Of a DNA stretch of 64,000 nucleotides, positions 1-64,000 are shown piece by piece. The first letter of the stretch is position 1. Every line of letters begins with the position of its first letter. Made by a program: the position numbers and the translations under genes. This stretch comes from Acidimicrobiia bacterium (GTDB lineage: Bacteria; Actinomycetota; Acidimicrobiia; Spongiisociales; ZC4RG35). The notes under the pieces are model-generated. The model saw nothing but the letters and a program-made list of their open reading frames with translations. It ran no database searches and was not told the origin of the DNA. The DNA is taken from contig JBBDHV010000031.1 of the NCBI GenBank assembly GCA_040880725.1, forward strand, positions 9,652 to 73,651. The letters are read 5' to 3'.

Positions 1-669
1 GATGCCGAGCACGGCCGATGCACGGATGTTGACCTCGAACCGGTAGAGCCAGTAGGCGACGATGTTCGGCATCACCTGGGGGACGATCGCGAATCGCATC
101 CGCTGCATCCATGTTCCACCTGACGATGCGACGGCTTGCACCGGACCGGGATCGATCCCTTCGATGACCTCGGAGGAGAGCTTGCCGAGGGTGCCGATGG
201 AGTGAATGCCGATGGCGAGCGTCCCGGTCCAGGCACCGAGGCCGGTCACGGGGATCAGGACCATGGCGACCAACAGTTCGGGCACCGCCCGGATGGCGTT
301 GAGCACCTGGCGCACGACGTTCGGGATCCACCCCGGTGTCACGTTCTTGGCGGCCAGGAATGCGAGAGGAAATGAGAAGAAGGCGCCGATCAGCGTGCCG
401 ATCCACGCGATGTAGAGCGATTCGAGCATCTTCGGCACCGCACGCTGGAGGGCGTCGGCGCTCAGGTCCGGCGGGAACAGTTGGCGAACGATGGTCCAGA
501 TGTCACCCGGGGCCTCGAGGAGGCGTTCCATCGAGACGTTCATCCCCAGCGCCGACCACAGGGCGGGGATTACGATCGCCAGGGTGATGCCCCAGCGGAA
601 CAGTCTCGGAGCGAGCGGCCGCTGGGGGCGCACGGGTGTGCCCGCGACCGGATCGGTCGTCGTGGTCAT
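1..669 (-). CDS. phnE: Phosphonate ABC transporter permease PhnE (3' end cut by window edge)
   Basis: Reverse translation from ATG (cat 667-669) gives a TM-rich protein ending ...IVPQVMPNIVAYWLYRFEVNIRASAVLGI. This matches the PhnE EAA-type motif also present in the upstream paralog. ATGA overlap with the stop of the 666..2036 ORF. Not in the ORF track because it is open at the window edge. Confidence 0.8.
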   Translation of the reverse strand, partial: MTTTTDPVAGTPVRPQRPLAPRLFRWGITLAIVIPALWSALGMNVSMERLLEAPGDIWTIVRQLFPPDLSADALQRAVPKMLESLYIAWIGTLIGAFFSFPLAFLAAKNVTPGWIPNVVRQVLNAIRAVPELLVAMVLIPVTGLGAWTGTLAIGIHSIGTLGKLSSEVIEGIDPGPVQAVASSGGTWMQRMRFAIVPQVMPNIVAYWLYRFEVNIRASAVLGI

Positions 670-2036
670 ACGAGCCTCCGCCGGAGGGCAACGCTGATCT
701 GTTCGATCGCGAAGACCAGCACGAAGATGAGAATCACGATCGCGAGGACCCGGTCGAAGCGGAAGAACGAGCGCTGCGCCTCGAGCACCCGACCGATGCC
801 ACCGGCTCCGGCGAGACCGATGACGACGGAAGCTCGGATGTTGATCTCGAAGATGTACAGCGCATAGGCCACGTAGTTCGGGAGGACTTGGGGGAGCACC
901 GCGGCGCGAACGGCCGGGAAGTGAGAACTTCCTGTGGACCGAGCGGCTTCCAGTGGTCCGGGGTCCACGGCGTCGATCGTCTCGGAGAACAGCTTGCCCA
1001 TGATGCCCAGTGAGAAAAACACGAGGGCGAGTGCTCCCGGCAGCGGTCCGACGCTGAGTGCTGCCACGAAGAGCAGCGCCCAGAACAGGTCGGGGATCGT
1101 GCGGATCAGGCTCATGATCCCCTTGTCGACCAGATACACGGCGTTGCTCGGAGTGGTGATCTTCGATGCCATGAAGGCGACCGGCAATGCCACTCCGCAT
1201 CCGACCACGGTGGCGATGATCGAGATCCGAAAGGTCTCGAGCAGCGGGTTGGCGCGGTTGACGGAGCCGAACTCCCACGACGCAGGCCACCACCACGTGC
1301 CGGTCTCGCCGATGGCCCAACCAAAATCAGGAGGGAGAAAGTTGGGAACATTCACGACGTTTCGGAAGTCTCGGATGAGCGCGCCGAGGCTGAACCCGAC
1401 CTCGCCGGCGGCGAAGAGCGTGATGATGACGACGATGGTGACAACCCCGAGGAGCGGGAGCTCGGCTGTTGCCCCGAGGGTGGGTGCCAATCCCACCATC
1501 CCGACGATGAAACCCACGACCATGAACACGCCAACTCCCAGAGTCGGCTCTGCGCCTGGAGCGAGATCGGAGACCGGGGTGAGCACTCCGAAGGTGGTGG
1601 CGGCCGGAAGGGCGATGGCGCCGGCGCCCAGCCATCCCAGCAGGATGTTGAGCGCAGTGGTGGTGGAACGCCCTCGAGTGCGCAGGACCCAGGCGGTGGC
1701 GAGGCCGGTCACACCCCACGCCCCTGCCATGGCGAGACACAGGGTCACGTTGACCCGCTCAGGCAGCTCCGAGATGAGACTCGCGGTGAGCACCGACGAG
1801 GTGGCCACTGCGGCTCCGAGGATCACTGCATGTGGTGTGGCGAGGGGGTGGCGAGTCAACCGGAAGGCGGCGATCACCCCGGCCGCACCGATCACTCCCC
1901 ACAGCAGTCCGGCGCCGGCAGTGGCCGTCGCACCACCGACGACCAGGGCGAGGATCCCGATCGCCAGGCCAGGGACCAGCTTCGACGAGCGGGCGGGGGG
2001 AACCGGTCGGACCGGCTTCTCCGCCACCTGGGTCAC
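666..2036 (-). CDS. phnE: Phosphonate ABC transporter permease PhnE, with a long N-terminal TM extension
   Basis: 456-aa ORF. C-terminal half carries the PhnE-type motif LPQVLPNYVAYALYIFEINIRASVVIGLAGAGGIG. Lies in an operon with phnC and phnD. Confidence 0.8.
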   Translation of the reverse strand: MTQVAEKPVRPVPPARSSKLVPGLAIGILALVVGGATATAGAGLLWGVIGAAGVIAAFRLTRHPLATPHAVILGAAVATSSVLTASLISELPERVNVTLCLAMAGAWGVTGLATAWVLRTRGRSTTTALNILLGWLGAGAIALPAATTFGVLTPVSDLAPGAEPTLGVGVFMVVGFIVGMVGLAPTLGATAELPLLGVVTIVVIITLFAAGEVGFSLGALIRDFRNVVNVPNFLPPDFGWAIGETGTWWWPASWEFGSVNRANPLLETFRISIIATVVGCGVALPVAFMASKITTPSNAVYLVDKGIMSLIRTIPDLFWALLFVAALSVGPLPGALALVFFSLGIMGKLFSETIDAVDPGPLEAARSTGSSHFPAVRAAVLPQVLPNYVAYALYIFEINIRASVVIGLAGAGGIGRVLEAQRSFFRFDRVLAIVILIFVLVFAIEQISVALRRRLV

Positions 2037-2806
2037 AGCCCGGCGCCTTCGAGGAGGTCGTCGGGGGTCACGGCCCGTCCGTAGATCTCCCGGAAGGTGT
2101 CGTCGTCGACGTCCTTGATCTGGCCGTCGTACACGAGCTGACCGTCCCTGAGCCCGACGAGGCGCTGGCCGTAGCTGCGGGCAAGGTCGAGAAAGTGGAG
2201 GTTGATGATGGTCGTGATCTCCAGTTCCCGATTGATCCGGCGGAGGTCGCGCATGACCGTGTGCGATGTCACCGGATCGAGTGAGGCGACCGGCTCGTCC
2301 GCGAGGATGACCGTCGGCTGCTGCGCGAGTGCGCGAGCGATGCCGACACGCTGCTGCTGTCCTCCGGAGAGGTCGGACGCCCGTACATAGGCCTTCTCAA
2401 CGATCTCGACACGTTCGAGCGCCTGCAGTGCCAACTCGCGTTCGCTCGCCGGCCACAGGCCGAGCATCGAACGCCAGCGCGGCACCATCGACAGCCTGCC
2501 CATGAGGACGTTGTTGATCACCGACGTCCGGTTCACCAAGTTGAAGGTCTGGAAGATCATCCCAATATGGGAGCGGAGCTCACGCAGTGTCTTGGCGTCC
2601 GCCCCGCGCACTTCCACGCCGTCGACCTTTACCGAGCCCGCGGTGATCGGGACGAATCCGTTGATCGCCCGGAGAAGGGTGGACTTCCCGGCGCCGGAGA
2701 GGCCGACGATCACAACCAGCTCACCGGTCTCGATCGTCAGCGACACGTTCTTCAGAGCCTTCAGCCCACCCGGATAGGTGACGTCGACGTTCTCGAATTC
2801 GATCAT
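2033..2806 (-). CDS. phnC: Phosphonate ABC transporter ATP-binding protein PhnC
   Basis: Walker A GLSGAGKST, ABC signature LSGGQQQR, Walker B ILADEP. 4-nt overlap with the downstream permease. Confidence 0.9.
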   Translation of the reverse strand: MIEFENVDVTYPGGLKALKNVSLTIETGELVVIVGLSGAGKSTLLRAINGFVPITAGSVKVDGVEVRGADAKTLRELRSHIGMIFQTFNLVNRTSVINNVLMGRLSMVPRWRSMLGLWPASERELALQALERVEIVEKAYVRASDLSGGQQQRVGIARALAQQPTVILADEPVASLDPVTSHTVMRDLRRINRELEITTIINLHFLDLARSYGQRLVGLRDGQLVYDGQIKDVDDDTFREIYGRAVTPDDLLEGAGL

Positions 2807-2884
2807 CCAGTTCTCCCTGAGCCGAAACAGAGGCCGTCGACTTTCGTCGGCGGCCCCTGAACCTAGCTCTCGATCAAGTCGGCG

Positions 2885-4015
2885 TCAGCTGCCGAAGCCG
2901 AGTTCGTTGATGGCTTCCTCGATTGCCTGCAGTGACTGCGCGGTCACTTCGTCGGCCCGGGTGAGGTCGGTCCATGAGTAGAGATTCTCCATCACGGCCT
3001 GGCCCTCTTCGGTGCTGATGAAGTCCGACATCGCCTGGAAGAGCGCATCCTTCAGGCTGTCCGGCAGATCGCCACGGACGGCGATCACGTCGTTGGCGAT
3101 ACGCGAGGTGATGTTGAAAACGATCACCTTCTCGCCGACGTCGGGATTCTCCCCTGCGATCGTCCCGCGTGCGTCGTCGAAGGACACGCCGATGTCGGCG
3201 CTGCCGTCGTACACGGCCTGCACCGATGCGTCGTGACCGCCGGAGAAGATCGACTCGTACTGATCCTCGGTGATCCCCTGACGGATCAGCTCGAGGGTCG
3301 GGAAGATGTATCCCGACGTCGAGGTCTCCGTGCCCCAGGCGATGCTCTTGCCCACGACGACTTCGAGATCGACGGGCTCGGGACAGATGAGACCGGCCGA
3401 CACTTCCTCGTTGCGAGTGTCGTCGCCGTTCCATCCGACCTGCAGCGCCGGCGTGTCGGTGGGTCCGACCGCGATCACGGTTCCGTCTTCGTCGTACCAG
3501 TACGCACCCTCCACGGGATCTGCACCGCAGAGGCTGGGATCGTTGGTGAACCATTGGCCGTGGTAGGTCGGATCGCCGAAGCGGACCGACTGCGCCAGCA
3601 ACTCGAGGTTGTCGTAGGTCTGGTTCGCCAGCACGTAACCGGCGGGCCCGAAGGCACCCAGATCGGCCTGACCGGTACCCAGGGCCACACCGAGGCCGGT
3701 GTAGTCCGTGGTCACTGTTCCCTCGACATTGATGCCGAGGGCATCGGAGAGCACCTGGGCGAACGTGTCGACATCGTCCTGGAGTTCGGCGACTTCCTGG
3801 CTGGGGACGAAACCGAAAATGAGCGTGTCGGGCCAGTCGGCCCTCTCATCGTCTTCCATTGCCTCGGTCGTCGTGGTCTCTTCGGCAGCTTCGGTTGTCG
3901 TGGTTTCCTCTGCGGCGGTCGTGGTTGTCGTCTCGTCGTCGACGGCGTCATCGCCGCCACACGCTGCAACAACCATCGCCAGCACTGTGAGGAGTGCAAG
4001 CAGTCGTTTGGTCAT
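2885..4015 (-). CDS. phnD: Phosphonate/phosphite ABC substrate-binding lipoprotein PhnD
   Basis: Lipobox LAMVVAAC. A Thr/Glu-rich linker is followed by a PhnD-like periplasmic binding fold (FGFVPSQE...). First gene of phnDCEE. Confidence 0.85.
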   Translation of the reverse strand: MTKRLLALLTVLAMVVAACGGDDAVDDETTTTTAAEETTTTEAAEETTTTEAMEDDERADWPDTLIFGFVPSQEVAELQDDVDTFAQVLSDALGINVEGTVTTDYTGLGVALGTGQADLGAFGPAGYVLANQTYDNLELLAQSVRFGDPTYHGQWFTNDPSLCGADPVEGAYWYDEDGTVIAVGPTDTPALQVGWNGDDTRNEEVSAGLICPEPVDLEVVVGKSIAWGTETSTSGYIFPTLELIRQGITEDQYESIFSGGHDASVQAVYDGSADIGVSFDDARGTIAGENPDVGEKVIVFNITSRIANDVIAVRGDLPDSLKDALFQAMSDFISTEEGQAVMENLYSWTDLTRADEVTAQSLQAIEEAINELGFGS

Positions 4016-4084
4016 ATGGATTCTCTTCCTTCGTCGTGGGAACGCGGCCGAGCCGGCTCAGTCCTTGAGGGTGCCCTTCCGCGT

Positions 4085-4114
4085 ATGACAAGGCTACGAG
4101 AAAATGATGTCAAG
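4085..4114 (-). promoter_or_regulatory. Candidate Pho-box-like direct repeat upstream of phnD
   Basis: On the phnD coding strand: CCTTGACAT-N12-CCTTGTCAT (plus strand ATGACAAGG at 4085 and ATGTCAAGG at 4106, 21-nt period), 70-100 nt upstream of the phnD start. It resembles the CTGTCAT repeat of enterobacterial Pho boxes. Assignment is speculative. Confidence 0.25.
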
Positions 4115-4145
4115 GTTGAAAACGGATGGGAAACGTTTTTCGCGG

Positions 4146-4688
4146 TCAGAGTGCGGCGACGACCGTCTGAAACGCCGGCCAGTCCTCGACGTCGACCGCT
4201 CCTGGCACCGGATGATTCCACGGGCGCACATACCGGCACACCACCGATTGGGGTCGTCCGGCGACCAGCGCGGGGAGGACGTGAGGTCCGTCGTCGAGGA
4301 AAACGTCGCAGTCGACTTCCCATTTGTCTTCGGTGATGTGGACTTCGCTGGTGGGTATTTCGTGTTCTGCGATCCAGGCGTACGTGTCGTCGACGGCGAA
4401 GGCCGGCTTCGTCGTGACGATCACGATCTCGTGGTCTCGGGCGAGTTCGTCGAGCGCCTCGAGGGCGCCGGGAAAGGTGTCGAGGTGACGGAAGAGGCTC
4501 GCGCCGTCGAGATCGGCAGCCCACTTCCAAAACTCTCCCATGTGCCGAAAGTGGGTGAGGTCGGGGATGTGGTTCCACCGGGTGACCGACGATCCCTCGA
4601 GGCTCGTTCCGTGTTCGCGGTTGTACAGACGCGTCCAGCCGCCGTTGAAGTCGGCCACGACGCCGTCGAGATCGATACCGAGTCGCAT
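4146..4688 (-). CDS. HAD-superfamily 5'(3')-deoxyribonucleotidase-like protein
   Basis: Start set at MRLGIDLDGVVADFNGGW (DxDxV HAD motif I), cat at 4686-4688. The ORF-track N-terminal extension to 4940 overlaps the next gene and is non-protein-like. Confidence 0.6.
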   Translation of the reverse strand: MRLGIDLDGVVADFNGGWTRLYNREHGTSLEGSSVTRWNHIPDLTHFRHMGEFWKWAADLDGASLFRHLDTFPGALEALDELARDHEIVIVTTKPAFAVDDTYAWIAEHEIPTSEVHITEDKWEVDCDVFLDDGPHVLPALVAGRPQSVVCRYVRPWNHPVPGAVDVEDWPAFQTVVAAL

Positions 4689-4705
4689 CCCGTCGAGGGT
4701 ACGGG

Positions 4706-6304
4706 TCAGACGGTCTGTACCCAACTGACGACCTCGGGCAGGCGTCGCCGGAGGATCGAACCGGAGACGAACAACGACAGGGTGTAGAACGCCACACCCC
4801 ACACCAGTGCGAAGAGGTTGGCGAACCACGAGGGGATCGGGGCACCGAATCCTACCGTGAGGACCGAGACCGACGACGGCACCACCAGCAACAGGCCGAT
4901 GACGAAGAAGGAGATCGCCTGTGCCCCGATCGCCAGGCACCCCTGCTCCGACGCCTGCGCGAAGACGTCGGTCCCTTCACGGGGAAGGCGGAGCGGCGAG
5001 ATGACCGAGACCAGATTCCCGACCGCGAGCTGACAGCCGATGGCGGCGACGGTGAGTCCGGGGACGAGCACGAGGCTCGACCACCCGCCGCTGATCCATG
5101 CGAGCAGCAACGCCAGGGCGATCGTTTCGATGACGAGCGCCCCGGACGCAGCGAGGTTCTTTCCCCACAGCAGCGTTCGGGGACGCACCGGGAGGACGAA
5201 GAGGAAGCTGGCAGCGTTCCGCTCCCATCCGAACACGTTGAGGGCGATCGGCAATCCGACGAACAGCACCAGGGCGGGAGCCAGCAGCGGCAGCCAGTCT
5301 CGAGAGGCGAGCCGGCCGAAGCCGCCCGTTCCCACGAGGACCGACGCGGCAGCGAGACCGATGAAGATCACCGCACCGGTCCACACGAGCCGCTGCCGGG
5401 GGTCGCGGACATAGAAACGGATCTCCTTGCGGGCCAACACGCGCCCCGTCGACCAGCGGCCCCGTCCGGCGAGTCCCCGATGGGATCGGCGGCGACTCCG
5501 GCTCGGACTTGCGTCCGGCGTCGTCAGCATCCATGAGAGCAGTCGTTGCCACACCCAACCCAGGGCGGCGATCCATCCCACGGCAACCAGCGCCCAGCCC
5601 ACCGCGCCCCAGGCGTCCCCGAGCTCCGCGGAGGTCGCCACACGCTGGGCGGCCACCGGGGGCAGAAACGCCATCACGCCGTCGAGACGGTTGGCGAGCA
5701 CCGCACCTTCGATCCCCAGGCGTCCGACGGCATCGCGGATGGCCGACTGCGCCCCGAAGCCGGCAAGACCGATCCCGAGCACGATCAGAAGCGCCGCGTC
5801 GCGGCCATGGCGGGTCTTGAAGACTGCCGAGATGACCGTCGTGAACACCTGCCCGGACAGAATGATCACGGCGAGCAGCAGAACCGCCGAGATCACGGCC
5901 GCGCCCAGGACATGGGAGAACTCGACGATCCCCGCGCCGAGAACGATCAGCGGGATGATCACACTGGGTGCGATGAGTGCCGATGCGGCCAGTCCCGCCA
6001 CCAACTGCCCGGGACGGACCGGGGCGAACGCGAACTGCGCCGGGTCGAGGTTCTCGTCGAGGGGAAAGATCACGACCGGCAGCGCCACCCAGACGAGCCA
6101 GAACAGCAGGGCGCCCCACAGCGTGAACTGAACACCGGCGTCTCCTTCGAGAGTCGCCAGCGTCGTGCGGAACTGGTCGACGAGGAACCACGACACCGAC
6201 CCGAGAAGGATGAGGAGCGTCGGGAATCCGAGTCGTCTCTGCCAGTCCTTCCGGAGCCCGTTCCAGAGCAGCCGCAGCTTCAGCCAGGCGAGTCGTGCAA
6301 CCAC
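4706..6304 (-). CDS. ABC-2 type exporter permease (polytopic membrane protein)
   Basis: 532 aa with about 10-12 hydrophobic segments. Immediately downstream of, and overlapping, an ABC ATPase gene. Confidence 0.6.
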   Translation of the reverse strand: MVARLAWLKLRLLWNGLRKDWQRRLGFPTLLILLGSVSWFLVDQFRTTLATLEGDAGVQFTLWGALLFWLVWVALPVVIFPLDENLDPAQFAFAPVRPGQLVAGLAASALIAPSVIIPLIVLGAGIVEFSHVLGAAVISAVLLLAVIILSGQVFTTVISAVFKTRHGRDAALLIVLGIGLAGFGAQSAIRDAVGRLGIEGAVLANRLDGVMAFLPPVAAQRVATSAELGDAWGAVGWALVAVGWIAALGWVWQRLLSWMLTTPDASPSRSRRRSHRGLAGRGRWSTGRVLARKEIRFYVRDPRQRLVWTGAVIFIGLAAASVLVGTGGFGRLASRDWLPLLAPALVLFVGLPIALNVFGWERNAASFLFVLPVRPRTLLWGKNLAASGALVIETIALALLLAWISGGWSSLVLVPGLTVAAIGCQLAVGNLVSVISPLRLPREGTDVFAQASEQGCLAIGAQAISFFVIGLLLVVPSSVSVLTVGFGAPIPSWFANLFALVWGVAFYTLSLFVSGSILRRRLPEVVSWVQTV

Positions 6305-7089
6305 GACACCGCTCCCCGCTCGTCATCGCCGCCGACGGCTGCAATGAAGGCATCCTCGATCGTGTCGACTCCGAAACGGTCGCACAGTTCGCTTTGGGTT
6401 CCCTCGAGTGCCAGCCGGCCATGAATCATGATTCCCACCCGGGTGCAGAGCCGTTCGACGAGATGCATCTCGTGGGCGGAGAACACGACGGTCGCACCTC
6501 CCTCGGTGTAGCGGACGAGGAGTCGCTGGATCAGCCGCGCGCTGAGCGCGTCCACCCCTTCGAAGGGTTCGTCGAGGAACAGCACATCGGGGCGGTGGAT
6601 GATCGCGGCTGCCAGCGCCACCTTCTTGCGCATCCCTCGGGAGTAATCACCGACCAGCTTGCCGGCCTCCTCGGAGAGGTCGAGAAGGGCGAGGAGTTCG
6701 TTGCGTCTCGAGAACGCCACGTCACGCTCAAGGCCGTGCATGGCCGCTGTGAAGTCGAGGAGCTCGGCACCGGTGAGCCGTTCGTAGAGGTTGAACTCCT
6801 CCGGGAGCACTCCGATGCGGCGCTTGACCTCGATCGGTTGACGCCACGTGTCGAACTCACCGATCCCGGCTCTGCCTGCCGTCGGGCGGAGGAGGCCGAC
6901 GATCATCTTGATGGTGGTGGTCTTGCCGGCGCCGTTCTGGCCGAGGAGTCCGTAGAACTCGCCGGGCTGAATGGCCAGGTCGAGACCGTCGACGGCAGGC
7001 GCCTTGCCGAAGCGGCGGACGAGGCCCTTCGCCCAGACGGCTGGGAGATTCCCCGGCGGTGTGGAGTCTCCGTGCTGAGTTTCCGTCAT
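6280..7089 (-). CDS. ABC transporter ATP-binding protein
   Basis: Start set at MTETQHGD (cat 7087-7089). Walker A GQNGAGKTT and Walker B LFLDEPFEGVD. Confidence 0.85.
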   Translation of the reverse strand: MTETQHGDSTPPGNLPAVWAKGLVRRFGKAPAVDGLDLAIQPGEFYGLLGQNGAGKTTTIKMIVGLLRPTAGRAGIGEFDTWRQPIEVKRRIGVLPEEFNLYERLTGAELLDFTAAMHGLERDVAFSRRNELLALLDLSEEAGKLVGDYSRGMRKKVALAAAIIHRPDVLFLDEPFEGVDALSARLIQRLLVRYTEGGATVVFSAHEMHLVERLCTRVGIMIHGRLALEGTQSELCDRFGVDTIEDAFIAAVGGDDERGAVSWLHDSPG

Positions 7090-7540
7090 CGTCACCCGCC
7101 ATCCATCGGCACGCCGTCGGGGTGTCTGAACCAACACGGCAGTTGGCAAACGGTTGTCATCGATGGACGAAGCTAGTGGTGCGCCGCCGAAACAATGAGG
7201 CGGTCTTTCCTTTCCGGCCCATGACGCCCCTGGCGGCGTCCTCCTCCTCGCCGAACGGGCCAAGTAGCTGACGGATTGGGTGAGCTGCGAGCCCCATCCG
7301 TCGGCTTCCCGCCCGAAAGCGAAGCTTTTTCGGGCGGAACAGAGAAACAGTCGGCGAAGCCGGCCCGCCTATCCGCTGACCCTGAAGTGCGACTGCGTCG
7401 GAAGTCCTTGCCAGATGACGCCATGTGCTCGGAGACACCGCGCACCTCTTTCGGCGACACACCACCAGGCCATCGGGTCCCCAACGCGACATCGATGCGC
7501 CACGATCCATGTGTCCGAGCCGCCCGGTACTCTCGCCTTC

Positions 7541-9373
7541 GTGGATTATCAGGCGCTCTATCGGCGGTACCGACCCCAGACATTCGACGACGTCATCGGC
7601 CAGTCCCACGTGACGACCACCCTTGCTCGCGAGGTTGCCGACGGCCATGTCGCCCATGCCTACCTGTTCGCAGGCCCCCGTGGCACGGGCAAGACGACCA
7701 CCGCACGCATCCTCGCCAAGGCCCTGAACTGCGAGAAGCGAAACCCCGACGGGAGTCCCGACAACGAGTGCGGGTCGTGCGTGGCGATCACCGAGGGTTC
7801 GTCGCTCGACGTGATGGAACTCGACGCGGCAAGCCACAACAGCGTCGAGGACATCAGGGAGATGCGGGTGAGCGTGTCCACGGTTGCCTCGGCCGCCACG
7901 GGTCGGCGCGTCTTCATCCTCGACGAGGCGCACATGCTCTCCAAGGCGGCCGGCAACGCCCTGCTCAAGACACTCGAAGAGCCCCCCGAGCACGTGCATT
8001 TCGTCCTCGCCACCACCGAGCCGTACAAGCTGCTCGACACCATCCGCAGCCGGTCGCAGCGGTTCGACTTCCACTCGGTGCCCATCGAAGGCCTGGCCGC
8101 TCACCTGTCCAAGATCGCCGATCTCGAAGGTTTCAAGACCGAGCCGGCTGCGCTGGTGGCGGTGGCCCGCCATGCCACCGGCTCGGTCCGGGACTCGCTG
8201 TCGCTGCTCGAACAGGTCGCCGCGCTGGGCGACGGCACCGTCGATCTGACCGGTGTCGGGCGTGCACTGGGGCTGGCGGACGCGGAAGCCTTCGAGGTGC
8301 TCACCTCCGCGGTGAGCGAACAGGACGCCAGGAAAGGCCTCGAACTGGTTGCGCGGATGGCCGCCCAGGGCGTCGATCTCCGCCGGTTCGCGTCGGAGTC
8401 CGTCGGTTTCTTTCGGGGGGTGTTCCTCGCTCACTACGCCCCGAACCTCGCCGAGGTCGCCGACGAGCCTGCCGAAGTGCTCGAGTCATGGCGGAAGGCC
8501 GCGTCTCGGCTCCCGGCCTCGGAGGTCGTCCGGGCAGTGGATCTGCTGGGTGATGCGCTCGTGAAACTTCGGGAAGGTCGCGAGGAGCGCCTGATGCTGG
8601 AGTTGGCGATGATCAAGCTCACCCGCCCCGAGACGACGAATGACCCTGCGGCGATGCTCGCGCGTCTCGACCGCCTCGAACGCCTCGCCAAGACCCAGAG
8701 CCTGGGCGCCCCGGCGCCCTCTGCCGCCCCTGCATCCACGACCGCATCGACTCCCGCCCAGTCGTCCCCCGCGCCTGAGCGTGCGCCCGAGAACGCCGCT
8801 GCGGCCCCGTCGGCCGCGGCCGCAGCGCAGCCCGAAACTGCGCCGAGCCCGGCTCCCGAGACCGCTGCCGAACCTTCGATCGAAGACGAGGCTCGTCCGT
8901 TGGCGGGTGAGCCCGCCGAACCGCCTCCTCCGGCCACTGTCACGATGGAATCCTTCCGCTCGATCTGGCCGGGGTTGTTCGGTGGACTCCGCGAACTCCT
9001 TGGGGCGCGTCGCTGGGCGCTCTTCCGGGAGACCGAGCCCGGCGGGGTGGAAGGGTCGACCCTCATCATCCATGTCCGCCACGACTTTCATCTCGAATCG
9101 TTGAAGGGCGACCCCGCAGTCGCCGCGGTGGTGGCGACCAAGGCCGGTGACCTCCTCGGCGGGACGGTGTTCGTCCAGTTCCGGCCGGCCGACGGCACCG
9201 CCGCGGGCTCCGGCTCCGAGGGTTCCAGTCTCTCGGAGAGTCCAGTCGACGAATCGGAGGGCGAAGTCCCCGACAAGGACTCGATGGCCGAAGCGTCCGC
9301 GGAGTCCACCGACCCCTTCAAGCTGGTCGAAGACGAGCTGGGCGGCACCGTCATCGACGAGTTCGACACCTAG
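7541..9373 (+). CDS. dnaX: DNA polymerase III subunit gamma/tau
   Basis: GTG start giving VDYQALYRRYRPQTFDDVIGQ. Walker A GPRGTGKTT, zinc module CGSC, and a Pro/Ala-rich linker. Canonical dnaX-ybaB-recR order. Confidence 0.9.
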   Translation: MDYQALYRRYRPQTFDDVIGQSHVTTTLAREVADGHVAHAYLFAGPRGTGKTTTARILAKALNCEKRNPDGSPDNECGSCVAITEGSSLDVMELDAASHNSVEDIREMRVSVSTVASAATGRRVFILDEAHMLSKAAGNALLKTLEEPPEHVHFVLATTEPYKLLDTIRSRSQRFDFHSVPIEGLAAHLSKIADLEGFKTEPAALVAVARHATGSVRDSLSLLEQVAALGDGTVDLTGVGRALGLADAEAFEVLTSAVSEQDARKGLELVARMAAQGVDLRRFASESVGFFRGVFLAHYAPNLAEVADEPAEVLESWRKAASRLPASEVVRAVDLLGDALVKLREGREERLMLELAMIKLTRPETTNDPAAMLARLDRLERLAKTQSLGAPAPSAAPASTTASTPAQSSPAPERAPENAAAAPSAAAAAQPETAPSPAPETAAEPSIEDEARPLAGEPAEPPPPATVTMESFRSIWPGLFGGLRELLGARRWALFRETEPGGVEGSTLIIHVRHDFHLESLKGDPAVAAVVATKAGDLLGGTVFVQFRPADGTAAGSGSEGSSLSESPVDESEGEVPDKDSMAEASAESTDPFKLVEDELGGTVIDEFDT

Positions 9374-9384
9374 CCCGCCGACCG

Positions 9385-9476
9385 CCCCGCGTACCCTGGG
9401 TTCCCGGGGCGCTCAGGGTGCCCCGCCAACCCTGGGTTCCCCAGTCACTCACGGTGCCCTGCGAGCCCACGGTTCG
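9385..9476. repeat. Dispersed intergenic palindromic element, two core copies
   Basis: Cores TACCCTGGGTTC (9392-9403) and CAACCCTGGGTTC (9428-9440). GCCCACGGTTCG (9465-9476) begins 31 nt after the start of GGGTTC in the second core. Same architecture as at 14936-15018. Confidence 0.6.
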
Positions 9477-9561
9477 TCAGGAGAGAGGTGTGACGCGAAC
9501 GCGCGGACAGCGCGCGGCTGACCGGTACGATCAGGGCCCGGTACTCGACGAGGAACTCACA

Positions 9562-9888
9562 ATGAACCGCCCACCCAACATGCAGCAGATCATGAAGCAG
9601 GCCCAGCAGATGCAGGAGCAGATGATGACGGCCCAGGCTGAGCTGGCCGACATGACGTTCGAGGGGACCGCCGGCGGGGGCGTGGTGAAGGCGACCGTCA
9701 AGGGCTCCAACGAGCTGGTCGCCGTGGAGATCGCAGCCGACGTGATCGACCCGTCGGATCCGGAAATGCTGCAGGATCTGGTCGTGGCGGCGGTGAACGG
9801 TGCGATGCGCGCCGCATCCGAAGCGGCCGAAGAGCAAATGGGTGGACTCGCCGGCGGGCTCGGAGGCCTGGGCGGTCTGCTCGGCTGA
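9562..9888 (+). CDS. ybaB: Nucleoid-associated protein YbaB/EbfC
   Basis: MNRPPNMQQIMKQAQQMQEQMM...VKATVKGSNELV, typical of the YbaB family. Positioned between dnaX and recR. Confidence 0.9.
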   Translation: MNRPPNMQQIMKQAQQMQEQMMTAQAELADMTFEGTAGGGVVKATVKGSNELVAVEIAADVIDPSDPEMLQDLVVAAVNGAMRAASEAAEEQMGGLAGGLGGLGGLLG

Positions 9889-10481
9889 TGTACGAAGGCC
9901 CGCTCCAGCGCGTAGTCGACGAGCTGTCACGACTCCCGGGCATCGGTGGCAAATCTGCCCAGCGCATCGCCTTTCACCTTCTCAGCATCGCCGACGAGGA
10001 TGCTCGTCGTTTGGGTCAGGCAGTGCTCGACCTGCGTGATCAGGTCCGCCACTGCCGCCGCTGCTTCAACGTCACCGTGTCCGACGAGTGCACCATCTGT
10101 CGCGACGCCCGGCGGGACACGGCCGTGGTCTGCGTCGTGGAACGGCCCCAGGACATCATCGTCGTGGAGAAGACCCAGGAGTATCGGGGCCTCTATCACG
10201 TGCTGGGAGGATCACTCTCTCCCATCAACGGGATCGGCCCTGATCAGCTGCGCATCCCCGAGCTTCGCCAGAGGGTGTCCCAGGAGACCCTCACAGAGAT
10301 GATCATCGCCACGAATCCCACGATGGAAGGCGACGCCACCGCGATGTACCTGGCGAAGGAGTTCAAACCGAAGGGTCTGCGCGTGAGCCGCCTCGCCAGC
10401 GGACTTCCCGTCGGCGGGGACCTGGATTACGCCGACGAACTCACCCTCGGCCGCGCCCTCGTCGGACGCATGGAGATGTAG
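9888..10481 (+). CDS. recR: Recombination protein RecR
   Basis: C4 zinc finger CRRC...CTIC, Toprim region, and LASGLPVGGDLDYAD at the C-terminus. Confidence 0.95.
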   Translation: MYEGPLQRVVDELSRLPGIGGKSAQRIAFHLLSIADEDARRLGQAVLDLRDQVRHCRRCFNVTVSDECTICRDARRDTAVVCVVERPQDIIVVEKTQEYRGLYHVLGGSLSPINGIGPDQLRIPELRQRVSQETLTEMIIATNPTMEGDATAMYLAKEFKPKGLRVSRLASGLPVGGDLDYADELTLGRALVGRMEM

Positions 10482-10490
10482 CCAACTCGG

Positions 10491-11561
10491 ATGCGCGTCC
10501 TGCTCATCGAGCCGTACTTCGGAGGCTCCCATCGGGTGTGGGCGGAGGGATACGCTGCTGCCTCAGGTCACGAAGTGACGATCGTGAGTCACGCCGCCCG
10601 CGGGTGGACCTGGCGCATGCGCGGCGCCGCGGTGACGCTTGCCCGCCAAGTGGCAGAGCTCGCCTCGACCGGGTATCGACCGGATGTGGTCCTGGTCTCG
10701 TCCATGGTGGACGTCGCGGCCCTGCGAACCTTCCTTCACCCCTCGATCGGCCGACCACCGCTCGCGGTGTACTTCCACGAGAACCAGCTCACCTATCCCA
10801 TCGGTCCGCGGCAGAAGCCCGATGCGTCCTTCGCGTTGCTCAACTGGACGTCCGCGCTCTCGGCCGACCGCGTCTACTTCAACAGCGGCTACCACCACGA
10901 TGTCTTCTTCGCCGAGATCCGCCGACTGCTCGAGAGCTTCCCGGACCACACGCACGCCGGGTTCGTCGGCGAGGTCGAGGAGCGTTCGGCGGTGCTCCCC
11001 GTTGGTGTCGATTTGCATTGGGCGTCCGCGCAGCCTTCACGAAGCGGGACGCCGCTCGTGCTCTGGAACCATCGATGGGAACACGACAAGGATCCTGAGT
11101 CGTTCGCCGACGGAATCCGGGCGGTCGCCGAGACCCACCGTTTCCGTTTGGCGCTCGCCGGGGAGCGGTTCGGAACCGTTCCCGGCGTACTCGACGAGGT
11201 GGCATCCGAGATGGCCGACCGCATCGAGGTGAACGACCACCTCGATGTCGACGGGTATCGGGCGCTGCTGCTTCGCAGTGACATCGTCGTGAGCACCGCC
11301 CTGCAGGAGTTCTTCGGCATCAGCGTCGTCGAAGCGATCGCTGCCGGCGCCCGGCCCGTGTTGCCGCGTCGGCTGTCCTACCCATGGCTGATCCCGGAGA
11401 GCCATCATGAGTCCGTGCTGTATGAACCAGGGGCCTTCGCTTCGGCGTTGCGAATCGCCCTCGATCATCCGTATGCGCCCGACGGTCTCCGCTCATCGAT
11501 GTCGACGTTCGACTGGAGCGTGATTGCGCCACGGTATGACGCCGCCCTGGAGGTCTTGTGA
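10491..11561 (+). CDS. DUF3524 + GT1-family glycosyltransferase (homolog of the eukaryotic GTDC1 tRNA-queuosine mannosyltransferase family)
   Basis: N-terminus MRVLLIEPYFGGSHRVWAEGY and a C-terminal GT-B motif EFFGISVVEAIAAG. Family assignment is from memory of the DUF3524 architecture. Confidence 0.65.
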   Translation: MRVLLIEPYFGGSHRVWAEGYAAASGHEVTIVSHAARGWTWRMRGAAVTLARQVAELASTGYRPDVVLVSSMVDVAALRTFLHPSIGRPPLAVYFHENQLTYPIGPRQKPDASFALLNWTSALSADRVYFNSGYHHDVFFAEIRRLLESFPDHTHAGFVGEVEERSAVLPVGVDLHWASAQPSRSGTPLVLWNHRWEHDKDPESFADGIRAVAETHRFRLALAGERFGTVPGVLDEVASEMADRIEVNDHLDVDGYRALLLRSDIVVSTALQEFFGISVVEAIAAGARPVLPRRLSYPWLIPESHHESVLYEPGAFASALRIALDHPYAPDGLRSSMSTFDWSVIAPRYDAALEVL

Positions 11562-12208
11562 TCCGACATGTCGTCTGGGACTGGAACGGAACCCTCTTCG
11601 ATGACTTCCACCTCGTGGTCGACGCGGTCAACGTTGGTATCGCACCGATCGGCATCGGTCCGATCACCGCCGACGACTACCGGACGCACTACACGCGCCC
11701 GGTGAAGCTGTTCTATGAGCGACTTGCGAAGAGACCGATCAGCGACGCCGAATGGCGCGACCTCGATCGGCGATTCCATGACGCGTACCGCGAGCGCGTT
11801 CTGACAGCTGGACTGTCTCGGGACGCCCACGAAGCGCTGGTTGCCGTCACGGAGGTGCCGGCGGACCAGTCACTGCTTTCGATGTTCCCCCACACCGAAC
11901 TCCTGCCGCTCGTGGACCGGCTCGGCGTGACGTCGTTCTTCCGCCGAATCGACGGTCTCCGGGGCGAACCGGGAGCGCAGAAGGCGATGTTTCTCGAAGC
12001 GCATCTCAAGGAGCTGATGCGGCATGAGGATCCGGGGTCGGTGTTGCTGATCGGCGACGCGACGGACGACGCGCGGGCGGCGGCCCATGTCGGAGCAGCC
12101 GCAGTGCTGGTGGACAACGGCTCCCATCATCGGGGCGGACTCGATGCGATGGGCGTACCCGTCGCCTCCACGCTGATCGAAGCCCTCCGAATGGGTGGCT
12201 TGGCATGA
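11558..12208 (+). CDS. HAD-family hydrolase (phosphoglycolate-phosphatase-like)
   Basis: Motif I VVWDWNGTLFDD and motif IV LLIGDATDD. 4-nt overlap with the upstream glycosyltransferase. Confidence 0.7.
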   Translation: MIRHVVWDWNGTLFDDFHLVVDAVNVGIAPIGIGPITADDYRTHYTRPVKLFYERLAKRPISDAEWRDLDRRFHDAYRERVLTAGLSRDAHEALVAVTEVPADQSLLSMFPHTELLPLVDRLGVTSFFRRIDGLRGEPGAQKAMFLEAHLKELMRHEDPGSVLLIGDATDDARAAAHVGAAAVLVDNGSHHRGGLDAMGVPVASTLIEALRMGGLA

Positions 12209-12251
12209 AGTGGTTGGACGGTGCCGTTGCCCGTGGCACCATCCGACGACC

Positions 12252-12719
12252 GTGAAGTACTGGCTCATCAAGTCCGAACCCGATGCGTATTCGATCGACG
12301 ACCTCGAGCGCGACAGCGTCGAGCACTGGGACGGCATTCGCAACTATCAGGCGCGCAACATCATGCGTGACGAGATGACGGTGGGGGACCGGGTTCTCTT
12401 CCATCACTCGAATGCCAAACCTCCGGGCATCGTCGGCATCGCCGAGGTCGCGAGCGAGCCGTATCCCGATCACACGCAGTTCGATCCGAAATCGAACTAC
12501 TTCGATGAGACGTCCGACCCCGATGATCCGCGCTGGATCATGGTCGACATGAAGTTCGTGGAGAAGTTTCCGCGCATGGTGGGCCTCCCCGAACTTCGGG
12601 AGCATGCCGCGCTGGCCGACATGGTGCTCCTGAACCGGAGTCGGCTCTCGGTCCAACCGGTGACGAAGAAGCACTTCGACTACATCGTCAAGCTGGCGGC
12701 CAAGCCACCGCCCAGCTGA
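12252..12719 (+). CDS. EVE (PUA-like) domain protein
   Basis: VKYWLIKSEPDAYSIDDLERD...WDGIRNYQARNIMRDEM...VLFHHS is the characteristic EVE/THYN1 pattern. GTG at 12252 chosen; the ORF-track start at 12195 overlaps the HAD gene. Confidence 0.75.
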   Translation: MKYWLIKSEPDAYSIDDLERDSVEHWDGIRNYQARNIMRDEMTVGDRVLFHHSNAKPPGIVGIAEVASEPYPDHTQFDPKSNYFDETSDPDDPRWIMVDMKFVEKFPRMVGLPELREHAALADMVLLNRSRLSVQPVTKKHFDYIVKLAAKPPPS

Positions 12720-12739
12720 GTCCGACGGAGAGTTCCGGC

Positions 12740-13726
12740 TCAGCCGTATTCGACGCTCGAGAGCGTGCCGAGCTTGTCCAGGTTGTGGAAGGCGTCCATG
12801 TAGCGGATGGATCCCGTCTTCGAGCGCATCATCACCGAGTGGGTGATCGCTCCGTCGCCATGGAACGCGACGCCCTTCAGGAACTCGCCGCCGGTGATGC
12901 CCGTGGCCGCAAACGAGACGTTGCTCCCGCCGACGAGGTCGTTGGTCCCCATCACCCTGCCGAGGTCGTAGCCGTTCTCTTCGGCATAGTCCCGGTCGGC
13001 GTCATCCCGCGCCCAGAGCCGGCATTGGATCTCGCCACCCATGCATCGCATCGCTGCCGCGGCGAGCACCGCCTCCGGGGAACCACCGATTCCGAGGAGC
13101 ATGTCGATGCCCGCACCTTCTCGTCCTGTGGCGATCGCGCCTGACACATCACCGTCCCGGATCAACCGGATGCGGGCTCCCGCGCGACGCACCGCGTCGA
13201 TGTGCGGCTGGTTGCGGGGACGTTCGAGAATGATGACGGTCAGGTCGTTGACGTCGCTCGACTGCGCCCTGGCCACGGCGGCGAGGTTGTGTTCGATGGG
13301 TGCGTCCAGGTCGATGACCCCGCGAGCTTGCGGACCGACGGCGATCTTCTCCATGTAGACCATCGAGTTGGGCGAGAACATCGTGCCGCGTTCTGCGACA
13401 GCGAGCACCGCCAACGCACCGGGCATTCCGGATGCAACGAGGCGGGTGCCTTCCACCGGGTCGACGGCGATGTCGACCTCCTGGCCTTGGCCGTTACCAA
13501 CCCGCTCACCGTTGTGGAGCATCGGCGCCTCGTCCTTCTCGCCTTCACCGATGACGACGATGCCGTCGAGGTCGAGGGTGCCGAGGTGGGCGCGCATGCC
13601 GTCCACAGCGGCTTTGTCAGCGGCCTCCTTGTCGCCGCGGCCCTGCCAACGGGCGGCGGCCATGGCGGCAGTCTCGGTGACACGCGCCAGGTCCAGTCCG
13701 AGGTTGCGGTCGGGAATCTCAGCCAT
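12740..13726 (-). CDS. glpX: Class II fructose-1,6-bisphosphatase
   Basis: 328 aa collinear with GlpX (LDLARVTETAAMAAARWQGRGDK...IGEGEKDEAPML...). Confidence 0.9.
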   Translation of the reverse strand: MAEIPDRNLGLDLARVTETAAMAAARWQGRGDKEAADKAAVDGMRAHLGTLDLDGIVVIGEGEKDEAPMLHNGERVGNGQGQEVDIAVDPVEGTRLVASGMPGALAVLAVAERGTMFSPNSMVYMEKIAVGPQARGVIDLDAPIEHNLAAVARAQSSDVNDLTVIILERPRNQPHIDAVRRAGARIRLIRDGDVSGAIATGREGAGIDMLLGIGGSPEAVLAAAAMRCMGGEIQCRLWARDDADRDYAEENGYDLGRVMGTNDLVGGSNVSFAATGITGGEFLKGVAFHGDGAITHSVMMRSKTGSIRYMDAFHNLDKLGTLSSVEYG

Positions 13727-14904
13727 CAGTTCACCTTCACGATCAGTGCGTCACCCTGTCCACCACCACCGCAGAGCGTGGCGGCTCCGATGCCGCCGCC
13801 CCGGGCGCGCAGTGCGCTGATGAGTGTCACGACGAGTCTCGTCCCCGTGCACCCGATCGGGTGTCCGAGTGCCACGGCTCCGCCGTTGACATTCACCTTG
13901 TCCTCATCGATGTCGAGCATGCGGGCCGACCACAGGGCGACGGCGGCGAACGCCTCGTTGATCTCCACCAGGTCGAGGTCCGAGGGTTCCATGCCGGCCT
14001 TCTTCAGCGCGATGCGCAGTGCCTCGGCGGGACGCTCGTGCAGCGTGGCATCGACACCCCCGATCTGTCCGTACGACACGATCTCGGCGAGAATCGGGCC
14101 GCCGGTGGCTTCCGCCGCTGCCCGGTCCGCCACGATCACCGCCGCAGCACCGTCGGAAACCTGTGACGCGTTTCCCGCTGTGATGGTTCCGTCACCAACG
14201 AAAGCGGGCCGCAGATTCGCCAGCGCGTCGGCAGTGGATTCCGGCCGCACCCCCTCGTCGACCGTGACCTCGACCGGCTCACCTTTTCGCTGGGGGACGG
14301 AGACGGGAACGATCTCGTCGGAGAATGCGCCCGATGCTGTGGCGGCCGCCGCCCGTGCATGCGAGCGGGCCGACCACTCGTCCTGTTCTCCCCGGCTGAT
14401 CCCGAGGTGGGCGTTCTTGCGGTCCGAAGACTCGCCCATCGTGCAGTGGTCGAAGGCGCAGAACAGTCCGTCGTGGGTCATCACGTCCACCATCGTTGCC
14501 TCGCCGGCGCGCACACCCCAGCGCAGCTCACGGAGCACGTGCGGCGCATTCGACATCGACTCCATGCCACCGGCGACGGCGAACGTGGTATCTCCGGTCG
14601 CCACCGCCCGATCGGCGAGCCCGATCGCGGCGAGCCCGGACAGACAGACCTTGTTGACGGTGAGAGAAGGCACCGTCATGGGCAGTCCGCCTCGAACGGC
14701 GGCCTGTCGGGCGGTGATCTGGCCTTCGCCTGCTTGCAGCACGTGTCCGAAGATGACCTCGTCGATCGCCCCAGCGTCGGTGCCGGACCGCGACATGGCG
14801 GCCGAGATGGCGTGTCCGCCGAGCTCGACGGCACGCAGGGGGGCCAGCCCTCCCCCGTATTTTCCGATCGGAGTCCGGGCCAAGCCGGTGATGACTGCAC
14901 TCAT
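13726..14904 (-). CDS. Acetyl-CoA C-acetyltransferase (thiolase)
   Basis: Start at MSAVITGLARTPIGKYGG (cat 14902-14904). Active-site NKVCLSGL and C-terminal CGGGGQGDALIV. Confidence 0.9.
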   Translation of the reverse strand: MSAVITGLARTPIGKYGGGLAPLRAVELGGHAISAAMSRSGTDAGAIDEVIFGHVLQAGEGQITARQAAVRGGLPMTVPSLTVNKVCLSGLAAIGLADRAVATGDTTFAVAGGMESMSNAPHVLRELRWGVRAGEATMVDVMTHDGLFCAFDHCTMGESSDRKNAHLGISRGEQDEWSARSHARAAAATASGAFSDEIVPVSVPQRKGEPVEVTVDEGVRPESTADALANLRPAFVGDGTITAGNASQVSDGAAAVIVADRAAAEATGGPILAEIVSYGQIGGVDATLHERPAEALRIALKKAGMEPSDLDLVEINEAFAAVALWSARMLDIDEDKVNVNGGAVALGHPIGCTGTRLVVTLISALRARGGGIGAATLCGGGGQGDALIVKVN

Positions 14905-14935
14905 GTCTCTGAGACTATCCACCAAACCAAACCGC

Positions 14936-15018
14936 GGGCCCAGGACACCACTGGGTGTCGTCACGAACCCAGGGTTCCAGACGACACTGGGGGTAGTCCT
15001 GGGCCCACGGTTCGGCGA
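14936..15018. repeat. Dispersed intergenic palindromic element, best copy
   Basis: Nested inverted repeats: GGGCCCAGGAC...GTCCTGGGCCC (11 bp) encloses GTGTCGTC...GACGACAC (8 bp), which encloses the core GAACCCAGGGTTC (14965-14977). GCCCACGGTTCG begins 31 nt after the start of GGGTTC. Lies between divergent thiolase and mce. Confidence 0.65.
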
Positions 15019-15049
15019 TGGGGGAGGGTCGCGGCTTGAATCCGTGACG

Positions 15050-15457
15050 ATGAAACTCTTGAACCTCGACCACACGGCCATCGCGGTGCGGGATCTCGAT
15101 GCGGCGATCGCCGGCTACGACGACCGCTACCGCGTGCGTCCCCTGTACCGGGAGACCGTCGAGTCCCAGGGGGTCGAGGAGGCGATGATCCCTGTCGGTG
15201 GATCGTTCATCCAGCTGCTCTGTCCGCTGTCACCCGACACCCCGGTGGGGCGGTTTCTGGAACGCAACGGCGAGGGGCTGCATCACGTGGCGTTCGCGGT
15301 CGTGGACATCGAAGCCGCCCTCGCCCATCTGGAGTCACGGGGAACTGCGCTCATCGACCATCATCCGCGACTGGGCGGCCGCGGGGCACGTATCGCCTTC
15401 GTCCATCCGAAGGATCTGGCCGGTACGCTCGTGGAACTCGTGGAGCCGCATGCCTGA
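15050..15457 (+). CDS. mce: Methylmalonyl-CoA epimerase (VOC family)
   Basis: MKLLNLDHTAIAVRDLDAAIAGYDDRY...GLHHVAFAVVDIEAAL. This is the terminal part of the long artefactual ORF 13202..15457. Confidence 0.85.
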   Translation: MKLLNLDHTAIAVRDLDAAIAGYDDRYRVRPLYRETVESQGVEEAMIPVGGSFIQLLCPLSPDTPVGRFLERNGEGLHHVAFAVVDIEAALAHLESRGTALIDHHPRLGGRGARIAFVHPKDLAGTLVELVEPHA

Positions 15458-15677
15458 GATCACCGACATCCAGATTCGTGGCGGCATCGGACCGTATGAG
15501 GCTGCGGCGATCGCGGCAGTGATACGTCAGAGCCTCATCGCCGAGGAGATCGCCAGGTCGCGCCCGCCTCAGGAGCGCCGGCCGCCGGCCTGGGTCCGAA
15601 TCGGGATGCAGACGCCGCTGGGCCGTTTCGACCCGCCCACGCTGCCCGACCCTGGCAGGAACTGGCCGGAGCCCTGA
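15450..15677 (+). CDS. Possible acyl-CoA carboxylase epsilon subunit-like small protein
   Basis: 75 aa with ATGCCTGA overlap on the mce stop. The pattern IQIRGG..YEAAAIAAVIRQ followed by a Pro/Arg/Trp-rich tail resembles AccE/PccE-type proteins. Assignment rests on pattern recall only. Confidence 0.5.
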   Translation: MPEITDIQIRGGIGPYEAAAIAAVIRQSLIAEEIARSRPPQERRPPAWVRIGMQTPLGRFDPPTLPDPGRNWPEP

Positions 15678-15723
15678 TGCGATGTCGTAGATTGCGGCAT
15701 CCAGATCCGATCGGAGGTCCCTC

Positions 15724-16746
15724 GTGACGTCATCGTTCCCTGAAGCTCCCACCGGCGCGTTCGGCACGGTATTCGCGGACTCGATGGCCGTGGCGACGTG
15801 GAAGGACGGCGCGTGGTCCGAGCCTGCGGTGCAGCCGACGCAACCCTTCTCCTTCCACCCTGCCACTCATGTGCTCCACTACGGAAGCGCCTGTTTCGAG
15901 GGGCTGAAAGCTCATCGCGGATCCGACGGCCGTGTACGGGTGTTCCGAGCCGACGCCCACGCCCGACGGATGGTGACGAGCGCGGACATCCTTCGTCTGC
16001 CTGTCCCGCCGACCGAGATGATCGAGGACATGATCTTGTCGACCGTCGCCGTCAACCAGGATGCGGTCCCCGTGTCCCCGGGTTCGCTCTACCTGCGTCC
16101 GACACTCATCGGTACCGAAGCGAACATCGGGGCGGCGGCTGTGCCCAGCAAGGAGGCTCTGCTCTTCGTGCTGGCTTCGCCGGTCGGCGACTATTTCAAG
16201 GGCGGCGACCGGGCACTCAAAATCGCCATCGAGCAGGATCAGCCCCGGTCGACTCCCACCTTCGGGAAGGTGAAGAGCGGAGCCAACTACGTGATGGCAC
16301 TCGGCATCACGATGGATCGCCGCGAGGAGTACGGAATCGATCAGGTGCTGTTTGCTCCCGGCGGCGAAGTCCAGGAGACGGGGGCGTCGAACTTCATGCT
16401 CATCGATTCGGAACGAATCGTCACGCCGCAACTGACCGAGAGCTTCCTGCATGGAGTCACCCGTGACTCCATTCTGGAGCTGGGCCGCGACCTCGGATAC
16501 GACGTCGAGGAACGGTCGCTGACCGTGGCCGATGTCGTCGAGTGGGCATCGCGGCCTGAGGCCGAAGCCGCCCTCACCGGGACGGCTGCGGTGCTGGCGG
16601 CGGTGGGCACCCTCGTCATCGACGGTGAAGAGATTCCGGTCGGGTCGGGCGCGGCGGGCTCAAATGCGACACGTCTGCGTGCCGCGCTGCGGGACATTCA
16701 TCTCGGCACAGCCGAGGATCGTCACGGCTGGCTCAGCGAGATCTGA
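15724..16746 (+). CDS. ilvE: Branched-chain amino acid aminotransferase
   Basis: 340 aa with YGSACFEGLKAHR and class IV PLP aminotransferase collinearity. Confidence 0.9.
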   Translation: MTSSFPEAPTGAFGTVFADSMAVATWKDGAWSEPAVQPTQPFSFHPATHVLHYGSACFEGLKAHRGSDGRVRVFRADAHARRMVTSADILRLPVPPTEMIEDMILSTVAVNQDAVPVSPGSLYLRPTLIGTEANIGAAAVPSKEALLFVLASPVGDYFKGGDRALKIAIEQDQPRSTPTFGKVKSGANYVMALGITMDRREEYGIDQVLFAPGGEVQETGASNFMLIDSERIVTPQLTESFLHGVTRDSILELGRDLGYDVEERSLTVADVVEWASRPEAEAALTGTAAVLAAVGTLVIDGEEIPVGSGAAGSNATRLRAALRDIHLGTAEDRHGWLSEI

Positions 16747-18238
16747 GGAGTCGCCTCGCCAGCGCGGGTATCTCTTGGATTCCCAGTAGGTGACCGGCGA
16801 CCGCGAACGTGACGAGCGAGGCTGCGGTGGCGGCGACCGGGTTCACACCGACCAGCGCGACCGCGACACCGGCGGACAGCAGGACCGCCCCACCAAGGCG
16901 CATCGTGAAGAGTCCCATCGTCCTGCGTTCACCCGTCGGTGCGTCCCGGTACCACGCCAGGGAGATCGCCAGGGCGTACGTGCCCACTGCGCCGGCGGAG
17001 ACCGCGGCGATGCCGGTCCCGTCCCCTGCGACGAGGAACAACAAAGGGACGGTGACTGCGGTGACTGCGGTGCCGATGATCACGGGAACCCACATCCTGC
17101 GCGTCGCGTAGAACGCCCTGGTCACCACCTGGTGAGCCACCCAGAAGGGTGTGGCCGTGGCGTACACCGCGAGGAGCGATGCGACGACCGCCGTGTCCGA
17201 AGCGGTGAACGCACCCCATTGGAGGGCGAGTCGCACCCACACCGGTGACAGCACGACCACGACGACGGTGACGGGTACCGCCACGACCATCCCAACCCGC
17301 ATCGACCGGTCCACCGTTTCCCGCAGGCCCGCGTTGTCGCCTCGGGCAGCGAGGCCGGCGAGGAACGGATACGCGGCGACTCCCGCCGCCTGGGCGATGA
17401 CGCCGACGGGGAGCATCATGAGTCGCCGGGCGTACTGCAGTCCTGCGGTGGTCCCGTCGGGGCCGAACTGCCCGAAGGCCCGCGGCCACTGCTCGTCGAG
17501 GGCGATCACGGTTTGTCCGACCATGAGCGGAACGGCCAACGTCAGGTACTCGCGTACGGCTGGATCCCCCGCTCGGGGCTGCGTGAAACGGAGCCCCAAC
17601 CGACGCGCCCCCCACCACTGCAGCCCGAACGAACCCACCAACGCCCCGACGATCCCGCCGACCAGGAAGGCTTCCGGATTCGGCGGGCCAGTGAGTTGTC
17701 CGATTACTCCCCCGAGGATTATTCCGGCGTTGTAGATGATCGGTCCGAGGGTGGGGATCAGGAAGCGGCGATGGGTGAACTGCACCGCCGAGAAGAGTGC
17801 GCCGAGCGCGAACAGCACCTGGAGCACGAGGGCCAGCCGTGTCATCGTCACGAGACGATCGGCGGTCTCGCCGGTCACCTCGGGAAAGACGAGGTCCACG
17901 AGAGCCGAAGTCGCGAGCGCGGCAACCAGTGTGACTGCGCCGAGGATGACGGCGACGGCGCGGAAGACGGCGGTGAACGCCTGATTCCGCCCCGCATCGT
18001 CGCCCTTCTCGACCCGGGTGGCGAGGATCGGGATGAGGGTGATCGAGAGGAATCCCCCCGCGACGAGGTAGAACGCGAAGTCCGGGATCGTGAAGGCGTA
18101 CTGGTAGAGGTCGGCCTCGGCGCTTCGCCCGAGGATCACCGCCATCGTCAGGTCTCTCCCGAAACCCAGCACCCGGGATAGCAGCACTCCGCCGGCGACG
18201 ATCGCCGCTGCGGTCCCGATGCGGGAGGAGCCGCTCAT
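16733..18238 (-). CDS. murJ: Lipid II flippase MurJ (MviN family)
   Basis: 501 aa, about 14 TM segments, N-terminus ...LLSRVLGFGRD typical of MurJ. Confidence 0.8.
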   Translation of the reverse strand: MSGSSRIGTAAAIVAGGVLLSRVLGFGRDLTMAVILGRSAEADLYQYAFTIPDFAFYLVAGGFLSITLIPILATRVEKGDDAGRNQAFTAVFRAVAVILGAVTLVAALATSALVDLVFPEVTGETADRLVTMTRLALVLQVLFALGALFSAVQFTHRRFLIPTLGPIIYNAGIILGGVIGQLTGPPNPEAFLVGGIVGALVGSFGLQWWGARRLGLRFTQPRAGDPAVREYLTLAVPLMVGQTVIALDEQWPRAFGQFGPDGTTAGLQYARRLMMLPVGVIAQAAGVAAYPFLAGLAARGDNAGLRETVDRSMRVGMVVAVPVTVVVVVLSPVWVRLALQWGAFTASDTAVVASLLAVYATATPFWVAHQVVTRAFYATRRMWVPVIIGTAVTAVTVPLLFLVAGDGTGIAAVSAGAVGTYALAISLAWYRDAPTGERRTMGLFTMRLGGAVLLSAGVAVALVGVNPVAATAASLVTFAVAGHLLGIQEIPALARRLLRSR

Positions 18239-19155
18239 GACCGCATGGACCGCAAGGGCTCCAGGATTTCGGATGGCACGCCGATTCCGACTGATCCGGT
18301 GCCCAACAGGACTCCTGTCTTGTACGTTCCGTGAAAGTCGGATCCGCCGGCAGGAAGCAGACCGAAACGACCGGCCATTCGCGCATAGCCCGCCCGTTCA
18401 TCGGCCTCATAACTCCCGTAGTGGCATTCGATCCCGACCAACCCGGCGCTGGAGAGACGCCGCATCATCGTTTCGACCTCGGCCCGGTTGTCGAGGCCCA
18501 GAGTGTGCGGATGGGCCAACACCGGCACTCCGCCGGATCGGCGGGCGAGGTCGATGGCCTCCTCGGGACCCAGCCGCCAGCGGGACATGTAGCCGGGCCG
18601 GCCATTGGCGAGGTACTCGTCGAATGCCTCCCTGATGTCGGTGACGTAGCCCTTCCGCACCATGACCGCCGCGAAGTGCGGGCGTCCGACCGAGCCAGTG
18701 CCGGCTTCGGATTCCACTTCTTCGAGAGTGATGTCGAGGCCGAGTTCGTTGAGGCGGCCGATGATCCGGGCGTTGCGGCTGTTCCTGGCTCCCTGGAGTT
18801 CGGCGAGCCGATCCTGCAGAGGCCCGGATCCCGACTCCAGCCACAGGACCAGCATGTGCATCCCCCCGCGATCCCAGTCCAGGGACAGCTCGACTCCGGG
18901 GATCAGCTCGACTCCTGTTGCGGCGGCGGCGAGGGTGGCTTCGAGGATTCCGTCGAGGGTGTCGTGGTCGGTGAGCGCCATGACCTCGATCCCGAGGAGC
19001 GAGGCGTGCTCGACCAACTCTGTCGGAGTCAGCGACCCGTCCGATGCGGTCGAATGGGTATGCAGGTCGATCGGCACCGCTGAGACGGTAGTCCTCGCGC
19101 GAAACCCAACCGGCTCGATGACTTGGTCGCCCTGGGTCTGGCGACCTATGGTCAC
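18235..19155 (-). CDS. PHP-domain phosphoesterase (TrpH/YciV-like)
   Basis: IDLHTHSTASDGSLTP and HPH motifs. The ORF start at 19155 is only 8 nt from the divergent CAP gene, so an alternative GTG at 19077 (VPIDLHTHS) is plausible. Confidence 0.75.
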   Translation of the reverse strand: MTIGRQTQGDQVIEPVGFRARTTVSAVPIDLHTHSTASDGSLTPTELVEHASLLGIEVMALTDHDTLDGILEATLAAAATGVELIPGVELSLDWDRGGMHMLVLWLESGSGPLQDRLAELQGARNSRNARIIGRLNELGLDITLEEVESEAGTGSVGRPHFAAVMVRKGYVTDIREAFDEYLANGRPGYMSRWRLGPEEAIDLARRSGGVPVLAHPHTLGLDNRAEVETMMRRLSSAGLVGIECHYGSYEADERAGYARMAGRFGLLPAGGSDFHGTYKTGVLLGTGSVGIGVPSEILEPLRSMRS

Positions 19156-19163
19156 TGGCGCCA

Positions 19164-19859
19164 GTGCGATTCTTGCCCCTCGCCCTTGTCGCGGTGCTCG
19201 CCCTTCCGGCGATCCCCGCGTCTGCCGACGCCGTCGACTCCGCCGTCAACGGGACTCGCGCGACGCCCTTACCGTCCCGCGGGGAGCTCGAGGCGGTGGC
19301 CAACTCGTCGGCCGCCAGTCAGGCCTCGCGCGGTCAGCTCGCCCACACTTCTCTTTCCGGGGTGACTTCGGTGTGCTTGGCCGCGGGAGAGATCGTCGGG
19401 GCGGGTGCTTCGATTGCGCCGATCTTCGAGTTGTTCCTGCAGTCTGCAACGCACCGACCCCTGCTGCTGTCGTCCAACTGGACCGCGATGGGGACAGGGT
19501 CGGCGACCGGTGCAGACGGGAAGATCTACGTGTCGGTGGTGTTCTGCACCGAGACCAATCCGAGTTCGGCTGCTGTTGCACCGCCACCGCCACCACCGAG
19601 TTCGAACCCGGCACCTGTCACCAGTAATCAACCGGCCACGACTCGGGGGTCCGCACCGATTCAGGCAGTGACCCCGGTCACGCCGATCACGGTCGCCGTT
19701 CCGTCCTTCGATGACGTGTTCTACCGGCTGTTCACTGGGGACCTCCACGAACAGTGGATCGTGCTCACCGGCCCCTCCAATGGTCTTCCGATGATCGGCC
19801 CGTCGCTGTTCGTGTCGCCGGTGTTCTGGACCATTTCGGTGGGCCCGACGATCAGCTAA
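19164..19859 (+). CDS. Secreted CAP/SCP-like domain protein with Pro-rich C-terminal region
   Basis: Signal peptide MRFLPLALVAVLALPAIPASADA, followed by a CAP-like stretch (ANSSAASQASRGQLAHT...GEIVGAG...NWTAMGTG...YVSVVFC). Confidence 0.5.
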   Translation: MRFLPLALVAVLALPAIPASADAVDSAVNGTRATPLPSRGELEAVANSSAASQASRGQLAHTSLSGVTSVCLAAGEIVGAGASIAPIFELFLQSATHRPLLLSSNWTAMGTGSATGADGKIYVSVVFCTETNPSSAAVAPPPPPPSSNPAPVTSNQPATTRGSAPIQAVTPVTPITVAVPSFDDVFYRLFTGDLHEQWIVLTGPSNGLPMIGPSLFVSPVFWTISVGPTIS

Positions 19860-19873
19860 CCGTTTCGTTCTGG

Positions 19874-20893
19874 TCAGCCGACCAGGAGTTCGGCGATCTC
19901 CACGGTGTTGAGGGCCGCACCCTTGCGCAGGTTGTCACCCACCGCCCACAAGTTGATCCCGCCCGGCTCGCCCACGGTGTTCCGGATTCGCCCTACCAAG
20001 ACGTCATCGATCCCCGCGGAGTCGAGCGGCGTCGGGGTGGTGTCGTTGTTCCACACCTGGACGCCGGGAGCGGCGGTGAGGATCTCGGTCGCTTCGGCCA
20101 CATCGAGAGGCCGCGCGAACCGGGCGGTGGCGGCGATTCCGTGGCCGACCATCACCGGAACCCGCACACAGGTGGGTTCCACCGCCACATCCGGCGCTCC
20201 GAGGATCTTGCGGGTCTCGTTCACCAGTTTCCACTCTTCGTCGGTGTACCCCAGTTCCTTCTCGGTGCCGGCGTACGGGAGGACGTTGAAACCGATCGGG
20301 CGCTGATAGAGCGACCCGCCCGGGTCTTGCCAACCGCCATGCTGCAGGGCATCGGGTGTGTCGATGAAGTGACGCGTCTGGCGCAGGAGTTCGTCCATTC
20401 CCTGTTTCCCGGAGCCGGAGACCGACTGGTACGAGGTCGCGACCATCGAGGTCAGCCCGGCGGCGTGGTGCAATGGTCCGACCGCCATCAGCAACGTCAT
20501 CGTCGTGCAGTTGGGGTTGGCGATGATGCCGCGGGGCCGGTGCGCGATGTCGTCGTTGTTGACGTTGGCGACGACCAGTGGAACATCGGGATCCATCCGG
20601 AACGCCGAGGAGTTGTCGACGACCACTGCACCGGCGGCGGCGAATCGAGGAGCATGCTCCCTGCTGCGATCTCCACCTGCTGAGAAGAGGGCGACGTCGA
20701 TGCCTTCGGGGTCAACGAGGTCCAGATCTTCGATCTCGATCTCGCCCCACGGTGTCTCGACCTTCTGCCCCGCAGAGCGGGCGGAAGCCATGAGCCGGAG
20801 CGCTCCGACGCCGAATTCCCGCTCTGCCAGGATTTGGAGCATCGTGCGCCCGACTGCTCCTGTTGCGCCGACGATCGCGATGTTGGTGGTCAC
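19874..20893 (-). CDS. asd: Aspartate-semialdehyde dehydrogenase
   Basis: [12 protein letters not shown] Rossmann motif, active-site region IANPNCTT, 339 aa. Confidence 0.95.
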
Positions 20894-22122
20894 GCTCCCA
20901 CCTCCTCGCGTGACAGTGCGACTTCAAACCCGTCATGAAGGAGGCGCACCGCTTCGGTGACCTTCTCGGCACGAATGACACACGAGATACGGATCGTGGA
21001 GGTGGAGATCATTTCGATGTTGATGCCGGCGTCGGCGAGGATGCGGAACACCTTGGCGGCGATTCCGGGATGCGACTTCATTCCGGCGCCGACCAGCGAG
21101 ACCTTGGCGATGTCGGGATCGACTTCCACGCCGGCGGCGTCGACCTCCGTCGCCACCTCGTCGGCGATGGCGCGGGCGGCTGCGAGCGACGCCTTGGGCA
21201 CGGTCAACGAGATGTCGGTGGTGCCGTCATGCGACGTGTTCTGGACGATCATGTCGATGTTGACCCCTTCGGCGGCCAGGGGCTCGAAGAGCCGGGCGGC
21301 GACGCCGGGACGGTCGGGGACCCCGCGGACGGTCAGCTTGGCCTCCGAGGTGTCGTGTGCCACTCCGCTGATGATCGCTTGTTCCATTGTTTCCTCCTTG
21401 ACCCAGGTCCCCTCGTCGTCCTTGAACGAGGAACGAACGTGGATCGGGATGTTGAATCGGCGACCGAACTCGACCGCCCTGCTCATGAGAACCCCTGCCC
21501 CTGCGCCGGCCAATTCCAGCATCTCGTCGAAGGAGATCTCGGGGAGTTTGCGTGCGTCGGCCACCACCCGCGGATCGGCGGTGTACACGCCGTCGACGTC
21601 GGTGTAGATCTCACACACGTCTGCGCCGAGGGCGGCGGCGAGGGCCACGGCAGTTGCGTCGGATCCGCCCCGACCGAGGGTCGTGACCTCCTTCGAGTCG
21701 GGATCCACACCCTGAAAACCGGCGACGATGACGACCTTGCCCTCGTCGATGGCCTCGCGAACGCGGCCTCCGGTGATCTCGGTGATCCGCGCCGATCCGT
21801 GCGACGAATCGGTCAGGATCCCCGCCTGACTTCCGGTGAAGCTCACCGCGCCCACACCGCGGGCCTGAATGGCCATCGCGGTGAGCGCCATCGAGATGCG
21901 TTCGCCGGCAGTCAGCAGCATGTCGAGTTCCCGGGCAGGAGGTGCGGGACTCACGGCTTCGGCGAGTTGGAGCAGTTCGTCGGTGGTCTTTCCCATGGCG
22001 GAGACGACGACGACGACGTCGTTGCCGTCCTTGTGGGTGCTGACGATCCGGTCGGCGATCGCGGTGATGCGTTCGGGGTTGGCGACGGAGGTGCCGCCGT
22101 ACTTTTGGACGATGAGGGCCAT
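20890..22122 (-). CDS. lysC: Aspartate kinase
   Basis: [13 protein letters not shown]..., C-terminal ACT domains, 4-nt overlap with asd. Confidence 0.95.
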
Positions 22123-22199
22123 TCTTCAGATCTTGGTCGTGAGTCCTTCAGGATACGTGAGTCCGGGGATGACCCAATCGCCGGTAGCCTGCCGCCTCG

Positions 22200-22985
22200 A
22201 TGACTGATCGACGTGAACGACAGAAGCAGGCGCGTGCCGCCGCCAAGGAAGCACAGCGCAAAGCCGCAGCGCGCAAGGAGCTGCGACGCCGTATCACGGT
22301 CGGTCTCGGCCTGGGTGCAGCCGTGGCGATCTTCCTGCTGGTGATCGGGACGTTCTCCTCGTCGGACGAGAACGATCTCCCCGAGGCGCTCGAAGCCTTT
22401 CGGAACCAGCCCACCGCGTGTGACGGCTCAGTGCCGGATCCTCCCACGGAGATGCAGTTCGACGAGCCCATCAACCAGGCGCTCCGCGCGGACTCCGAGG
22501 TGACTGCGACCCTGGAAACCTCGTGTGGAACGATCGTGATGGAACTCGACAATGCTCAGTTCCCCCAGACCGTCAGCAACTTCGTGTTCCTCGCCCGCAA
22601 CGGGTACTACGACGGCACGGCGTTTCACCGGGTGGCGCCCGATTTCGTGATCCAGGGTGGGGATCCGATGGCGACCGGTAGCGGCGACCCGGGCTATTCG
22701 ATCCCCGACGAGGTTCCCTCCGAGGGGTTCGTCTACGAGCCCGGGGTGGTGGCGATGGCCAACAGCGGCCGCAACACCACCGGAAGCCAGTTCTTCATTG
22801 TGAGCGGCGAGAGCGCGGCGACGCTCAACCCGTCGTTCAATGTTCTCGGGAGGGTCGTCGAAGGCATGGATGTGGTCGAGCGCATCGCCGAGATTCCCAC
22901 GCGCACCCAACCCGGAGCCCGGGAACGCTCCTACCCGACCGAGTCGATCTACCTCGAGTCGGTCACCATCACCGTCGACAACTGA
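22200..22985 (+). CDS. Cyclophilin-type peptidyl-prolyl isomerase with N-terminal membrane anchor
   Basis: FHRVAPDFVIQGGDP, MANSGRNTTGSQFFI, and an N-terminal Lys/Arg-rich segment plus one TM helix. Confidence 0.9.
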   Translation: MTDRRERQKQARAAAKEAQRKAAARKELRRRITVGLGLGAAVAIFLLVIGTFSSSDENDLPEALEAFRNQPTACDGSVPDPPTEMQFDEPINQALRADSEVTATLETSCGTIVMELDNAQFPQTVSNFVFLARNGYYDGTAFHRVAPDFVIQGGDPMATGSGDPGYSIPDEVPSEGFVYEPGVVAMANSGRNTTGSQFFIVSGESAATLNPSFNVLGRVVEGMDVVERIAEIPTRTQPGARERSYPTESIYLESVTITVDN

Positions 22986-22987
22986 CC

Positions 22988-23033
22988 GGACGACGTCCAT
23001 TCGAACCCAGGGTTCGTTCGGACGTATGCGTCC
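22988..23033. repeat. Dispersed palindromic element copy with flanking hairpins
   Basis: GGACGaCGTCC (22988-22998), core CGAACCCAGGGTTCG (23002-23016), and GGACGtatgCGTCC (23020-23033). The 16-nt arms ACGTCC-nnn-CGAACCC are mirrored. Confidence 0.55.
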
Positions 23034-23106
23034 ACTTTCGATCAGAGAATACGCGGGCCCACCTTGATTTGATCGCTCCAGCGGGGTCTACACTCAGATC
23101 TCCAAT

Positions 23107-23180
23107 CGGGACGTAGCGCAGCTTGGTAGCGCGCAGCGTTCGGGACGCTGAGGTCGTGGGTTCAAGTCCCACCGTCCCGA
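23107..23180 (+). tRNA. tRNA-Pro (anticodon CGG)
   Basis: Hand-folded cloverleaf: acceptor CGGGACG/CGTCCCG, D arm GCGC-AGCTTGGTA-GCGC, anticodon arm CAGCG-TTCGGGA-CGCTG, variable loop AGGTC, T arm GTGGG-TTCAAGT-CCCAC, discriminator A. 74 nt; CCA is not encoded. Confidence 0.9.
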
Positions 23181-23254
23181 CTCAGAGAAACACCAGGTCA
23201 GGGCCGCTCGATCGAGCGGCCCTCTGGTTTGTGAGGCCGGTTTCATCGCGCGTC
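23142..23254 (+). repeat. Direct repeat DR1 (tRNA-Pro 3' half + terminator + ~25 nt); putative att site
   Basis: Near-identical to 32564-32675. Identity begins inside the anticodon loop and runs through the T arm, acceptor 3' strand and terminator hairpin. Confidence 0.8.
23201..23230 (+). terminator. Rho-independent terminator of tRNA-Pro
   Basis: Perfect 9-bp stem GGGCCGCTC-gatc-GAGCGGCCC followed by TCTGGTTT. Confidence 0.6.
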
Positions 23255-23294
23255 GCGAAACCGTGATCCGGGCGGCGGACCGTACCATTCGCTC

Positions 23295-23597
23295 ATGGCA
23301 GGCCGCTCGACAGTTCTCAACTCTCTGATAGAGGCTCACCGAGCCGAGATTCGGGCCCTGTTGGAGCCGCACAACGCCCGTTCGATAGCGGTGTTCGGTT
23401 CGGTTGCGCGGGGCGAGGCAACGGTCGACAGTGACATCGACTTCCTCGTCGAGTTCGAGCCTGGGAGCTCGCTCTTGGATCTGATCCATCTCGAGGAGGC
23501 GCTCGGTGACCTTTTGGGCGTCGATGTCGACGTCATCTCGCTCGGAGCACTTCTCGAACGAGACGACGAGATCCGAAGCGACGCCGTCACGCTGTGA
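23295..23597 (+). CDS. Nucleotidyltransferase (MNT) antitoxin of a HEPN/MNT module
   Basis: FGSVARGEATVDSDIDFLVEF is the Pol-beta-like NTase GS...DxD motif. 100 aa, GTGA overlap with the downstream HEPN gene. Confidence 0.8.
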   Translation: MAGRSTVLNSLIEAHRAEIRALLEPHNARSIAVFGSVARGEATVDSDIDFLVEFEPGSSLLDLIHLEEALGDLLGVDVDVISLGALLERDDEIRSDAVTL

Positions 23598-23936
23598 GCC
23601 GATCCGACGTCCACCGCCTGGCCGACATGCTCATGGCGGCCGACGAGATCGCGGCGATTGTCCAGCGGGGACGGGATGCGTTCGAGGAGGAAGTGGTGTT
23701 GCGTCGCGCCGTCGAACGCTGCCTCGAGATCATCGGTGAGGCATCGAAGGCCATGTCGGGGGATCTCACTGACGCCTACCCCAAGATCCCTTGGTCCGAC
23801 ATGGCGAAGGTGCGTGATCGACTGAGTCATTGGCCATCACTACCACCGGATCGACCCCTCACAGCTGTGGACGATGGCGACACAAGACGTTCCGGCCGTC
23901 GTGAGACTCCTCCGGGAGGTGGAACGACGCCGATGA
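23594..23936 (+). pseudogene. HEPN (DUF86) toxin, frameshifted just after the Rx4-6H motif
   Basis: Frame 1 reads ...IPWSDMAKVRDRLSH, then runs into non-homologous sequence to 24148. The next frame continues HHYHRIDPSQLWTMATQDVPAVVRLLREVERRR and stops at 23934-23936, as expected for DUF86. Lesion is near 23828 (catTGGCcatcac). Confidence 0.65.
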
Positions 23937-23969
23937 TCCTGCGTACCCACCTTCGGAAGCGTCGGTTTC

Positions 23970-24245
23970 TCAGCCGGGCCGGTAGACGTTGCCACGATGT
24001 CCCACCCTCAACACGATCACCTCGTGGCGCTCGTCATCAATCCAATACAAGATTCGATACGTCCCGCGCCGGGCGCTCCACACCTTCAGTTCGCCTCGCA
24101 GGGGGGATCCGACCCACCTTGGACTGTCCGACAGGGGTCCGGTCATGAAGTCGATGACAGCGAATGCCACTGCCTCCGGCAGCACTTCGCGAATGGCCCG
24201 AGCGGCCGGGGCGGTGATGACGATCTCGTAGGGTCTGGCGCTCAC
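23970..24245 (-). CDS. RelE/ParE-family toxin
   Basis: GTG start (cac 24243-24245). 91 aa ending ...WSARRGTYRILYWIDDERHEVIVLRVGHRGNVYRPG, typical RelE/ParE. Confidence 0.8.
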   Translation of the reverse strand: MSARPYEIVITAPAARAIREVLPEAVAFAVIDFMTGPLSDSPRWVGSPLRGELKVWSARRGTYRILYWIDDERHEVIVLRVGHRGNVYRPG

Positions 24246-24399
24246 TGAGGCCGCAGGGCCTTCACAGCCTCGACACCACGCACCACATCGCCCGGAGCGA
24301 CTCAGTCGACATGGCCACAATTGTGCCACGCCGACTACAAGAATATGGAACAGCAACTCGAGCTCCGGTTCGCGAAATGAGCGGAGTCTGGGCTCGCTG

Positions 24400-24500
24400 G
24401 CTCGACCCTCCGGGCCTGTCTGGCTGGTGATGAGTCGGTCTGCGATGTCTTCAACGTCGAGACGTCCCTCCGCGACAGCCTGAACGAGCTGGATTGCTCA
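24400..24500 (-). pseudogene. Remnant of a doc toxin 3' end
   Basis: Minus-strand translation AIQLVQAVAEGRLDVEDIADRLITSQTGPEG parallels the C-terminus of intact Doc at 33793 (LDVAEGRLAVEQIAGRLITSQRSPKG). Nucleotide similarity to 33795-33900 is visible. Confidence 0.5.
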
Positions 24501-24575
24501 ATCATGACGCCTTGCGCCGTCGTGAGCAGTCGAGGTGCTCAGACCGCGATGGTGGCGCATGCGTAGATTGGGCCG

Positions 24576-27350
24576 GTGACTATTCGAAGCGCGATGCCGG
24601 TGGGAGTTTCGCCGTTCATCGGCCGCGAGCGTGAGCGTGTGAAGCTGGCCGAACTGGTGGCGGATGCCCGGGTGGTGACGTTGACCGGTTCGGGTGGCTG
24701 CGGAAAGACGCGGCTGGCAGTGGAGGTGGCGGGGGATGTGGCGTCGCGGTTTTTCGATGGGGCCCATTGGGTGGATCTGCAGGGGGTGAGCGATCCGGGG
24801 ATGGTTGCTCCGGTGATTGCCGCGGCGGTGGGGGTCCACGAACGACCCGACCAGGCGCAGGTCGACTCGCTGGTCGAGCAGTTTGGTGCACGGCACCTGC
24901 TGGTGGTGCTGGACAATTGCGAGCACTTGGTGGAGGTGTGCGCGGAGCTGGTCGCCGGGTTGTCGTCGGCGTGTCCGGGCCTGCACGTGCTGGCTACCAG
25001 TCGTGTGCCGCTCGTCGTCGACGGTGAGACGACGTTCGAGGTCGCTCCGCTGCCGGTGCCTGCCGCCGGCGCCCGCTCGGCGAGCAGCGTGGCGGGAGCG
25101 GATGCGGCGCGATTGTTCGAGTTGCGGGCCCGGCAGGTGGCCGCAGACTTTCGGATCGATGACGACAACGCGTCGGCGGTGGCTGAGATCTGTCGACGTC
25201 TGGATGGGATCCCGTTGGCGATCGAGTTGGCGGCGGTGCGGGTGCGGGTGCTGGCACCGGATCAGATCGCTGCGGGCCTGTCGGACCGGTTCGGACTGTT
25301 GACCGGTGGCCTGCGGGGTGCGCCGGCTCGTCAACGAACGCTGGAGGCATCGCTGGATTGGAGCTACTACCTGCTCGACGACGGACAGCAGTTGGCGTTG
25401 GCGAGGCTGTCGGTGTTCGCCGGCTCGTTCGAACTCGACGCGGCAGAGGCGGTCGTGGTCGGGAACGGAGGCGGCAGCAACGATGTGCTCGACCTAGTCG
25501 CCGCCCTGGTCGAGCAGTCGATGTTGGAGGTCGTCGAGCGCCAGGGCAGCGCCCGGTACCGGCTGCTGGAGACCATCCGGGCCTATGCCCGACAGCGCCT
25601 CTCCGAGCTCGGGGATCCCGCCGGGGCGCGTGATTGCCACCTGGCGTTCTACATCCGGCTCGGGGCGCGGGCCCACGCGGGCCTGAACGGTGGACAGCCT
25701 GAGCCCTGGATGGCGCGACTCGCCGCCGATCTGGATGATCTGCGGGCCGCCATGGACTGGGCGGCGGAAACGGGAGACCTGCGTGGACTGGTGGGGCTCA
25801 CCGAGCCGATCGTCCGCTTCTGGTTCGAGCGCGGCCTGGCTGGGGAGGTGCACCGCCGGCTGCACGACGCGGCCGATGCCCCAGGAATCTCAGATGAGGA
25901 GCGCGGGCGGGGTTTGATCACCGCGGCGGCCCTCGCCCTCGCCGCCAACGAGCCCGCCAGCGCCTATAGGTCGGCGAGCAGGGCGGTCGACGTGGCACGC
26001 GTGGCCGCTGTTAACGGTGCGCTCGCGGTCGCAGTGGGACAACGAGCCTTCTCGGGGGTGCTGTCGGGACTGGCGACCAGTGAACAGGTGAACGCCGACA
26101 TCGACGAGGCGGTCCAGCACGCGCAGCGGTGCGGAGACGCTCCGACTCACGCCTACGTGTTGGCGTTCGTCGGGGCAGCCCTTCTCCACAGCCGCTCGAT
26201 CGACGACGCGTGTGGCCTGTTCGAGCAGGCCGTCGAGGTGTGCGAGGCCAACGAGCTCGCCTTCCAACTGCCGGCCGCCATGGCGACGCTCGGACTGTGG
26301 CCGGTCTGGTCCGGTCGGCTCGACTGGACCCGAGGACACGCTCGGCGCACCATCGAGCTCAGCCGGCAGGTCGGACGACCTGGATGGGAGGTGTGCGGGC
26401 TCACCGGTCTGGGAGCGGCTGCCGTCCTGGCAGGCGACCACAGTCAGGCGCAGGAGTGGCTGTCCAAGGCGAGGGCAGTAGTCCAGAAGCACGCGTTGGA
26501 GGGATCCCAATACGGGATGTTCGTTCGGCCCTGGCTCGCACTATCGGCCTGCGTAACCGGTGATCTGAAGACTGCTCGGGCCACGGCTGCCGAGATCGTG
26601 CGGATCGGTCGTGGTGGCGGCAGCCGAGTGGACGAGGCGATGGGCGAGTGGCTGCTGGGCGTCCTGGCCCACGTCGAAGAGCGCCACGAGGATGCGCGAG
26701 CACATCTGACGACTAGCCGCTCGCTTTCGACCGATCCGCGGTTCCCGTTGCCGCTGGGTCGGTCGTTGTTGGGTCTCGCTGAGCTGGCCCAGGAGGACGG
26801 GGTCGTCGACGAGGCGTGGGAACTGGCCCACGAGGGTATGGAGGTTCTCGACGACTACGGCGACCGAGTGGGGGCGGCCGCCGCGTTGGAGCTGATCGCC
26901 GGCCTGGCCCTGGTTCACGGCGAGCCGGAGCGGGCGCTCCGCCTGTTCGCTGCGTCGCAACGGTTCCACACCGAGTCAGGCGTCGTCCGCTTCCCCCTCC
27001 AGGCCGACCGCTTCGAACGTGCCCATAACACCGCATGGGCCGAACTGGACCCCGTCGATGCGACCGCATGTTGGGACGCCGGCAGCGAGCTGTCACTGGC
27101 CGAGGCGCTCGCCTATGCCCGCCGTGGTCGGGGCGTCCGTCAACGCCCCCTGATCGGCTGGGCGTCACTGACCCCGGTCGAACGTGACATCGTGCGGCTG
27201 GTCGCCGAGGGCCACACCAACGCCAAGATCGGTGAACGTCTGTTCATCTCGCCCAACACGGTGAAGAAACACCTGACCCACGTCTACGCCAAGGTGGACG
27301 TCGACGGACGCGCCGATCTCGCCGCACAAGTCGCCCGCCGCGACCTGTAG
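24576..27350 (+). CDS. MalT/LAL-type STAND ATPase with TPR-like region and C-terminal LuxR HTH
   Basis: N-terminal FIGRERE...VVTLTGSGGCGKTRLA (P-loop) and LLVVLDNCEH (Walker B). A long helical-repeat middle region. C-terminal LTPVERDIVRLVAEGHTNAKIGERLFISPNTVKKHLTHVYAKV (LuxR/GerE HTH). Confidence 0.85.
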   Translation: MTIRSAMPVGVSPFIGRERERVKLAELVADARVVTLTGSGGCGKTRLAVEVAGDVASRFFDGAHWVDLQGVSDPGMVAPVIAAAVGVHERPDQAQVDSLVEQFGARHLLVVLDNCEHLVEVCAELVAGLSSACPGLHVLATSRVPLVVDGETTFEVAPLPVPAAGARSASSVAGADAARLFELRARQVAADFRIDDDNASAVAEICRRLDGIPLAIELAAVRVRVLAPDQIAAGLSDRFGLLTGGLRGAPARQRTLEASLDWSYYLLDDGQQLALARLSVFAGSFELDAAEAVVVGNGGGSNDVLDLVAALVEQSMLEVVERQGSARYRLLETIRAYARQRLSELGDPAGARDCHLAFYIRLGARAHAGLNGGQPEPWMARLAADLDDLRAAMDWAAETGDLRGLVGLTEPIVRFWFERGLAGEVHRRLHDAADAPGISDEERGRGLITAAALALAANEPASAYRSASRAVDVARVAAVNGALAVAVGQRAFSGVLSGLATSEQVNADIDEAVQHAQRCGDAPTHAYVLAFVGAALLHSRSIDDACGLFEQAVEVCEANELAFQLPAAMATLGLWPVWSGRLDWTRGHARRTIELSRQVGRPGWEVCGLTGLGAAAVLAGDHSQAQEWLSKARAVVQKHALEGSQYGMFVRPWLALSACVTGDLKTARATAAEIVRIGRGGGSRVDEAMGEWLLGVLAHVEERHEDARAHLTTSRSLSTDPRFPLPLGRSLLGLAELAQEDGVVDEAWELAHEGMEVLDDYGDRVGAAAALELIAGLALVHGEPERALRLFAASQRFHTESGVVRFPLQADRFERAHNTAWAELDPVDATACWDAGSELSLAEALAYARRGRGVRQRPLIGWASLTPVERDIVRLVAEGHTNAKIGERLFISPNTVKKHLTHVYAKVDVDGRADLAAQVARRDL

Positions 27351-27451
27351 TACCACCTGGCAGCGGAAACGTACCCGGTCGGGTGATGTTCTCCGACGCC
27401 CTATGCGGCATAGTCGCAGACATGACCGCAGGCGACCCCGGGAGACAGCAC

Positions 27452-28276
27452 ATGAGCACCCAACGCACCCACTACGTGACCACCACCGACGGCGTCACCA
27501 TCGGTGGAACCGTACACGGCGAGGGGCCTCCGCTCGTGTTCCTGCAAGGGTCCATCGGCGATGGAGACCTCGATTGGCAAGCTGTGGTGGGGCACATGAC
27601 CAGCCGGTTCACTTGCCATCTGCCGAGCATGCGAGGCCGTGGCCTCAGTAGCGACCACCCCGATCTCAGCTTCGGTCCGGTCGTCGAAGACTTCCTCGCG
27701 TACGTCGACAGCATCGGGGAACCAACCGGACTGGTGGGTTGGTCCGCCCCGTATGGACTTGTCGCAGCGGCGCAGTCAGACGCCGTGGCCGCGGTGGCCT
27801 ACTTCGAGTCTTCGATGCTGAGCCTGATGGACGAGCAGGAACATGTGACTGTCGGCGCCATCTTCGCCCGCACGGGCGAGCTGGCCGCCGAAGGCAGATT
27901 GGTGGATGCGGCCCGGGCTTTCGCTGGTTTTCCCTTCAATGATGAGGAGATCGCCGTGCTCGAAGGCGCCGGCTACCTCGAGGCCGCAGGGCGCTACGTC
28001 CCGAACCTGCTCAACCACCTCCAGAAGGTGATGGAGCAGGGAGACCCCATCGCTGATCCGGCCGTGCTTGACGCAATTTCCGTTCCGGTGTTGGTGCTCC
28101 ACGGATCGGACACCAAGCGACTCTTCGCCTCCAGCGCGCAGACTGTGACCGACCGCGTCCCCGACGCCCGGGAGCAGAAGATCGCCGGCGCCGGGCACGC
28201 CGGCCCCCTCACCCATCCCGAGGCGCTCGCCGAAGCCTTCGCGGAGTTCTTCTCGTCAATTCAACAGCCGGCCTGA
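27452..28276 (+). CDS. Alpha/beta-fold hydrolase (paralog A)
   Basis: Start at MSTQRTHYV. PPLVFLQGS, nucleophile elbow GWSAPYG, LVLHGSDT, GAGHAGPLTHP. By eye about 60% identical to 36634..37464. Confidence 0.8.
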   Translation: MSTQRTHYVTTTDGVTIGGTVHGEGPPLVFLQGSIGDGDLDWQAVVGHMTSRFTCHLPSMRGRGLSSDHPDLSFGPVVEDFLAYVDSIGEPTGLVGWSAPYGLVAAAQSDAVAAVAYFESSMLSLMDEQEHVTVGAIFARTGELAAEGRLVDAARAFAGFPFNDEEIAVLEGAGYLEAAGRYVPNLLNHLQKVMEQGDPIADPAVLDAISVPVLVLHGSDTKRLFASSAQTVTDRVPDAREQKIAGAGHAGPLTHPEALAEAFAEFFSSIQQPA

Positions 28277-28309
28277 CCCTGGTCACGGACCGGCCCCCAC
28301 TAGGGAGTA

Positions 28310-28768
28310 ATGACCATGGCCGAACGACATCTCACCGTGCGACGACGAGTCGCCGCGTCCCCAAACTCGATCTGGGAGGTGTTCGCGGATTTCCCGAACC
28401 TGGCGGACCACTGGGATGGCCTCAGGGCCTCTCGAGGGGTCGGAGACCAAACCCAGGGGGTAGGCGCACGCCGTCAGGTGGATCTGGTGCCTCTTGGCAC
28501 ACTGGATGAAACCGTCACCGCCTGGGAAGAACGGCGCACCATCGCTACTGCGAATCAGCCATCTGCTCTCGTCCCGTTCAAGCAGGCCGAATCCCGACTC
28601 ACCATCGAGCCCGATGGAGACGGGACCTTGATCACATTCGACTACCGGTATGTGCCACGGGGTGGCCCCATCGGCCGACTGACCGGTCCCGTGATCGACA
28701 TGATGCTGAAAAACAACTTCGAAAGCATGCTGGCCGCCGTCGAGACCGCCGCCCGCAACGCGGGCTGA
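28310..28768 (+). CDS. SRPBCC (START/polyketide-cyclase-like) family protein
   Basis: 152 aa; ...ASPNSIWEVFADFPNLADHW... is typical of the SRPBCC ligand-binding fold. Confidence 0.7.
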   Translation: MTMAERHLTVRRRVAASPNSIWEVFADFPNLADHWDGLRASRGVGDQTQGVGARRQVDLVPLGTLDETVTAWEERRTIATANQPSALVPFKQAESRLTIEPDGDGTLITFDYRYVPRGGPIGRLTGPVIDMMLKNNFESMLAAVETAARNAG

Positions 28769-28815
28769 AATATGCGCGATGCCAACGCCCAGCGAGCACT
28801 TGGCGGGTTGGCCCC

Positions 28816-29298
28816 CTATGTCCAGATCATCTCGCCTTTGTCGTCGAGTTCGCCAGTGGGATGGAGACCGAGCTTGGTGGCGACGGCGATGGATGCTGAA
28901 TGGTCGGGATGGATGTGGGCTGTGAACCGGACGACGCCCTGGCCGGCCAGCCAGTTCCGCATCGCCACGCTCGCCTCGGTGGCGTAGCCCGAGGCCTTGC
29001 CGGGGAGTGGCGACAACCCATGCCAGGTCGGCGCTCTCACCCGTCACGGTGGCCTGCACGTATCCGATGGCAGTGCCGTCGAGTCGGAGGATTCAGTTGT
29101 GCCGGGTTTCATCGTCATGGGGGCAGCCCATCGATTGGTGCCGATAGATCTCCTCGAGTCGGCCGAGCGCGGGCGGTTCGCCGCCGGTGAAGGTGTACAG
29201 GACAGGGTCGGAGAGCACGTCGACCATGCAGCCGCGTCAGCGGTTTGCAGTGGGGCCAGGGCCAGCCGTGTGGTTCGGAGTGGTTCGGTCCCCGTCAT
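28816..29298 (-). pseudogene. GNAT (RimJ/RimL-like) N-acetyltransferase with two frameshifts and one in-frame stop
   Basis: Family-like sequence sits in three frames. First: MTGTEPLRTTRLALAPLQTADAAA. Second: MVDVLSDPVLYTFTGGEPPALGRLEEIYRHQSMGCPHDDETRHN-TGA-ILRLDGTAIGYVQATVTGESADLAWVVATP. Third: GKASGYATEASVAMRNWLAGQGVVRFTAHIHPDHSASIAVATKLGL... Confidence 0.65.
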
Positions 29299-29574
29299 CG
29301 AACCTAATGCTCGCAGATAGAGACGAAGCACGTCCCGAAGCCGCTCGACTCCAGGAGAAGGGAAGTCGATCCGCGAGGCGAGGTCGCCCGAACGACGACA
29401 CCCTCGTTCGGCTCCACATCGCGCGTCCGTTGACGTCCACACCGATCCGCACGCGTCGCCGCAGCGCATTCAAGGTTGCGCTCTCGATCGGAAAGGCCGT
29501 CTCCTTCTCCCCTGGCCGGGACGATCACGGATTGCGTGCCCTTCCGTCACTATTTCGTATTACGATATTGTGAT

Positions 29575-29838
29575 GTGGAGATCCACTGGTCGGCTCGTAA
29601 GCACGGAAATCCTCGACGCCGTCATCCTCCACGCCTGGACAATGCCCTCACTGTCATCGACCTCGATCGAGACGCCGACCCACCCAAGGTTCTGGCAATC
29701 GGACCCGACCACTCCGGCAATTTGCTGGAGATCAGTTGGCTTGGGCTCGCCGACGACGTCAACCTCGTGATCCACGCAATGCCTCTACGCCCGACCGTCT
29801 ACGACCTGCTCCCACAGACCAGCGACGACATGCCGTGA
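29575..29838 (+). CDS. Putative small toxin component paired with an RHH antitoxin
   Basis: 87 aa from GTG: VEIHWSARKHG...LAIGPDHSGNLLE...LVIHAMPLRP. GTGA overlap with the downstream RHH gene. Preceded by AT-rich DNA and the palindrome TCGTAtTACGA (29555-29565). Family is not confidently named. Confidence 0.4.
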   Translation: MEIHWSARKHGNPRRRHPPRLDNALTVIDLDRDADPPKVLAIGPDHSGNLLEISWLGLADDVNLVIHAMPLRPTVYDLLPQTSDDMP

Positions 29839-30116
29839 CCGAACCGACGACCCATCGCACCAGAAGCGGCCGCATCCTCACCGACGAGGAGATCGACGCC
29901 CTCTCAGCCGAGGTCGCCGAGACCGACTACGACGCCGAGGCCCTCAAGACTCGGCGTCGGGGTCGACCCCCGATGGGGTCGGGTCCGGCCGATGTCGTGC
30001 CGGTTCGCATCGACCCCGAGTTGCGGGCGGCGATCGAAGCGCGCGCCAAATCCGAGCACACCACCGCCAGCGAGATCATCCGCGAGGCGATCCGGAGGTT
30101 CCTAGCGGTCGCCTGA
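29835..30116 (+). CDS. Ribbon-helix-helix (CopG-like) antitoxin
   Basis: ...RRRGRPPMGSGPADVVPVRIDPELRAAIEARAKSEHTTASEIIREAIRRFL shows the beta-strand-helix-helix pattern of RHH antitoxins. Confidence 0.6.
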   Translation: MTEPTTHRTRSGRILTDEEIDALSAEVAETDYDAEALKTRRRGRPPMGSGPADVVPVRIDPELRAAIEARAKSEHTTASEIIREAIRRFLAVA

Positions 30117-30189
30117 CCGAATGACAGTGGCTTCGGCTCGCCACGCATGGCGCGCATTCAGGCGTCCCACGCGACCTCGGCCAAGGTCG

Positions 30190-30320
30190 CGTCGGGGAAG
30201 GAACCGTTCGCCGAGGCGTTCTGCGACTTGACGGCCGGCTTCGGTGCTGGCCTGGGTGTAGATGCCCGAGGGTGGGCCTGGGGTCGGTGTGGCCGAGCCG
30301 GGTTCTGTTCGGATCGGGAG
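30190..30320 (-). pseudogene. C-terminal remnant of a tyrosine recombinase/integrase
   Basis: Minus-strand translation in two adjacent frames: ...NRTRLGHTDPRPTLG then IYTQASTEAGRQVAERLGERF. This resembles the LGH...T...Y (catalytic Tyr) box and tail of phage-type integrases. No N-terminal part is present. Confidence 0.45.
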
Positions 30321-30355
30321 AGCGGGTCTCGCGGAGGTTTCGAGCTAACCCAGAG

Positions 30356-30943
30356 CTAACCCGACAGGGTGTTCGCTGGCCACGAGGTTGAGTCTCCGGT
30401 CGGTGTCGTGTATTCCGCGCCTCTCACGTACCAGCGTTCCCCGACGCGCTCGGTCTGGACGACCACCTCGCCGCCGTCGACGGTTTCGACCGAGAACTCC
30501 TTGGGCTCGGCAGATCTCACATCCGATCGGCTGGGGAAGTCGAACAACAGAGCACTGTTGGTGTCTGCGAGGAGCATCAGCTGGTCGAAGGCGAACCACC
30601 TGTCGTGAGACTCGGTAGTGCGGAAGTTGAGCTCGCTCGACCATTGGGCTTCGAAGTCGTCGAATGCTGCGGTGTCCACGATGCTCCCGTCGTCGAAGAA
30701 AGAGAACGCCCTCCACGTGTGTGCTTGGGCGTCCCGATGGAGGAGGAGCCACACGTCGAGAAAGTTGTCAGCCGCATAAGCCTCGACAAAGTGCGTGACA
30801 GCGGCCTCAGGGCTGCTGAGGTCGAGCGACTCGTAGTAGGTCCGAGCCTGGGGTTGATCGCGCGAACACGCTGCCATGAGCAGACCGAGTAACACCACGA
30901 GGACGGCAATCCCTCTGAGTGAGCTACCAGGTACCACGGTCAC
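30356..30943 (-). CDS. Lipoprotein of unknown function
   Basis: Signal peptide plus lipobox VLLGLLMAAC. 195 aa with no recognisable domain. Confidence 0.55.
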   Translation of the reverse strand: MTVVPGSSLRGIAVLVVLLGLLMAACSRDQPQARTYYESLDLSSPEAAVTHFVEAYAADNFLDVWLLLHRDAQAHTWRAFSFFDDGSIVDTAAFDDFEAQWSSELNFRTTESHDRWFAFDQLMLLADTNSALLFDFPSRSDVRSAEPKEFSVETVDGGEVVVQTERVGERWYVRGAEYTTPTGDSTSWPANTLSG

Positions 30944-31252
30944 TGTTCCACCCCTCTCGCGGCTGTGCCGACATGTGATCTGTCGTTCTCGCTCCCATCA
31001 TCGTTGTTCGCCGATCCGCGCGATTGGGTTCCGACGGCACGGCGAGTCATCAAACCCTCAGTCAATGTCCGCACACAGACCTAGTCGCATGAACACAGCT
31101 CGCTTGGGGACATGCCTCGGAAGAAGCGGCCAGACCACGGCTCGAATGGAGCTGAAAGGAGAGTTTCATTCGGGGACCACGTTAATAAAGCAATCCGTCA
31201 CTCGCTTTAGTAAGATGGGGGACTCTGAAAGTCGACCTTCGCAAACACCAGC

Positions 31253-32443
31253 ATGCAGCCTGACGCCTTCACATCGGATGAGCGTGGGACCGTGCGCCGG
31301 ACGCTCGACGGATACTGGGCGTTCTTTCCTCACCCGGTACCCCGGCGTCTCGACTTGTCTCCAGTCACGGTCAAGCTGCTGGACGAGGCAACCGGTGCAG
31401 TGCACCGTCTTGGAGGGGTGGGCAGGCTCGTACCCAATCCCCACCTCCTGATTGGCCCGCATCTTCGGTTGGAGGCGGTGCTGAGCTCGCGGATCGAAGG
31501 CACCAAGACCGACGTGTCCCAGCTACTCCGCTTCGAGGCCGGTCAGGTGCTCGGAGGCGAGGAGGCCGATGATGCACAAGAGGTTGGGAACTACGTGGTG
31601 GCGATGGAGCACGGCCTCCAACGGGCGGCCGAGGGGTTCCCGATGTCGGTGCGGCTGCTGCGTGAGATGCATGGGCTGCTCCTGTCGGGGGTTCGGGGTC
31701 AGCATCGACGGCCCGGTGATCTGCGAGAGTCACCGGTCTGGATCGGCGGGAGCACGCTCGAAAGTGCTGTGTTCGTTCCACCCCCTCCGGACGCGATCAG
31801 CGCGGCACTCACTGACCTGGAGCGATTCCTCCACGAGACCGACATGCCACTGTTGGTCCAACTGGCGATTGCTCACTACCAGTTCGAGGTCATCCATCCC
31901 TTCCTCGATGGGAACGGGCGAATCGGTCGTCTCCTGATCCCGGTGATGTTGGTGTTGCGGGGAGCCCTGACTCAGCCGCTGCTCTATCTGTCTGTCTACT
32001 TCAACCAGTACCGCACCCAGTACTACGACCATCTCCTGGCCACCAGCCAGAACGGCGACCTCACACCCTGGATCGACTTCTTTCTCCGTGGTGTTCGCCA
32101 ACAGGCACGCGACGCTGAAGAGAGGACCGTACGGCTCGTCGAACTCCAGTCGCGCCTCCGCAGCGAGCTGCTCGACGAAGGTCGGCCCAACTCAGTCGTA
32201 CGACTCGCCGACCAGCTCTTCTCGGTGCCGATCGTCACCGCGGCTCGAGTGGAGCACCTCCTCGGGGTCACTCGCCCAACTGCCCAGGCCGCCATCGATG
32301 CGCTCATGGAGCGGGGGGAGCTGGCCGAGGTCACCGGCCGGGAGCGAAACCGGATCTACGAGTCGTCCCGAATCTTTGACGCGGTGTATGGCCCCGTGGA
32401 GGTTCCAGAGGCTGCAGACAAGCCACGGCTCGACCTCGAGTGA
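31253..32443 (+). CDS. Class II Fic-family protein (AMPylase-like) with C-terminal winged-helix
   Basis: Fic motif HPFLDGNGRIGR and N-terminal inhibitory motif SSRIEG ((S/T)xxxE(G/N)). 396 aa. Confidence 0.9.
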   Translation: MQPDAFTSDERGTVRRTLDGYWAFFPHPVPRRLDLSPVTVKLLDEATGAVHRLGGVGRLVPNPHLLIGPHLRLEAVLSSRIEGTKTDVSQLLRFEAGQVLGGEEADDAQEVGNYVVAMEHGLQRAAEGFPMSVRLLREMHGLLLSGVRGQHRRPGDLRESPVWIGGSTLESAVFVPPPPDAISAALTDLERFLHETDMPLLVQLAIAHYQFEVIHPFLDGNGRIGRLLIPVMLVLRGALTQPLLYLSVYFNQYRTQYYDHLLATSQNGDLTPWIDFFLRGVRQQARDAEERTVRLVELQSRLRSELLDEGRPNSVVRLADQLFSVPIVTAARVEHLLGVTRPTAQAAIDALMERGELAEVTGRERNRIYESSRIFDAVYGPVEVPEAADKPRLDLE

Positions 32444-32563
32444 TCCATCGCGCGCCCATCGCGCGTGCACAGGCGTCTACGGCAGTCCGGAACAGTCTCC
32501 GCAGCGCTGAGACCTGGGGTTTCGGTCCGCAATGGTCCACCTCGATCCAAACCGGGAGCCTTT

Positions 32564-32675
32564 GGGACGCTGAGGTCATGGGTTCAAGTCCCACCGTCCC
32601 GACTCAGAGAAACACCAGGTCAGCCGCTCTTCGGGGCGGTCCTCTGGTTTTGTGAGGCCGGTTTCCCCGCGCGTC
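32564..32675 (+). repeat. Direct repeat DR2 (partial tRNA-Pro 3' half + terminator copy)
   Basis: GGGACGCTGAGGTCaTGGGTTCAAGTCCCACCGTCCCGACTCAGAGAAACACCAGGTCAG... matches 23142-23254 with a few substitutions and a rearranged terminator loop. Upstream sequence lacks an acceptor 5' strand and D arm, so this is not a functional tRNA. Confidence 0.8.
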
Positions 32676-32698
32676 CACCTTCCGAAGAGTCCGTTTTC

Positions 32699-32860
32699 TC
32701 AGCCGGGCCGGTAGACGTCGCCGCGATGTCCCACCCTCAACACGATGACCTCGTGGCGGTCGTCATCAATCCGGTAGAGGATTCGATACGTCCCGCGCCA
32801 GGCGCTCCACGCCTTCCAGCTCGCCTCGTAGAGAGGCTCCGACCCTCCCGAGATGAGGAC
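32699..32860 (-). pseudogene. relE/parE remnant (frameshifted, 5' part replaced)
   Basis: ...WSAWRGTYRILYRIDDDRHEVIVLRVGHRGDVYRPG matches the intact RelE at 23970. A 1-nt indel (ccttcCag vs ccttcag) breaks the frame upstream. Confidence 0.6.
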
Positions 32861-32906
32861 CGATGCCGTCCTTCTCGGCTGCATTGCGATTCGTTATGCT
32901 TTCCGT

Positions 32907-33155
32907 ATGACACAGCTCGTCGCCCGCATTGACAACGACCTGGCCGAGAGTATCGACCAGCTCGTCGCCGAAGGAGTCGTGGAATCTCGCTCGGACGCCG
33001 TCCGCAAGGGCCTCCAGGCGCTCATCGAACAAACCCGACGCCGCCGCACCGCTGAGGCGATCATCACCGGCTACACGGATCATCCCCAGACCGCAGACGA
33101 GGTCGCGTGGGCAGACCAGGCGACGGTACGGATGATCGCTGACGAACCATGGTGA
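32907..33155 (+). CDS. Ribbon-helix-helix antitoxin (MazE/CopG-like)
   Basis: MTQLVARIDNDLAESIDQLVAEGVVESRSDAVRKGLQALI. Overlaps the downstream PemK/MazF gene by 7 nt. Confidence 0.7.
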   Translation: MTQLVARIDNDLAESIDQLVAEGVVESRSDAVRKGLQALIEQTRRRRTAEAIITGYTDHPQTADEVAWADQATVRMIADEPW

Positions 33156-33460
33156 CACCCCGCCAAGGCGACATCTGGTGGGCCGAAGCCGAAGACAAGC
33201 GGCGACCTGTTCTGGTGGTGTCACGGTCCGAAGCCATCCCCGTGCTCAACTGGATCCTGGTCGCGCCCCTCACCCGAACCATTCGCGGCATCCCGACCGA
33301 AATCCATCTCGACCAAGACCACGGTGTCGACACACCCTGCGCGGCTGCCTTCGACAACCTCCAGCCCATCGGCAAGACATTCCTGACCTCACGAATCGGC
33401 TCGTTGCCGTTTCCGCGCCAAGAGATCTGCCGGACGCTCGCAGCCCTGGCCGACTGCTAG
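33149..33460 (+). CDS. PemK/MazF-family toxin
   Basis: PRQGDIWWAEAEDKRRPVLVVS...LVAPLTRTIRGIPTEIHL... is characteristic of MazF/PemK. Confidence 0.85.
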   Translation: MVTPRQGDIWWAEAEDKRRPVLVVSRSEAIPVLNWILVAPLTRTIRGIPTEIHLDQDHGVDTPCAAAFDNLQPIGKTFLTSRIGSLPFPRQEICRTLAALADC

Positions 33461-33592
33461 CGACGCTGTCGCCAGCGGGCGCCGGCGGTCGGCTCGTTGG
33501 ACTGATCTGGTCGACGTTGACTACTGGCCGGGCCGAGCCAAGCCCATTGGACGCCTGGGTCACCTGTCGATGGCTTGCCCGTTGTGCCGATC

Positions 33593-33762
33593 GAGCTCGA
33601 GTGGAGCACCTCGTCGGGGGCACTTGCCCAACTGCCCAGGCCGCCATCGATGCCCTCGTAGAGCGGGGGGAGCTGGCCGAGGTCACCGGCCGGGAGCGCG
33701 AAACCGGATCTACGAATCGTTCCGAATCTTTGACGCGGTGCACGGCCCCGGGGAGGTTACGT
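33593..33762 (+). pseudogene. Remnant of fic 3' end
   Basis: Nucleotide and amino-acid similarity to 32243-32410 (VEHLVGGTCPTAQAAIDALVERGELAEVTGRER vs VEHLLGVTRPTAQAAIDALMERGELAEVTGRER). A 2-nt indel (gggagcgCGaaacc) breaks the frame. Confidence 0.6.
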
Positions 33763-33792
33763 CGTGGGCGAAGCTGGCGTCCCGTGCGCTGA

Positions 33793-34176
33793 TCAGCCCT
33801 TCGGGGATCTCTGGCTGGTGATCAGCCGGCCCGCGATCTGTTCAACGGCGAGCCGTCCCTCGGCGACGTCGAGAACGAGTCCGAATGCCTCGTCGTCACC
33901 GAGATCGACGTTCTCCCCGTTGATGTCCAGGAAGACGGTGGTCGCCAGCCATCCGAGACGCTTGTTCCCGTCCACCAACGAGCGATTGGCCACTATCGAG
34001 TGCAACAGTGCCGCCGCTTTGAGTTGGAGAGTCGGATACGCATCGTCTCCAAATGCACTCGAACGAGGTCGGGACGCCGCAGAGTCGAGAAGGCCCAGAT
34101 CTCGTACGGGCCCGGCGCGAAGACGGCGCACGAGACCGAGGAGGTCTTCGAGCGTGAGATACTCGACCTCGGTCAC
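33793..34176 (-). CDS. doc: Doc (death-on-curing) family toxin
   Basis: Fic/Doc core HSIVANRSLVDGNKRLGW. GTG start with GTGA overlap on the upstream antitoxin stop. Confidence 0.85.
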   Translation of the reverse strand: MTEVEYLTLEDLLGLVRRLRAGPVRDLGLLDSAASRPRSSAFGDDAYPTLQLKAAALLHSIVANRSLVDGNKRLGWLATTVFLDINGENVDLGDDEAFGLVLDVAEGRLAVEQIAGRLITSQRSPKG

Positions 34177-34388
34177 ACCGAGCCGAGTCGATCGAGGACG
34201 TCGCCCCACCGCTCGATCATCCGATCGGTGCTGTCGGCAGCCTTCCTGGCATGACCAGCACGCTCGTATCGGTCGAGGACCGCCCGCCGGATGATCTCCT
34301 GCCTGGACAGGCCCTCATTCTTGACGAGCTCGTCGAGAACCCGTTCGAGTTCTTCGTCAGTACGAAGTGTGAACGCCATGGGCCGCAT
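34173..34388 (-). CDS. Phd-position RHH antitoxin
   Basis: MAFTLRTDEELERVLDELVKNEGLSRQEIIRRAVLDRYE shows the RHH pattern. Translationally coupled to doc. Confidence 0.7.
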   Translation of the reverse strand: MRPMAFTLRTDEELERVLDELVKNEGLSRQEIIRRAVLDRYERAGHARKAADSTDRMIERWGDVLDRLGSV

Positions 34389-34507
34389 GGTATCACAACG
34401 GTATCGTCCACGATCGGACGGCCCGGGGGTTCAGGCCGAACGCACCAGGCGAAGTGCATCACGGATGGACAGAGATCATCTCAGTCCTGCCTGGCCGGGG
34501 GTAGTGG

Positions 34508-35488
34508 TCACCCGGGAGGAGGGACCGTCGGCGCGCCAGGTTCCTGAGCGATGCGTTCATCTACGACCATCACGAAGACGGCACCCCACTGCAAGTCGAC
34601 AACGGGTTGGTAGCAATCGGAGACGAGGCGCTGATCCACCGATGTGAACTCGACGCGGAGCCAACTCGTCCCGAGGTTCTTCACGGCTTCATCAGCGAGG
34701 GCACTGGCTTGCTCGTAGTCGAAGCAGTGGTTGTGGGACGCTCCCGTGAGGGCAATCTCGAGATGGCGGGTCCGGTTGATCTTGTCCAGATCGAGGTCGT
34801 CAGTCAGAACGACCTCGTTGGTCGTGTCGAGCACCTCCGTGGCGCAATCCGCCTGCCAGCCGAGCACAACAGGAAAGCCCGGATGTGTCTCGTCGACATC
34901 ACCTGAGAGCACCCGGAACTCACCGCTGTCCAGCCACTGCTCGTACTCCGTTCTGGCGAAGACTCCGCGGCAGAAGGTGAGTGTTTCAGGTGGAGCATCC
35001 AGCATCCGCGCCGAGTCGTTGCCTGTCGCGCACTCGTCTGTGAGTGCCTCGAACGAGAGGTCCTCTTCGATGGGGAACTCCGATGCCAGGGTGTCCGCCC
35101 CCGGCCCGCCCTCGTGGAGACACCACACGGCCTCACTTCGGAGAGAGTGTCGCCACCCGGGGAGATGGACCTCCGCTGACGCGTCGGTGAGTGCGTCGAA
35201 GACGGCGAAGTCGTCGTTGTCGAGGGTGAGCCAGCTCGGGTCGATGGTCCATACGGGCGCGCTTGGTGCGGGAGCTCCACCGGCGACATCACCGTCGGAA
35301 GTGCGGGTCGACAGCATCGGCAGGACGAAGAGCGCCATGACGGATGCGAAGGCCGCGACAGCGGCGACGAGTTTCGGCGTTGGTCTGCGTCGGCGGGCTG
35401 CGACGATTTCCCCGACTCGTCGATTGACTTTCGTGGACTCGGCGACGCGGTCGAGTGTTTCCCGGAGACGATCGTCCAGGTCGTTCAT
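34508..35488 (-). CDS. Putative anti-sigma factor: single-pass membrane protein with Cys-containing extracytoplasmic domain
   Basis: ATGA overlap with the ECF sigma stop. N-terminal cytoplasmic helix, TM VAAVAAFASVMALFVLPML, and a ~260-aa outside domain with 6 Cys and no recognisable family. Confidence 0.45.
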   Translation of the reverse strand: MNDLDDRLRETLDRVAESTKVNRRVGEIVAARRRRPTPKLVAAVAAFASVMALFVLPMLSTRTSDGDVAGGAPAPSAPVWTIDPSWLTLDNDDFAVFDALTDASAEVHLPGWRHSLRSEAVWCLHEGGPGADTLASEFPIEEDLSFEALTDECATGNDSARMLDAPPETLTFCRGVFARTEYEQWLDSGEFRVLSGDVDETHPGFPVVLGWQADCATEVLDTTNEVVLTDDLDLDKINRTRHLEIALTGASHNHCFDYEQASALADEAVKNLGTSWLRVEFTSVDQRLVSDCYQPVVDLQWGAVFVMVVDERIAQEPGAPTVPPPG

Positions 35489-36012
35489 GTGCTCAGTTCC
35501 CTCCTCATTGACAGGTGTCCCCGATGGATCAGGGAGCGGACGGTGGGTGGACGTACGTGCATCACCTCGGCGATCTCGTCGACTGACAGATCGGCGTAAT
35601 AGCGCAGGACAAGGGCAGTTCGTCGCTTGACCGGGATTCGTGACAAGGCAATCCAGACTTGGTCGAGCTCCGGCGGGAGGTCGGCGGTGGAAGCGTCCAT
35701 CGGATGCCTTGCTTCGAGGACGCGGCGCCTCACGACCGACCTCGACCGGTTGACGACCGCTCGATACAAGTAGCCGTGGTGGTCGTCGATCCGGTCCCAC
35801 CTTCGGTAGGCAGCCACGAACACGTCGTGCACCACGTCCTCGGCCGCTGAGTTGGAACTCGTGATCAGGTGAGCCAGCCGCACCAAACGGGGCAGCGCGG
35901 ACTCGTAGACCTCTCGGAACCCGCCGACAGTCTGCTCAGCGTCGAACCCGTCGCCGATCCATGGCGAGGCTGGAGTCGCCGCCTTTTTCGTGCTCATACC
36001 CTCACGACGCAC
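35485..36012 (-). CDS. ECF-type sigma-70 family sigma factor
   Basis: Region 2 AEDVVHDVFVAAYRRW...YLYRAVVNR. Region 4 RTALVLRYYADLSVDEIAEVMHVRPPTVRSLIHRG. Confidence 0.85.
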   Translation of the reverse strand: MRREGMSTKKAATPASPWIGDGFDAEQTVGGFREVYESALPRLVRLAHLITSSNSAAEDVVHDVFVAAYRRWDRIDDHHGYLYRAVVNRSRSVVRRRVLEARHPMDASTADLPPELDQVWIALSRIPVKRRTALVLRYYADLSVDEIAEVMHVRPPTVRSLIHRGHLSMRRELST

Positions 36013-36120
36013 AAGTCATCGAGAATGTTGCAGGCAGTTTCCAAGCAGCAGCACGAATCCAGGGAATCAGCGCCTCTCAGGTCACCCGCACTCGCTCTCC
36101 GTTTGAACTCGGCCACGACA

Positions 36121-36537
36121 TCATTGGTGGTGTCTGCGCGTGTCGTGCCGGTGTGACCCGTGGGCTTTCCACAGCAGGTAGATCGCCGGTAGCTGCGTGA
36201 CGCCGTATGCGAAATGGGCGAGGTGGTGGCCGAGACTCTGGTCAGGCACGAAAGGCCACACGGGAAGCGGGACGATGCTGAGGATGGCGCCGACCAGGAG
36301 GTTGATGCCGATCCAGACGAGGGTGGCCCACCACAGTGTTCGGCTCCGGTCGAACCACCACCAGCCCATGAGCGCGATGGTGGGCAGGACTGCACTGGCG
36401 GTCTCGGGCGACGCGGTTCCCATTCCCTCGGTCACGTTGTGAAACCAGGCTCCGACCGCGGCGATCGCCAGGGCACCGACCATCGATTCACGTCGTGCCG
36501 TCATCGGCACTTTCTCCAGTGCGGCGGGATGAGACAT
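36121..36537 (-). CDS. Small polytopic membrane protein of unknown function
   Basis: Terminal 138 aa of ORF 36121..37026, with 3-4 hydrophobic segments (LAIAAVGAWF, LPTIALMGWWWF, LVWIGINLLVGAILSIV). The upstream part of the ORF is antisense to the hydrolase gene. Confidence 0.45.
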   Translation of the reverse strand: MSHPAALEKVPMTARRESMVGALAIAAVGAWFHNVTEGMGTASPETASAVLPTIALMGWWWFDRSRTLWWATLVWIGINLLVGAILSIVPLPVWPFVPDQSLGHHLAHFAYGVTQLPAIYLLWKAHGSHRHDTRRHHQ

Positions 36538-36633
36538 GGCGTTGTTCCAGAGATCGACGAGTGAGCGGTCGAGGCCCGTTCTCGGCCCCCCTCGTATGGT
36601 GGCACTCACGACACACGACATGTGGGAGAGCGG

Positions 36634-37464
36634 ATGAGCAGCCAGCGCACGCATCACGGGACTTCCACCGACGGCGTCAGCATCGGCGGGACCGTGCACG
36701 GCCAAGGGCCGCCGCTCGTGTTCTGGCACGGTGCCTATGGCGATGGCGACCTTGATTGGCAGGCCCTGCTGCCGCATCTCACAGACCGGTTCACGTGCCA
36801 TTTGCCGAGTTGGCGAGGCCGTGGCCTCAGTGGCGACCATCCCGACCTCAGCTACGGCCGGCGCGTCGACGACGTCCTCGCCTACGTCGACAGTCTCGAG
36901 GAACCGACTGGACTCGTGGCCTGGTCCGGCGGTGCCAGCCCGGCTCTTGCCGCCGCGGCCCAGTCCGATGCGGTGAACGCCGTGGCCCCTTTCGAGCCCA
37001 CGATGGGAACCGTGATGGACGAGCACGACGGCGCGGCCATGCGCGTCGCCGTCGCCACCATGGGCGAACTGGCCGCACAGGGCAGGTTGACGGATGCACT
37101 ACGCGCGGCCGCCGACTTTCCCTTCACCGACGAGGAGGTCGGCGTGGCCGAGGACACCGGCTACTTCGCGGCCGCGGGGCGCTACGTCCCGAACCTGCTC
37201 GACGCCTTTCGGCAATTGATGGACTACGAAGGCCCGGTCGCCGATGATCCTTCCGTGCTGGCCACGATCTCGGCGCCCGTGCTCGTGCTGCACGGGGCGG
37301 AGACGAAGCCTTTCTGGATCCGGAGCGCGCGACACGTCGCTGACCACGTCCCCAACGGTCGGATACAGGAGATCCCCACCGCCGGGCACGCCGCCCCGCT
37401 GACCCATCCCGAGGCGCTCGCCGGAGCACTCACCGAGTTCTTCATGGTCGGCCGGGGAGGGTGA
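36634..37464 (+). CDS. Alpha/beta-fold hydrolase (paralog B)
   Basis: MSSQRTHHGTSTDGVSIGGTVHGQGPPLVFWHG..., elbow AWSGGAS, LVLHGAETK, TAGHAAPLTHP. Collinear with 27452..28276, including about 40 nt of upstream sequence. Confidence 0.8.
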   Translation: MSSQRTHHGTSTDGVSIGGTVHGQGPPLVFWHGAYGDGDLDWQALLPHLTDRFTCHLPSWRGRGLSGDHPDLSYGRRVDDVLAYVDSLEEPTGLVAWSGGASPALAAAAQSDAVNAVAPFEPTMGTVMDEHDGAAMRVAVATMGELAAQGRLTDALRAAADFPFTDEEVGVAEDTGYFAAAGRYVPNLLDAFRQLMDYEGPVADDPSVLATISAPVLVLHGAETKPFWIRSARHVADHVPNGRIQEIPTAGHAAPLTHPEALAGALTEFFMVGRGG

Positions 37465-37533
37465 CGACGACCACGGGCATCTGGTTCGTTCCGGCGACGC
37501 GGTTCGCACCCACGGTGGGAACTGTCCCGATGG

Positions 37534-38001
37534 ATGGCGTTCATGGTTGATCGCAGTTGGTTCACCGGGCGGCGGCTCATCATCGGTCTCGGCATCGTTC
37601 TGACGGCCAGTGTGTTGGCGGTGTGGGTCTGGTGGACTGCACCCGACCGTGAACTCGCCGCCACCCTCAACGAGGTGGAGTTGCCCGCCGGCCTGACGTA
37701 CCTCGGAGCCGAGCAGCAAGGGGATCGCATGTGCTTCTTCGACAACTGTCCTCGCCTCACCCGCTACTACGGGTCTGATCGCGAACCGACCGAGCTGTCT
37801 GCTCTCGTGCAGGACGAGTTGCCGGAACTCGAGGAGAGTTCCCCCCTGGGATCGGTGTGCTCCTACCGGCTCAGGGATCTGTCTGGCCGTGCGGTATTTC
37901 TCCTTGTCCGGGAGCCGATCTCGGAGATTCCTCCGGAGAACGAAAATGATTTGATCGAATCACGCCCGTCGACATTCCACACCAGTCTGTCCTCTACCTG
38001 A
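37534..38001 (+). CDS. Membrane-anchored hypothetical protein
   Basis: 155 aa. N-terminal TM LIIGLGIVLTASVLAVWVWW. No recognisable domain. Confidence 0.4.
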   Translation: MAFMVDRSWFTGRRLIIGLGIVLTASVLAVWVWWTAPDRELAATLNEVELPAGLTYLGAEQQGDRMCFFDNCPRLTRYYGSDREPTELSALVQDELPELEESSPLGSVCSYRLRDLSGRAVFLLVREPISEIPPENENDLIESRPSTFHTSLSST

Positions 38002-38039
38002 CGATCCGCGGCTGATCGCCATGGGGGCCACCGGCCGTC

Positions 38040-38405
38040 TCACACCGTCAGGCGAACGACCCAGCGATGCTTGCCGATCATCCGATCCCGGGTGAATCCC
38101 AACTCCTGATAGGTCGACAACGCCCCGTTGAAGAGGAATCCTGCCGGAACCGAACCTGCAGGCTCCGGGTAGCCTTGCACGACGCCCCCTCCCAAATCGG
38201 CGATCAGGGTCAGTGCTCCGGAGAGAGCGTCGCGGGACACGCCTTGGCGCCGGTGTCCTCGCCGGACGTAGAAGCAGGCGATCCGCCAGTCGCGCTGGGT
38301 CGTCACGGTCTTTTCGTATGCAGCCCTGCTCTTGATTCTCGGAAGTTCGTCGAAAGGTCCGAACTGGCACCATCCCACGCCCGGGCGGTCTTTCCACGAA
38401 CCCAA
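38040..38405 (-). CDS. GNAT-family N-acetyltransferase (short)
   Basis: WRIACFYVRRGHRRQGVSRDALSGAL...YQELGF fits the GNAT motif A region. Confidence 0.55.
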   Translation of the reverse strand: MGSWKDRPGVGWCQFGPFDELPRIKSRAAYEKTVTTQRDWRIACFYVRRGHRRQGVSRDALSGALTLIADLGGGVVQGYPEPAGSVPAGFLFNGALSTYQELGFTRDRMIGKHRWVVRLTV

Positions 38406-38522
38406 CTGGCTCGCCCCCGGTGAGCAAGCGTGCCTGTTTCGGATCTGTCCCGCCGGGGTAGTGCAACCTCGGGCATCCCGAAAGGACCGGGAAATGTCTC
38501 ATTGACCAAATTCGAGGATGAG

Positions 38523-40418
38523 ATGACCCCGACAAGCGGCATCAATCAACTTTCTGCACACGATTTGCACCTCTGGAACGAGGGCACCCACCACCGTGCC
38601 TACCGGATGCTCGGCGCGCACCTGCGACCCGACGGGTCCGGCGCGGACTTCGCCGTGTGGGCTCCCAGCGCTCGGTCGGTGTCGGTTGTCGGGGACTTCA
38701 ACGACTGGTCGCCACACTCGCTCGAGCCGACCGGATCCTCCGGCATCTGGGCGGGTTTCGTGGATGGGGCGACCAGGGGCCAGGTCTACAAGTATTCGAT
38801 CGAGACCCCCGCCGGTCAGGTCCTCGAGAAGGCCGATCCGTTTGGCTTCCTGCATGAGACGCCTCCGGCCACCGGATCGCGGATCTGGGACCTGGAGTAT
38901 GAGTGGGACGACGCCGCGTGGATGGACTCTCGCGCGGACCGGCAAAGACTGGACGCTCCCATCAGTGTCTATGAGGTGCACCTCGGGTCATGGATGCGCC
39001 GTCCCGAGGACGGCCGGTCGCTCGGTTATCGCGAGATTGCGCCGCACCTCGTGGACCACCTCATCGACAAGGGTTTCACTCATGTGGAGCTGCTTCCGAT
39101 CATGGAACATCCGTTCTATGGATCCTGGGGCTATCAGACGACGGGTCACTTTGCGCCGACGAGCCGCTACGGCACGCCCCAAGACTTCATGTTCCTCGTC
39201 GATCGCCTGCATCAGGCAGGCATCGGCGTCATCCTCGACTGGGTCCCGTCGCATTTTCCTGCTGACGCCCACGGGCTGGCCCTCTTCGACGGTACGCACC
39301 TGTTCGAACACGCTGACCCCAAACAGGGATTTCATCCCGATTGGCACTCGGCGATCTTCAATTACGGCCGGTCCGAGGTTGCCTCGTTTCTGATCTCGAG
39401 CGCCATGTTCTGGCTGGACCGCTATCACGTGGACGGAATCCGCGTCGATGCCGTCGCCTCGATGCTCTACCTGGACTATTCCCGCTCGGAGGGTGAGTGG
39501 GTGCCGAACGAGTTCGGTGGCAATGAGAATCTGGAGGCGATCGACTTCCTCCGTCGACTCAACGAGGCCGTATACGGCGAGTATCCCGACATCCAGATGA
39601 TCGCCGAGGAATCCACCTCGTGGCCGATGGTGTCGCGGCCCACCTTCCTCGGTGGACTGGGCTTTGGCATGAAGTGGGATATGGGTTGGATGCACGACAC
39701 CCTGTCGTACATCCAGCACGAGCCGATCCACCGGCGCTACCACCATCACGAGTTCACCTTCCGCATGGTGTACGCGTTCAGCGAGAACTTCATGCTTCCG
39801 CTCTCCCACGACGAGGTCGTGCACGGGAAGGGCTCTCTGATCGGGAAGATGCCGGGCGACGAGTGGCAGCAGTTCGCCAACCTGCGACTTCTGCTGGGGG
39901 TGATGTGGACACAGCCGGGCAAGAAGCTGCTGTTCATGGGCTCCGAGTTCGCCCAGTGGTCGGAGTGGAACCACGATGCCGGCCTCGACTGGCACCTGCT
40001 CGACGGTCTCCGTCATGCCGGGGTGGCGTCACTCGTCTCCGATCTCAACCGCGTCTACCGGGAGGTGCCCGCCCTGCACGGTGCAGACTGCGAGAGCGAC
40101 GGTTTCGAATGGATCGACGCCAACGACGCCGACGCCAGTGTCTTCACGTTCCTGCGCCGTTCCCGTGACGGGGACCTCGTGGTCGTCGCAGTCAACGCCA
40201 CCCCGATACCCCGCCACCAGTACCGCATCGGCATTCCGGAAACCGGGACCTGGGACGAGATCCTGAACACGGACGCTACGCAGTACGGGGGCAGCGGACA
40301 GGGGAACCTGGGATCAGTCGAGAGCGGGCCGTTGGCGCTTCCCCGCCACGGACGGCCGAACAGCCTCGATCTGGTGCTTCCGCCCCTGAGCGTGGTCGCC
40401 CTGCGGCGTCGGCGATGA
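38523..40418 (+). CDS. glgB: 1,4-alpha-glucan branching enzyme
   Basis: Start at [23 protein letters not shown]13 motifs [34 protein letters not shown]. Confidence 0.9.
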
Positions 40419-42226
40419 GACCAGGCGTGACGTGGTCCGCGGAACACAGCCGTGCTCGGGTGTGGGCTCCCCACGCCGACCGCGTGGAGTTGCAGTGGTC
40501 GACTGCCGCTCAGCTGACTCCCCTCGAACCGAAGGAACAGGGATGGTTCGAGGCGGACCTCGAAGACGTCGCCCCGGGTGACAGATATGTGGTCCGACTG
40601 GACGGCGGTGCGGGATTGCCTGATCCGGCCTCCCTCTCCCAGCCCGACGGCGTGCACGGGCCTTCCCAAGTCGTGGACTTGTCGCTCAACTGGACCGATG
40701 ACGAGTGGCGCAACCCGCCGTTGCACGAGCACGTCATCTACGAACTCCACGTGGGAACCTTCACCCCGGCCGGCACCTTCGATGGCGTCATCGACCGCCT
40801 GGCCCATCTCGTGGATCTCGGCGTGACGGCTGTCGAGCTCATGCCGGTGGCCCAGTTCCCGGGGACGCGGAACTGGGGGTACGACGGAGTGGACCTGTAC
40901 GCGGTCCAGAACTCATACGGAGGACCGCATGGCCTGGCCCGGTTGGTCGATGCCTGTCACGGCGCGGGCCTCGCAGTCATTCTCGACGTCGTGTACAACC
41001 ACCTCGGTCCGGAAGGCAACTACCTGCGACAGTTCGGGCCATACTTCACGGATCGCTATCAGACGCCGTGGGGTGAGGCGGTGAACCTGGACGGGCCCGG
41101 GTCCGATCATGTGCGTTCATTTCTCTTGGAGAACGCGCTGTTGTGGACCGAACAGTTCCATGTCGACGGACTCCGGCTGGATGCGGTGCATGCCATGTTC
41201 GACCGTTCTGCCCGGCCGTTCCTGCGCGAACTGGCGGACTCCGTGCATTCCCGCACCGAATCGCAGGACCGTCAGGTGTATCTGATCGCGGAGAGTTCGT
41301 CGAATGACCCCACCCTCGTGGAGGCACGCGCGGTCGGGGGCCAGGATCTGGCTGCCGCCTGGAACGACGACTTTCACCATGCCCTACACGTGACCCTGAC
41401 CGGCGAGACGGCTCGGTACTACGCCGACTTCGCTGATCCGGTCGAAGACCTCGCGACCGGGATCTCCGACGGCTACATCATCTCCGGCCGGTACTCGGCC
41501 TACCGGGGGCGGCGCCACGGTGCGTCGTCGCGGCACCTCCCACGCTCGTCGCTGGTGGTGTTCGCCCAGAACCACGACCAGATCGGCAACCGGGCCCAGG
41601 GCGAGCGCCTCTCGATCCTCGTCGACCCGGCCCGCCAGCGGTTTGCCGCCGCCGTCACCCTCCTTTCGCCGTGGGTGCCGATGCTGTTCCAGGGTGAGGA
41701 ATGGGGCGAGACGCGACCGTTCGCATACTTCATCGATCACGGCGACGACGCGCTGTCCCTGGCCGTGCGCCAGGGTCGGAGCCAAGAGTTCGCAGGATTC
41801 ATCGCACCCGGCGAGGAGGTCCCTGATCCTGCCGCTCCGTCCACTTTCGAAAACTCAAAACTCGACTGGGACTCGATCGCACATCAGGAGCACCGTCCCA
41901 CCCTGGAACTCCACAAGGCCTTGATCAGCGTGCGGCATCGGCACCATGCGCTGGCCGACCCCGACCCGGCGTCTCACACGGCTTCCCGGACCGGCTCGGT
42001 CATCACCGTCGAGTCGAGCGCAGGAAACCAACGTGTGGTGACCGTGTGCAACGCCGCGGCACAACGTGGGACGGGCCGCCTACCGCCCGGCAGGTGGCGC
42101 CGGCTCATCGACACCTCCGATCGGCAGTTTGGTGGCGGTGGGTCGCGGACACCGGCGAGCTGTGACGGAGGCGAGTTCGATCTAGACCCCTGGGGATGCG
42201 TTGCTTATGAGGAGACACACCCATGA
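40415..42226 (+). CDS. treZ: Malto-oligosyltrehalose trehalohydrolase
   Basis: 603 aa GH13: [50 protein letters not shown]. Confidence 0.9.
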
Positions 42227-44631
42227 AGCGGGCAATCTGCATTCACGGCCACTTCTATCAGCCCCCGCGGGAGAATCCCTGGCTGGAGGACATCGAACTT
42301 CAGGACTCTGCCTACCCGTATCACGACTGGAACGAACGGATCACTGCCGAGTGCTACGCCCCGAATGCCCGGAGTCGAATCGTCGACGAACAGGGGTTCA
42401 TTCTGCGGGTCGTCTCGAATTACGAGCGGATGAGCTTCAACTTCGGTCCCACGCTTCTGGCGTGGATGGAGCATGCCGCACCCGACGTGTACGCAGAGGT
42501 CATCGCGGCAGACGCCCGGGGTGCCGGCCACTTCGGCGGTCATGGGCCCGCCATTTCCCAGGTTTACGGGCACGTGATCATGCCCCTGGCGTCGCGTCGT
42601 GACAAGGAGACCCAGATCCGGTGGGGGATCGAGGACTTCCGGCACCGTTTCGGGCGCGACCCCGAAGGGATGTGGCTGCCCGAGACCGCCGTGGACCTGG
42701 AGACTCTCGATCTGATGGCTCAGCAAGGACTCGCGTTCACCATCCTCGAACCGAATCAGATCTCCGCCGTCAGGCCAGTCGGACTCGAGGACTGGTCCGA
42801 TGTCTCCGGGGGCCGAGTCGACCCGACGCGGCCGTATCTGGTCCGTCTCCCCGAGGGGCGGTCGATCGCGGTCTTCGTGTACGACGGACCTGTTTCCCAG
42901 GGCATCGCATTCGAAGGTCTTCTCGACGACGGTGACAAGTACGCGGACCGTCTCTTGGGGCTCTTCGGGGGCGATGATCACCCCCAACTGGTCAACGTCG
43001 CCACTGACGGCGAGACGTACGGGCATCATCAGGAACACGGCGACATGGCACTCGCTTGGGCCCTCGAACGCATCGACGCCGAACCGACGGTCGATTTGAC
43101 GGTTCATGGGCAATGGCTGGAGCTGCATCCACCCACCCACGAGGCCCTGATCGTCGAGAACACGGCTTGGAGCTGTGTGCATGGGGTGGACCGGTGGCGC
43201 ACCGACTGCGGCTGCTCATCGGGAATGCGGCCGGACTGGCACCAACGGTGGCGCGCCCCTCTGCGCGAGGCGCTCGATTGGTTACGGAGCGAACTGGACC
43301 CGGCCTTCGAGGCAGCCGGGTCCGAGGTCTTCGGTGACCCGTGGGACGCGCGCAATGCCTACATCGGACCCATCCTCGATCGGGCATCGACCGACGCCTT
43401 CCTCGAGACATGGATGGGGCGTGGTCCGGATCATGCGGAGGCGGTCAGGGCGCTCCGGCTGATGGAACTGCAGCGGCACGCCATGCTGATGTACACCTCC
43501 TGCGGCTGGTTCTTCGACGAGCTCTCCGGCATCGAAACCGTGCAGGTCATCGAGTATGCGGCCCGAGCCATCCAGCTCGCCAAGGAGGCACTCGATCTCG
43601 ATCTCGAAGAAGGTTTCGTCCGCCGTCTCTCCGCCGCCGAGAGCAACGTGGCCGAGCTGGGGGACGGAGGCGCAGTCTTCACGCGTCTCGTACGTCCGTC
43701 CCGCGTCACCTTGGCGGGCGTTGCCGCGCACTATGCGGTGACGTCGATGTTCGAAGACGTCGACGACGAAACCGAGGTTAGGGCTTTCGATCTGATCCGC
43801 ACCGACCATCGATTCGACGCGTCCGGGCCGTGGCAGCTGGGCGCCGGCCGGGTTGCGGTGTCTTCCCAGATCACCCGGGAACGAGCGGAGATGATCTACG
43901 GGGTTCTCCATTTCGGCGATCACAACCTGACAGGCGGCACCAAACCGGCGGGGCCTCCGCGCCGCTACAAAGAGCTGGTCGACAGGATCTTCGCCCCGTT
44001 CGAGCAAGGCGACCTCCCTGCCACTCTCCGGGAACTCGACTCGTTCTTCGGATCCCATCGCTACACACTGGCCAGCCTGTTCCGAGACGAACGGCAGACG
44101 ATCGTGAACCGGATCATCGAGGCGACAGTCGAAGACGTCGCCGAGCAGTCTCGGTCGGCCTACGAGGGCAGAGTTCCCCTGTTGCGGTTCCTGACGTCCC
44201 TTGGAGTGCCCCTGCCCGACGAATTGACGTCCACGGCCCGGATGGTTCTCAACCGCGACCTGTCCCAACGTCTCTCTGATCCTGATCTGGATCCCGGCCA
44301 GGTCGCGCGCTTGCTCGAAGACGCCGTCCAACTGGGGGTGTCACTCGATCGGGAGGGGCTTGGCTTCAAGCTCGCGAAGACCATCGAGAGCACGCTTGCC
44401 GAACTCGAGGAAGCCCCCGCCGACCTGTCCCTGGTCGGTCGGGCCACGGCGCTGGTCGAACTCTCCCAAAGGACGCAACTCGAGGTCGATCTGACCGCCT
44501 CCCAGGACATCTTCTTCCGCCTGAAGGAGGCCGTCTTCGCAGAGATGACCACCCGCACATCGGGTCGGGCGCGGCGCTGGGAGGCCGGCTTCCGGGAACT
44601 CGGCGCGGTGCTGAAGGTACGAGTCGACTGA
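42223..44631 (+). CDS. GH57-family glycoside hydrolase with C-terminal DUF3536-like region
   Basis: N-terminus ICIHGHFYQPPRENPW...WNERITAECY..., typical of GH57. 802 aa. Translationally coupled on both sides. Confidence 0.8.
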   Translation: MKRAICIHGHFYQPPRENPWLEDIELQDSAYPYHDWNERITAECYAPNARSRIVDEQGFILRVVSNYERMSFNFGPTLLAWMEHAAPDVYAEVIAADARGAGHFGGHGPAISQVYGHVIMPLASRRDKETQIRWGIEDFRHRFGRDPEGMWLPETAVDLETLDLMAQQGLAFTILEPNQISAVRPVGLEDWSDVSGGRVDPTRPYLVRLPEGRSIAVFVYDGPVSQGIAFEGLLDDGDKYADRLLGLFGGDDHPQLVNVATDGETYGHHQEHGDMALAWALERIDAEPTVDLTVHGQWLELHPPTHEALIVENTAWSCVHGVDRWRTDCGCSSGMRPDWHQRWRAPLREALDWLRSELDPAFEAAGSEVFGDPWDARNAYIGPILDRASTDAFLETWMGRGPDHAEAVRALRLMELQRHAMLMYTSCGWFFDELSGIETVQVIEYAARAIQLAKEALDLDLEEGFVRRLSAAESNVAELGDGGAVFTRLVRPSRVTLAGVAAHYAVTSMFEDVDDETEVRAFDLIRTDHRFDASGPWQLGAGRVAVSSQITRERAEMIYGVLHFGDHNLTGGTKPAGPPRRYKELVDRIFAPFEQGDLPATLRELDSFFGSHRYTLASLFRDERQTIVNRIIEATVEDVAEQSRSAYEGRVPLLRFLTSLGVPLPDELTSTARMVLNRDLSQRLSDPDLDPGQVARLLEDAVQLGVSLDREGLGFKLAKTIESTLAELEEAPADLSLVGRATALVELSQRTQLEVDLTASQDIFFRLKEAVFAEMTTRTSGRARRWEAGFRELGAVLKVRVD

Positions 44632-47214
44632 TGGACCTCCCCTCGGCCACCTATCGCCTGCAACTCGATCCGGCGCAGATGGATCTCGCCGCAGCCGCCG
44701 AGCTGGTTCCCTACCTGGACCAACTGGGTGTCTCCCATGTGTACGTGTCCCCCCTCCTCCGGTCCCGCCCCGGCAGCCCGCACGGTTACGACACGGTTGA
44801 TCCCGGTCTCATCGACCCCCAGCTGGGAGGTCGGACCGGACTCGACCGGATGGTGACCGCACTTCACGACCACGGCATGCGGCTGATTCTGGATGTCGTC
44901 CCCAACCACATGGCGATCGGACAGCACAATCCCTGGTGGATGGACGTCCTGGAGAACGGCCCGAAGGCGGACCACTCGGGTCACTTCGATCTGTTCTGGG
45001 ATGACGACGGGCTGTCTCTCCCGCTGCTCGGACGACCGTACGTCGAAGCCCTCGATGCCGGGGAGCTCACGATCGGGATCGAAGGCGGGGCCGTTCGGGT
45101 GGCGTACTGGGACGAGCGATTCCCCCTCTCGGCTGAATCACTGCGAAGCGCCGGGCTCGACGCGGCGGATCCTGAGATCCATGCGCGGATCGCCGCGATC
45201 AACGCCGATCACAGACGCATTGCATCGGCTTCTCGATGACCAGCACTACCGGCTCGTGTGGTGGCAACTCTCCCGCGAGCGCCTGGGACATCGAAGATTC
45301 TTCACCATCAACGAGCTGGTCGGTGTCCGTCAGGAGCACACCCGTGTGTTCGACGACACCCATCGTCTCGTGATCGAACTCGTACGGTCGGGAGCCGTGG
45401 ACGGTCTACGTGTCGACCATGTCGACGGTCTGCGTGATCCGCTCGGGTACCTGGAGAGGCTGCAGGAAGCGACCGGGGGCGATACCTACGTCGTCGTCGA
45501 GAAGATCTTGGCGCCCGACGAAGGGCTCCCCGAGTCGTGGCCGGTGGCGGGAACGACCGGTTATGAGTATCTCACGGCCTCGGCCAAGACGTTCGTGGAT
45601 CCGTCTGGCCTCGAAGTGCTCGCCGCCCACTACCGCGATGTCACAGGTGGCTCCCTGGACTTCGACGCCTTGGTGCGTGAACAGAAACGGTTCATCATCC
45701 ATGAGCGCCTCGGCCCCGAAACTACCAGATACGCCGCCGCGCTGGAGGATCTCGCGCGCCGAGACCGCATCGCACGGGACGTGCTGCCGTCAGAATTGAT
45801 CGCTGGAGCGATCGACGTTCTCGCCGCGCTTGGCGTGTATCGCACCTACTCCCGACACGGGTCGGTTTCCGAAATCGATCGCGCCATTGTGGGTGCGGCG
45901 ATCGGGACCGCCAGAGCGCTGGCACCCGACCGGGACCCGCGGGTGTGGGATTTCCTCCGCGAGGTGCTGTTGCTCGACCACGGACCGGACCTGGAAGAGT
46001 CCGAGTTGATTGCGCGAGTCGATTTTGTGGAACGGGCCCAGCAGTTCACAGGGGCCGTCATGGCCAAGGGGGTCGAGGACACTGCCTTCTATCAGTTCAA
46101 CGTGCTCGTTTCGTTGAACGAGGTGGGGGCGCACCCGCTGCCACTTCCGGATGATCCGATTGCCGCCTATCACGACCACAACGACCGTGTCGCCCGGTCC
46201 TGGCCCGCCACGATGACCACCATGTCGACGCACGACACCAAGCGCTCGGAGGACGTACGGGCCCGGATCTCAGCCATCAGCCAGGATGCCGCGAGCTGGG
46301 TGGGACGTGTCGAGGAATGGCACGAGCGTCATCGGCGGCATCGCGTCGTTCCGATGGTTCCCACCCGGAACGAAGAGCTCCTCGTGTATCAGACGGTCGT
46401 CGGGGCGTGGCCGCTGCTGGGCGACGACGACTTCGGGCGCCGGGTCGCCGAATATTTCGTGAAGGCGGCGCGGGAAGCGAAGGTGCACACCGCCTGGCTG
46501 GAACCCGACGAGGAACACGAGGCGGCGCTCACCGGGTTCGTCTCACGATTGCTGGGTGACGAGGAGTTTGTCGCGGACCTCGAGACTTTCGCCGACCCTT
46601 TGTGGAGAGCGGGCGCGCTCGACTCGATCGCCCAATTCGTGCTGCGGGTGTGCGCACCGGGTGTGCCCGACATCTACCGGGGTCAGGAGCTGTGGGATCT
46701 CTCTCTCACCGACCCGGACAATCGTCGTCCCGTGGATTGGGATCTGCGGCGACGTCACCTCGCCGAGCTGGATGACCGATGGGGGGAAGCAGGTCTGTTC
46801 CGCTCCCTTGCCGAGACGTGGCAGGACGGAAGAATCAAACTCGCCGTGACCGCGATCGGGCTGCGGCTGCGCCGGCGTCATCCTGCCCTTTTCGCGGATG
46901 GCGCCTACATTCCGCTGGAGGTGCACGGTGACCGTGACGAGTGCGTGATCGCTTTCGCCCGCCGGCTCGGCGAGCAGTGGGTGGCGGTGGTCGCTCCGCG
47001 ATTGACACAGCACCTGGAGAGCACCGGGCTGTGGCCGACGGAGGGCTGGGAGTCCACCGAGGTGATACTCCGGGAGGGTGCTCCGGTGAACTGGACCGAT
47101 CAGATGACGGGTCACCAGCGCACCTGGCAGGGACGGATGTCCCTCGCCCGGATCTTCGCGGAAACGCCGGTGGGCCTTTTCGCGACCAGCGAGGAGGACA
47201 GGAACGAGAGATGA
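44631..47214 (+). pseudogene. treY: Malto-oligosyltrehalose synthase TreY, interrupted by a 1-nt frameshift near 45213 (or a sequencing error)
   Basis: ORF 44631..45239 carries the TreY N-terminus (ATYRLQL..., DVVPNHMA). ORF 44893..47214 is in the +1 frame and continues DALHRLLDDQHYRLVWW...GLRVDHVDGL. The junction reads gat cac A gac gca ttg. Confidence 0.75.
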
Positions 47215-49196
47215 CAGGCTTCACGGACATCGAACCCACCACGCGCAGGGTGGTCATCGAGAACATCGCTCCCACTGTCGACTGTGGTCGCTTCCCGGCC
47301 AAGCGGATAGTCGGCGACGAGGTCACGGTTGAAGCGGATGTCTTCGCGGACGGACACGACCACGTCGCCGCCGTCATCGAGTTCCGCGCGGGCGCCGGAG
47401 AGTGGCGGATCGCCCCGATGTCCCAGACGGTCATGGACCGGCTGCAGGGTTCGTTCCGTACGGACGAAGTCGGTGGGTATGAGTTTCGGGTTCGTGGTTG
47501 GATCGATCACTTCGACACGTGGCGAGATGGCCTCGAGAAGAAGGACGGGGTCGGTCAGGACGTGTCGGTCGATCTCCAGATCGGTGCCGAGCTAGTGGAT
47601 GCGGCCGCCAGCCGCGCCGAGGGAGCGGCGTCCACGACTCTGACGTCGTTCTCGTCCCGAATCCGCCAGGCCGGTTCCACGCAGCCCGAACGGGTCGCCG
47701 CCGCACTCGACCCGGATCTCGCAGCGCTGATGTCGGAGTGGGGTGACAGAACCCGCAGCACCGTGAGCGACGCCTACCCCATACGTGTCGATCGGCAACG
47801 GGCGAGGTTTTCGTCCTGGTATGAACTCTTTCCGCGTTCCTGGGGCCCGACGGGGGAGCACGGTACGTTCGCACACGTCACCGCGAAACTGCCGTATGTC
47901 GCCGAGATGGGCTTCGACGTGCTGTACCTGCCGCCCATCCATCCGATCGGGACGACCAAGCGCAAAGGGCCGAACAACTCCCTCGACGTCGATCCCGATG
48001 ATCCAGGCGTCCCGTGGGCGGTGGGTTCATCGGAAGGCGGGCACCTCGCCATTCACCCGGAGTTGGGCACCCTGGCCGACTTTCAGACACTGCGCGCCGA
48101 GGCGAAGAGCCTCGGCATCGAGTTGGCAATGGACGTCGCATTCCAGTGCTCTCCCGATCACCCCTGGGTGTCGGAGCATCCCGAATGGTTCAAACATCGT
48201 CCCGACGGCTCGATCCAGTACGCCGAGAACCCCCCAAAGCGATATGAGGACATCTATCCGATCGACTTCGAGACGTCCGACCCGCAGGGGTTGTGGGCTG
48301 CCCTCCGCGACGTGTTTCTGTACTGGAGTGACCAAGGAGTCGAGATCTTCCGCGTGGACAATCCGCACACCAAGGCGTTCCCGTTCTGGGAGTGGGTGAT
48401 CGCCGAGGTGTCCGCGCGGCACCCGAACGCGATCTTTCTCGCCGAGGCCTTCACCCGTCCCACTGTGATGCACCGCCTGGCGAAGCTGGGGTTCACGCAG
48501 TCCTACACCTACTTCACCTGGCGCAACACGGTCTGGGAGTTGCAGTCCTATGTGGAGGACCTGTTGGCGGTGGCGGACGTTCTCCGGCCGAACTTCTGGC
48601 CCAACACGCCCGACATCCTCTCCGAGTACCTCCAGACGGGCGGACGACCGGCGTTCGTCACCCGAGTGATCCTCGCCGCCACCTTGTCGTCGAATTACGG
48701 CATCTACGGACCCGAATTCGAGTTGATGGGAAGCATTCCCCGTTCGGCGGGCTCGGAGGAGTATCGAGATTCGGAGAAGTACCAGATTCGGGAATGGGAT
48801 CTGGAACGTCCCGAGTCGCTCGCGCCCCTGATCGGGCGACTGAACCAGATCCGCCGGAGCCATCCCGCGCTGCAGCGGAGCGACAACATCAGATTCCACC
48901 AGACCGACAACCCTGAGATTCTGTGCTTCTCGAAGGAGTGGAAAGACGATCTCGTCCTCGTCGTCGTCAATCTCGATCCTCATCACACCCAGTCCGGACA
49001 TGTCGAGATTCCCGTCGACGAGTTCGGCATCGATGAACACCACTCGTTCCAAGTACATGACGAGTTGGTCGCCCGTCGGTACCTGTGGAACGAGCGATGG
49101 AACTACGTCGAGCTCGATCCCGAGGGAATTCCCGCCCACGTGTTCGCGATTCGCCGTCTGGCACGGACCGAACACGACTTCGACTACTACCTCTGA
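47211..49196 (+). CDS. glgE: Alpha-1,4-glucan:maltose-1-phosphate maltosyltransferase
   Basis: ATGA overlap with the treY stop. IENIAPTVDCGRFPAKR N-terminus. FRVDNPHTK, GH13_3 collinearity. Confidence 0.9.
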   Translation: MTGFTDIEPTTRRVVIENIAPTVDCGRFPAKRIVGDEVTVEADVFADGHDHVAAVIEFRAGAGEWRIAPMSQTVMDRLQGSFRTDEVGGYEFRVRGWIDHFDTWRDGLEKKDGVGQDVSVDLQIGAELVDAAASRAEGAASTTLTSFSSRIRQAGSTQPERVAAALDPDLAALMSEWGDRTRSTVSDAYPIRVDRQRARFSSWYELFPRSWGPTGEHGTFAHVTAKLPYVAEMGFDVLYLPPIHPIGTTKRKGPNNSLDVDPDDPGVPWAVGSSEGGHLAIHPELGTLADFQTLRAEAKSLGIELAMDVAFQCSPDHPWVSEHPEWFKHRPDGSIQYAENPPKRYEDIYPIDFETSDPQGLWAALRDVFLYWSDQGVEIFRVDNPHTKAFPFWEWVIAEVSARHPNAIFLAEAFTRPTVMHRLAKLGFTQSYTYFTWRNTVWELQSYVEDLLAVADVLRPNFWPNTPDILSEYLQTGGRPAFVTRVILAATLSSNYGIYGPEFELMGSIPRSAGSEEYRDSEKYQIREWDLERPESLAPLIGRLNQIRRSHPALQRSDNIRFHQTDNPEILCFSKEWKDDLVLVVVNLDPHHTQSGHVEIPVDEFGIDEHHSFQVHDELVARRYLWNERWNYVELDPEGIPAHVFAIRRLARTEHDFDYYL

Positions 49197-49205
49197 GGAA
49201 CCGAC

Positions 49206-52200
49206 ATGAACGAGAAGTGGTACGAGAGTGCCGTCATCTACGAGCTGCACGTCCGGGCGTTCCACGACTCCAACGACGACGGGATCGGTGATTTTCGCGG
49301 TCTGACCGCAAAGCTCGACTACCTGTCCGAGCTGGGGGTCACCGCCGTCTGGCTGCTCCCGTTCTACCCCTCTCCGCTCCGGGACGACGGGTACGACATC
49401 GCCGATTACCGATCCATCAACCCGTCCTACGGGACGATGCGGGATTTTCGACGCTTTCTCGACGAAGCCCACCGGCGGGACCTCAAGGTCATAACGGAGT
49501 TGGTCATCAACCACACCTCGGATCAACACCCTTGGTTCCAAAGGGCGCGCCGGGCGGCCCCGGGGTCCCAGGAGCGTGACTTCTACGTGTGGTCGGACAC
49601 CCCCGACCTCTACGCGGACGCCCGCATCATCTTTCAGGACACCGAGACCTCGAACTGGGCCTGGGATCCGGTGGCGAAGGCGTACTACTGGCATCGGTTC
49701 TTCTCCCATCAGCCGGATCTCAACTTCGAGAGCGAAGCCGTGCAGCAGGCGGTCTTCGACGCACTGGACTTCTGGCTGGAGATGGGGGTCGATGGCCTCC
49801 GCCTGGACGCAGTGCCCTACCTGTACGAGTCCGACGGGACCATGTGCGAGAACCTCCCCGAGACACATGCCTTTCTCAAGCGGTTGCGTTCCCACGTCGA
49901 TGCCAACTTCGACGATCGGATGCTGCTCGCGGAGGCCAATCAGTGGCCGGAGGTTTCTGTCGAGTATTTCGGAGACGGCGACGAATGCCACATGAGCTTT
50001 CACTTCCCCCTGATGCCCCGGCTCTTCATGTCGGTGAAGATGGAGAACAACTTCCCCGTCATCGACATCATGGATCAGACTCCGGACCTGCCGGAGGGGT
50101 CGGCATGGGCCATTTTCCTCAGAAACCACGACGAGCTAACGCTCGAGATGGTGACCGATGAGGAACGTGACTACATGTATCGCATGTATGCCTCGGACGA
50201 GCAGGCGAGGATCAACGTCGGAATCCGGCGCAGGCTGGCGCCGTTGCTGGGCAACAACCGGCGCACCATCGAGTTGCTCAATGCGGTGTTGTTCTCGCTT
50301 CCCGGCACCCCGGTGGTCTATTACGGGGATGAGATCGGGATGGGCGACAACATCTACCTCGGTGATCGCAACGGGGTGAGGACCCCGATGCAATGGACGG
50401 GTGATCGCAATGCCGGGTTTTCACGGGCGAATCCGCAGCGGCTGTATTTCCCGGTGATCACGGACCCTGAGTACCACTACGAGGCGATCAACGTCGAAAC
50501 CCAGCAGGCGAATCCGAATTCACTGTGGTGGTGGATGCGACGGATGATCGCCCAGCGCAAGAACCTGCCCCCCCTGTCGAGCGGCACTCTTGTGTTCCTC
50601 CAGCCGGAGAACGCCAAAGTGCTGGCCTTCGAGCGTTCGCTGGAAGACGAGTCGGTCTTGGTCGTGGCCAATCTCTCCCGGCACGTGCAGTCCGTGGAAC
50701 TCGACCTTTCCCACCACGGGGGCTCGCGACCGGTCGAGGTTTTTGGACGGACGCCGTTCCCCAGGGTTGGTGAGCTTCCCTATCTCCTGACGCTCGGTCC
50801 TCACGAGTTCTACTGGTTCAGATTCGAACGAGCCTCCGACGTCTCCGAGAATGGAGACCGGTACCCCCGGATCCGCTTGCGGACCGGGGACGCAGACGTC
50901 TTTCGAGCCCGCGCGCAGTTGGGCCGGGCGCTCGTCTCGGATTTGCCGCACCGTCGCTGGTTCCGATCCAAGGCGAGCACCATCACAGCAGTCGACGTGG
51001 TCGATGTGCTCACGTTCGAGGGGACGGATGTGCGAACCATCGTCGCCGAGGTCCATTTCGCGGAGCGCGAGTCGGAGACCTATGTCGTGCCTGTAGAGCT
51101 GATCGGAGCCGAACGAGGCGCCCACGTTCGCGAGCACGAGCCGCACCGGCTCTTGGCCACGGTCAGTGGAACCGGAGACGACGCCGCATTGATCCACGCC
51201 ATCGACGACCCCGATTTCGGACGTGCGCTGGTTGCCGCGATGACCGGGCGAACCCGCCGAGTCGGGTCTCGTTCAGAGGTCAAGAGCGCGGGCGTCGCCA
51301 AGCGTTCGCGCGTCAAGGTCGACCCCGCGGGGTCGGTCCGGACGCTGGGAGTCGAACAGTCCAACACCTCCATCGTCCTTGGCGAGGAGGTGATCCTCAA
51401 AGTGTTCCGCAAGCTGGAACAGGGCCAGAACCCCGAGGTGGAGCTGGGTCGGTTTCTCACGGAGCGAACCAACTTCACCCACACGCCGGCCACACTCGGA
51501 GTTCTCAACTGGATCCAGGACGGCGAGGAGTCCGCATTCGGTTTCCTGCAGGAATACGTTGCGAACCAGGGCGACGCCTGGGCGCACACCGTCGACCAGA
51601 TGGCACTGTTCATCGAGCAAGTGATCACGTCCCGCGCCCAGAATCGTCCGCCGACTCAGAGTCTCCATCCGTTGGACCTGATCTCCGCAGAGCCGGACGA
51701 TGAACTGCTCGGGATGTTCGGCACTGCGGTGCTGGAGGCCGGGCTGCTTGGTCGACGGACCGCCCAGATGCACATCGCGTTGGGCTCCGACCATGAGGAT
51801 CCCGCGTTCGCCCCCGAGCCAATGACCACTCTTTATCAGCGCTCGCTCTACCAGGCGATGCGGACCGGCGTCCGTCAGAGCTTTCAACTCCTGCGGCGCC
51901 GCAGGAGGTCACTCGAAGGGCGCGCCGCCGATCTCGCCGAGATCGTACTCGAGCGGGAAAAGGAGCTTCTCGATCGGCTCTCCGCCGTGTCCTTGGGGAA
52001 ACTGGACGCGATTCGGACGCGGATTCACGGCGACTATCACCTCGGTCAGGTGCTCTTCACCGGCAACGACTTCTTGATCATTGATTTCGAGGGAGAGCCG
52101 GCGAGGCCCGTATCGGAACGACGGATCAAACGCTCGCCGCTGCGGGACGTGGCCGGAATGATCCGCTCGTATCACTATGCCTCCAACGCCGGGGTGTTGA

Positions 52201-52484
52201 AGGCAGAGGAGCAAGGGCTCGTTGACCTCGGTTCCGAGCAGGCGGAACGGATCAGACGTTGGTCCCGGGTGTGGTTCGGCCGGGTGTCAGCGGGGTTCGT
52301 GAGCGGTTACCTCGCCGAAGTCGAGGGCACCCAAGTGATCCCGACCGACCCCAGACAGCTGCGCACTCTGCTCGACGCCTACCTCCTCGAAAAGGTCGTC
52401 TACGAGCTCGGATACGAGTTGGACAATCGCCCCGATTGGATAGGGGTTGCCTTGGATGGTGTGCTTCTCCACCTGGACTCCTGA
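49206..52484 (+). CDS. treS: Trehalose synthase fused to maltokinase (TreS-Pep2)
   Basis: 1092 aa. N-terminal GH13 TreS ([28 protein letters not shown]). C-terminal aminoglycoside-phosphotransferase-like maltokinase (IHGDYHLGQVLF...IIDFEGEP). Confidence 0.9.
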   Translation: MNEKWYESAVIYELHVRAFHDSNDDGIGDFRGLTAKLDYLSELGVTAVWLLPFYPSPLRDDGYDIADYRSINPSYGTMRDFRRFLDEAHRRDLKVITELVINHTSDQHPWFQRARRAAPGSQERDFYVWSDTPDLYADARIIFQDTETSNWAWDPVAKAYYWHRFFSHQPDLNFESEAVQQAVFDALDFWLEMGVDGLRLDAVPYLYESDGTMCENLPETHAFLKRLRSHVDANFDDRMLLAEANQWPEVSVEYFGDGDECHMSFHFPLMPRLFMSVKMENNFPVIDIMDQTPDLPEGSAWAIFLRNHDELTLEMVTDEERDYMYRMYASDEQARINVGIRRRLAPLLGNNRRTIELLNAVLFSLPGTPVVYYGDEIGMGDNIYLGDRNGVRTPMQWTGDRNAGFSRANPQRLYFPVITDPEYHYEAINVETQQANPNSLWWWMRRMIAQRKNLPPLSSGTLVFLQPENAKVLAFERSLEDESVLVVANLSRHVQSVELDLSHHGGSRPVEVFGRTPFPRVGELPYLLTLGPHEFYWFRFERASDVSENGDRYPRIRLRTGDADVFRARAQLGRALVSDLPHRRWFRSKASTITAVDVVDVLTFEGTDVRTIVAEVHFAERESETYVVPVELIGAERGAHVREHEPHRLLATVSGTGDDAALIHAIDDPDFGRALVAAMTGRTRRVGSRSEVKSAGVAKRSRVKVDPAGSVRTLGVEQSNTSIVLGEEVILKVFRKLEQGQNPEVELGRFLTERTNFTHTPATLGVLNWIQDGEESAFGFLQEYVANQGDAWAHTVDQMALFIEQVITSRAQNRPPTQSLHPLDLISAEPDDELLGMFGTAVLEAGLLGRRTAQMHIALGSDHEDPAFAPEPMTTLYQRSLYQAMRTGVRQSFQLLRRRRRSLEGRAADLAEIVLEREKELLDRLSAVSLGKLDAIRTRIHGDYHLGQVLFTGNDFLIIDFEGEPARPVSERRIKRSPLRDVAGMIRSYHYASNAGVLKAEEQGLVDLGSEQAERIRRWSRVWFGRVSAGFVSGYLAEVEGTQVIPTDPRQLRTLLDAYLLEKVVYELGYELDNRPDWIGVALDGVLLHLDS

Positions 52485-52578
52485 CGTGCGGGCCTGACGA
52501 CAGCGCTCCTCAATTTGGCGGTTTCGGCCCTGTCCCACCAGGGTATGTGCACGATTCGCGACCCACAAAGGACGGGAT

Positions 52579-52851
52579 GTGACAACGGTCGATCGACAGA
52601 CGCAACGGAAACTGGACCGCCTGCGCGAGACAGAGTCACGATGGCTGCAGAAGGCCGCGTTCGCACTCGGCAAGACCCGGGAAGCGCGCGAGAAGCTCTC
52701 CGACGCCCTCGCGGAGCAACTCGACCCCGTGGTCACACTCGATGACGGCACCACCGTGTCCCTCGACGAGGTCGAAGAAAAGCTTCGCGAACGCGTCGAG
52801 ACGCTCCGCTCTGGCTTGGGCGAGGGCAACTTCCGCTTCGGTCCCAGCTGA
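52579..52851 (+). CDS. Small charged hypothetical protein (probable coiled coil)
   Basis: 90 aa from GTG with upstream AAAGGA. No recognisable family. Confidence 0.35.
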   Translation: MTTVDRQTQRKLDRLRETESRWLQKAAFALGKTREAREKLSDALAEQLDPVVTLDDGTTVSLDEVEEKLRERVETLRSGLGEGNFRFGPS

Positions 52852-52871
52852 ACGCCGCGACCTGAACCGCG

Positions 52872-53237
52872 TCAGCCGATGGATGCCGCCAGCCGGCTTC
52901 GCAGCTGCTGGGCGGTGAATGGCTTGACGATCGAGGCGTCGGCACCCGCTCGTGCGGCCAGGAAGCGGTCAGCCTCACGGTCGAGCAGGAGCACGATCCC
53001 CATGTCGCCGGTCTCCGCGGCCAGGATCGCAGTCCGGAGCATTCGGACGACCGCCATCCCTCCCATTGACCCGATCTGCAAGTCGACGATCGCCCAGTCG
53101 AAGGACTGCTCCCGAACGAGACCTGCCGCGGCCCTGGGGTCGGACTCGACGGTCAGCGTGATGTTGGGATCCGAGAGCGACGCCTGAACGTCGTTGCGAA
53201 CCCAGTCGTCGTCGGCGACGAGGAGTATGGAGGCCAT
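52872..53237 (-). CDS. Receiver-only (CheY-like) response regulator
   Basis: MASILLVADDD..., phospho-acceptor context WAIVDLQIG, VKPF near the C-terminus. 121 aa. The ORF-track extension to 53744 is antisense to nfeD. Confidence 0.75.
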   Translation of the reverse strand: MASILLVADDDWVRNDVQASLSDPNITLTVESDPRAAAGLVREQSFDWAIVDLQIGSMGGMAVVRMLRTAILAAETGDMGIVLLLDREADRFLAARAGADASIVKPFTAQQLRSRLAASIG

Positions 53238-53307
53238 GCTCGGTACACGATAGCCCTGGGCGAGTGGGCGGTTTCCGGAGTGTCGTGTCCTTCTAACATC
53301 CCGCGAC

Positions 53308-54540
53308 GTGCGCCTCACCCGTTGCCTTCTCGTTGTGCTCGCGCTGTTCGGAGTCGCCATTCCGGCGCTCGCGCAGAGCGAACAGCAGATCGTGGAGTTC
53401 GTCGACCTGTCCGGGATCTTGGACGATCGCATGATGGAGTTCGCGATCAGCTCGATCGAGGACGCCGCCGCTCGAGGGGACACCGAAGTCGTTGTCCTGC
53501 AGCTCGACAGCCCTGGCGTGGTCGGATCCTCCGAGACGCTCTCTGATCTCGTCGAGTTGGTGGCTTCTCCGCCGCTTCCCGTCGTGACGTGGATCGGTCC
53601 TGCCCCGGCGGAGGCATTCGGCGGTGCCGGCGTCGTCGCGTTGAGCGCCGAGCTACGGCTGGCCGCGCCGGGATCCGATGTGGGACTGCTCGATCCTGCC
53701 ATCGCAGGCGGCCCACGGTCGGCGTCAGCTGACGGCCTGTTCACTCAGGTGCTGGATACCCAAGACGTCAGTGAGTTCGAAGTCTCGGTGGACACGGCCG
53801 CTCCTCGGCAGGTGGCCCAGCTCCTCGATGGGCGGACCGTTCGTGACGCCAATGGCGAGCAGGTGCTCTCCACGCTCGTGGCGATCGAGGACGGCACCAC
53901 CGTGGCGACGATCATCCGCAGCCCCGGGTGGTGGGACGGTTTCCTACGCCTTGCGTCGACTCCGGAGGCCGCCTTCTTTCTGCTGGTGGCGGGTCTCACC
54001 GTTGCCGCCTTCGAGTTCTACGCCATCGGACCCGGGATCGCCGCCGGGGTCGCCGCGGTCTGCTTGTTTCTTGCCTCCTACGGCATCGCCGTGCTGCCCG
54101 TTCGTTGGTGGGCGGTGGGTTTGACGGTGGCGTCCGCCTGGCTGCTGGCAGTTTCATATCAGCGCGGGAGCATTCTCGGCCTGAACATCGTGGGACTCGT
54201 CGGGTTGAGCATCGCCGGCTTCTCCTTCACCGACGCAGCTCCGCAGTTCTCCCCCGGGATCGGTGGGGTCCTTCTCACGATTGCGTCGGCAGCGTTCTTC
54301 TTCCTGCTGGCCATGCCGACGGTGGCGCGCAGTCGCTTCTCCACTCAGACGATTGGACGCGATCATCTCGTCGGGAGAACCGGTACGGCCGTTTCCGACT
54401 TCGGCCCCGACGGTCTTGTCGAGGTCGACGGCGCTCGCTGGCGAGCCAGTGCGCATCGTGAGGCTGGGATCCGCGTTGATGACCTGGTGGTGGTCACCGC
54501 CGTCGAAGGCTGGTACTTGGAGGTCTCACCCCCCGAGTGA
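53308..54540 (+). CDS. NfeD-family membrane-bound ClpP-class protease homolog
   Basis: Signal or TM segment, ClpP-like N-domain, 4-5 TM helices, and a C-terminal OB-like NfeD domain (GRTGTAVSDFGPDGLVEVDGARWRA...VVVTAVEG). Confidence 0.75.
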   Translation: MRLTRCLLVVLALFGVAIPALAQSEQQIVEFVDLSGILDDRMMEFAISSIEDAAARGDTEVVVLQLDSPGVVGSSETLSDLVELVASPPLPVVTWIGPAPAEAFGGAGVVALSAELRLAAPGSDVGLLDPAIAGGPRSASADGLFTQVLDTQDVSEFEVSVDTAAPRQVAQLLDGRTVRDANGEQVLSTLVAIEDGTTVATIIRSPGWWDGFLRLASTPEAAFFLLVAGLTVAAFEFYAIGPGIAAGVAAVCLFLASYGIAVLPVRWWAVGLTVASAWLLAVSYQRGSILGLNIVGLVGLSIAGFSFTDAAPQFSPGIGGVLLTIASAAFFFLLAMPTVARSRFSTQTIGRDHLVGRTGTAVSDFGPDGLVEVDGARWRASAHREAGIRVDDLVVVTAVEGWYLEVSPPE

Positions 54541-54640
54541 GAGCGCGAAAAAACCTCGCGGGTCTTCCAGAATTTCCCTGGTGAATAGTGGAAGTTCTTC
54601 CTAGGTTTCGGGTCGATCCCGGAGGCTACGAGGAGGTTTT

Positions 54641-54895
54641 GTGAAGACTGACGAGTGGCAGGAGCATGCCCTGTGCCGCGGCCATCACGCCCAACTGTTC
54701 TTTCCACCGAGCACGTTCGAACGCAAGGACGATCGTGAAAGGCGAGAAACTCGTGCAAAGGCGATCTGCAACGTGTGCCCGAGTCAAGGTCCGTGCAGCG
54801 AGTACGCCGTCACCATTCGAGAACCCTTTGGCATCTGGGGCGGGATGACCGAAGCAGATCGAAAAGCCCTCGTCGGCGGCGCCGCAGCCCGCTGA
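54641..54895 (+). CDS. whiB: WhiB-family transcriptional regulator
   Basis: Four Cys (C..CNVCPSQGPC) and GIWGGMTEADR. 84 aa. This family is largely restricted to Actinomycetota. Confidence 0.9.
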   Translation: MKTDEWQEHALCRGHHAQLFFPPSTFERKDDRERRETRAKAICNVCPSQGPCSEYAVTIREPFGIWGGMTEADRKALVGGAAAR

Positions 54896-54917
54896 CATCC
54901 CCCACTTCCCGACGCAC

Positions 54918-54938
54918 GCCGGACCCCAGCGGTCCGGC
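54918..54938. terminator. Hairpin between convergent whiB and selB
   Basis: GCCGGACC-ccagc-GGTCCGGC (8-bp stem), 23 nt after the whiB stop. No clear U-tract. Confidence 0.35.
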
Positions 54939-55020
54939 GTCTGCGCGTTCACACCTCACCTGTGCGGCGAGCATTCTTCTGTCGGACCGAGTGCCCTGCC
55001 CGGCGTCTGCGCGTCTGCCC

Positions 55021-56787
55021 TCATCGTGCCCGACGAGCATCACCTTGGCGGACAGTGTGGCCGGCTCTGTCCGACCACTCGAGAAACGGCACCGCGTATT
55101 TGCGGGACAAGCCTGACTGGTCCCGGAACTCCGAGACGGTGAATGGCTTCTCGAACGACCGGACGACCGTGAGCAGTTCGTCGACGTGCTGAGGAAGGAA
55201 CACGAAATCGCCCGAGATGCGCACGAGTTCCCCGCCGCGGACCAGCGCATGGATCAACTCGGGGTCAAGGCCGAGTTCGTCGGTTCGAGGTGCGCCGGCC
55301 GGCCCCGTGTCGACGAGGCGGGCGCGGGTGCGTTCCCAGGCATCGTCCTGGTCGGGGGTGCGGTCCCCCGTGAATGTCACGGCACGCACCGTGGCACCGT
55401 CGAACTCGGCTCGTTCGTCGCGATCGACGAGCAGGGCGAGTGTGTCGAGATCGATGCCGAGGCGGGAGGCAGCTTCGGCTGTTCCGAGACCTGAGCGCAG
55501 CGGATGGTCGCGGTGGTAGGACTCGATGAGATCGAAGAGGACGTTCGCCAGGTGCTCAACCGCCGGCTTCGTCATCGCCAGATCCCCCGCCACGATGGCA
55601 TCGGGTGGTCTTCCGCCGCCGCTGTCGGCAGCCAGCGCGCTCAGCGACGACCGGGAGCGGGCCTCGAGCAGCGCTGTTGCCCGGGTGTTCGGGTCTGCGT
55701 CGAGCGCACCCAATAGCTGCGGGAGGTGGGGTCGGATGCGCCGGGGGCGTCCCGGCGCCGGATCGAGCACGCGACCTCCGCCCACCACCAGGCGACGTCC
55801 CGTGTCCCGGAGGATGAACCGGTCACCCATCGTCAGCGGCAGGCTCGTCGGCAGGTCGAGTACAGCCACCCCGTCGTCGACGGCACGGAGACGGACCGGC
55901 CACGCCCCGCTTCCGGTGTGCAGGTGATATGCCCCCCGGTCGGGAATCTCCTCGACATACCGTGCCGGTCGGATGGTCGCGACCACCCGGTCGGTGGTCC
56001 GCCACTCTCCGGGGCGTCCCAGCATCGAACCGCGCTCCAGGTCATCAGGGGCAACGCCGCCGAGGTTGAGGGCGACTCGGCGGTGTGGTTCCACGCGGTC
56101 GAGGGTCGTTTCGTGGCTCTGGATTCCACGCACCCTGGTGTCGGCCTCACCGGGAAAGACTCGCAGTCGGTCATCGACGGCGACGCCCCCGCCCAACAAC
56201 GTCCCCGTGACGATCGTTCCTGCACCCACCGCCGAGAACACCCGGTCGATCCACATCCTGGGGCGGTCGGCGGACGGCAGTGCGAGTGACTGGAGTGTCA
56301 CGATCAGCGCCGCTCGGAGGGCATCAAGTCCCTCACCGGAGATGGCCGACACCCCGACGATCGGTGCGTGCGCGAGCGAGGTTGCCTGCAGGTGCTCCTC
56401 GATCTCCAGGGTGGCGAGCTCGACGAGATCGGAGTCGACTCGATCCACCTTGGTCAACGCGACCACCGCCCGGCCCACGTCGAGCAGATCGAGCACTGCG
56501 AGGTGCTCTTCGGATTGCGGCATCCATCCCTCGTCCGCGGCCACGACGAGCAGGGCCACATCGATCGCCTCGATGCCCGCGAGCATGTTCTTCGAATACC
56601 GCTCGTGTCCCGGCACGTCGACGAACGAGACATCGACCCCGCCCAGGCTGGTCCAGGCGAATCCGAGATCGATCGTGAGCCCTCGATCCTTCTCTTCTTT
56701 CCAGCGGTCCGGATCTCGTCCGCTCAGTGCGAGAGTGAGCGTGGATTTTCCGTGATCGACGTGGCCCGCGGTGCCTACGACCGGCAT
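55021..56787 (-). CDS. selB: Selenocysteine-specific elongation factor SelB
   Basis: Start at MPVVGTAGHVDHGKSTL (cat 56785-56787). G-domain motifs DVPGHE and TKVD. C-terminal winged-helix repeats. Confidence 0.9.
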   Translation of the reverse strand: MPVVGTAGHVDHGKSTLTLALSGRDPDRWKEEKDRGLTIDLGFAWTSLGGVDVSFVDVPGHERYSKNMLAGIEAIDVALLVVAADEGWMPQSEEHLAVLDLLDVGRAVVALTKVDRVDSDLVELATLEIEEHLQATSLAHAPIVGVSAISGEGLDALRAALIVTLQSLALPSADRPRMWIDRVFSAVGAGTIVTGTLLGGGVAVDDRLRVFPGEADTRVRGIQSHETTLDRVEPHRRVALNLGGVAPDDLERGSMLGRPGEWRTTDRVVATIRPARYVEEIPDRGAYHLHTGSGAWPVRLRAVDDGVAVLDLPTSLPLTMGDRFILRDTGRRLVVGGGRVLDPAPGRPRRIRPHLPQLLGALDADPNTRATALLEARSRSSLSALAADSGGGRPPDAIVAGDLAMTKPAVEHLANVLFDLIESYHRDHPLRSGLGTAEAASRLGIDLDTLALLVDRDERAEFDGATVRAVTFTGDRTPDQDDAWERTRARLVDTGPAGAPRTDELGLDPELIHALVRGGELVRISGDFVFLPQHVDELLTVVRSFEKPFTVSEFRDQSGLSRKYAVPFLEWSDRAGHTVRQGDARRAR

Positions 56788-58100
56788 GACTCTCGTAGGA
56801 GCTCTGCGACGATCTGGTCGTCGTCCGGTCGCACCGTCCTGAGGTCGACGATGAGATCCCCGGCATCTCGGCGGGCAACCACGGGAGGATCGGCCCGCAG
56901 CCACGAGATGAAGTCGGTCTCACCACGACCGGCCACTCGAATCACCGGGCCCCGAATGCGAGAACCAGGCACGCTTCCGGCCCCGATCGTTGACGCGCCT
57001 TCGATGATGGAAGCTCCTTCCAGCGACCCCACGACCACTTCGGACCGAGCGGACAGGGCCTCTGCCGACATCGTCGCCATGCTCCAGAGCGGAAGTTCGG
57101 CCGCTCGTCGGTCGGCGTAGGCCTCGAGCGTTGCCTCGAGCGCCGCGAGGCCGGAACCGTCCATCCGCAGGGCCCGCGTCACGGGGTGTCGCCTGAGCCC
57201 GGCGACCAAATCGCCGTCGCCCACGATGATGCCTGCTTGCGGTCCGCCGAGGAGCTTGTCGCCGGAGAACATCACGAGGTCCGCCCCCGCTTCGAGGGAC
57301 TGGACGATTCCCGGCTCGCCCGCCAACCAGGCGGGCGTCGGACCCGGGAGCCATGGCGTGCGCTCGTCGAGAAGGCCGCTGCCGGCATCGAAGACGGCGG
57401 GGACAGCGTGGCTGTGGGCGAGTTCGATCACCGACGCCAGGTCGGCTTCCTCGGCGAACCCTTCGATCCGATAGTTGGACGGATGGACTTTGAGGAGGAG
57501 CGCCGTCGTGTCGTCGATGGCCTCGCGGTAGTCGTCGATCCTGGTGCGGTTCGTCGTTCCCACCTCGACGAGCCGAGTCCCGGTGGATGCCATCAGATCA
57601 GGCAATCGATACGAACCCCCGATCTCGATGAGCTCACCTCTCGAGACAGGGACGCTCCTCCCGGAGGCCATCGCCATCAGGCTGAGGAAGAGGGCGGCGG
57701 CGTTGTTGTTCACGACCAACGCGTCGTCCGCACCCGTCAATGCACACAGCAGCGAGATGACGTACGACATCCGGCCCCCACGTGACCCGTCCTCCAAGTC
57801 GAGCTCGAGGTTCGTGTAGCGCGAGGCAGCATCGGCTGCGCGCTGGGAGATCGTTTCATCGAGCGGTGCTCGTCCGAGGTTGGTGTGGAGGATCACCCCC
57901 GTGGCGTTGATGACGGGTCGCTGCCTGCTCGCAGTGAGGTGCGCGCCGAGGCGCTGGGTCTCGGCGACCGGATCGACCGTGGGGTCGCGGCGGGAGTGTT
58001 CGACCGCCGCCCGGGCGATCGACACCCGAAGCCCGGCGGGGAGCACCACAGGCAACAGACGACTCAGTGCATCGATGCTCGGGGGGTGAGGGGCCGTCAC
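56775..58100 (-). CDS. selA: L-seryl-tRNA(Sec) selenium transferase SelA
   Basis: GTG start at 58100 (VTAPHPPSIDALSRLL). PLP-lysine context FSGDKLLGGPQAG. Overlaps the selB start. Confidence 0.85.
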   Translation of the reverse strand: MTAPHPPSIDALSRLLPVVLPAGLRVSIARAAVEHSRRDPTVDPVAETQRLGAHLTASRQRPVINATGVILHTNLGRAPLDETISQRAADAASRYTNLELDLEDGSRGGRMSYVISLLCALTGADDALVVNNNAAALFLSLMAMASGRSVPVSRGELIEIGGSYRLPDLMASTGTRLVEVGTTNRTRIDDYREAIDDTTALLLKVHPSNYRIEGFAEEADLASVIELAHSHAVPAVFDAGSGLLDERTPWLPGPTPAWLAGEPGIVQSLEAGADLVMFSGDKLLGGPQAGIIVGDGDLVAGLRRHPVTRALRMDGSGLAALEATLEAYADRRAAELPLWSMATMSAEALSARSEVVVGSLEGASIIEGASTIGAGSVPGSRIRGPVIRVAGRGETDFISWLRADPPVVARRDAGDLIVDLRTVRPDDDQIVAELLRESCRS

Positions 58101-58164
58101 AGTCTGCGAGCCTATTCGGTGTCGCCGTTTCCGTCCGGACGGACACCGCCTAACGTCCGTTGTC

Positions 58165-58524
58165 GTGATCCGCCTGCTCCTGTTCGTCGCTGTGCCGGTG
58201 CTCGAGCTCGTGCTGCTCGGGCTCGTCGGTGACGCCATCGGCTTCGGGTGGACCGCGCTCATCGTCGTGATCACCGGACTCGTCGGTGCGCGGCTCGTCG
58301 CCCGGCAGGGCCGCGTCGTCTGGCGCGAGATCGTTGCCCGGCTGCAGGCCGGTCAGGTTCCCAGCGTCGAACTCGCCCACGGCGCCATGCTGCTCGTCGG
58401 CGGTGCGCTGCTCATCACCCCGGGCATCCTCACGGACGTCTTCGGACTCAGCCTGATGGTCCCGTGGTTCCGGGAGCTCATACGGGTGCGGTTCTTCAAC
58501 ACGATGCGGATCTTCGTTCTGTGA
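58165..58524 (+). CDS. fxsA: FxsA-family membrane protein
   Basis: IRLLLFVAVPVLELVLLGLVGDAIGFGWT...ITPGILTDVFGL is the FxsA signature. Confidence 0.8.
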   Translation: MIRLLLFVAVPVLELVLLGLVGDAIGFGWTALIVVITGLVGARLVARQGRVVWREIVARLQAGQVPSVELAHGAMLLVGGALLITPGILTDVFGLSLMVPWFRELIRVRFFNTMRIFVL

Positions 58525-59180
58525 CGGCGGTTCGGTCGGCAGCCACCCTGCTCGTGCTGCGCGACGGCGCCGATGGGATCGAGGTGGTGATGGGAAAGCG
58601 GCCGCCCGGAGGGCCGTTCGGTGATGTGTGGGTCTTTCCTGGCGGCGCCGTCGATCCCGAAGATCTGACGGCGGCACCGGACGCCGAGACCGCCTGGCGC
58701 CTCGCGGCGCTGCGGGAGACATGGGAGGAGGTCGGTCTCGGGATCACCGACCCCGCCGGCGCCGAGGTCCCGCAAGGTGCTGGATCGGTCCATTCTCGCC
58801 TGGAAGCAACCGGGGCCCGTTTTGCCGTGTCCCGACTGGTGTACCTCTCCAATTGGGTCACGCCTCGCACGGTGTCCAAGCGGTACGACACGCGGTTCTT
58901 CGTGATCGAGGCCGACGGTGACGTGCGGTCCGGAGACGAGCTGGCTGAGGTGAGATGGCTCGCCGCCGACGACGCCCTGGTGCGTCACGAGCGGGGCGAG
59001 TTTCCGATGATCTTTCCGACGGTCAGCCATCTTCGCTATGTGCGACGCTTCGCAACGACCGCCGACTTCCTGGCCGAGGCGCGGGAGGTCGACTTGATTC
59101 CCGCAATCGAGCCGCGCTTTTTCGAGCGGGGTGACCGAACCGAGCCCATCGTCGACAACGATCCGAGGTTCGAGGCGTGA
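58521..59180 (+). CDS. NUDIX hydrolase
   Basis: GTGA overlap with fxsA. Nudix box GGAVDPED...ALRETWEEVGL. Confidence 0.7.
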   Translation: MTAVRSAATLLVLRDGADGIEVVMGKRPPGGPFGDVWVFPGGAVDPEDLTAAPDAETAWRLAALRETWEEVGLGITDPAGAEVPQGAGSVHSRLEATGARFAVSRLVYLSNWVTPRTVSKRYDTRFFVIEADGDVRSGDELAEVRWLAADDALVRHERGEFPMIFPTVSHLRYVRRFATTADFLAEAREVDLIPAIEPRFFERGDRTEPIVDNDPRFEA

Positions 59181-59935
59181 AGATCCAACGGGTGCTCGCC
59201 CCCAACCCGGGTCCGTTCACCGGCCCGGGAACGAACACGTGGGTGGTGGGGGATGACCGCGAGGTGGTGGTCATCGATCCCGGTCCGGTCGAGAGTTCGC
59301 ATGCCGATGCCATCGAAGGGGTCATCGGCTCGAGAGTCGTCCAAGCCGTCATCGTCACTCACACCCACCCCGATCATGCACCGCTTGCCAATCCCCTGGC
59401 ACGGACGGTCTCCAGTCCCGCCCTGGGTCATGGACCGGGGCCTGACTTCGTGCCAGACGGGTTGCTGGTGGACGGCTCGGTGGTCGAGTTCGCCGGAGGG
59501 AGCCTGAGGGTCCTCTACACGCCGGGACACGCCGACGATCACCTCTGCTTCCAGATGGACAGGATGCTCTTCACTGGCGACCACATCATGGGAGGTTCAT
59601 CGGTGATGGTCGACGACCTGAGCCGGTACATGATTTCGCTCGAACGACTTCGTACCGAGAACTGGGAACGGATGTATCCGGGTCACGGTCCCGAGATCGA
59701 AGACCCTGGCACGGTCATCGACTGGTACATCGCTCATCGCCTGCAGCGCGAACGCGAGATCCTCGATGCAGTCACCGAGGGGTCGCATTCGATCGATGAG
59801 ATCGTGGCCGTCGTGTACGCAGAAGTCGACGTCGAACTGCATCCCCTGGCGGCGCGGAATGTAGCGACCCACCTGCGGAAGTTGGCAGCCGATGGCAGGG
59901 TGCGATTCGACGGCACCCTCGCCGAACCTGTCTGA
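59177..59935 (+). CDS. MBL-fold metallo-hydrolase
   Basis: HTHPDH (HxHxDH), later YTPGHADDH and GH motifs. 252 aa. Confidence 0.8.
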   Translation: MKIQRVLAPNPGPFTGPGTNTWVVGDDREVVVIDPGPVESSHADAIEGVIGSRVVQAVIVTHTHPDHAPLANPLARTVSSPALGHGPGPDFVPDGLLVDGSVVEFAGGSLRVLYTPGHADDHLCFQMDRMLFTGDHIMGGSSVMVDDLSRYMISLERLRTENWERMYPGHGPEIEDPGTVIDWYIAHRLQREREILDAVTEGSHSIDEIVAVVYAEVDVELHPLAARNVATHLRKLAADGRVRFDGTLAEPV

Positions 59936-59975
59936 CGGCCCTGGCCGAACGGCACCCGGTCCGTACACTCGCGAC

Positions 59976-61208
59976 GTGACACGGTCCCGCCCTCGCCCCA
60001 CCACCAGCCATAACGCGCGTCGCGCAGCGGGCGTGTCTGTCGTGTTGGTGCTGGCGTTGCTGGTCGGATCCGTTGCCGCGGCCGACACCGCCGAGGACAT
60101 CGCACAGGCCGAAACGGAACTGGCCGAACTCGAATCTCGGGCAGAGACGCTCGCCAGGCGAATCGAAGACGGGCGAGCGCGACACGCGGAATTGGAAGCT
60201 CGCGTCGCAACGCTCACCGACGCCCGGACGCTGATCGAGATCGACTTCGCCTCGGCCCTCGCCGATCTCGAGGACAGCGCGGTTCGCCTCTACATGGATG
60301 TGGCCGCAGGGGAGGGCGTCGCCGCCATGCTCATGTCGAGTGATGAGGTGTATGCCGCCGCCATTCAGTATCTGTCGACGGTCGCCGACGACTCCGAGAA
60401 CGCCCTCAACCGGCTGACGGCGATCGCGAGCGAGTTGGAACGACGCCGAGCAGAGCTGACCATGGCCCTCGACGAGCAAGCCGAGACCGACTCCGAGCTC
60501 GCAGCACTCGCTGCCGAGGTGACCCTCGCACTGGACCAGCAGACCGGTCGTCTCGAACGGCTGGAGGAGTTGCGTGCCCAAGAGCTGTTCCTCGCCACCT
60601 CCACCACCACCACGTCCACCACCACGACGCTCCCTCCGACATCGACGACGTCGACCGCCACGTCGACCACGACCGTCCCTTCCGAGACGACCACGGCGAG
60701 CACCACCACATCGACTTCCACGACCACGACATCGACTTCCACGACCACGACCACCCTCGCGCCCACGACGACCACCACCGCACCGCCCACCAGCGCGCCC
60801 TCAGGGGGTGGTGCGTGCCCGGTGACCGGTGCCGTCACTTTTGTGGACTCGTGGGGCGCCCCGCGCTCGGGCGGTCGATCCCATCAGGGGGTCGACATGA
60901 TCGCTTCCCGGGGCACGCCTCTCGCCGCCATCTACTCGGGCGTCATCCAGCGCACCTCATCGAGCACCCTCGGTGGAGTCAGCATCTGGATGGAGAGCAA
61001 CGCCGGTGACGTCTTCTACTACGCCCACCTCGAAGCCCACGCCGACGGGATCGCACCCGGGGTCGCCGTCAGCGAAGGACAGACGATCGGCTACAACGGC
61101 TCGAGCGGCAACGCCCCGGACTACCTGCCGCACCTCCACTTCGAATACCACCCGGGAGGTGGGGGAGCGGTGAATCCCTACCCGCTCGTGAAGTCGATCT
61201 GCGGTTGA
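59976..61208 (+). CDS. M23-family metallopeptidase with coiled-coil and Thr/Ser-rich linker
   Basis: GTG start before a signal-like VVLVLALLVGSVAAAD, then a long coiled coil. A ~70-aa T/S/P linker follows. M23 motifs HQGVDM and LPHLHFEYH. Confidence 0.8.
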   Translation: MTRSRPRPTTSHNARRAAGVSVVLVLALLVGSVAAADTAEDIAQAETELAELESRAETLARRIEDGRARHAELEARVATLTDARTLIEIDFASALADLEDSAVRLYMDVAAGEGVAAMLMSSDEVYAAAIQYLSTVADDSENALNRLTAIASELERRRAELTMALDEQAETDSELAALAAEVTLALDQQTGRLERLEELRAQELFLATSTTTTSTTTTLPPTSTTSTATSTTTVPSETTTASTTTSTSTTTTSTSTTTTTLAPTTTTTAPPTSAPSGGGACPVTGAVTFVDSWGAPRSGGRSHQGVDMIASRGTPLAAIYSGVIQRTSSSTLGGVSIWMESNAGDVFYYAHLEAHADGIAPGVAVSEGQTIGYNGSSGNAPDYLPHLHFEYHPGGGGAVNPYPLVKSICG

Positions 61209-61243
61209 ACACCGTTTGAACGGGGAAAGCCCCCCAAACGGAA

Positions 61244-61290
61244 GAGAGAGGGTCCGAAGGGGGAAATCGGGACCCTCTCTCTTTCGTTTG
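61244..61290 (+). terminator. Rho-independent terminator after the M23 peptidase gene
   Basis: 12-bp stem GAGAGAGGGTCC...GGACCCTCTCTC followed by TTTCGTTT. Preceded by a second hairpin, CCGTTTG...CAAACGG (61212-61241). Confidence 0.7.
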
Positions 61291-61455
61291 ACACGGGCGA
61301 CGAAAACGCCGATCCGTGTCGTGTCCAAAGCCGGGAGTTGCCCCTCGCCGACGTAAGGCACGTTCCCTCTCATCATCGGTCGCAAACACACCCACCCGTA
61401 CGGTGGTTCCAAACCCACCCAAAGTGACTAGTTCATTGTGCGGGGGGGCGACCCC

Positions 61456-61885
61456 CCTGCACCCCCGGACGGCGCGGCTGCCTCTTCGGGTTCGGCGGGG
61501 GTCTCACCCGATGACCCATGACGGGAACTGGTCGCGGCGGATTGGGACGCGTAGGAGCGACTCTTCGGAGCGTCTTTGTTCCCCTTGGGGGGAACCGGAC
61601 GGGGACACGCAGTGGACCGTTCGAAGGGGGGCGAGCACCCTGCGAGCGAGGCGAGGGCCCTGCACCCCCGCATGGCGTGGTTGCCGCGGTCGGGTTTGCC
61701 TGCGGTTCCACCCGATGGCCCATGACGGGAACTGATCGCGGAGATCTGGGACGAGTGGGAGGTGTCTCTTCGGAGCGAATTTGTTCCCCTTGGGGGGAAC
61801 CGGACGGGACACGCAGTGGACCGTTCGAAGGGGGGCGAGCGAGTTTGCGAGCGAGGCGGGGCCCTGCACCCCCCGTCGCGAGCGG
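61456..61885. repeat. Tandem ~204-bp noncoding repeat, about 2.1 copies
   Basis: CCTGCACCCCC recurs at 61456, 61659 and 61863. Conserved blocks ACCCGATGRCCCATGACGGGAACTGRTCGCGG and TCTTCGGAGCG..TTTGTTCCCCTTGGGGGGAACCGGACGGG(G)ACACGCAGTGGACCGTTCGAAGGGGGGCGAGC alternate with variable blocks. Perfect hairpin GTTCCCC-TTGG-GGGGAAC at 61578-61595 and 61783-61800. Confidence 0.8.
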
Positions 61886-61997
61886 AAGCGACCCCGTCTC
61901 TCACATCCACACGCGGGTCGAACCCGTCGAGATGCTCGCGGGGGAGGCCACCCCATCCTGGCTTCTTCTCTTCCGGGGGTGAGAAGTACGGGTGAGC

Positions 61998-63152
61998 CTA
62001 CGCAGGCAACGCTTCGCTGGTTTCCAGGGACTCGATGAGTTTGGCGATGCGGCCGGTGCAGGTCTCCATCTCGGCCGGGGGGAGAAGTTCCACCAGGCGG
62101 GCAGCGGCGGCTCCGAATGCCTCCGAGGCCGGATTTTTCGGGTGGCCGACGATGACCGGCTCGCCGTCGTCGCCGCCGGTGACGACAGCCGGATCCAGCG
62201 GGATGCGACCGATCAGCGGCACGTTGAGCGCAGCGGCGAGTTCGTCGCCGCCGCCGGACCCGAACAGCTTGTAGGTGGTGCCGTGCCCGCAGGTGAAGTC
62301 GGCCATGTTCTCCAGGACGCCGACGATGGGCATCGACGAACGCCGGGCCATGTCGGCCACGCGCACCGCCACCTTTTGGGCGGCCTTTTGTGGCGTCGTC
62401 ACCACGACCATCTCCGCCTGCGGGAGAAGGCGGGTGAGCGCCATCTGGATGTCGCCGGTCCCGGGCGGCATGTCGATGACGAGGTAGTCCAGCTCACCCC
62501 AGGCGACCTGCTTCAGGAACTGTTCGAGCGCCTTGGAGAGCATGAGTCCCCGCCACATGAGCGCGGTCTCTTCGGTTTCGATGATCAGTCCGGTCGACAC
62601 GACTTTGATGCCGTGCGCCTGGGCGGGCTCGATCAGGCGGGTGTCTCCGTTCGCCTCCATGCGCTCGGTCGCTCCCAGCATGCGAGGGATCGAGAATCCC
62701 CAGATGTCGGCGTCGAGGACGCCGACGCGAAAGCCCATCGCGGAGATGGCGAGTGCCAGATTCACGCTGGCGGACGACTTGCCGACGCCGCCTTTTCCGG
62801 AACTCACGGCGACGACTCGTGTCGTCGGGGAGACCTGGGTCGGTTCGGCGCTGTCCCGGGCACGCCGGCGGGCGACGGTCATCAGTTCGGAGCGCTGCTT
62901 CTTGGTCATTGCAGTGGTCTCCACGACCACGTCGGTCACACCGGGCATCGAGCGGATGCGGCGGGCGGTGTCGCCTTCGATCTGCGAGCGCATGGGACAT
63001 TCGGCGATCGTGAGCGCAATTCCCACAACCACCAACCCGTCGGGATCGATCTCGACGCCGGACACCATCCCCAGCTCGACGATGTTGCCCCCGAGTTCAG
63101 GGTCGACGACGCCTTTCAGCGCGTCGTAGACCTGTTCTTTCGTGGGTGTCAT
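61998..63152 (-). CDS. apbC: Mrp/ApbC/NBP35-family Fe-S cluster carrier ATPase
   Basis: Start at MTPTKEQVYDALKGVVDPELG (DUF59-like N-domain). Deviant Walker A SGKGGVGKSS. CxxC-like FTCGHG. Confidence 0.9.
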   Translation of the reverse strand: MTPTKEQVYDALKGVVDPELGGNIVELGMVSGVEIDPDGLVVVGIALTIAECPMRSQIEGDTARRIRSMPGVTDVVVETTAMTKKQRSELMTVARRRARDSAEPTQVSPTTRVVAVSSGKGGVGKSSASVNLALAISAMGFRVGVLDADIWGFSIPRMLGATERMEANGDTRLIEPAQAHGIKVVSTGLIIETEETALMWRGLMLSKALEQFLKQVAWGELDYLVIDMPPGTGDIQMALTRLLPQAEMVVVTTPQKAAQKVAVRVADMARRSSMPIVGVLENMADFTCGHGTTYKLFGSGGGDELAAALNVPLIGRIPLDPAVVTGGDDGEPVIVGHPKNPASEAFGAAAARLVELLPPAEMETCTGRIAKLIESLETSEALPA

Positions 63153-63270
63153 CGGTCGTTCCTCGGATCGCTGGCTTCTCAGTATGGAACGCCGTCGGTG
63201 GGGACGGGAATTCCATGTCGCCGCTGACGTTGTACCCTGGGAGGCACGACCGCACGCCAGAAGGATTCCT

Positions 63271-63636
63271 ATGTCGCAGTTGCTGAGTATCAAGTCGAAC
63301 AAGCCGCAGAAGGCGGTCGACGTGACCGACGCTGCCGCGGGCAAGATTCGTGAACTCCTCGAAAGCGAAGGGGACCCGAATCTCGCGCTCCGTATGGCAG
63401 TCCGCGCCGGAGGCTGCTCGGGTTTCTCCTATGAGATGTTCTTCGATGCGGAGGTCGAGTCCGGAGACATCGTCGAGGAATTCGACGAGGGGGTGCGCGT
63501 CGTCGTCGACTCGCAGTCCGTGGAGCATCTCCGCGGTTCGGTGCTCGACTACAAGGACGGCCTGATGGGCGCAGGGTTCGCCATCAACAACCCGAATGTC
63601 ACACGTTCCTGCGGGTGCGGCAACAGCTTCAGCTGA
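63271..63636 (+). CDS. erpA: HesB/IscA-family Fe-S insertion protein (ErpA-like)
   Basis: ...RMAVRAGGCSGFSYEM... and C-terminal NPNVTRSCGCGNSFS. Confidence 0.85.
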   Translation: MSQLLSIKSNKPQKAVDVTDAAAGKIRELLESEGDPNLALRMAVRAGGCSGFSYEMFFDAEVESGDIVEEFDEGVRVVVDSQSVEHLRGSVLDYKDGLMGAGFAINNPNVTRSCGCGNSFS

Positions 63637-63730
63637 GCCCGCCACCAGCATGTGCGAAGGCCCGCCGCTCGGCGGGCCTTCGTCGTTCGGGTCCCGTTAG
63701 CCTCCGCGGCACGCTCCCCAAGGAGGCCCT

Positions 63731-64000
63731 GTGCCGAAGACGATTCCTGCGCTGAAGAATGCTCCGACCCCAGTGGCGCCGTACTCGGTGGTCACCGAGG
63801 CGAACGGCTTCGTGTTCGTGTCAGGGCAGGTGGCACTCGACCCGGCCGGGGGACCCACTCCGGCAGACACCGCGGAGCAGGCGGACCTGGTGCTGCGCAA
63901 CATCGGTGCCATTCTCGACGAACTGGGTCTCACCTACGACGATGTGGTGAAGACCACGGTCTTCCTCGCGGACATCCGTGACTTCGCCACCGTCAACGAG
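63731..64000 (+). CDS. ridA: RidA/YjgF-family reactive-intermediate deaminase (3' end beyond window)
   Basis: GTG preceded by AGGAGG. VPKTIPALKNAPTPVAPYSVVTEANGFVFVSGQVALDP... Open at the window edge, so absent from the ORF track. Confidence 0.8.
   Translation, partial: MPKTIPALKNAPTPVAPYSVVTEANGFVFVSGQVALDPAGGPTPADTAEQADLVLRNIGAILDELGLTYDDVVKTTVFLADIRDFATVNE

What the first reader, a model, noticed from the sequence alone, without database searches (positions are those of the whole stretch)
23107..38405. Two tandem, decayed islands without an intact integrase at tRNA-Pro(CGG), split by a 112-nt repeat of the tRNA 3' half plus its terminator
The last 39 nt of tRNA-Pro (from inside the anticodon loop) plus about 75 nt downstream, including the terminator hairpin, recur at 32564-32675. 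The intact tRNA copy is at 23142-23254. The 5' half of the tRNA is absent from the second copy. This is the signature of site-specific integration into a tRNA 3' end.

Downstream of each repeat the same building blocks reappear in a different order and state. These are relE (23970 vs 32699), doc (24400 remnant vs 33793 intact), fic (31253 intact vs 33593 remnant) and alpha/beta hydrolase paralogs (27452 vs 36634). The only recombinase trace is a ~40-codon integrase C-terminus at 30.2-30.3 kb.

This ~15-kb tract sits between cyclophilin/tRNA and glgB, which I presume to be core. It is the clearest accessory region in the window and the most likely place for a non-housekeeping system.
Basis: partly seen in the sequence, partly recalled or inferred. 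Interest (0 to 1): 0.7.

Follow-up and report, generated by a model that had tools for sequence, protein, structure and literature searches.

The report
Decayed integrated-element array at tRNA-Pro
Downstream of a proline tRNA gene in an uncultured Acidimicrobiia bacterium lie the worn-down remains of small integrating mobile elements, now mostly toxin-antitoxin and regulator genes, which is a familiar kind of genomic island rather than a new system.

Summary
The repeat is real. The 3' 40 nt of tRNA-Pro(CGG) plus about 75 nt downstream (23135-23254) recur at 32557-32675 at 88-96% identity. There is no 5' half and no third copy.

Relatives show what made it. In related Acidimicrobiia contigs the same tRNA end abuts an intact 373-aa tyrosine integrase, with Xis. 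One relative carries a complete 4.9-kb element bounded by the same ~100-nt repeat.

The window keeps four traces of such elements:
- the last ~45 integrase codons (30171-30306, minus strand, frameshifted);
- the element's left end (repeat plus MNT/HepT);
- two copies of its right 'P arm' (29417-29467 and 32444-32556).

So 23.25-32.68 kb is a decayed tandem array of at least two such elements. It now holds toxin-antitoxin genes, a SoFic-type Fic, a LuxR-STAND regulator and hydrolases.

The stretch 32.68-37.5 kb repeats part of that cargo in the same order but has no att or integrase trace of its own. It could be an older third element or resident flank.

The variable tract really runs to 52.5 kb. 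The closest relatives go from tRNA-Pro to the NfeD-SelBA core in 1-4 kb, so the glg operon lies inside the tract.

This is a known kind of feature, well resolved, of modest interest.

The parts
23107..23181 (+). tRNA-Pro(CGG), intact; the integration target
   Evidence: ARAGORN; Rfam RF00005, 67 bits
23135..23254 (+). attL-type repeat T. It runs from the anticodon stem-loop to the tRNA 3' end, then a terminator hairpin (23200-23223) and one 11-mer CATCGCGCGTC (23244-23254).
   Evidence: homologous to the tRNA-side att of L094, L100 and L101
23295..23597 (+). MNT-type nucleotidyltransferase antitoxin, intact. It occupies the same position next to att in relatives L094, L095 and L100.
   Evidence: Pfam NTP_transf_2 8.7e-14; 91% aa to L100 MNT; PADLOC PDC-S09
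23594..23926 (+). HepT toxin pseudogene, frameshifted just after the RDRLSH motif
   Evidence: Pfam HepT-like covers residues 13-79 only; comparison with the intact 111-aa L100 HepT
23947..24245 (-). ParE/RelE-like ORF (91 aa, 23970-24245) with no partner antitoxin. Its 3' part (23947-24118) is 88% identical to 32675-32848.
   Evidence: Pfam ParE_toxin, C-terminal third only
24406..24497 (-). doc C-terminal remnant
   Evidence: 80% nt to the 3' end of the intact doc at 33797-33879
24576..27350 (+). 924-aa STAND NTPase-TPR-LuxR (LAL-type) regulator
   Evidence: Pfam GerE, NB-ARC, TPR_MalT
27383..28276 (+). alpha/beta hydrolase, paralog of 36622-37464
   Evidence: Pfam; 62% aa identity
28310..28768 (+). 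SRPBCC / polyketide-cyclase-like protein
   Evidence: precomputed Pfam PF10604 on the identical gene of L081
28816..29227 (-). GNAT acetyltransferase pseudogene, split over two frames
   Evidence: Pfam Acetyltransf_3 on the 74-aa fragment; translations
29417..29540 (+). Internal remnant of an element right arm (P arm), starting with CATCGCGCGTC. No tRNA-derived core follows it.
   Evidence: 29417-29467 is 82% identical to the L101 P arm, E=3.5e-7; z=17 against shuffles and third-best hit in the window; weaker alignment continues to the GCCGGGA core edge
29575..30116 (+). 87-aa protein of unknown family plus a 93-aa ribbon-helix-helix protein (overlapping genes). Putative toxin-antitoxin pair lying between att and the integrase 3' end.
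   Evidence: RHH_1 4e-6; no family for the 87-aa protein in Pfam, PADLOC, PHROGs or NCBIfam
30171..30306 (-). Tyrosine-integrase C-terminal remnant (residues 326-370 of 373, including LGHTDPRxTL..IY), with one frameshift near 30266
30356..30943 (-). Protein of unknown function with a hydrophobic N-terminus (lipoprotein-like by eye)
   Evidence: No hit in Pfam, PADLOC, PHROGs or NCBIfam
31253..32443 (+). Fic protein (Fic_N + Fic + HTH), SoFic-type
   Evidence: Pfam; PADLOC SoFic 6e-109 over nearly the whole profile
32444..32556 (+). Element right arm (P arm) with tandem 11-mers CATCGCGCGCC CATCGCGCGTG at 32446-32467
   Evidence: 80% identity over 197 nt to L101's distal att plus arm; alignment; motif scan
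32557..32675 (+). attR-type repeat T': tRNA 3' half without the 5' half, plus terminator hairpin
32675..32884 (-). parE C-terminal remnant, directly abutting T'
32853..33460 (+). RHH antitoxin plus MazF/PemK toxin, both ORFs intact
   Evidence: Pfam; NCBIfam ParD-like for the RHH protein
33595..33758 (+). fic 3'-end fragment, 92% identical to 32243-32404
33793..34388 (-). Doc toxin (33793-34209) plus RHH antitoxin (34173-34388), intact
   Evidence: Pfam; NCBIfam DOC_P1
34508..36012 (-). ECF sigma factor (35485-36012) with a downstream unknown protein. Calling it an anti-sigma factor is inferred from position only.
   Evidence: Pfam Sigma70_r2/r4; no family for the partner
36622..37464 (+). alpha/beta hydrolase, paralog of 27383-28276
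37534..38380 (.). 156-aa gene (+) and a truncated GNAT-like gene (-). Both are shared with the tRNA-Pro flank of relative L090, so this is older flank rather than part of the decayed elements.
   Evidence: 75% and 82% nt identity to L090 4718-5182 and 7007-7347

Best explanation
**What it is.** The tract is a decayed tandem array of small integrative elements. They insert into the 3' half of tRNA-Pro(CGG) using a lambda-type tyrosine integrase.

**How the intact element works (seen in relatives).** It is about 4.9 kb. Read in the window's orientation, its order is:
1. tRNA side att;
2. an optional toxin-antitoxin cassette;
3. Int and Xis, both transcribed toward the tRNA;
4. a SEC-C-motif protein and two unknown proteins;
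5. the P arm;
6. the distal att.

Its attP carries a copy of the tRNA from the anticodon loop to the 3' end, plus its own terminator. Tandem 11-mers (CATCGCGCGTC) sit on both arms. Integration rebuilds the tRNA from the element's copy and leaves the displaced 3' half at the far end.

**State in the window.** At least two such elements sit head to tail between 23135 and 32675.
- Unit A (23255-29540) keeps attL, MNT and a broken HepT, and a right-arm remnant.
- Unit B (29541-32675) keeps a toxin-antitoxin pair, the last 45 integrase codons, a right arm and attR.
- Int, Xis and the backbone genes are gone. What persists is cargo: toxin-antitoxin genes, a SoFic-type Fic, a LuxR-STAND regulator and hydrolases.
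- 32676-37500 carries colinear paralogs of unit A's cargo. It is either a still older sibling or the resident flank.

**Shown.** The repeats, the integrase remnant, arm homology to an intact element, and near-empty sites in relatives.

**Inferred.**
- Crossover occurs in the anticodon loop.
- The 11-mers are arm-type Int sites.
- The order of arrivals.
- The array could still be excised in trans, like a CIME (cis-mobilizable element).
- The toxin-antitoxin genes stabilise it.
For: 1. The repeat starts in the anticodon stem-loop and lacks the 5' half.
2. Relatives L094, L095 and L100 have the same tRNA end, repeat and MNT/HepT followed by an intact 373-aa integrase: Phage_integrase 4e-17, Phage_int_M, SAM_3.
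3. Window 30171-30306 is that gene's last ~45 codons.
4. L101 holds a complete element: a 100-nt direct repeat 4944 nt apart encloses Xis (HTH_17) and Int next to tRNA-Pro.
5. L101's distal att plus arm is 80% identical over 197 nt to window 32444-32639.
6. A second arm fragment lies at 29417-29467: 82% identity, z=17.
7. Tandem 11-mers recur on both arms in the window, L094, L100 and L101.
8. The closest relatives, L091 and L090 (cyclophilin 88-89% identical), go from tRNA-Pro to the shared core in 1.06 and 3.97 kb, against 29.3 kb here. Another relative has DarTG, ArdA and a type I R-M system there.
9. The hairpin of copy 2 resembles that of relatives more than copy 1 does. That fits copy 2 being the displaced resident 3' half.
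10. Tandem AICEs sharing one att, and att-flanked integrase-less CIMEs, are documented precedents (PMC2440964; PMC5704250).
Against: - No att, arm or integrase trace marks the far end of 32676-37500.
- No remnant of Xis, the SEC-C protein or the 391-aa protein survives in the window.
- There is no compositional contrast with the core.
- Unit B lacks its own tRNA-derived core after the 29417 arm.
- L090 has the 75-nt extension with tandem 11-mers but no element. That part could therefore be native sequence rather than an element scar.
- A second assembly of the same species has a 100-N gap at window 30352, 46 nt from the end of the integrase remnant.
- All comparison sequences are metagenome contigs or MAGs. 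Nothing has been tested experimentally.
Confidence: 0.8

Rival explanations
1. There was a single integration. 23255-32556 is one element that later grew by internal insertions and lost most of int. 32676-37500 is ordinary resident flank. The colinear paralogs (parE, doc, hydrolase) arose because the element captured flank DNA from a related host by aberrant excision, in a specialised-transduction-like way, or by intragenomic duplication.
For: - In L095 the MNT/HepT segment is followed within 43 nt by the integrase stop. Relative to it, window 23940-30171 looks like a 6.2-kb insert.
- That insert begins with the same parE remnant that abuts T'.
- 32676-37500 has no element hallmarks.
Against: - The arm fragment at 29417-29467 lies inside the supposed insert. 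It is most simply a second element end.
- The closest relatives L090 and L091 have no counterpart of 32676-37500 next to their tRNA-Pro, so it is not conserved resident flank.
Confidence: 0.15
2. The pattern arose from segmental tandem duplication by unequal or illegitimate recombination, with no recombinase. A ~9.4-kb segment starting in the tRNA was duplicated and the copies then diverged.
For: The shared blocks are colinear with spacings of 8.7-9.4 kb.
Against: - The left edge of the repeat falls at the anticodon loop, exactly as in the distal att of an intact integrase-bearing element.
- The sequence left of T' is that element's arm.
- Identities range from 74% to 92%, which does not fit one event.
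- The second copy lacks most of the first.
Confidence: 0.03
3. It is an assembly artefact. Strain mixtures in the metagenome were stitched into a tract that no single genome contains.
For: Another assembly of the same species breaks at 34852-35005 and has a 100-N gap at 30352. Short contigs end near the tRNA.
Against: - That independent assembly is 99.6-99.9% identical to the window across 12200-30351, 30353-32888 and 34852-50418. This covers both repeat copies and the glgB junction.
- A Logan contig also spans 37.5-41 kb.
Confidence: 0.02

Closest known systems
Integration modules of actinomycete integrative elements (AICEs such as pSAM2, which targets a Pro-tRNA gene) and actinophage tyrosine integrases
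   Same: A tyrosine integrase plus Xis. attB overlaps the tRNA 3' end and the gene is restored after integration (PMC2440964). The relatives' integrase is 29-34% identical to Gordonia and Arthrobacter phage integrases and to the integrase of the AICE pMR2.
   Different: No Rep or FtsK-like Tra genes in the window or in the 4.9-kb L101 element. The element is half the size of the smallest AICEs. The repeat is 100-120 nt and includes a terminator and arm motifs. The host is an uncultured Acidimicrobiia lineage.
Tandem AICESav3708/AICESav3728 at one Arg-tRNA gene of Streptomyces avermitilis, and the S. coelicolor island flanked by a 43-bp repeat at a Pro-tRNA
   Same: Successive integrations into the same restored tRNA gene leave an att copy between units. 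Islands then grow by further insertions (PMC2440964).
   Different: Those elements keep their integrases. Here only 45 codons remain, and one internal att core is missing.
CIMEs (cis-mobilizable elements) and site-specific accretion, described for ICESt1/ICESt3 of Streptococcus thermophilus
   Same: [quoted passage not shown] Tandem structures arise by integrating, decaying, then integrating again (PMC5704250).
   Different: Mobilisation has not been shown here. The phylum and integrase family differ. No conjugative partner has been identified.
Defence/toxin-antitoxin islands at tRNA hotspots
   Same: The cargo is dominated by type II toxin-antitoxin modules (MNT/HepT, ParE, MazEF, Phd/Doc) and a SoFic-type Fic. 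A relative carries DarTG and a type I R-M system at the same site.
   Different: Several toxins are broken (HepT, parE twice, doc once). No defence function has been tested.

Membership tests
tRNA-targeting tyrosine-integrase integrative element / genomic island | Direct repeat made of the tRNA 3' part at both ends, with an intact tRNA at one end only | tested here: met
tRNA-targeting tyrosine-integrase integrative element / genomic island | Integrase gene next to an att site | tested here: met
   The window has only a 45-codon frameshifted remnant. Intact gene in the same position in L094, L095, L100 and L101.
tRNA-targeting tyrosine-integrase integrative element / genomic island | Presence/absence variation at the same site in relatives | tested here: met
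   1.06 kb (L091) and 3.97 kb (L090) against 29.3 kb between the tRNA and the shared core
tRNA-targeting tyrosine-integrase integrative element / genomic island | Excision to a circle with attP and a restored attB | not testable with these tools
   Needs read-level data or an experiment
CIME (cis-mobilizable element) | attL and attR retained | tested here: met
   T and T' are 88-96% identical and the right arm is present
CIME (cis-mobilizable element) | Integration and transfer genes lost | tested here: met
   No Phage_integrase domain in six frames; no Xis or backbone remnants
CIME (cis-mobilizable element) | Excised or mobilised by a related element's Int/Xis | not testable with these tools
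   No experiment possible. No intact sibling integrase within this 64-kb window.
AICE (actinomycete integrative and conjugative element) | Replication (RepSA/RepAM) and FtsK-like transfer modules | tested here: not met
   No such Pfam domains in the window tract or in the L101 element
Prophage | Virion structural or packaging genes | tested here: not met
   No PHROGs hits with a function for 10 proteins without a Pfam family assignment (3 window, 7 from L101/L094). Pfam hits in the window tract are all non-structural. The tRNA 3'-half pattern is absent from viral contigs.
Type II toxin-antitoxin modules (cargo) | Adjacent small toxin and antitoxin genes with matching family domains | tested here: met
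   Intact: RHH-MazF and RHH-Doc. Degraded: MNT intact with HepT frameshifted, parE twice, doc once.
SoFic defence protein | Full-length match to the SoFic profile; anti-phage activity | tested here: inconclusive
   PADLOC SoFic 6e-109, profile positions 5-357 of 361. Activity not testable.

The most novel reading that the evidence does not exclude
The 4.9-kb Int-Xis-SEC-C elements are a previously undescribed family of minimal integrative elements in Acidimicrobiia. The short interval between their tRNA-side att arm and the integrase stop codon acts as a collecting point for toxin-antitoxin or defence cassettes:
- empty in L101;
- MNT/HepT in L094, L095 and L100;
- an unknown 87-aa protein plus RHH in window unit B;
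- MNT/HepT plus parE and more in unit A.

Repeated accretion and decay of these elements would then have built a 29-kb plastic tract that even took in the 14-kb GlgE-pathway glucan operon.
Probability: 0.12. Interest if true: 0.5.

Novelty: new member of a known kind. Interest (0 to 1): 0.3.

Why it matters
This is a clean worked example of how a tRNA-linked island forms and decays in a poorly sampled phylum. It comes with the matching live element, its integrase, its Xis and both att arms identified in relatives. That gives a testable integrase/att pair for uncultured Acidimicrobiia.

It also explains why toxin-antitoxin and Fic genes pile up here. And it corrects the local map: the variable tract is 29 kb and includes the glg operon. 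None of this changes how such islands are understood.

Tried and rejected
- **Pfam on ORFs and on six-frame translations of 28760-31270.** No integrase at E<=1. This was a false negative, overturned by comparison with relatives.
- **Third att copy near 38 kb.** None, using blastn-short and a 3-mismatch pattern.
- **GC and tetranucleotide deviation.** No usable signal; correlation to the core is 0.85-0.93 for the units, within the range of other windows.
- **Scan of viral contigs for the tRNA 3' half.** No hits.
- **glgB as the core boundary.** Rejected. Relatives with 80% identical GlgB have unrelated genes upstream and no tRNA. Core synteny resumes at 52513.
- **L090's alpha/beta hydrolase as ortholog of 36622-37464.** Rejected.
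- **An 11-mer copy at the right edge of the MNT/HepT segment as a cassette recombination site.** Rejected. Relatives show that the segment ends a few bases earlier and that the match straddles the boundary.
- **tblastx of relatives' islands against the tract.** Only noise beyond what blastn had already found.
- **Look-ups of my own glgB and treZ-like ORF calls.** Failed because my start codons differed from those on record.

Full report
**Observation**

The window has a single tRNA gene, tRNA-Pro(CGG), at 23107-23181. Its 3' part and the following ~75 nt recur at 32557-32675.
- Identity is 88% over 121 columns including gaps, and 96% over the first 67 nt.
- The last 23 nt of the tRNA are identical in both places. 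No shuffle of the window gives even one such match.
- Similarity starts in the anticodon stem-loop. Nothing resembling the 5' half precedes the second copy.
- Both copies carry a terminator-like hairpin.
- Relaxed searches find no third copy anywhere in the window.

**Anatomy of the tract**

In the second copy it runs without a break into a parE C-terminal remnant (32675-32848). In the first copy the two parts (23135-23254 and 23947-24118) are separated by 692 nt that encode an MNT antitoxin and a HepT toxin.

Further shared blocks follow in the same order:
- a doc remnant against an intact doc (80% nt);
- two alpha/beta hydrolases (74% nt, 62% aa).

A 162-nt fic 3' fragment (92%) is the only block out of order.

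Pfam, PADLOC and NCBIfam scans give this gene content:
- MNT and HepT. HepT is frameshifted just after its RDRLSH motif.
- A ParE-like ORF.
- A doc remnant.
- A 924-aa STAND-TPR-LuxR regulator.
- A hydrolase.
- An SRPBCC protein.
- A split GNAT pseudogene.
- An 87-aa protein of unknown family with a ribbon-helix-helix partner.
- A protein of unknown function.
- A SoFic-type Fic (PADLOC 6e-109).

After the second repeat come a parE remnant, RHH-MazF, the fic fragment, RHH-Doc, an ECF sigma factor with an unknown partner, a hydrolase and two small genes.

**Organism and relatives**

The window belongs to an uncultured Acidimicrobiia lineage. An NCBI MAG (GCA_040904385.1) covers it at 99.6-99.9% identity.

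In the two closest relatives found (cyclophilin 88-89% identical), tRNA-Pro is followed by only 1.06 kb (L091) or 3.97 kb (L090). A conserved block of response regulator, NfeD, WhiB, SelB, SelA and FxsA then begins. In the window that block starts at 52513.

So the variable tract is 23255-52512, or 29.3 kb.
- Window 37542-38380 is homologous to genes in L090's short flank.
- The glg/GlgE-pathway operon (38513-52484) sits where L090 has 268 nt.
- Relatives with 80% identical GlgB have that operon in other contexts.
- A more distant relative (L092, 77%) has DarT-DarG, ArdA and a type I R-M system after the same tRNA.

The site is therefore a hotspot, and glgB is not the core boundary.

**What made the repeat**

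A metagenome scan for the tRNA 3' end plus its downstream sequence returned six contigs. In L094 and L095 the tRNA, the repeat and MNT(/HepT) are followed directly by an intact 373-aa tyrosine integrase: Phage_integrase 4e-17, with Phage_int_M and SAM-like N-terminal domains.

The last ~133 nt of that gene are 87-89% identical to window 30172-30304 on the minus strand. At protein level, residues 326-338 and 339-370 match in two adjacent frames at 78-85%, including LGHTDPRxTL and the IY of the catalytic tyrosine.

The integrase family is common in Acidimicrobiia MAGs.
- L100 shows Xis(HTH_17)-Int-HepT-MNT-tRNA.
- L101 holds a complete element. A 100-nt direct repeat (87-98% identity) with copies 4944 nt apart encloses a 391-aa protein, a 65-aa protein, a SEC-C-motif protein, Xis and Int. 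One copy overlaps tRNA-Pro.
- L101's distal repeat and the ~115 nt beside it are 80% identical over 197 nt to window 32444-32639.

The sequence left of the window's second repeat is therefore that element's right arm.

Tandem 11-mers (CATCGCGCGTC) occur in this arm and at the outer end of the tRNA-side repeat in the window, L094, L100 and L101. I take them to be arm-type integrase sites. That is an inference.

L091's tRNA is followed immediately by unrelated sequence. This suggests the 75-nt extension, terminator included, is element-derived rather than universal native flank.

**Composite structure**

A second right-arm fragment lies at 29417-29467. It is 82% identical to the L101 arm (E=3.5e-7, z=17 against shuffles) and is the third-best hit in the window after the true arm. 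A weaker alignment continues to the GCCGGGA edge of the core. No tRNA-derived core follows it. Instead come the 87-aa/RHH pair and then the integrase remnant, which is the order expected at a junction between two tandem elements.

I therefore read 23255-29540 and 29541-32675 as two units (A and B).

The stretch 32676-37500 has no att, arm, integrase, Xis or backbone remnant. It is tied to unit A only by colinear paralogs. It may be an older sibling element, or resident DNA from which unit A's cargo was captured. I cannot separate these two.

**Mechanism**

By analogy with lambda-type integrases and actinomycete integrative elements (PMC2440964):
1. Int recombines attP with the tRNA at the anticodon loop.
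2. The element's copy of the 3' half, with its terminator, rebuilds the gene.
3. The displaced 3' half ends up at the far end.

The hairpin of the window's second copy is closer to those of relatives than the first copy's is, which fits this.

Repeated integration into the restored tRNA, followed by deletion of Int, Xis and the backbone, gives the present array. Toxin-antitoxin genes and a Fic are what remain. With attL, attR and one arm still recognisable, the tract meets the sequence definition of a CIME (PMC5704250). Mobilisation is untested.

**Comparison and novelty**

The integrase is 29-34% identical to actinophage integrases and to that of the AICE pMR2. Neither the window nor the 4.9-kb element has the Rep or FtsK-like Tra genes that define AICEs, and no phage structural genes were found. 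This is a new member of a known kind: a decayed tRNA-linked island with tandem accretion. The small Int-Xis-SEC-C element family may not have been described, but it works in a familiar way.

**Caveats**
- All relatives are metagenome contigs.
- The other assembly of this species has a 100-N gap at window 30352, 46 nt from the end of the integrase remnant. It also has a contig break at 34852-35005.
- Composition gives no support either way.

Noticed in passing
window 38381-52512: The 14.1-kb glg/GlgE-pathway operon (glgB to treS-mak) lies inside the tRNA-Pro variable tract. Relative L090 has only 268 nt at this position. The block truncates a GNAT-like gene: 38040-38380 is the C-terminal 113 codons of L090's 189-aa gene. 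Relatives carry the operon elsewhere.
   Followed up: partly
window 38431-38492 and 52513-52575: The sequences upstream of glgB and upstream of the first core gene after the operon are roughly 74% alike by eye over ~60 nt. Each has GTTTCG-N14-GGGTAG/T, the shape of a SigB-type promoter (PMC8346170), followed by a similar ribosome-binding region. This forms an imperfect direct repeat flanking the glg block. The glgB upstream regions of relatives share only the promoter shape.
   Followed up: partly
window 30352; window 34852-35005: GCA_040904385.1 (99.6-99.9% identical) has a 100-N scaffold gap exactly between two copies of GAGCTAACCC at window 30342-30362. Its two contigs also overlap and end at 34852-35005, inside the unknown gene next to the ECF sigma factor. 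These may be strain-variable or hard-to-assemble spots.
   Followed up: partly
L100 5293-5802; L101 11206-11714: In these relatives tRNA-Pro is on the opposite strand and directly abuts the response-regulator/NfeD core, with cyclophilin not adjacent. The tRNA and its island tract are inverted relative to the window, L090 and L091.
   Followed up: no
L092 11130-20783; L093 4012-7302: A relative (cyclophilin 77% identical) carries DarT-DarG, ArdA and a type I restriction-modification system downstream of the same tRNA-Pro. It also shares window 23255-23356, the start of the MNT segment.
   Followed up: partly
L101 6205-11248: A complete 4.9-kb integrative element whose three non-recombinase proteins (391 aa, 65 aa, 165 aa with a SEC-C motif) have no informative family hit in Pfam or PHROGs. 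How it replicates or transfers is unknown.
   Followed up: partly
window 29575-30116: An 87-aa protein with no family hit in four libraries overlaps a ribbon-helix-helix gene by 4 nt. It occupies the slot where relatives have MNT/HepT. It may be a toxin of an undescribed family.
   Followed up: partly
window 23244-23254, 29417-29427, 32446-32467: The four closest matches to CATCGCGCGTC in the 64-kb window (two exact, two in tandem with one mismatch each) all lie at att or arm positions; the fifth hit at one mismatch is on the minus strand at 24586-24596, at the start of the LuxR gene. The overall count at one mismatch is not above chance (5 against 6.6 expected). The signal is in their placement and tandem arrangement, which L090, L092, L094, L100 and L101 share.
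   Followed up: yes

Follow-up and report, generated by a model that had tools for sequence, protein, structure and literature searches.

The tandem repeat that separates the convergent genes for an M23 peptidase and an Mrp/ApbC protein in an uncultured Acidimicrobiia bacterium is probably one locus of a lineage-specific, multi-copy family of modular extragenic repeats. The family itself is multi-copy, modular, polar, and non-coding, occupies several loci, and is absent from the orthologous loci of relatives. It is built from a polar left end (ATTGTGC and a 25-nt G7/C6 hairpin), a core of ~117 nt that recurs with a period of ~122 nt, an optional accessory module of ~105 nt, and a right-end module of ~70 nt that is closed by its own stem. 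The initial annotation had offered two readings of the array, either a structured RNA gene that had been duplicated or a repeat element of no known class, and it is the second that agrees with what we found: a high-copy dispersed family, present at several loci and also in unrelated soil and sediment metagenomes.

The array and its setting

The stretch of DNA that we analyzed (the window; 64,000 nucleotides) belongs to an Acidimicrobiia MAG that was recovered from a sediment metagenome and for which there is a sister assembly (GCA_040904385.1, locus L001). The M23 peptidase gene (59892-61208, plus strand) and the Mrp/ApbC gene (61998-63152, minus strand, with its stop codon at 61998-62000) are convergent and both end at the array, which, as had been stated, is not a 5' leader of either gene. 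We compared the locus with 80 Acidimicrobiia mrp loci (~700 kb).

The GC-rich hairpin that follows the M23 stop codon looks, from its sequence, like a bidirectional terminator and has a counterpart downstream of the M23 gene in 35 related loci. Beyond it lies a conserved non-coding stretch, here called the pre element, which was found in 35 of the 80 loci, each time after the M23 gene. The pre element is an ancestral part of the locus; the array starts immediately 3' of it. Besides the invariant motif listed in Table 1, it carries a -10-like nAnnnT (61371-61376), TT, and the palindrome GTGACTAGT (61424-61432); it had no match in Rfam and gave no consensus structure. A promoter-like arrangement (TTSNNA-N16/17-TAGTYN) sits directly upstream of the array and is conserved in 29 aligned relatives, the -10-like TAGTTC lying 7 to 10 nt before the array start and TTCCAA lying 16 nt upstream of TAGTTC. 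Within the pre element, two motifs are promoter-like, and GGCACGTTC and GTGACTAGTCAC might serve as protein-binding sites.

Tandem Repeats Finder reported a repeat at 61455-61873 with a period of 204 (a 203/204-bp unit), 2.1 copies, and a score of 613, at 85% matches and 3% indels. Together with an alignment of the units, this result confirmed the annotated arrangement, a ~204-bp repeat in 2.1 copies with alternating conserved and variable blocks and perfect hairpins. The unit start CCTGCACCCCC recurs at 61456, 61659, and 61863, as described, but the third "copy" extends for only ~12 nt. Within the units, the 32-nt block A (ACCCGATGRCCCATGACGGGAACTGRTCGCGG; in the first core copy ACCCGATGACCCATGACGGGAACTGGTCGCGG, 61506-61537) lies at 61506 and 61710, and the hairpin block lies at 61576 and 61781, with the hairpin GTTCCCC-TTGG-GGGGAAC at 61578-61595 and 61783-61800. 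This second conserved block also carries GGACCGTTCGAAGGGGGG and is essentially identical between the units; it had been described as a near-invariant stretch of ~75 nt, and near-invariant it is, but it really comprises 26 + 35 identical bases with one 1-nt indel between them, preceded by an identical CTCTTCGGAGCG. We found no further copy of block A or of the hairpin block in the 64-kb window, where 0 chance matches are expected. Units 1 and 2 differ by five single-base indels, and the stretches between the conserved blocks are heavily substituted. These variable blocks keep local self-complementarity, as the annotation had pointed out, but their registers are shifted, so that the pairing does not amount to clean covariation.

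At the left end of the array, hairpin 1 (GTGCGGGGGGG-CGA-CCCCCCTGCAC, 61438-61462) is an inverted repeat of 25 nt. At the other end, the sequence at 61875-61946 does not represent a degraded repeat unit but forms a right-end module of its own; its closing stem is an inverted repeat, and its inner hairpins are GTCGC..GCGAC and CGGGT-CGA-ACCCG.

Table 1. Features of the array and of its flanks, in window coordinates
Feature	Position	Strand	Contents
GC-rich hairpin after M23 stop	61243-61283		GAGAGAGGGTCC...GGACCCTCTCTC; context, outside the repeat
Conserved non-coding pre element	61295-61434	+	Invariant GGCACGTTC at 61357-61365
Array left end	61435-61462	+	Unit-start motif ATTGTGC and hairpin 1
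Core module, copy 1	61456-61551	+	C-run, variable hairpin 61466-61503, block A, GATTGGGACGCG
Accessory module, copy 1	61552-61658	+	C(UUCG)G hairpin; hairpin 61578-61595; CAC-GCA-GTG mini-hairpin; GTTCGAAGGGGGG; GCGAGCGAGGCGAG
Core module, copy 2	61659-61755	+	Without the 5' arm of hairpin 1; block A 61710-61741
Accessory module, copy 2	61756-61862	+	Hairpin 61783-61800; from unit alignment
Third unit, start only (~12 nt)	61863-61874	+	CCTGCACCCCCC
Right-end module	61875-61946	+	Closing stem CGCGAGC (61877-61883)/GCTCGCG (61934-61940)
Single-copy spacer to mrp stop	61947-61997		Baseline depth; hairpin CTTCTC-N10-GAGAAG at 61965-61986

Copy number, modularity, and dispersal

Copy number was followed through depth, taken as the summed contig word depths in the three source sediment metagenomes (X1 to X3). 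The single-copy flanks have depths of ~50 in X1, ~80 in X2, and 20 to 45 in X3, and the left motif with hairpin 1 (61440-61483) reaches 5,040, 8,086, and 3,909, respectively. Across the 5' half of the unit (61435-61551), summed depth is 1,500 to 11,000, compared with ~50 to 80 in the flanks, which for block A corresponds to ~40 to 55 genome equivalents; it is 2,700 to 11,800 over 61435-61482, with a peak of 7,000 to 11,800 at 61453-61464. Hairpin 1 is the highest-copy part, and the repeated unit itself spans ~117 nt. Core copy 1 has a depth of 1,300 to 3,400 (block A, 61507-61536, ~2,200 to 3,400) and core copy 2 one of 1,000 to 2,000. The accessory module (61575-61635) stands at 300 to 900, or 5 to 10 times the baseline, and the right-end module (61875-61940) at 230 to 360, or 5 to 6 times the baseline.

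Depth changes abruptly along the array, from 50 to ~3,000 at 61435, from ~950 to 58 across 61549-61555, and from 45 to 270 at 61874-61880, before falling again to 45 at 61946. These sharp steps imply four modules, namely, the left motif with hairpin 1, the core, the accessory module (~61560-61640), and the right-end module. The ratio of repeat to baseline depth was alike in X1 to X3, and in a fourth metagenome (X4), where the organism is essentially absent, repeat depth was low (~51 for hairpin 1 and 3 to 17 for block A), which points to this organism as the carrier of the repeats.

The joints within contigs show how the modules are arranged. Several run head to tail, from 61551 to 61443 (+14 nt), from 61547 to 61432 (+6), from 61550 to 61435 (+6), and from 61738 to 61435 (+22), and such backward joints imply that the core usually stands in tandem, head to tail, with a period of ~122 nt. 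Since just 9 to 12% of the matching contigs continue into unlike sequence, most units sit inside arrays. Well over a hundred distinct contigs matched in each source run, in differing contexts and with differing joints. At least four further right ends were present at organism-level depth, each with a different unique flank, and the depths of these right-end contigs track the organism across the runs (52.7/83.8/37.7, 44/69.5, 51.4/69.6, and 40/57). A second left end lies on a 629-nt contig of depth 48, in which ATTGTGC comes right after ..GTGACTAGTTC.

Elsewhere the right-end module directly follows core units (joints from 61551 and from 61730 to 61875), and in three other metagenomes (X5, X6, and X10) the accessory module comes directly after GATTGTGCAGGGG. 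The modules are thus separately multi-copy and found in other contexts, and the 204-bp unit must therefore be seen as core and accessory combined, a composite the junction of which exists in ~5 to 10 copies. From the summed depths, which are not a closed-genome count, we estimate that the genome holds ~5 to 6 arrays and ~40 to 55 core units.

The annotation had also envisaged that there might be no conservation outside this strain, and the element turned out to be conserved elsewhere. An index of public runs revealed that unrelated soil and sediment metagenomes contain a few of the 31-mers of the locus, and contigs from these metagenomes are 80 to 97% identical to it over parts of the unit, with differing sequence on either side. 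In one contig of an unrelated sediment study (X10), stretches of 30 and 67 nt match the conserved blocks at 100%, with a differing block between them; the 67-nt identity falls in the second copy of the accessory module, and the adjacent variable block is divergent.

Origin of the array and competing explanations

Neither blastn nor searches with nhmmer profiles found the core, accessory, or right-end module in any of the 80 mrp loci. Two sister species (L007 and L009, with Mrp 85 to 86% identical) keep the segment corresponding to 61243-61434 and have the ACTAGT palindrome 16 to 18 nt from the mrp stop; in a third relative (L062; Mrp 76%) the palindrome abuts that stop, and in two more (L004 and L006) the distance between M23 and mrp is ~45 nt. 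A strain that co-occurs in X1 has a joint from 61208 to 62029, as in L004 and L006. The segment 61435-61946 (61435-61997 with the spacer) is an insertion relative to the sister species. Relatives carry a membrane/RDD-type gene after the pre element, and the possibility that the insert is such a gene in decay was rejected on a negative tblastn search. In L005 and L008, the same slot holds other G6/C6-rich arrays, with periods of 136 and 198 nt, respectively; each combines a near-invariant block with a variable remainder, and they have only GAGCGARGCGAG in common with the window. The presence of the L005, L008, and window arrays in one slot implies that the site by the palindrome has been filled repeatedly. 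A motif of the L005 array, GAGCGCAGCGA, may resemble a MIRU sequence.

A coding reading of the array was rejected, given the five 1-nt indels between the units, a period (~122 nt) not divisible by 3, and a lack of protein homologs, and the earlier argument from the indels was sound. A chimeric six-frame translation, meant also to catch spurious ORFs over other copies, matched nothing when it was searched as a protein against 5.8 billion clusters. The claim that the array matches no known RNA family likewise held. An Rfam scan by E value over 60000-64000 gave nothing relevant at E ≤ 10, the best overlapping match being whalefall-1 (16.2 bits against a gathering score of 37; E = 1.4), and the only match in a scan of the whole window at gathering thresholds was a tRNA; ARAGORN found only tRNA-Pro at 23107 in the window. 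We rejected a CRISPR array, in which repeats of 23 to 50 nt alternate with unrelated spacers of comparable length, because conservation extends over ~100 of the 122 nt and even the "variable" part remains ~65 to 70% alike between units, and a type III antitoxin array because the units are 122/204 nt long and the neighbors are the M23 peptidase and Mrp/ApbC genes, both of which end at the array.

With coding set aside, the question is whether the array is one member of a dispersed family or something simpler, or something more elaborate. A recent tandem duplication of ~204 bp of spacer DNA, that is, a local, strain-private VNTR with no relatives elsewhere, would agree with the 2.1 copies, with the lack of any other copy in the 64-kb window, and with searches of GTDB representative genomes, JGI contigs, plasmids, and phages. 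An exact scan with a 22-mer from the hairpin gave 0 matches in GTDB genomes and JGI metagenome contigs, a 19-mer from block A gave 24 JGI-contig matches and 1 viral match, all of them unrelated coding sequence or chance, and plasmids and phages yielded nothing by blastn. This reading is refuted by depth and context, and we leave it next to no probability: the blocks have depths 5 to 140 times those of the flanks, many contigs carry them in varied contexts and with varied joints, and they recur in metagenomes of other studies. The same repetition bears on the assembly, since the array region was assembled from short reads and no contig joins the unique left flank to the unique right flank. A family array is certainly present at the locus, because contigs cover both unique junctions; the count of 2.1 units and their order come from short-read assembly and are not secure. 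It could be that the array is real and that the assembly, in arriving at 2.1 x 204 bp, threaded a collapsed repeat graph wrongly, in which case the true locus may differ in unit number, order, or type. This would account for the contig breaks (at 61466, 61515, 61551, 61742, and 61811-61814) and for the restriction of all differences between the window and the deposited MAG contig to unit 1, where they fall on sites that vary from copy to copy of the family. We nevertheless judge such an error improbable, given that the same architecture appears in two assemblies, that overlapping contigs at organism-like depth tile every junction (61515-61651, 61622-61742, 61506-61712, 61715-61806, and 61814-62300), and that several contigs carry the junctions of the core-plus-accessory composite.

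The arrays might instead be structured RNA genes, from which a multi-unit precursor of the plus strand would be processed to functional units of ~120 to 200 nt. At this locus transcription would begin from the conserved promoter-like element ending at GTGACTAGTTC, and the products might, for example, form a family of regulatory sRNAs, a repeat RNA like that of type III antitoxins, or a guide or scaffold RNA. Near-invariant blocks that alternate with hairpins keeping their pairing potential speak for such genes, as do the polarity of the arrays, their defined start and end modules, and the conserved promoter-like motif just upstream; however, the units contain neither promoters nor terminators, no Rfam family matched, no RNA-seq run carrying the sequence was listed, and no partner gene is evident nearby. 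The plus strand has C(UUCG)G tetraloops and is the only G-rich strand (GC skew of +0.16 to +0.18), and it folds far more stably than the minus strand (-92/-90 versus -73/-68 kcal/mol), but this difference arises from G-richness alone. In five of the six segments compared with dinucleotide shuffles, fold energy was no better than in the shuffles (whole-unit and core-module folds, z = +0.5, -0.4, and -0.9; either strand, -0.9 to +0.8), the exception being accessory copy 2 on the plus strand (z = -2.6). In unit 2, an 8-bp long-range helix (61473-61480/61529-61536) is preserved across one double change, from C-G to U-A, and by wobble pairs that the plus strand alone allows. Two full units were available, and among the other copies the helix columns are invariant, so that the polymorphism of the family provides no evidence of covariation. 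Furthermore, the sister species do without the element at this locus, and the duplication is a composite of two family modules as opposed to a local copy of one gene. Structured RNA genes, of which the initial annotation had proposed a duplicated one, therefore seem unlikely. In a more specific and distinctly doubtful version, the arrays would be transcription units, each starting just after the CTAG-palindrome/-10-like motif and yielding a long plus-strand precursor of conserved ~120-nt structured units with a hypervariable hairpin and a dedicated 3' end module. If true, such multi-copy tandem RNA would form a new class in Acidimicrobiia, for instance a regulatory or scaffold RNA that is processed, or one that partners a protein not yet seen. 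Overall, the chance that the family is a new kind of tandem RNA is small.

The preferred reading, a lineage-specific family of modular extragenic repeats, would have the family behave as a DNA element, selfish or structural, that is not autonomous. Its copies would reach new intergenic sites, which may adjoin CTAG palindromes, either by means of a putative trans-acting recombinase or transposase that recognizes the hairpin ends or by recombination. Slippage or unequal recombination would then shift the number of units, and gene conversion would hold the blocks close to identity even as the tips of the hairpins drift. Effects on the host would be a by-product, with the hairpins perhaps acting as a transcription barrier or as 3'-end stabilizers between the convergent M23 and mrp genes. 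We found no transposase, RAYT-like gene, or other mobilizing enzyme in the 64-kb window and 21 kb of the sister assembly, and no transposase domain among the 24 annotated genes of L001. We found no inverted repeat linking the left end (61435-61462) with the right end (61875-61946); of the sole perfect 10-nt inverted pair (61460/61972), one arm falls in single-copy DNA. As for a target-site duplication, the left flank ends in ..GTGACTAGTTC, and neither CTAG nor TAGTTC occurs at the right boundary. The lack of terminal inverted repeats and of a target-site duplication means that a classical cut-and-paste MITE mechanism is not supported. The extreme conservation of some blocks (67 nt at 100% in a contig from another study) beside a divergent block counts against a selfish element, and this conservation could equally reflect functional constraint.

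Relation to known repeat systems

Acidimicrobiia are abundant in soils, sediments, and sponges and are almost entirely uncultured. In the literature we found no interspersed repeat family described for them, and the motifs of the present family appeared in no paper that we found. The initial annotation had considered that the array might match a known repeat or IS; the family is undescribed. It fragments MAGs, because contigs end in it, and it can create chimeric joins; it also provides a ready strain-typing (VNTR) marker. Beside the conserved CTAG palindrome lies a recurrent insertion slot, occupied by a different array in each of three related species, and ~50 natural variants of a hairpin-rich unit are material for testing mobilization or RNA function.

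REP sequences and BIMEs are extragenic elements of enterobacteria and pseudomonads that are mobilized by RAYT (IS200/IS605-like Y1) transposases. The family resembles BIMEs in that it is extragenic and high-copy, consists of hairpin-forming mosaics of a few conserved modules, lies at 3' ends and between convergent genes, is species-specific, and breaks short-read assemblies. REPs, however, are 20 to 40 nt long and alternate in orientation, whereas here units of ~122 nt or a 204-nt composite all run head to tail; the family also has distinct left-end and right-end modules, and no RAYT gene was seen in the 64 kb + 21 kb inspected.

MIRUs, the mycobacterial interspersed repetitive units, come from the same phylum, Actinomycetota. 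Like them, the family consists of GC-rich direct tandem repeats in intergenic regions, with units of tens to ~100 bp, many loci, and a variable number of units, and direct tandem repeats were indeed found at several intergenic loci. Compared by description, the two differ in that MIRUs sit inside operons, oriented like the genes on either side, and contain small ORFs that overlap the stop and start codons of their neighbors, whereas the family lies between convergent genes and has frame-breaking indels, longer units, and terminal modules.

MITE-type elements (Correia/NEMIS, ERIC/IRU, RUP, and BOX) are, like the family, non-autonomous, 100 to 600 bp long, intergenic, and multi-copy, with long hairpins. 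Of these, the modular BOX element (boxA-boxB(n)-boxC), in which the number of internal units varies, is the closest architectural analogy. The family differs from MITEs in that no terminal inverted repeats, target-site duplication, or related IS were found, and nothing in the collections searched is related to it by sequence.

ToxI-like arrays and tandem sRNA genes share with the family head-to-tail units of conserved sequence with hairpins on one strand. ToxI units, however, are ~34 to 45 nt long and lie directly upstream of a toxin (ToxN/AbiQ-type) gene, and tandem sRNA genes each have a promoter and a terminator, neither of which is found inside the units of the family. Furthermore, ~50 copies per genome is far above the number in ToxI or tandem sRNA arrays.

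Because the features that define BIMEs, MIRUs, and MITEs are in part absent, we file the family only as a generic interspersed extragenic repeat, in keeping with its presence at many loci of one genome and its non-coding nature. It is best read as a new family in the BIME/MIRU/MITE-like class of interspersed repeats.

A conserved noncoding element 3' of the M23 peptidase gene

Between the terminator hairpin of the M23 peptidase gene and the start of the array lies a noncoding stretch of ~140 nt, the "pre" element, which we found 3' of the hairpin in 35 of 80 Acidimicrobiia mrp loci (four are listed in the table; there are a further 31). Within this element, GGCACGTTC is invariant and is followed 5 to 10 nt beyond by an nAnnnT hexamer (−10-like), then by the TT of a −35-like TTSNNA, and, 16 to 17 nt after the latter, by ACTAG inside the palindrome GTGACTAGTCAC. 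A coding role was ruled out because the spacings are not multiples of 3. The element had no match in Rfam, and RNAalifold found no consensus structure for it. In most loci, the gene 3' of the element lies on the same strand and is of a membrane or RDD type; the window's clade lacks this gene but has nevertheless kept the element, which is probably a promoter/operator region or leader.

Features and their positions in the window or in the named mrp locus
Feature	Locus	Position	Detail
"Pre" element	Window	61295-61439
"Pre" element	L007	5159-5303
"Pre" element	L009	5161-5305
"Pre" element	L036	5239-5386
Membrane or RDD-type gene after "pre"	L015	5856-6650	Same strand
Membrane or RDD-type gene after "pre"	L017	5280-5804	Same strand
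Tandem array	L005	5140-5578	Period, 135-136 nt
Tandem array	L008	4700-5075	Period, 198 nt
Paralogous block pair	Window	23963-24497 / 32692-33888
Paralogous block pair	Window	27444-28252 / 36626-37443

M23-mrp junctions and arrays in other genomes

Contig 214175 of X1, one of the source sediment metagenomes, matches window positions 61000 to 61208 and 62029 to 62267 with ~80 to 85% identity (depth, 58), and in it the M23 stop is joined directly to the end of mrp. This contig, which comes from a co-occurring related strain or species, carries neither the "pre" element nor the array, and the same is true of L004 and L006.

In two sister species (L005 and L008), the same slot, from the ACTAGT palindrome to the mrp stop, is occupied by GC-rich tandem arrays that differ from the one in the window. 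Each of them has G6/C6 hairpins as well as an inverted motif, GAGCGAAGCGAGC / GCTCGCTGCGCTC; the L008 array, within which the contig ends, includes a 61-nt block that is 97% identical. One more repeat in this neighborhood is a 55-nt tandem repeat 3' of mrp in another Acidimicrobiia MAG (L035, 3692 to 3815; 2.3 copies, 98% matches), and it reaches the contig end.

Other repeats in the window

Internal low-complexity ACC/ACG-rich tandem repeats of the M23 peptidase gene (60595 to 60790) code for a Thr/Ser/Pro-rich linker of variable length among relatives, and a 36-nt tandem repeat (GCCCCGCCAACCCTGGGTTCCCCAGGCACTCACGGT; 2.1 copies, 82% matches) occupies positions 9384 to 9459. The 3' part of tRNA-Pro(cgg) (23107 to 23201) is duplicated 9.4 kb downstream (32557 to 32623; 67 nt, 96%), and several paralogous blocks are spaced ~9.2 to 9.4 kb apart. 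This looks like a tandem insertion of one or two integrative elements at tRNA-Pro.

Unit 1 in the deposited contig

Window positions 61434 to 61625 differ from the deposited MAG contig of sister assembly GCA_040904385.1 (L001, 11495 to 11700) at seven sites, whereas the rest of the locus is identical. Since all seven differences fall within unit 1, the first tandem unit of the window array, and most are at sites where copies of the family vary (61461 +C, 61514 A/G, 61610 C/A, and 61621 T/C, among others), they suggest that different repeat copies were mixed in the assembly consensus.
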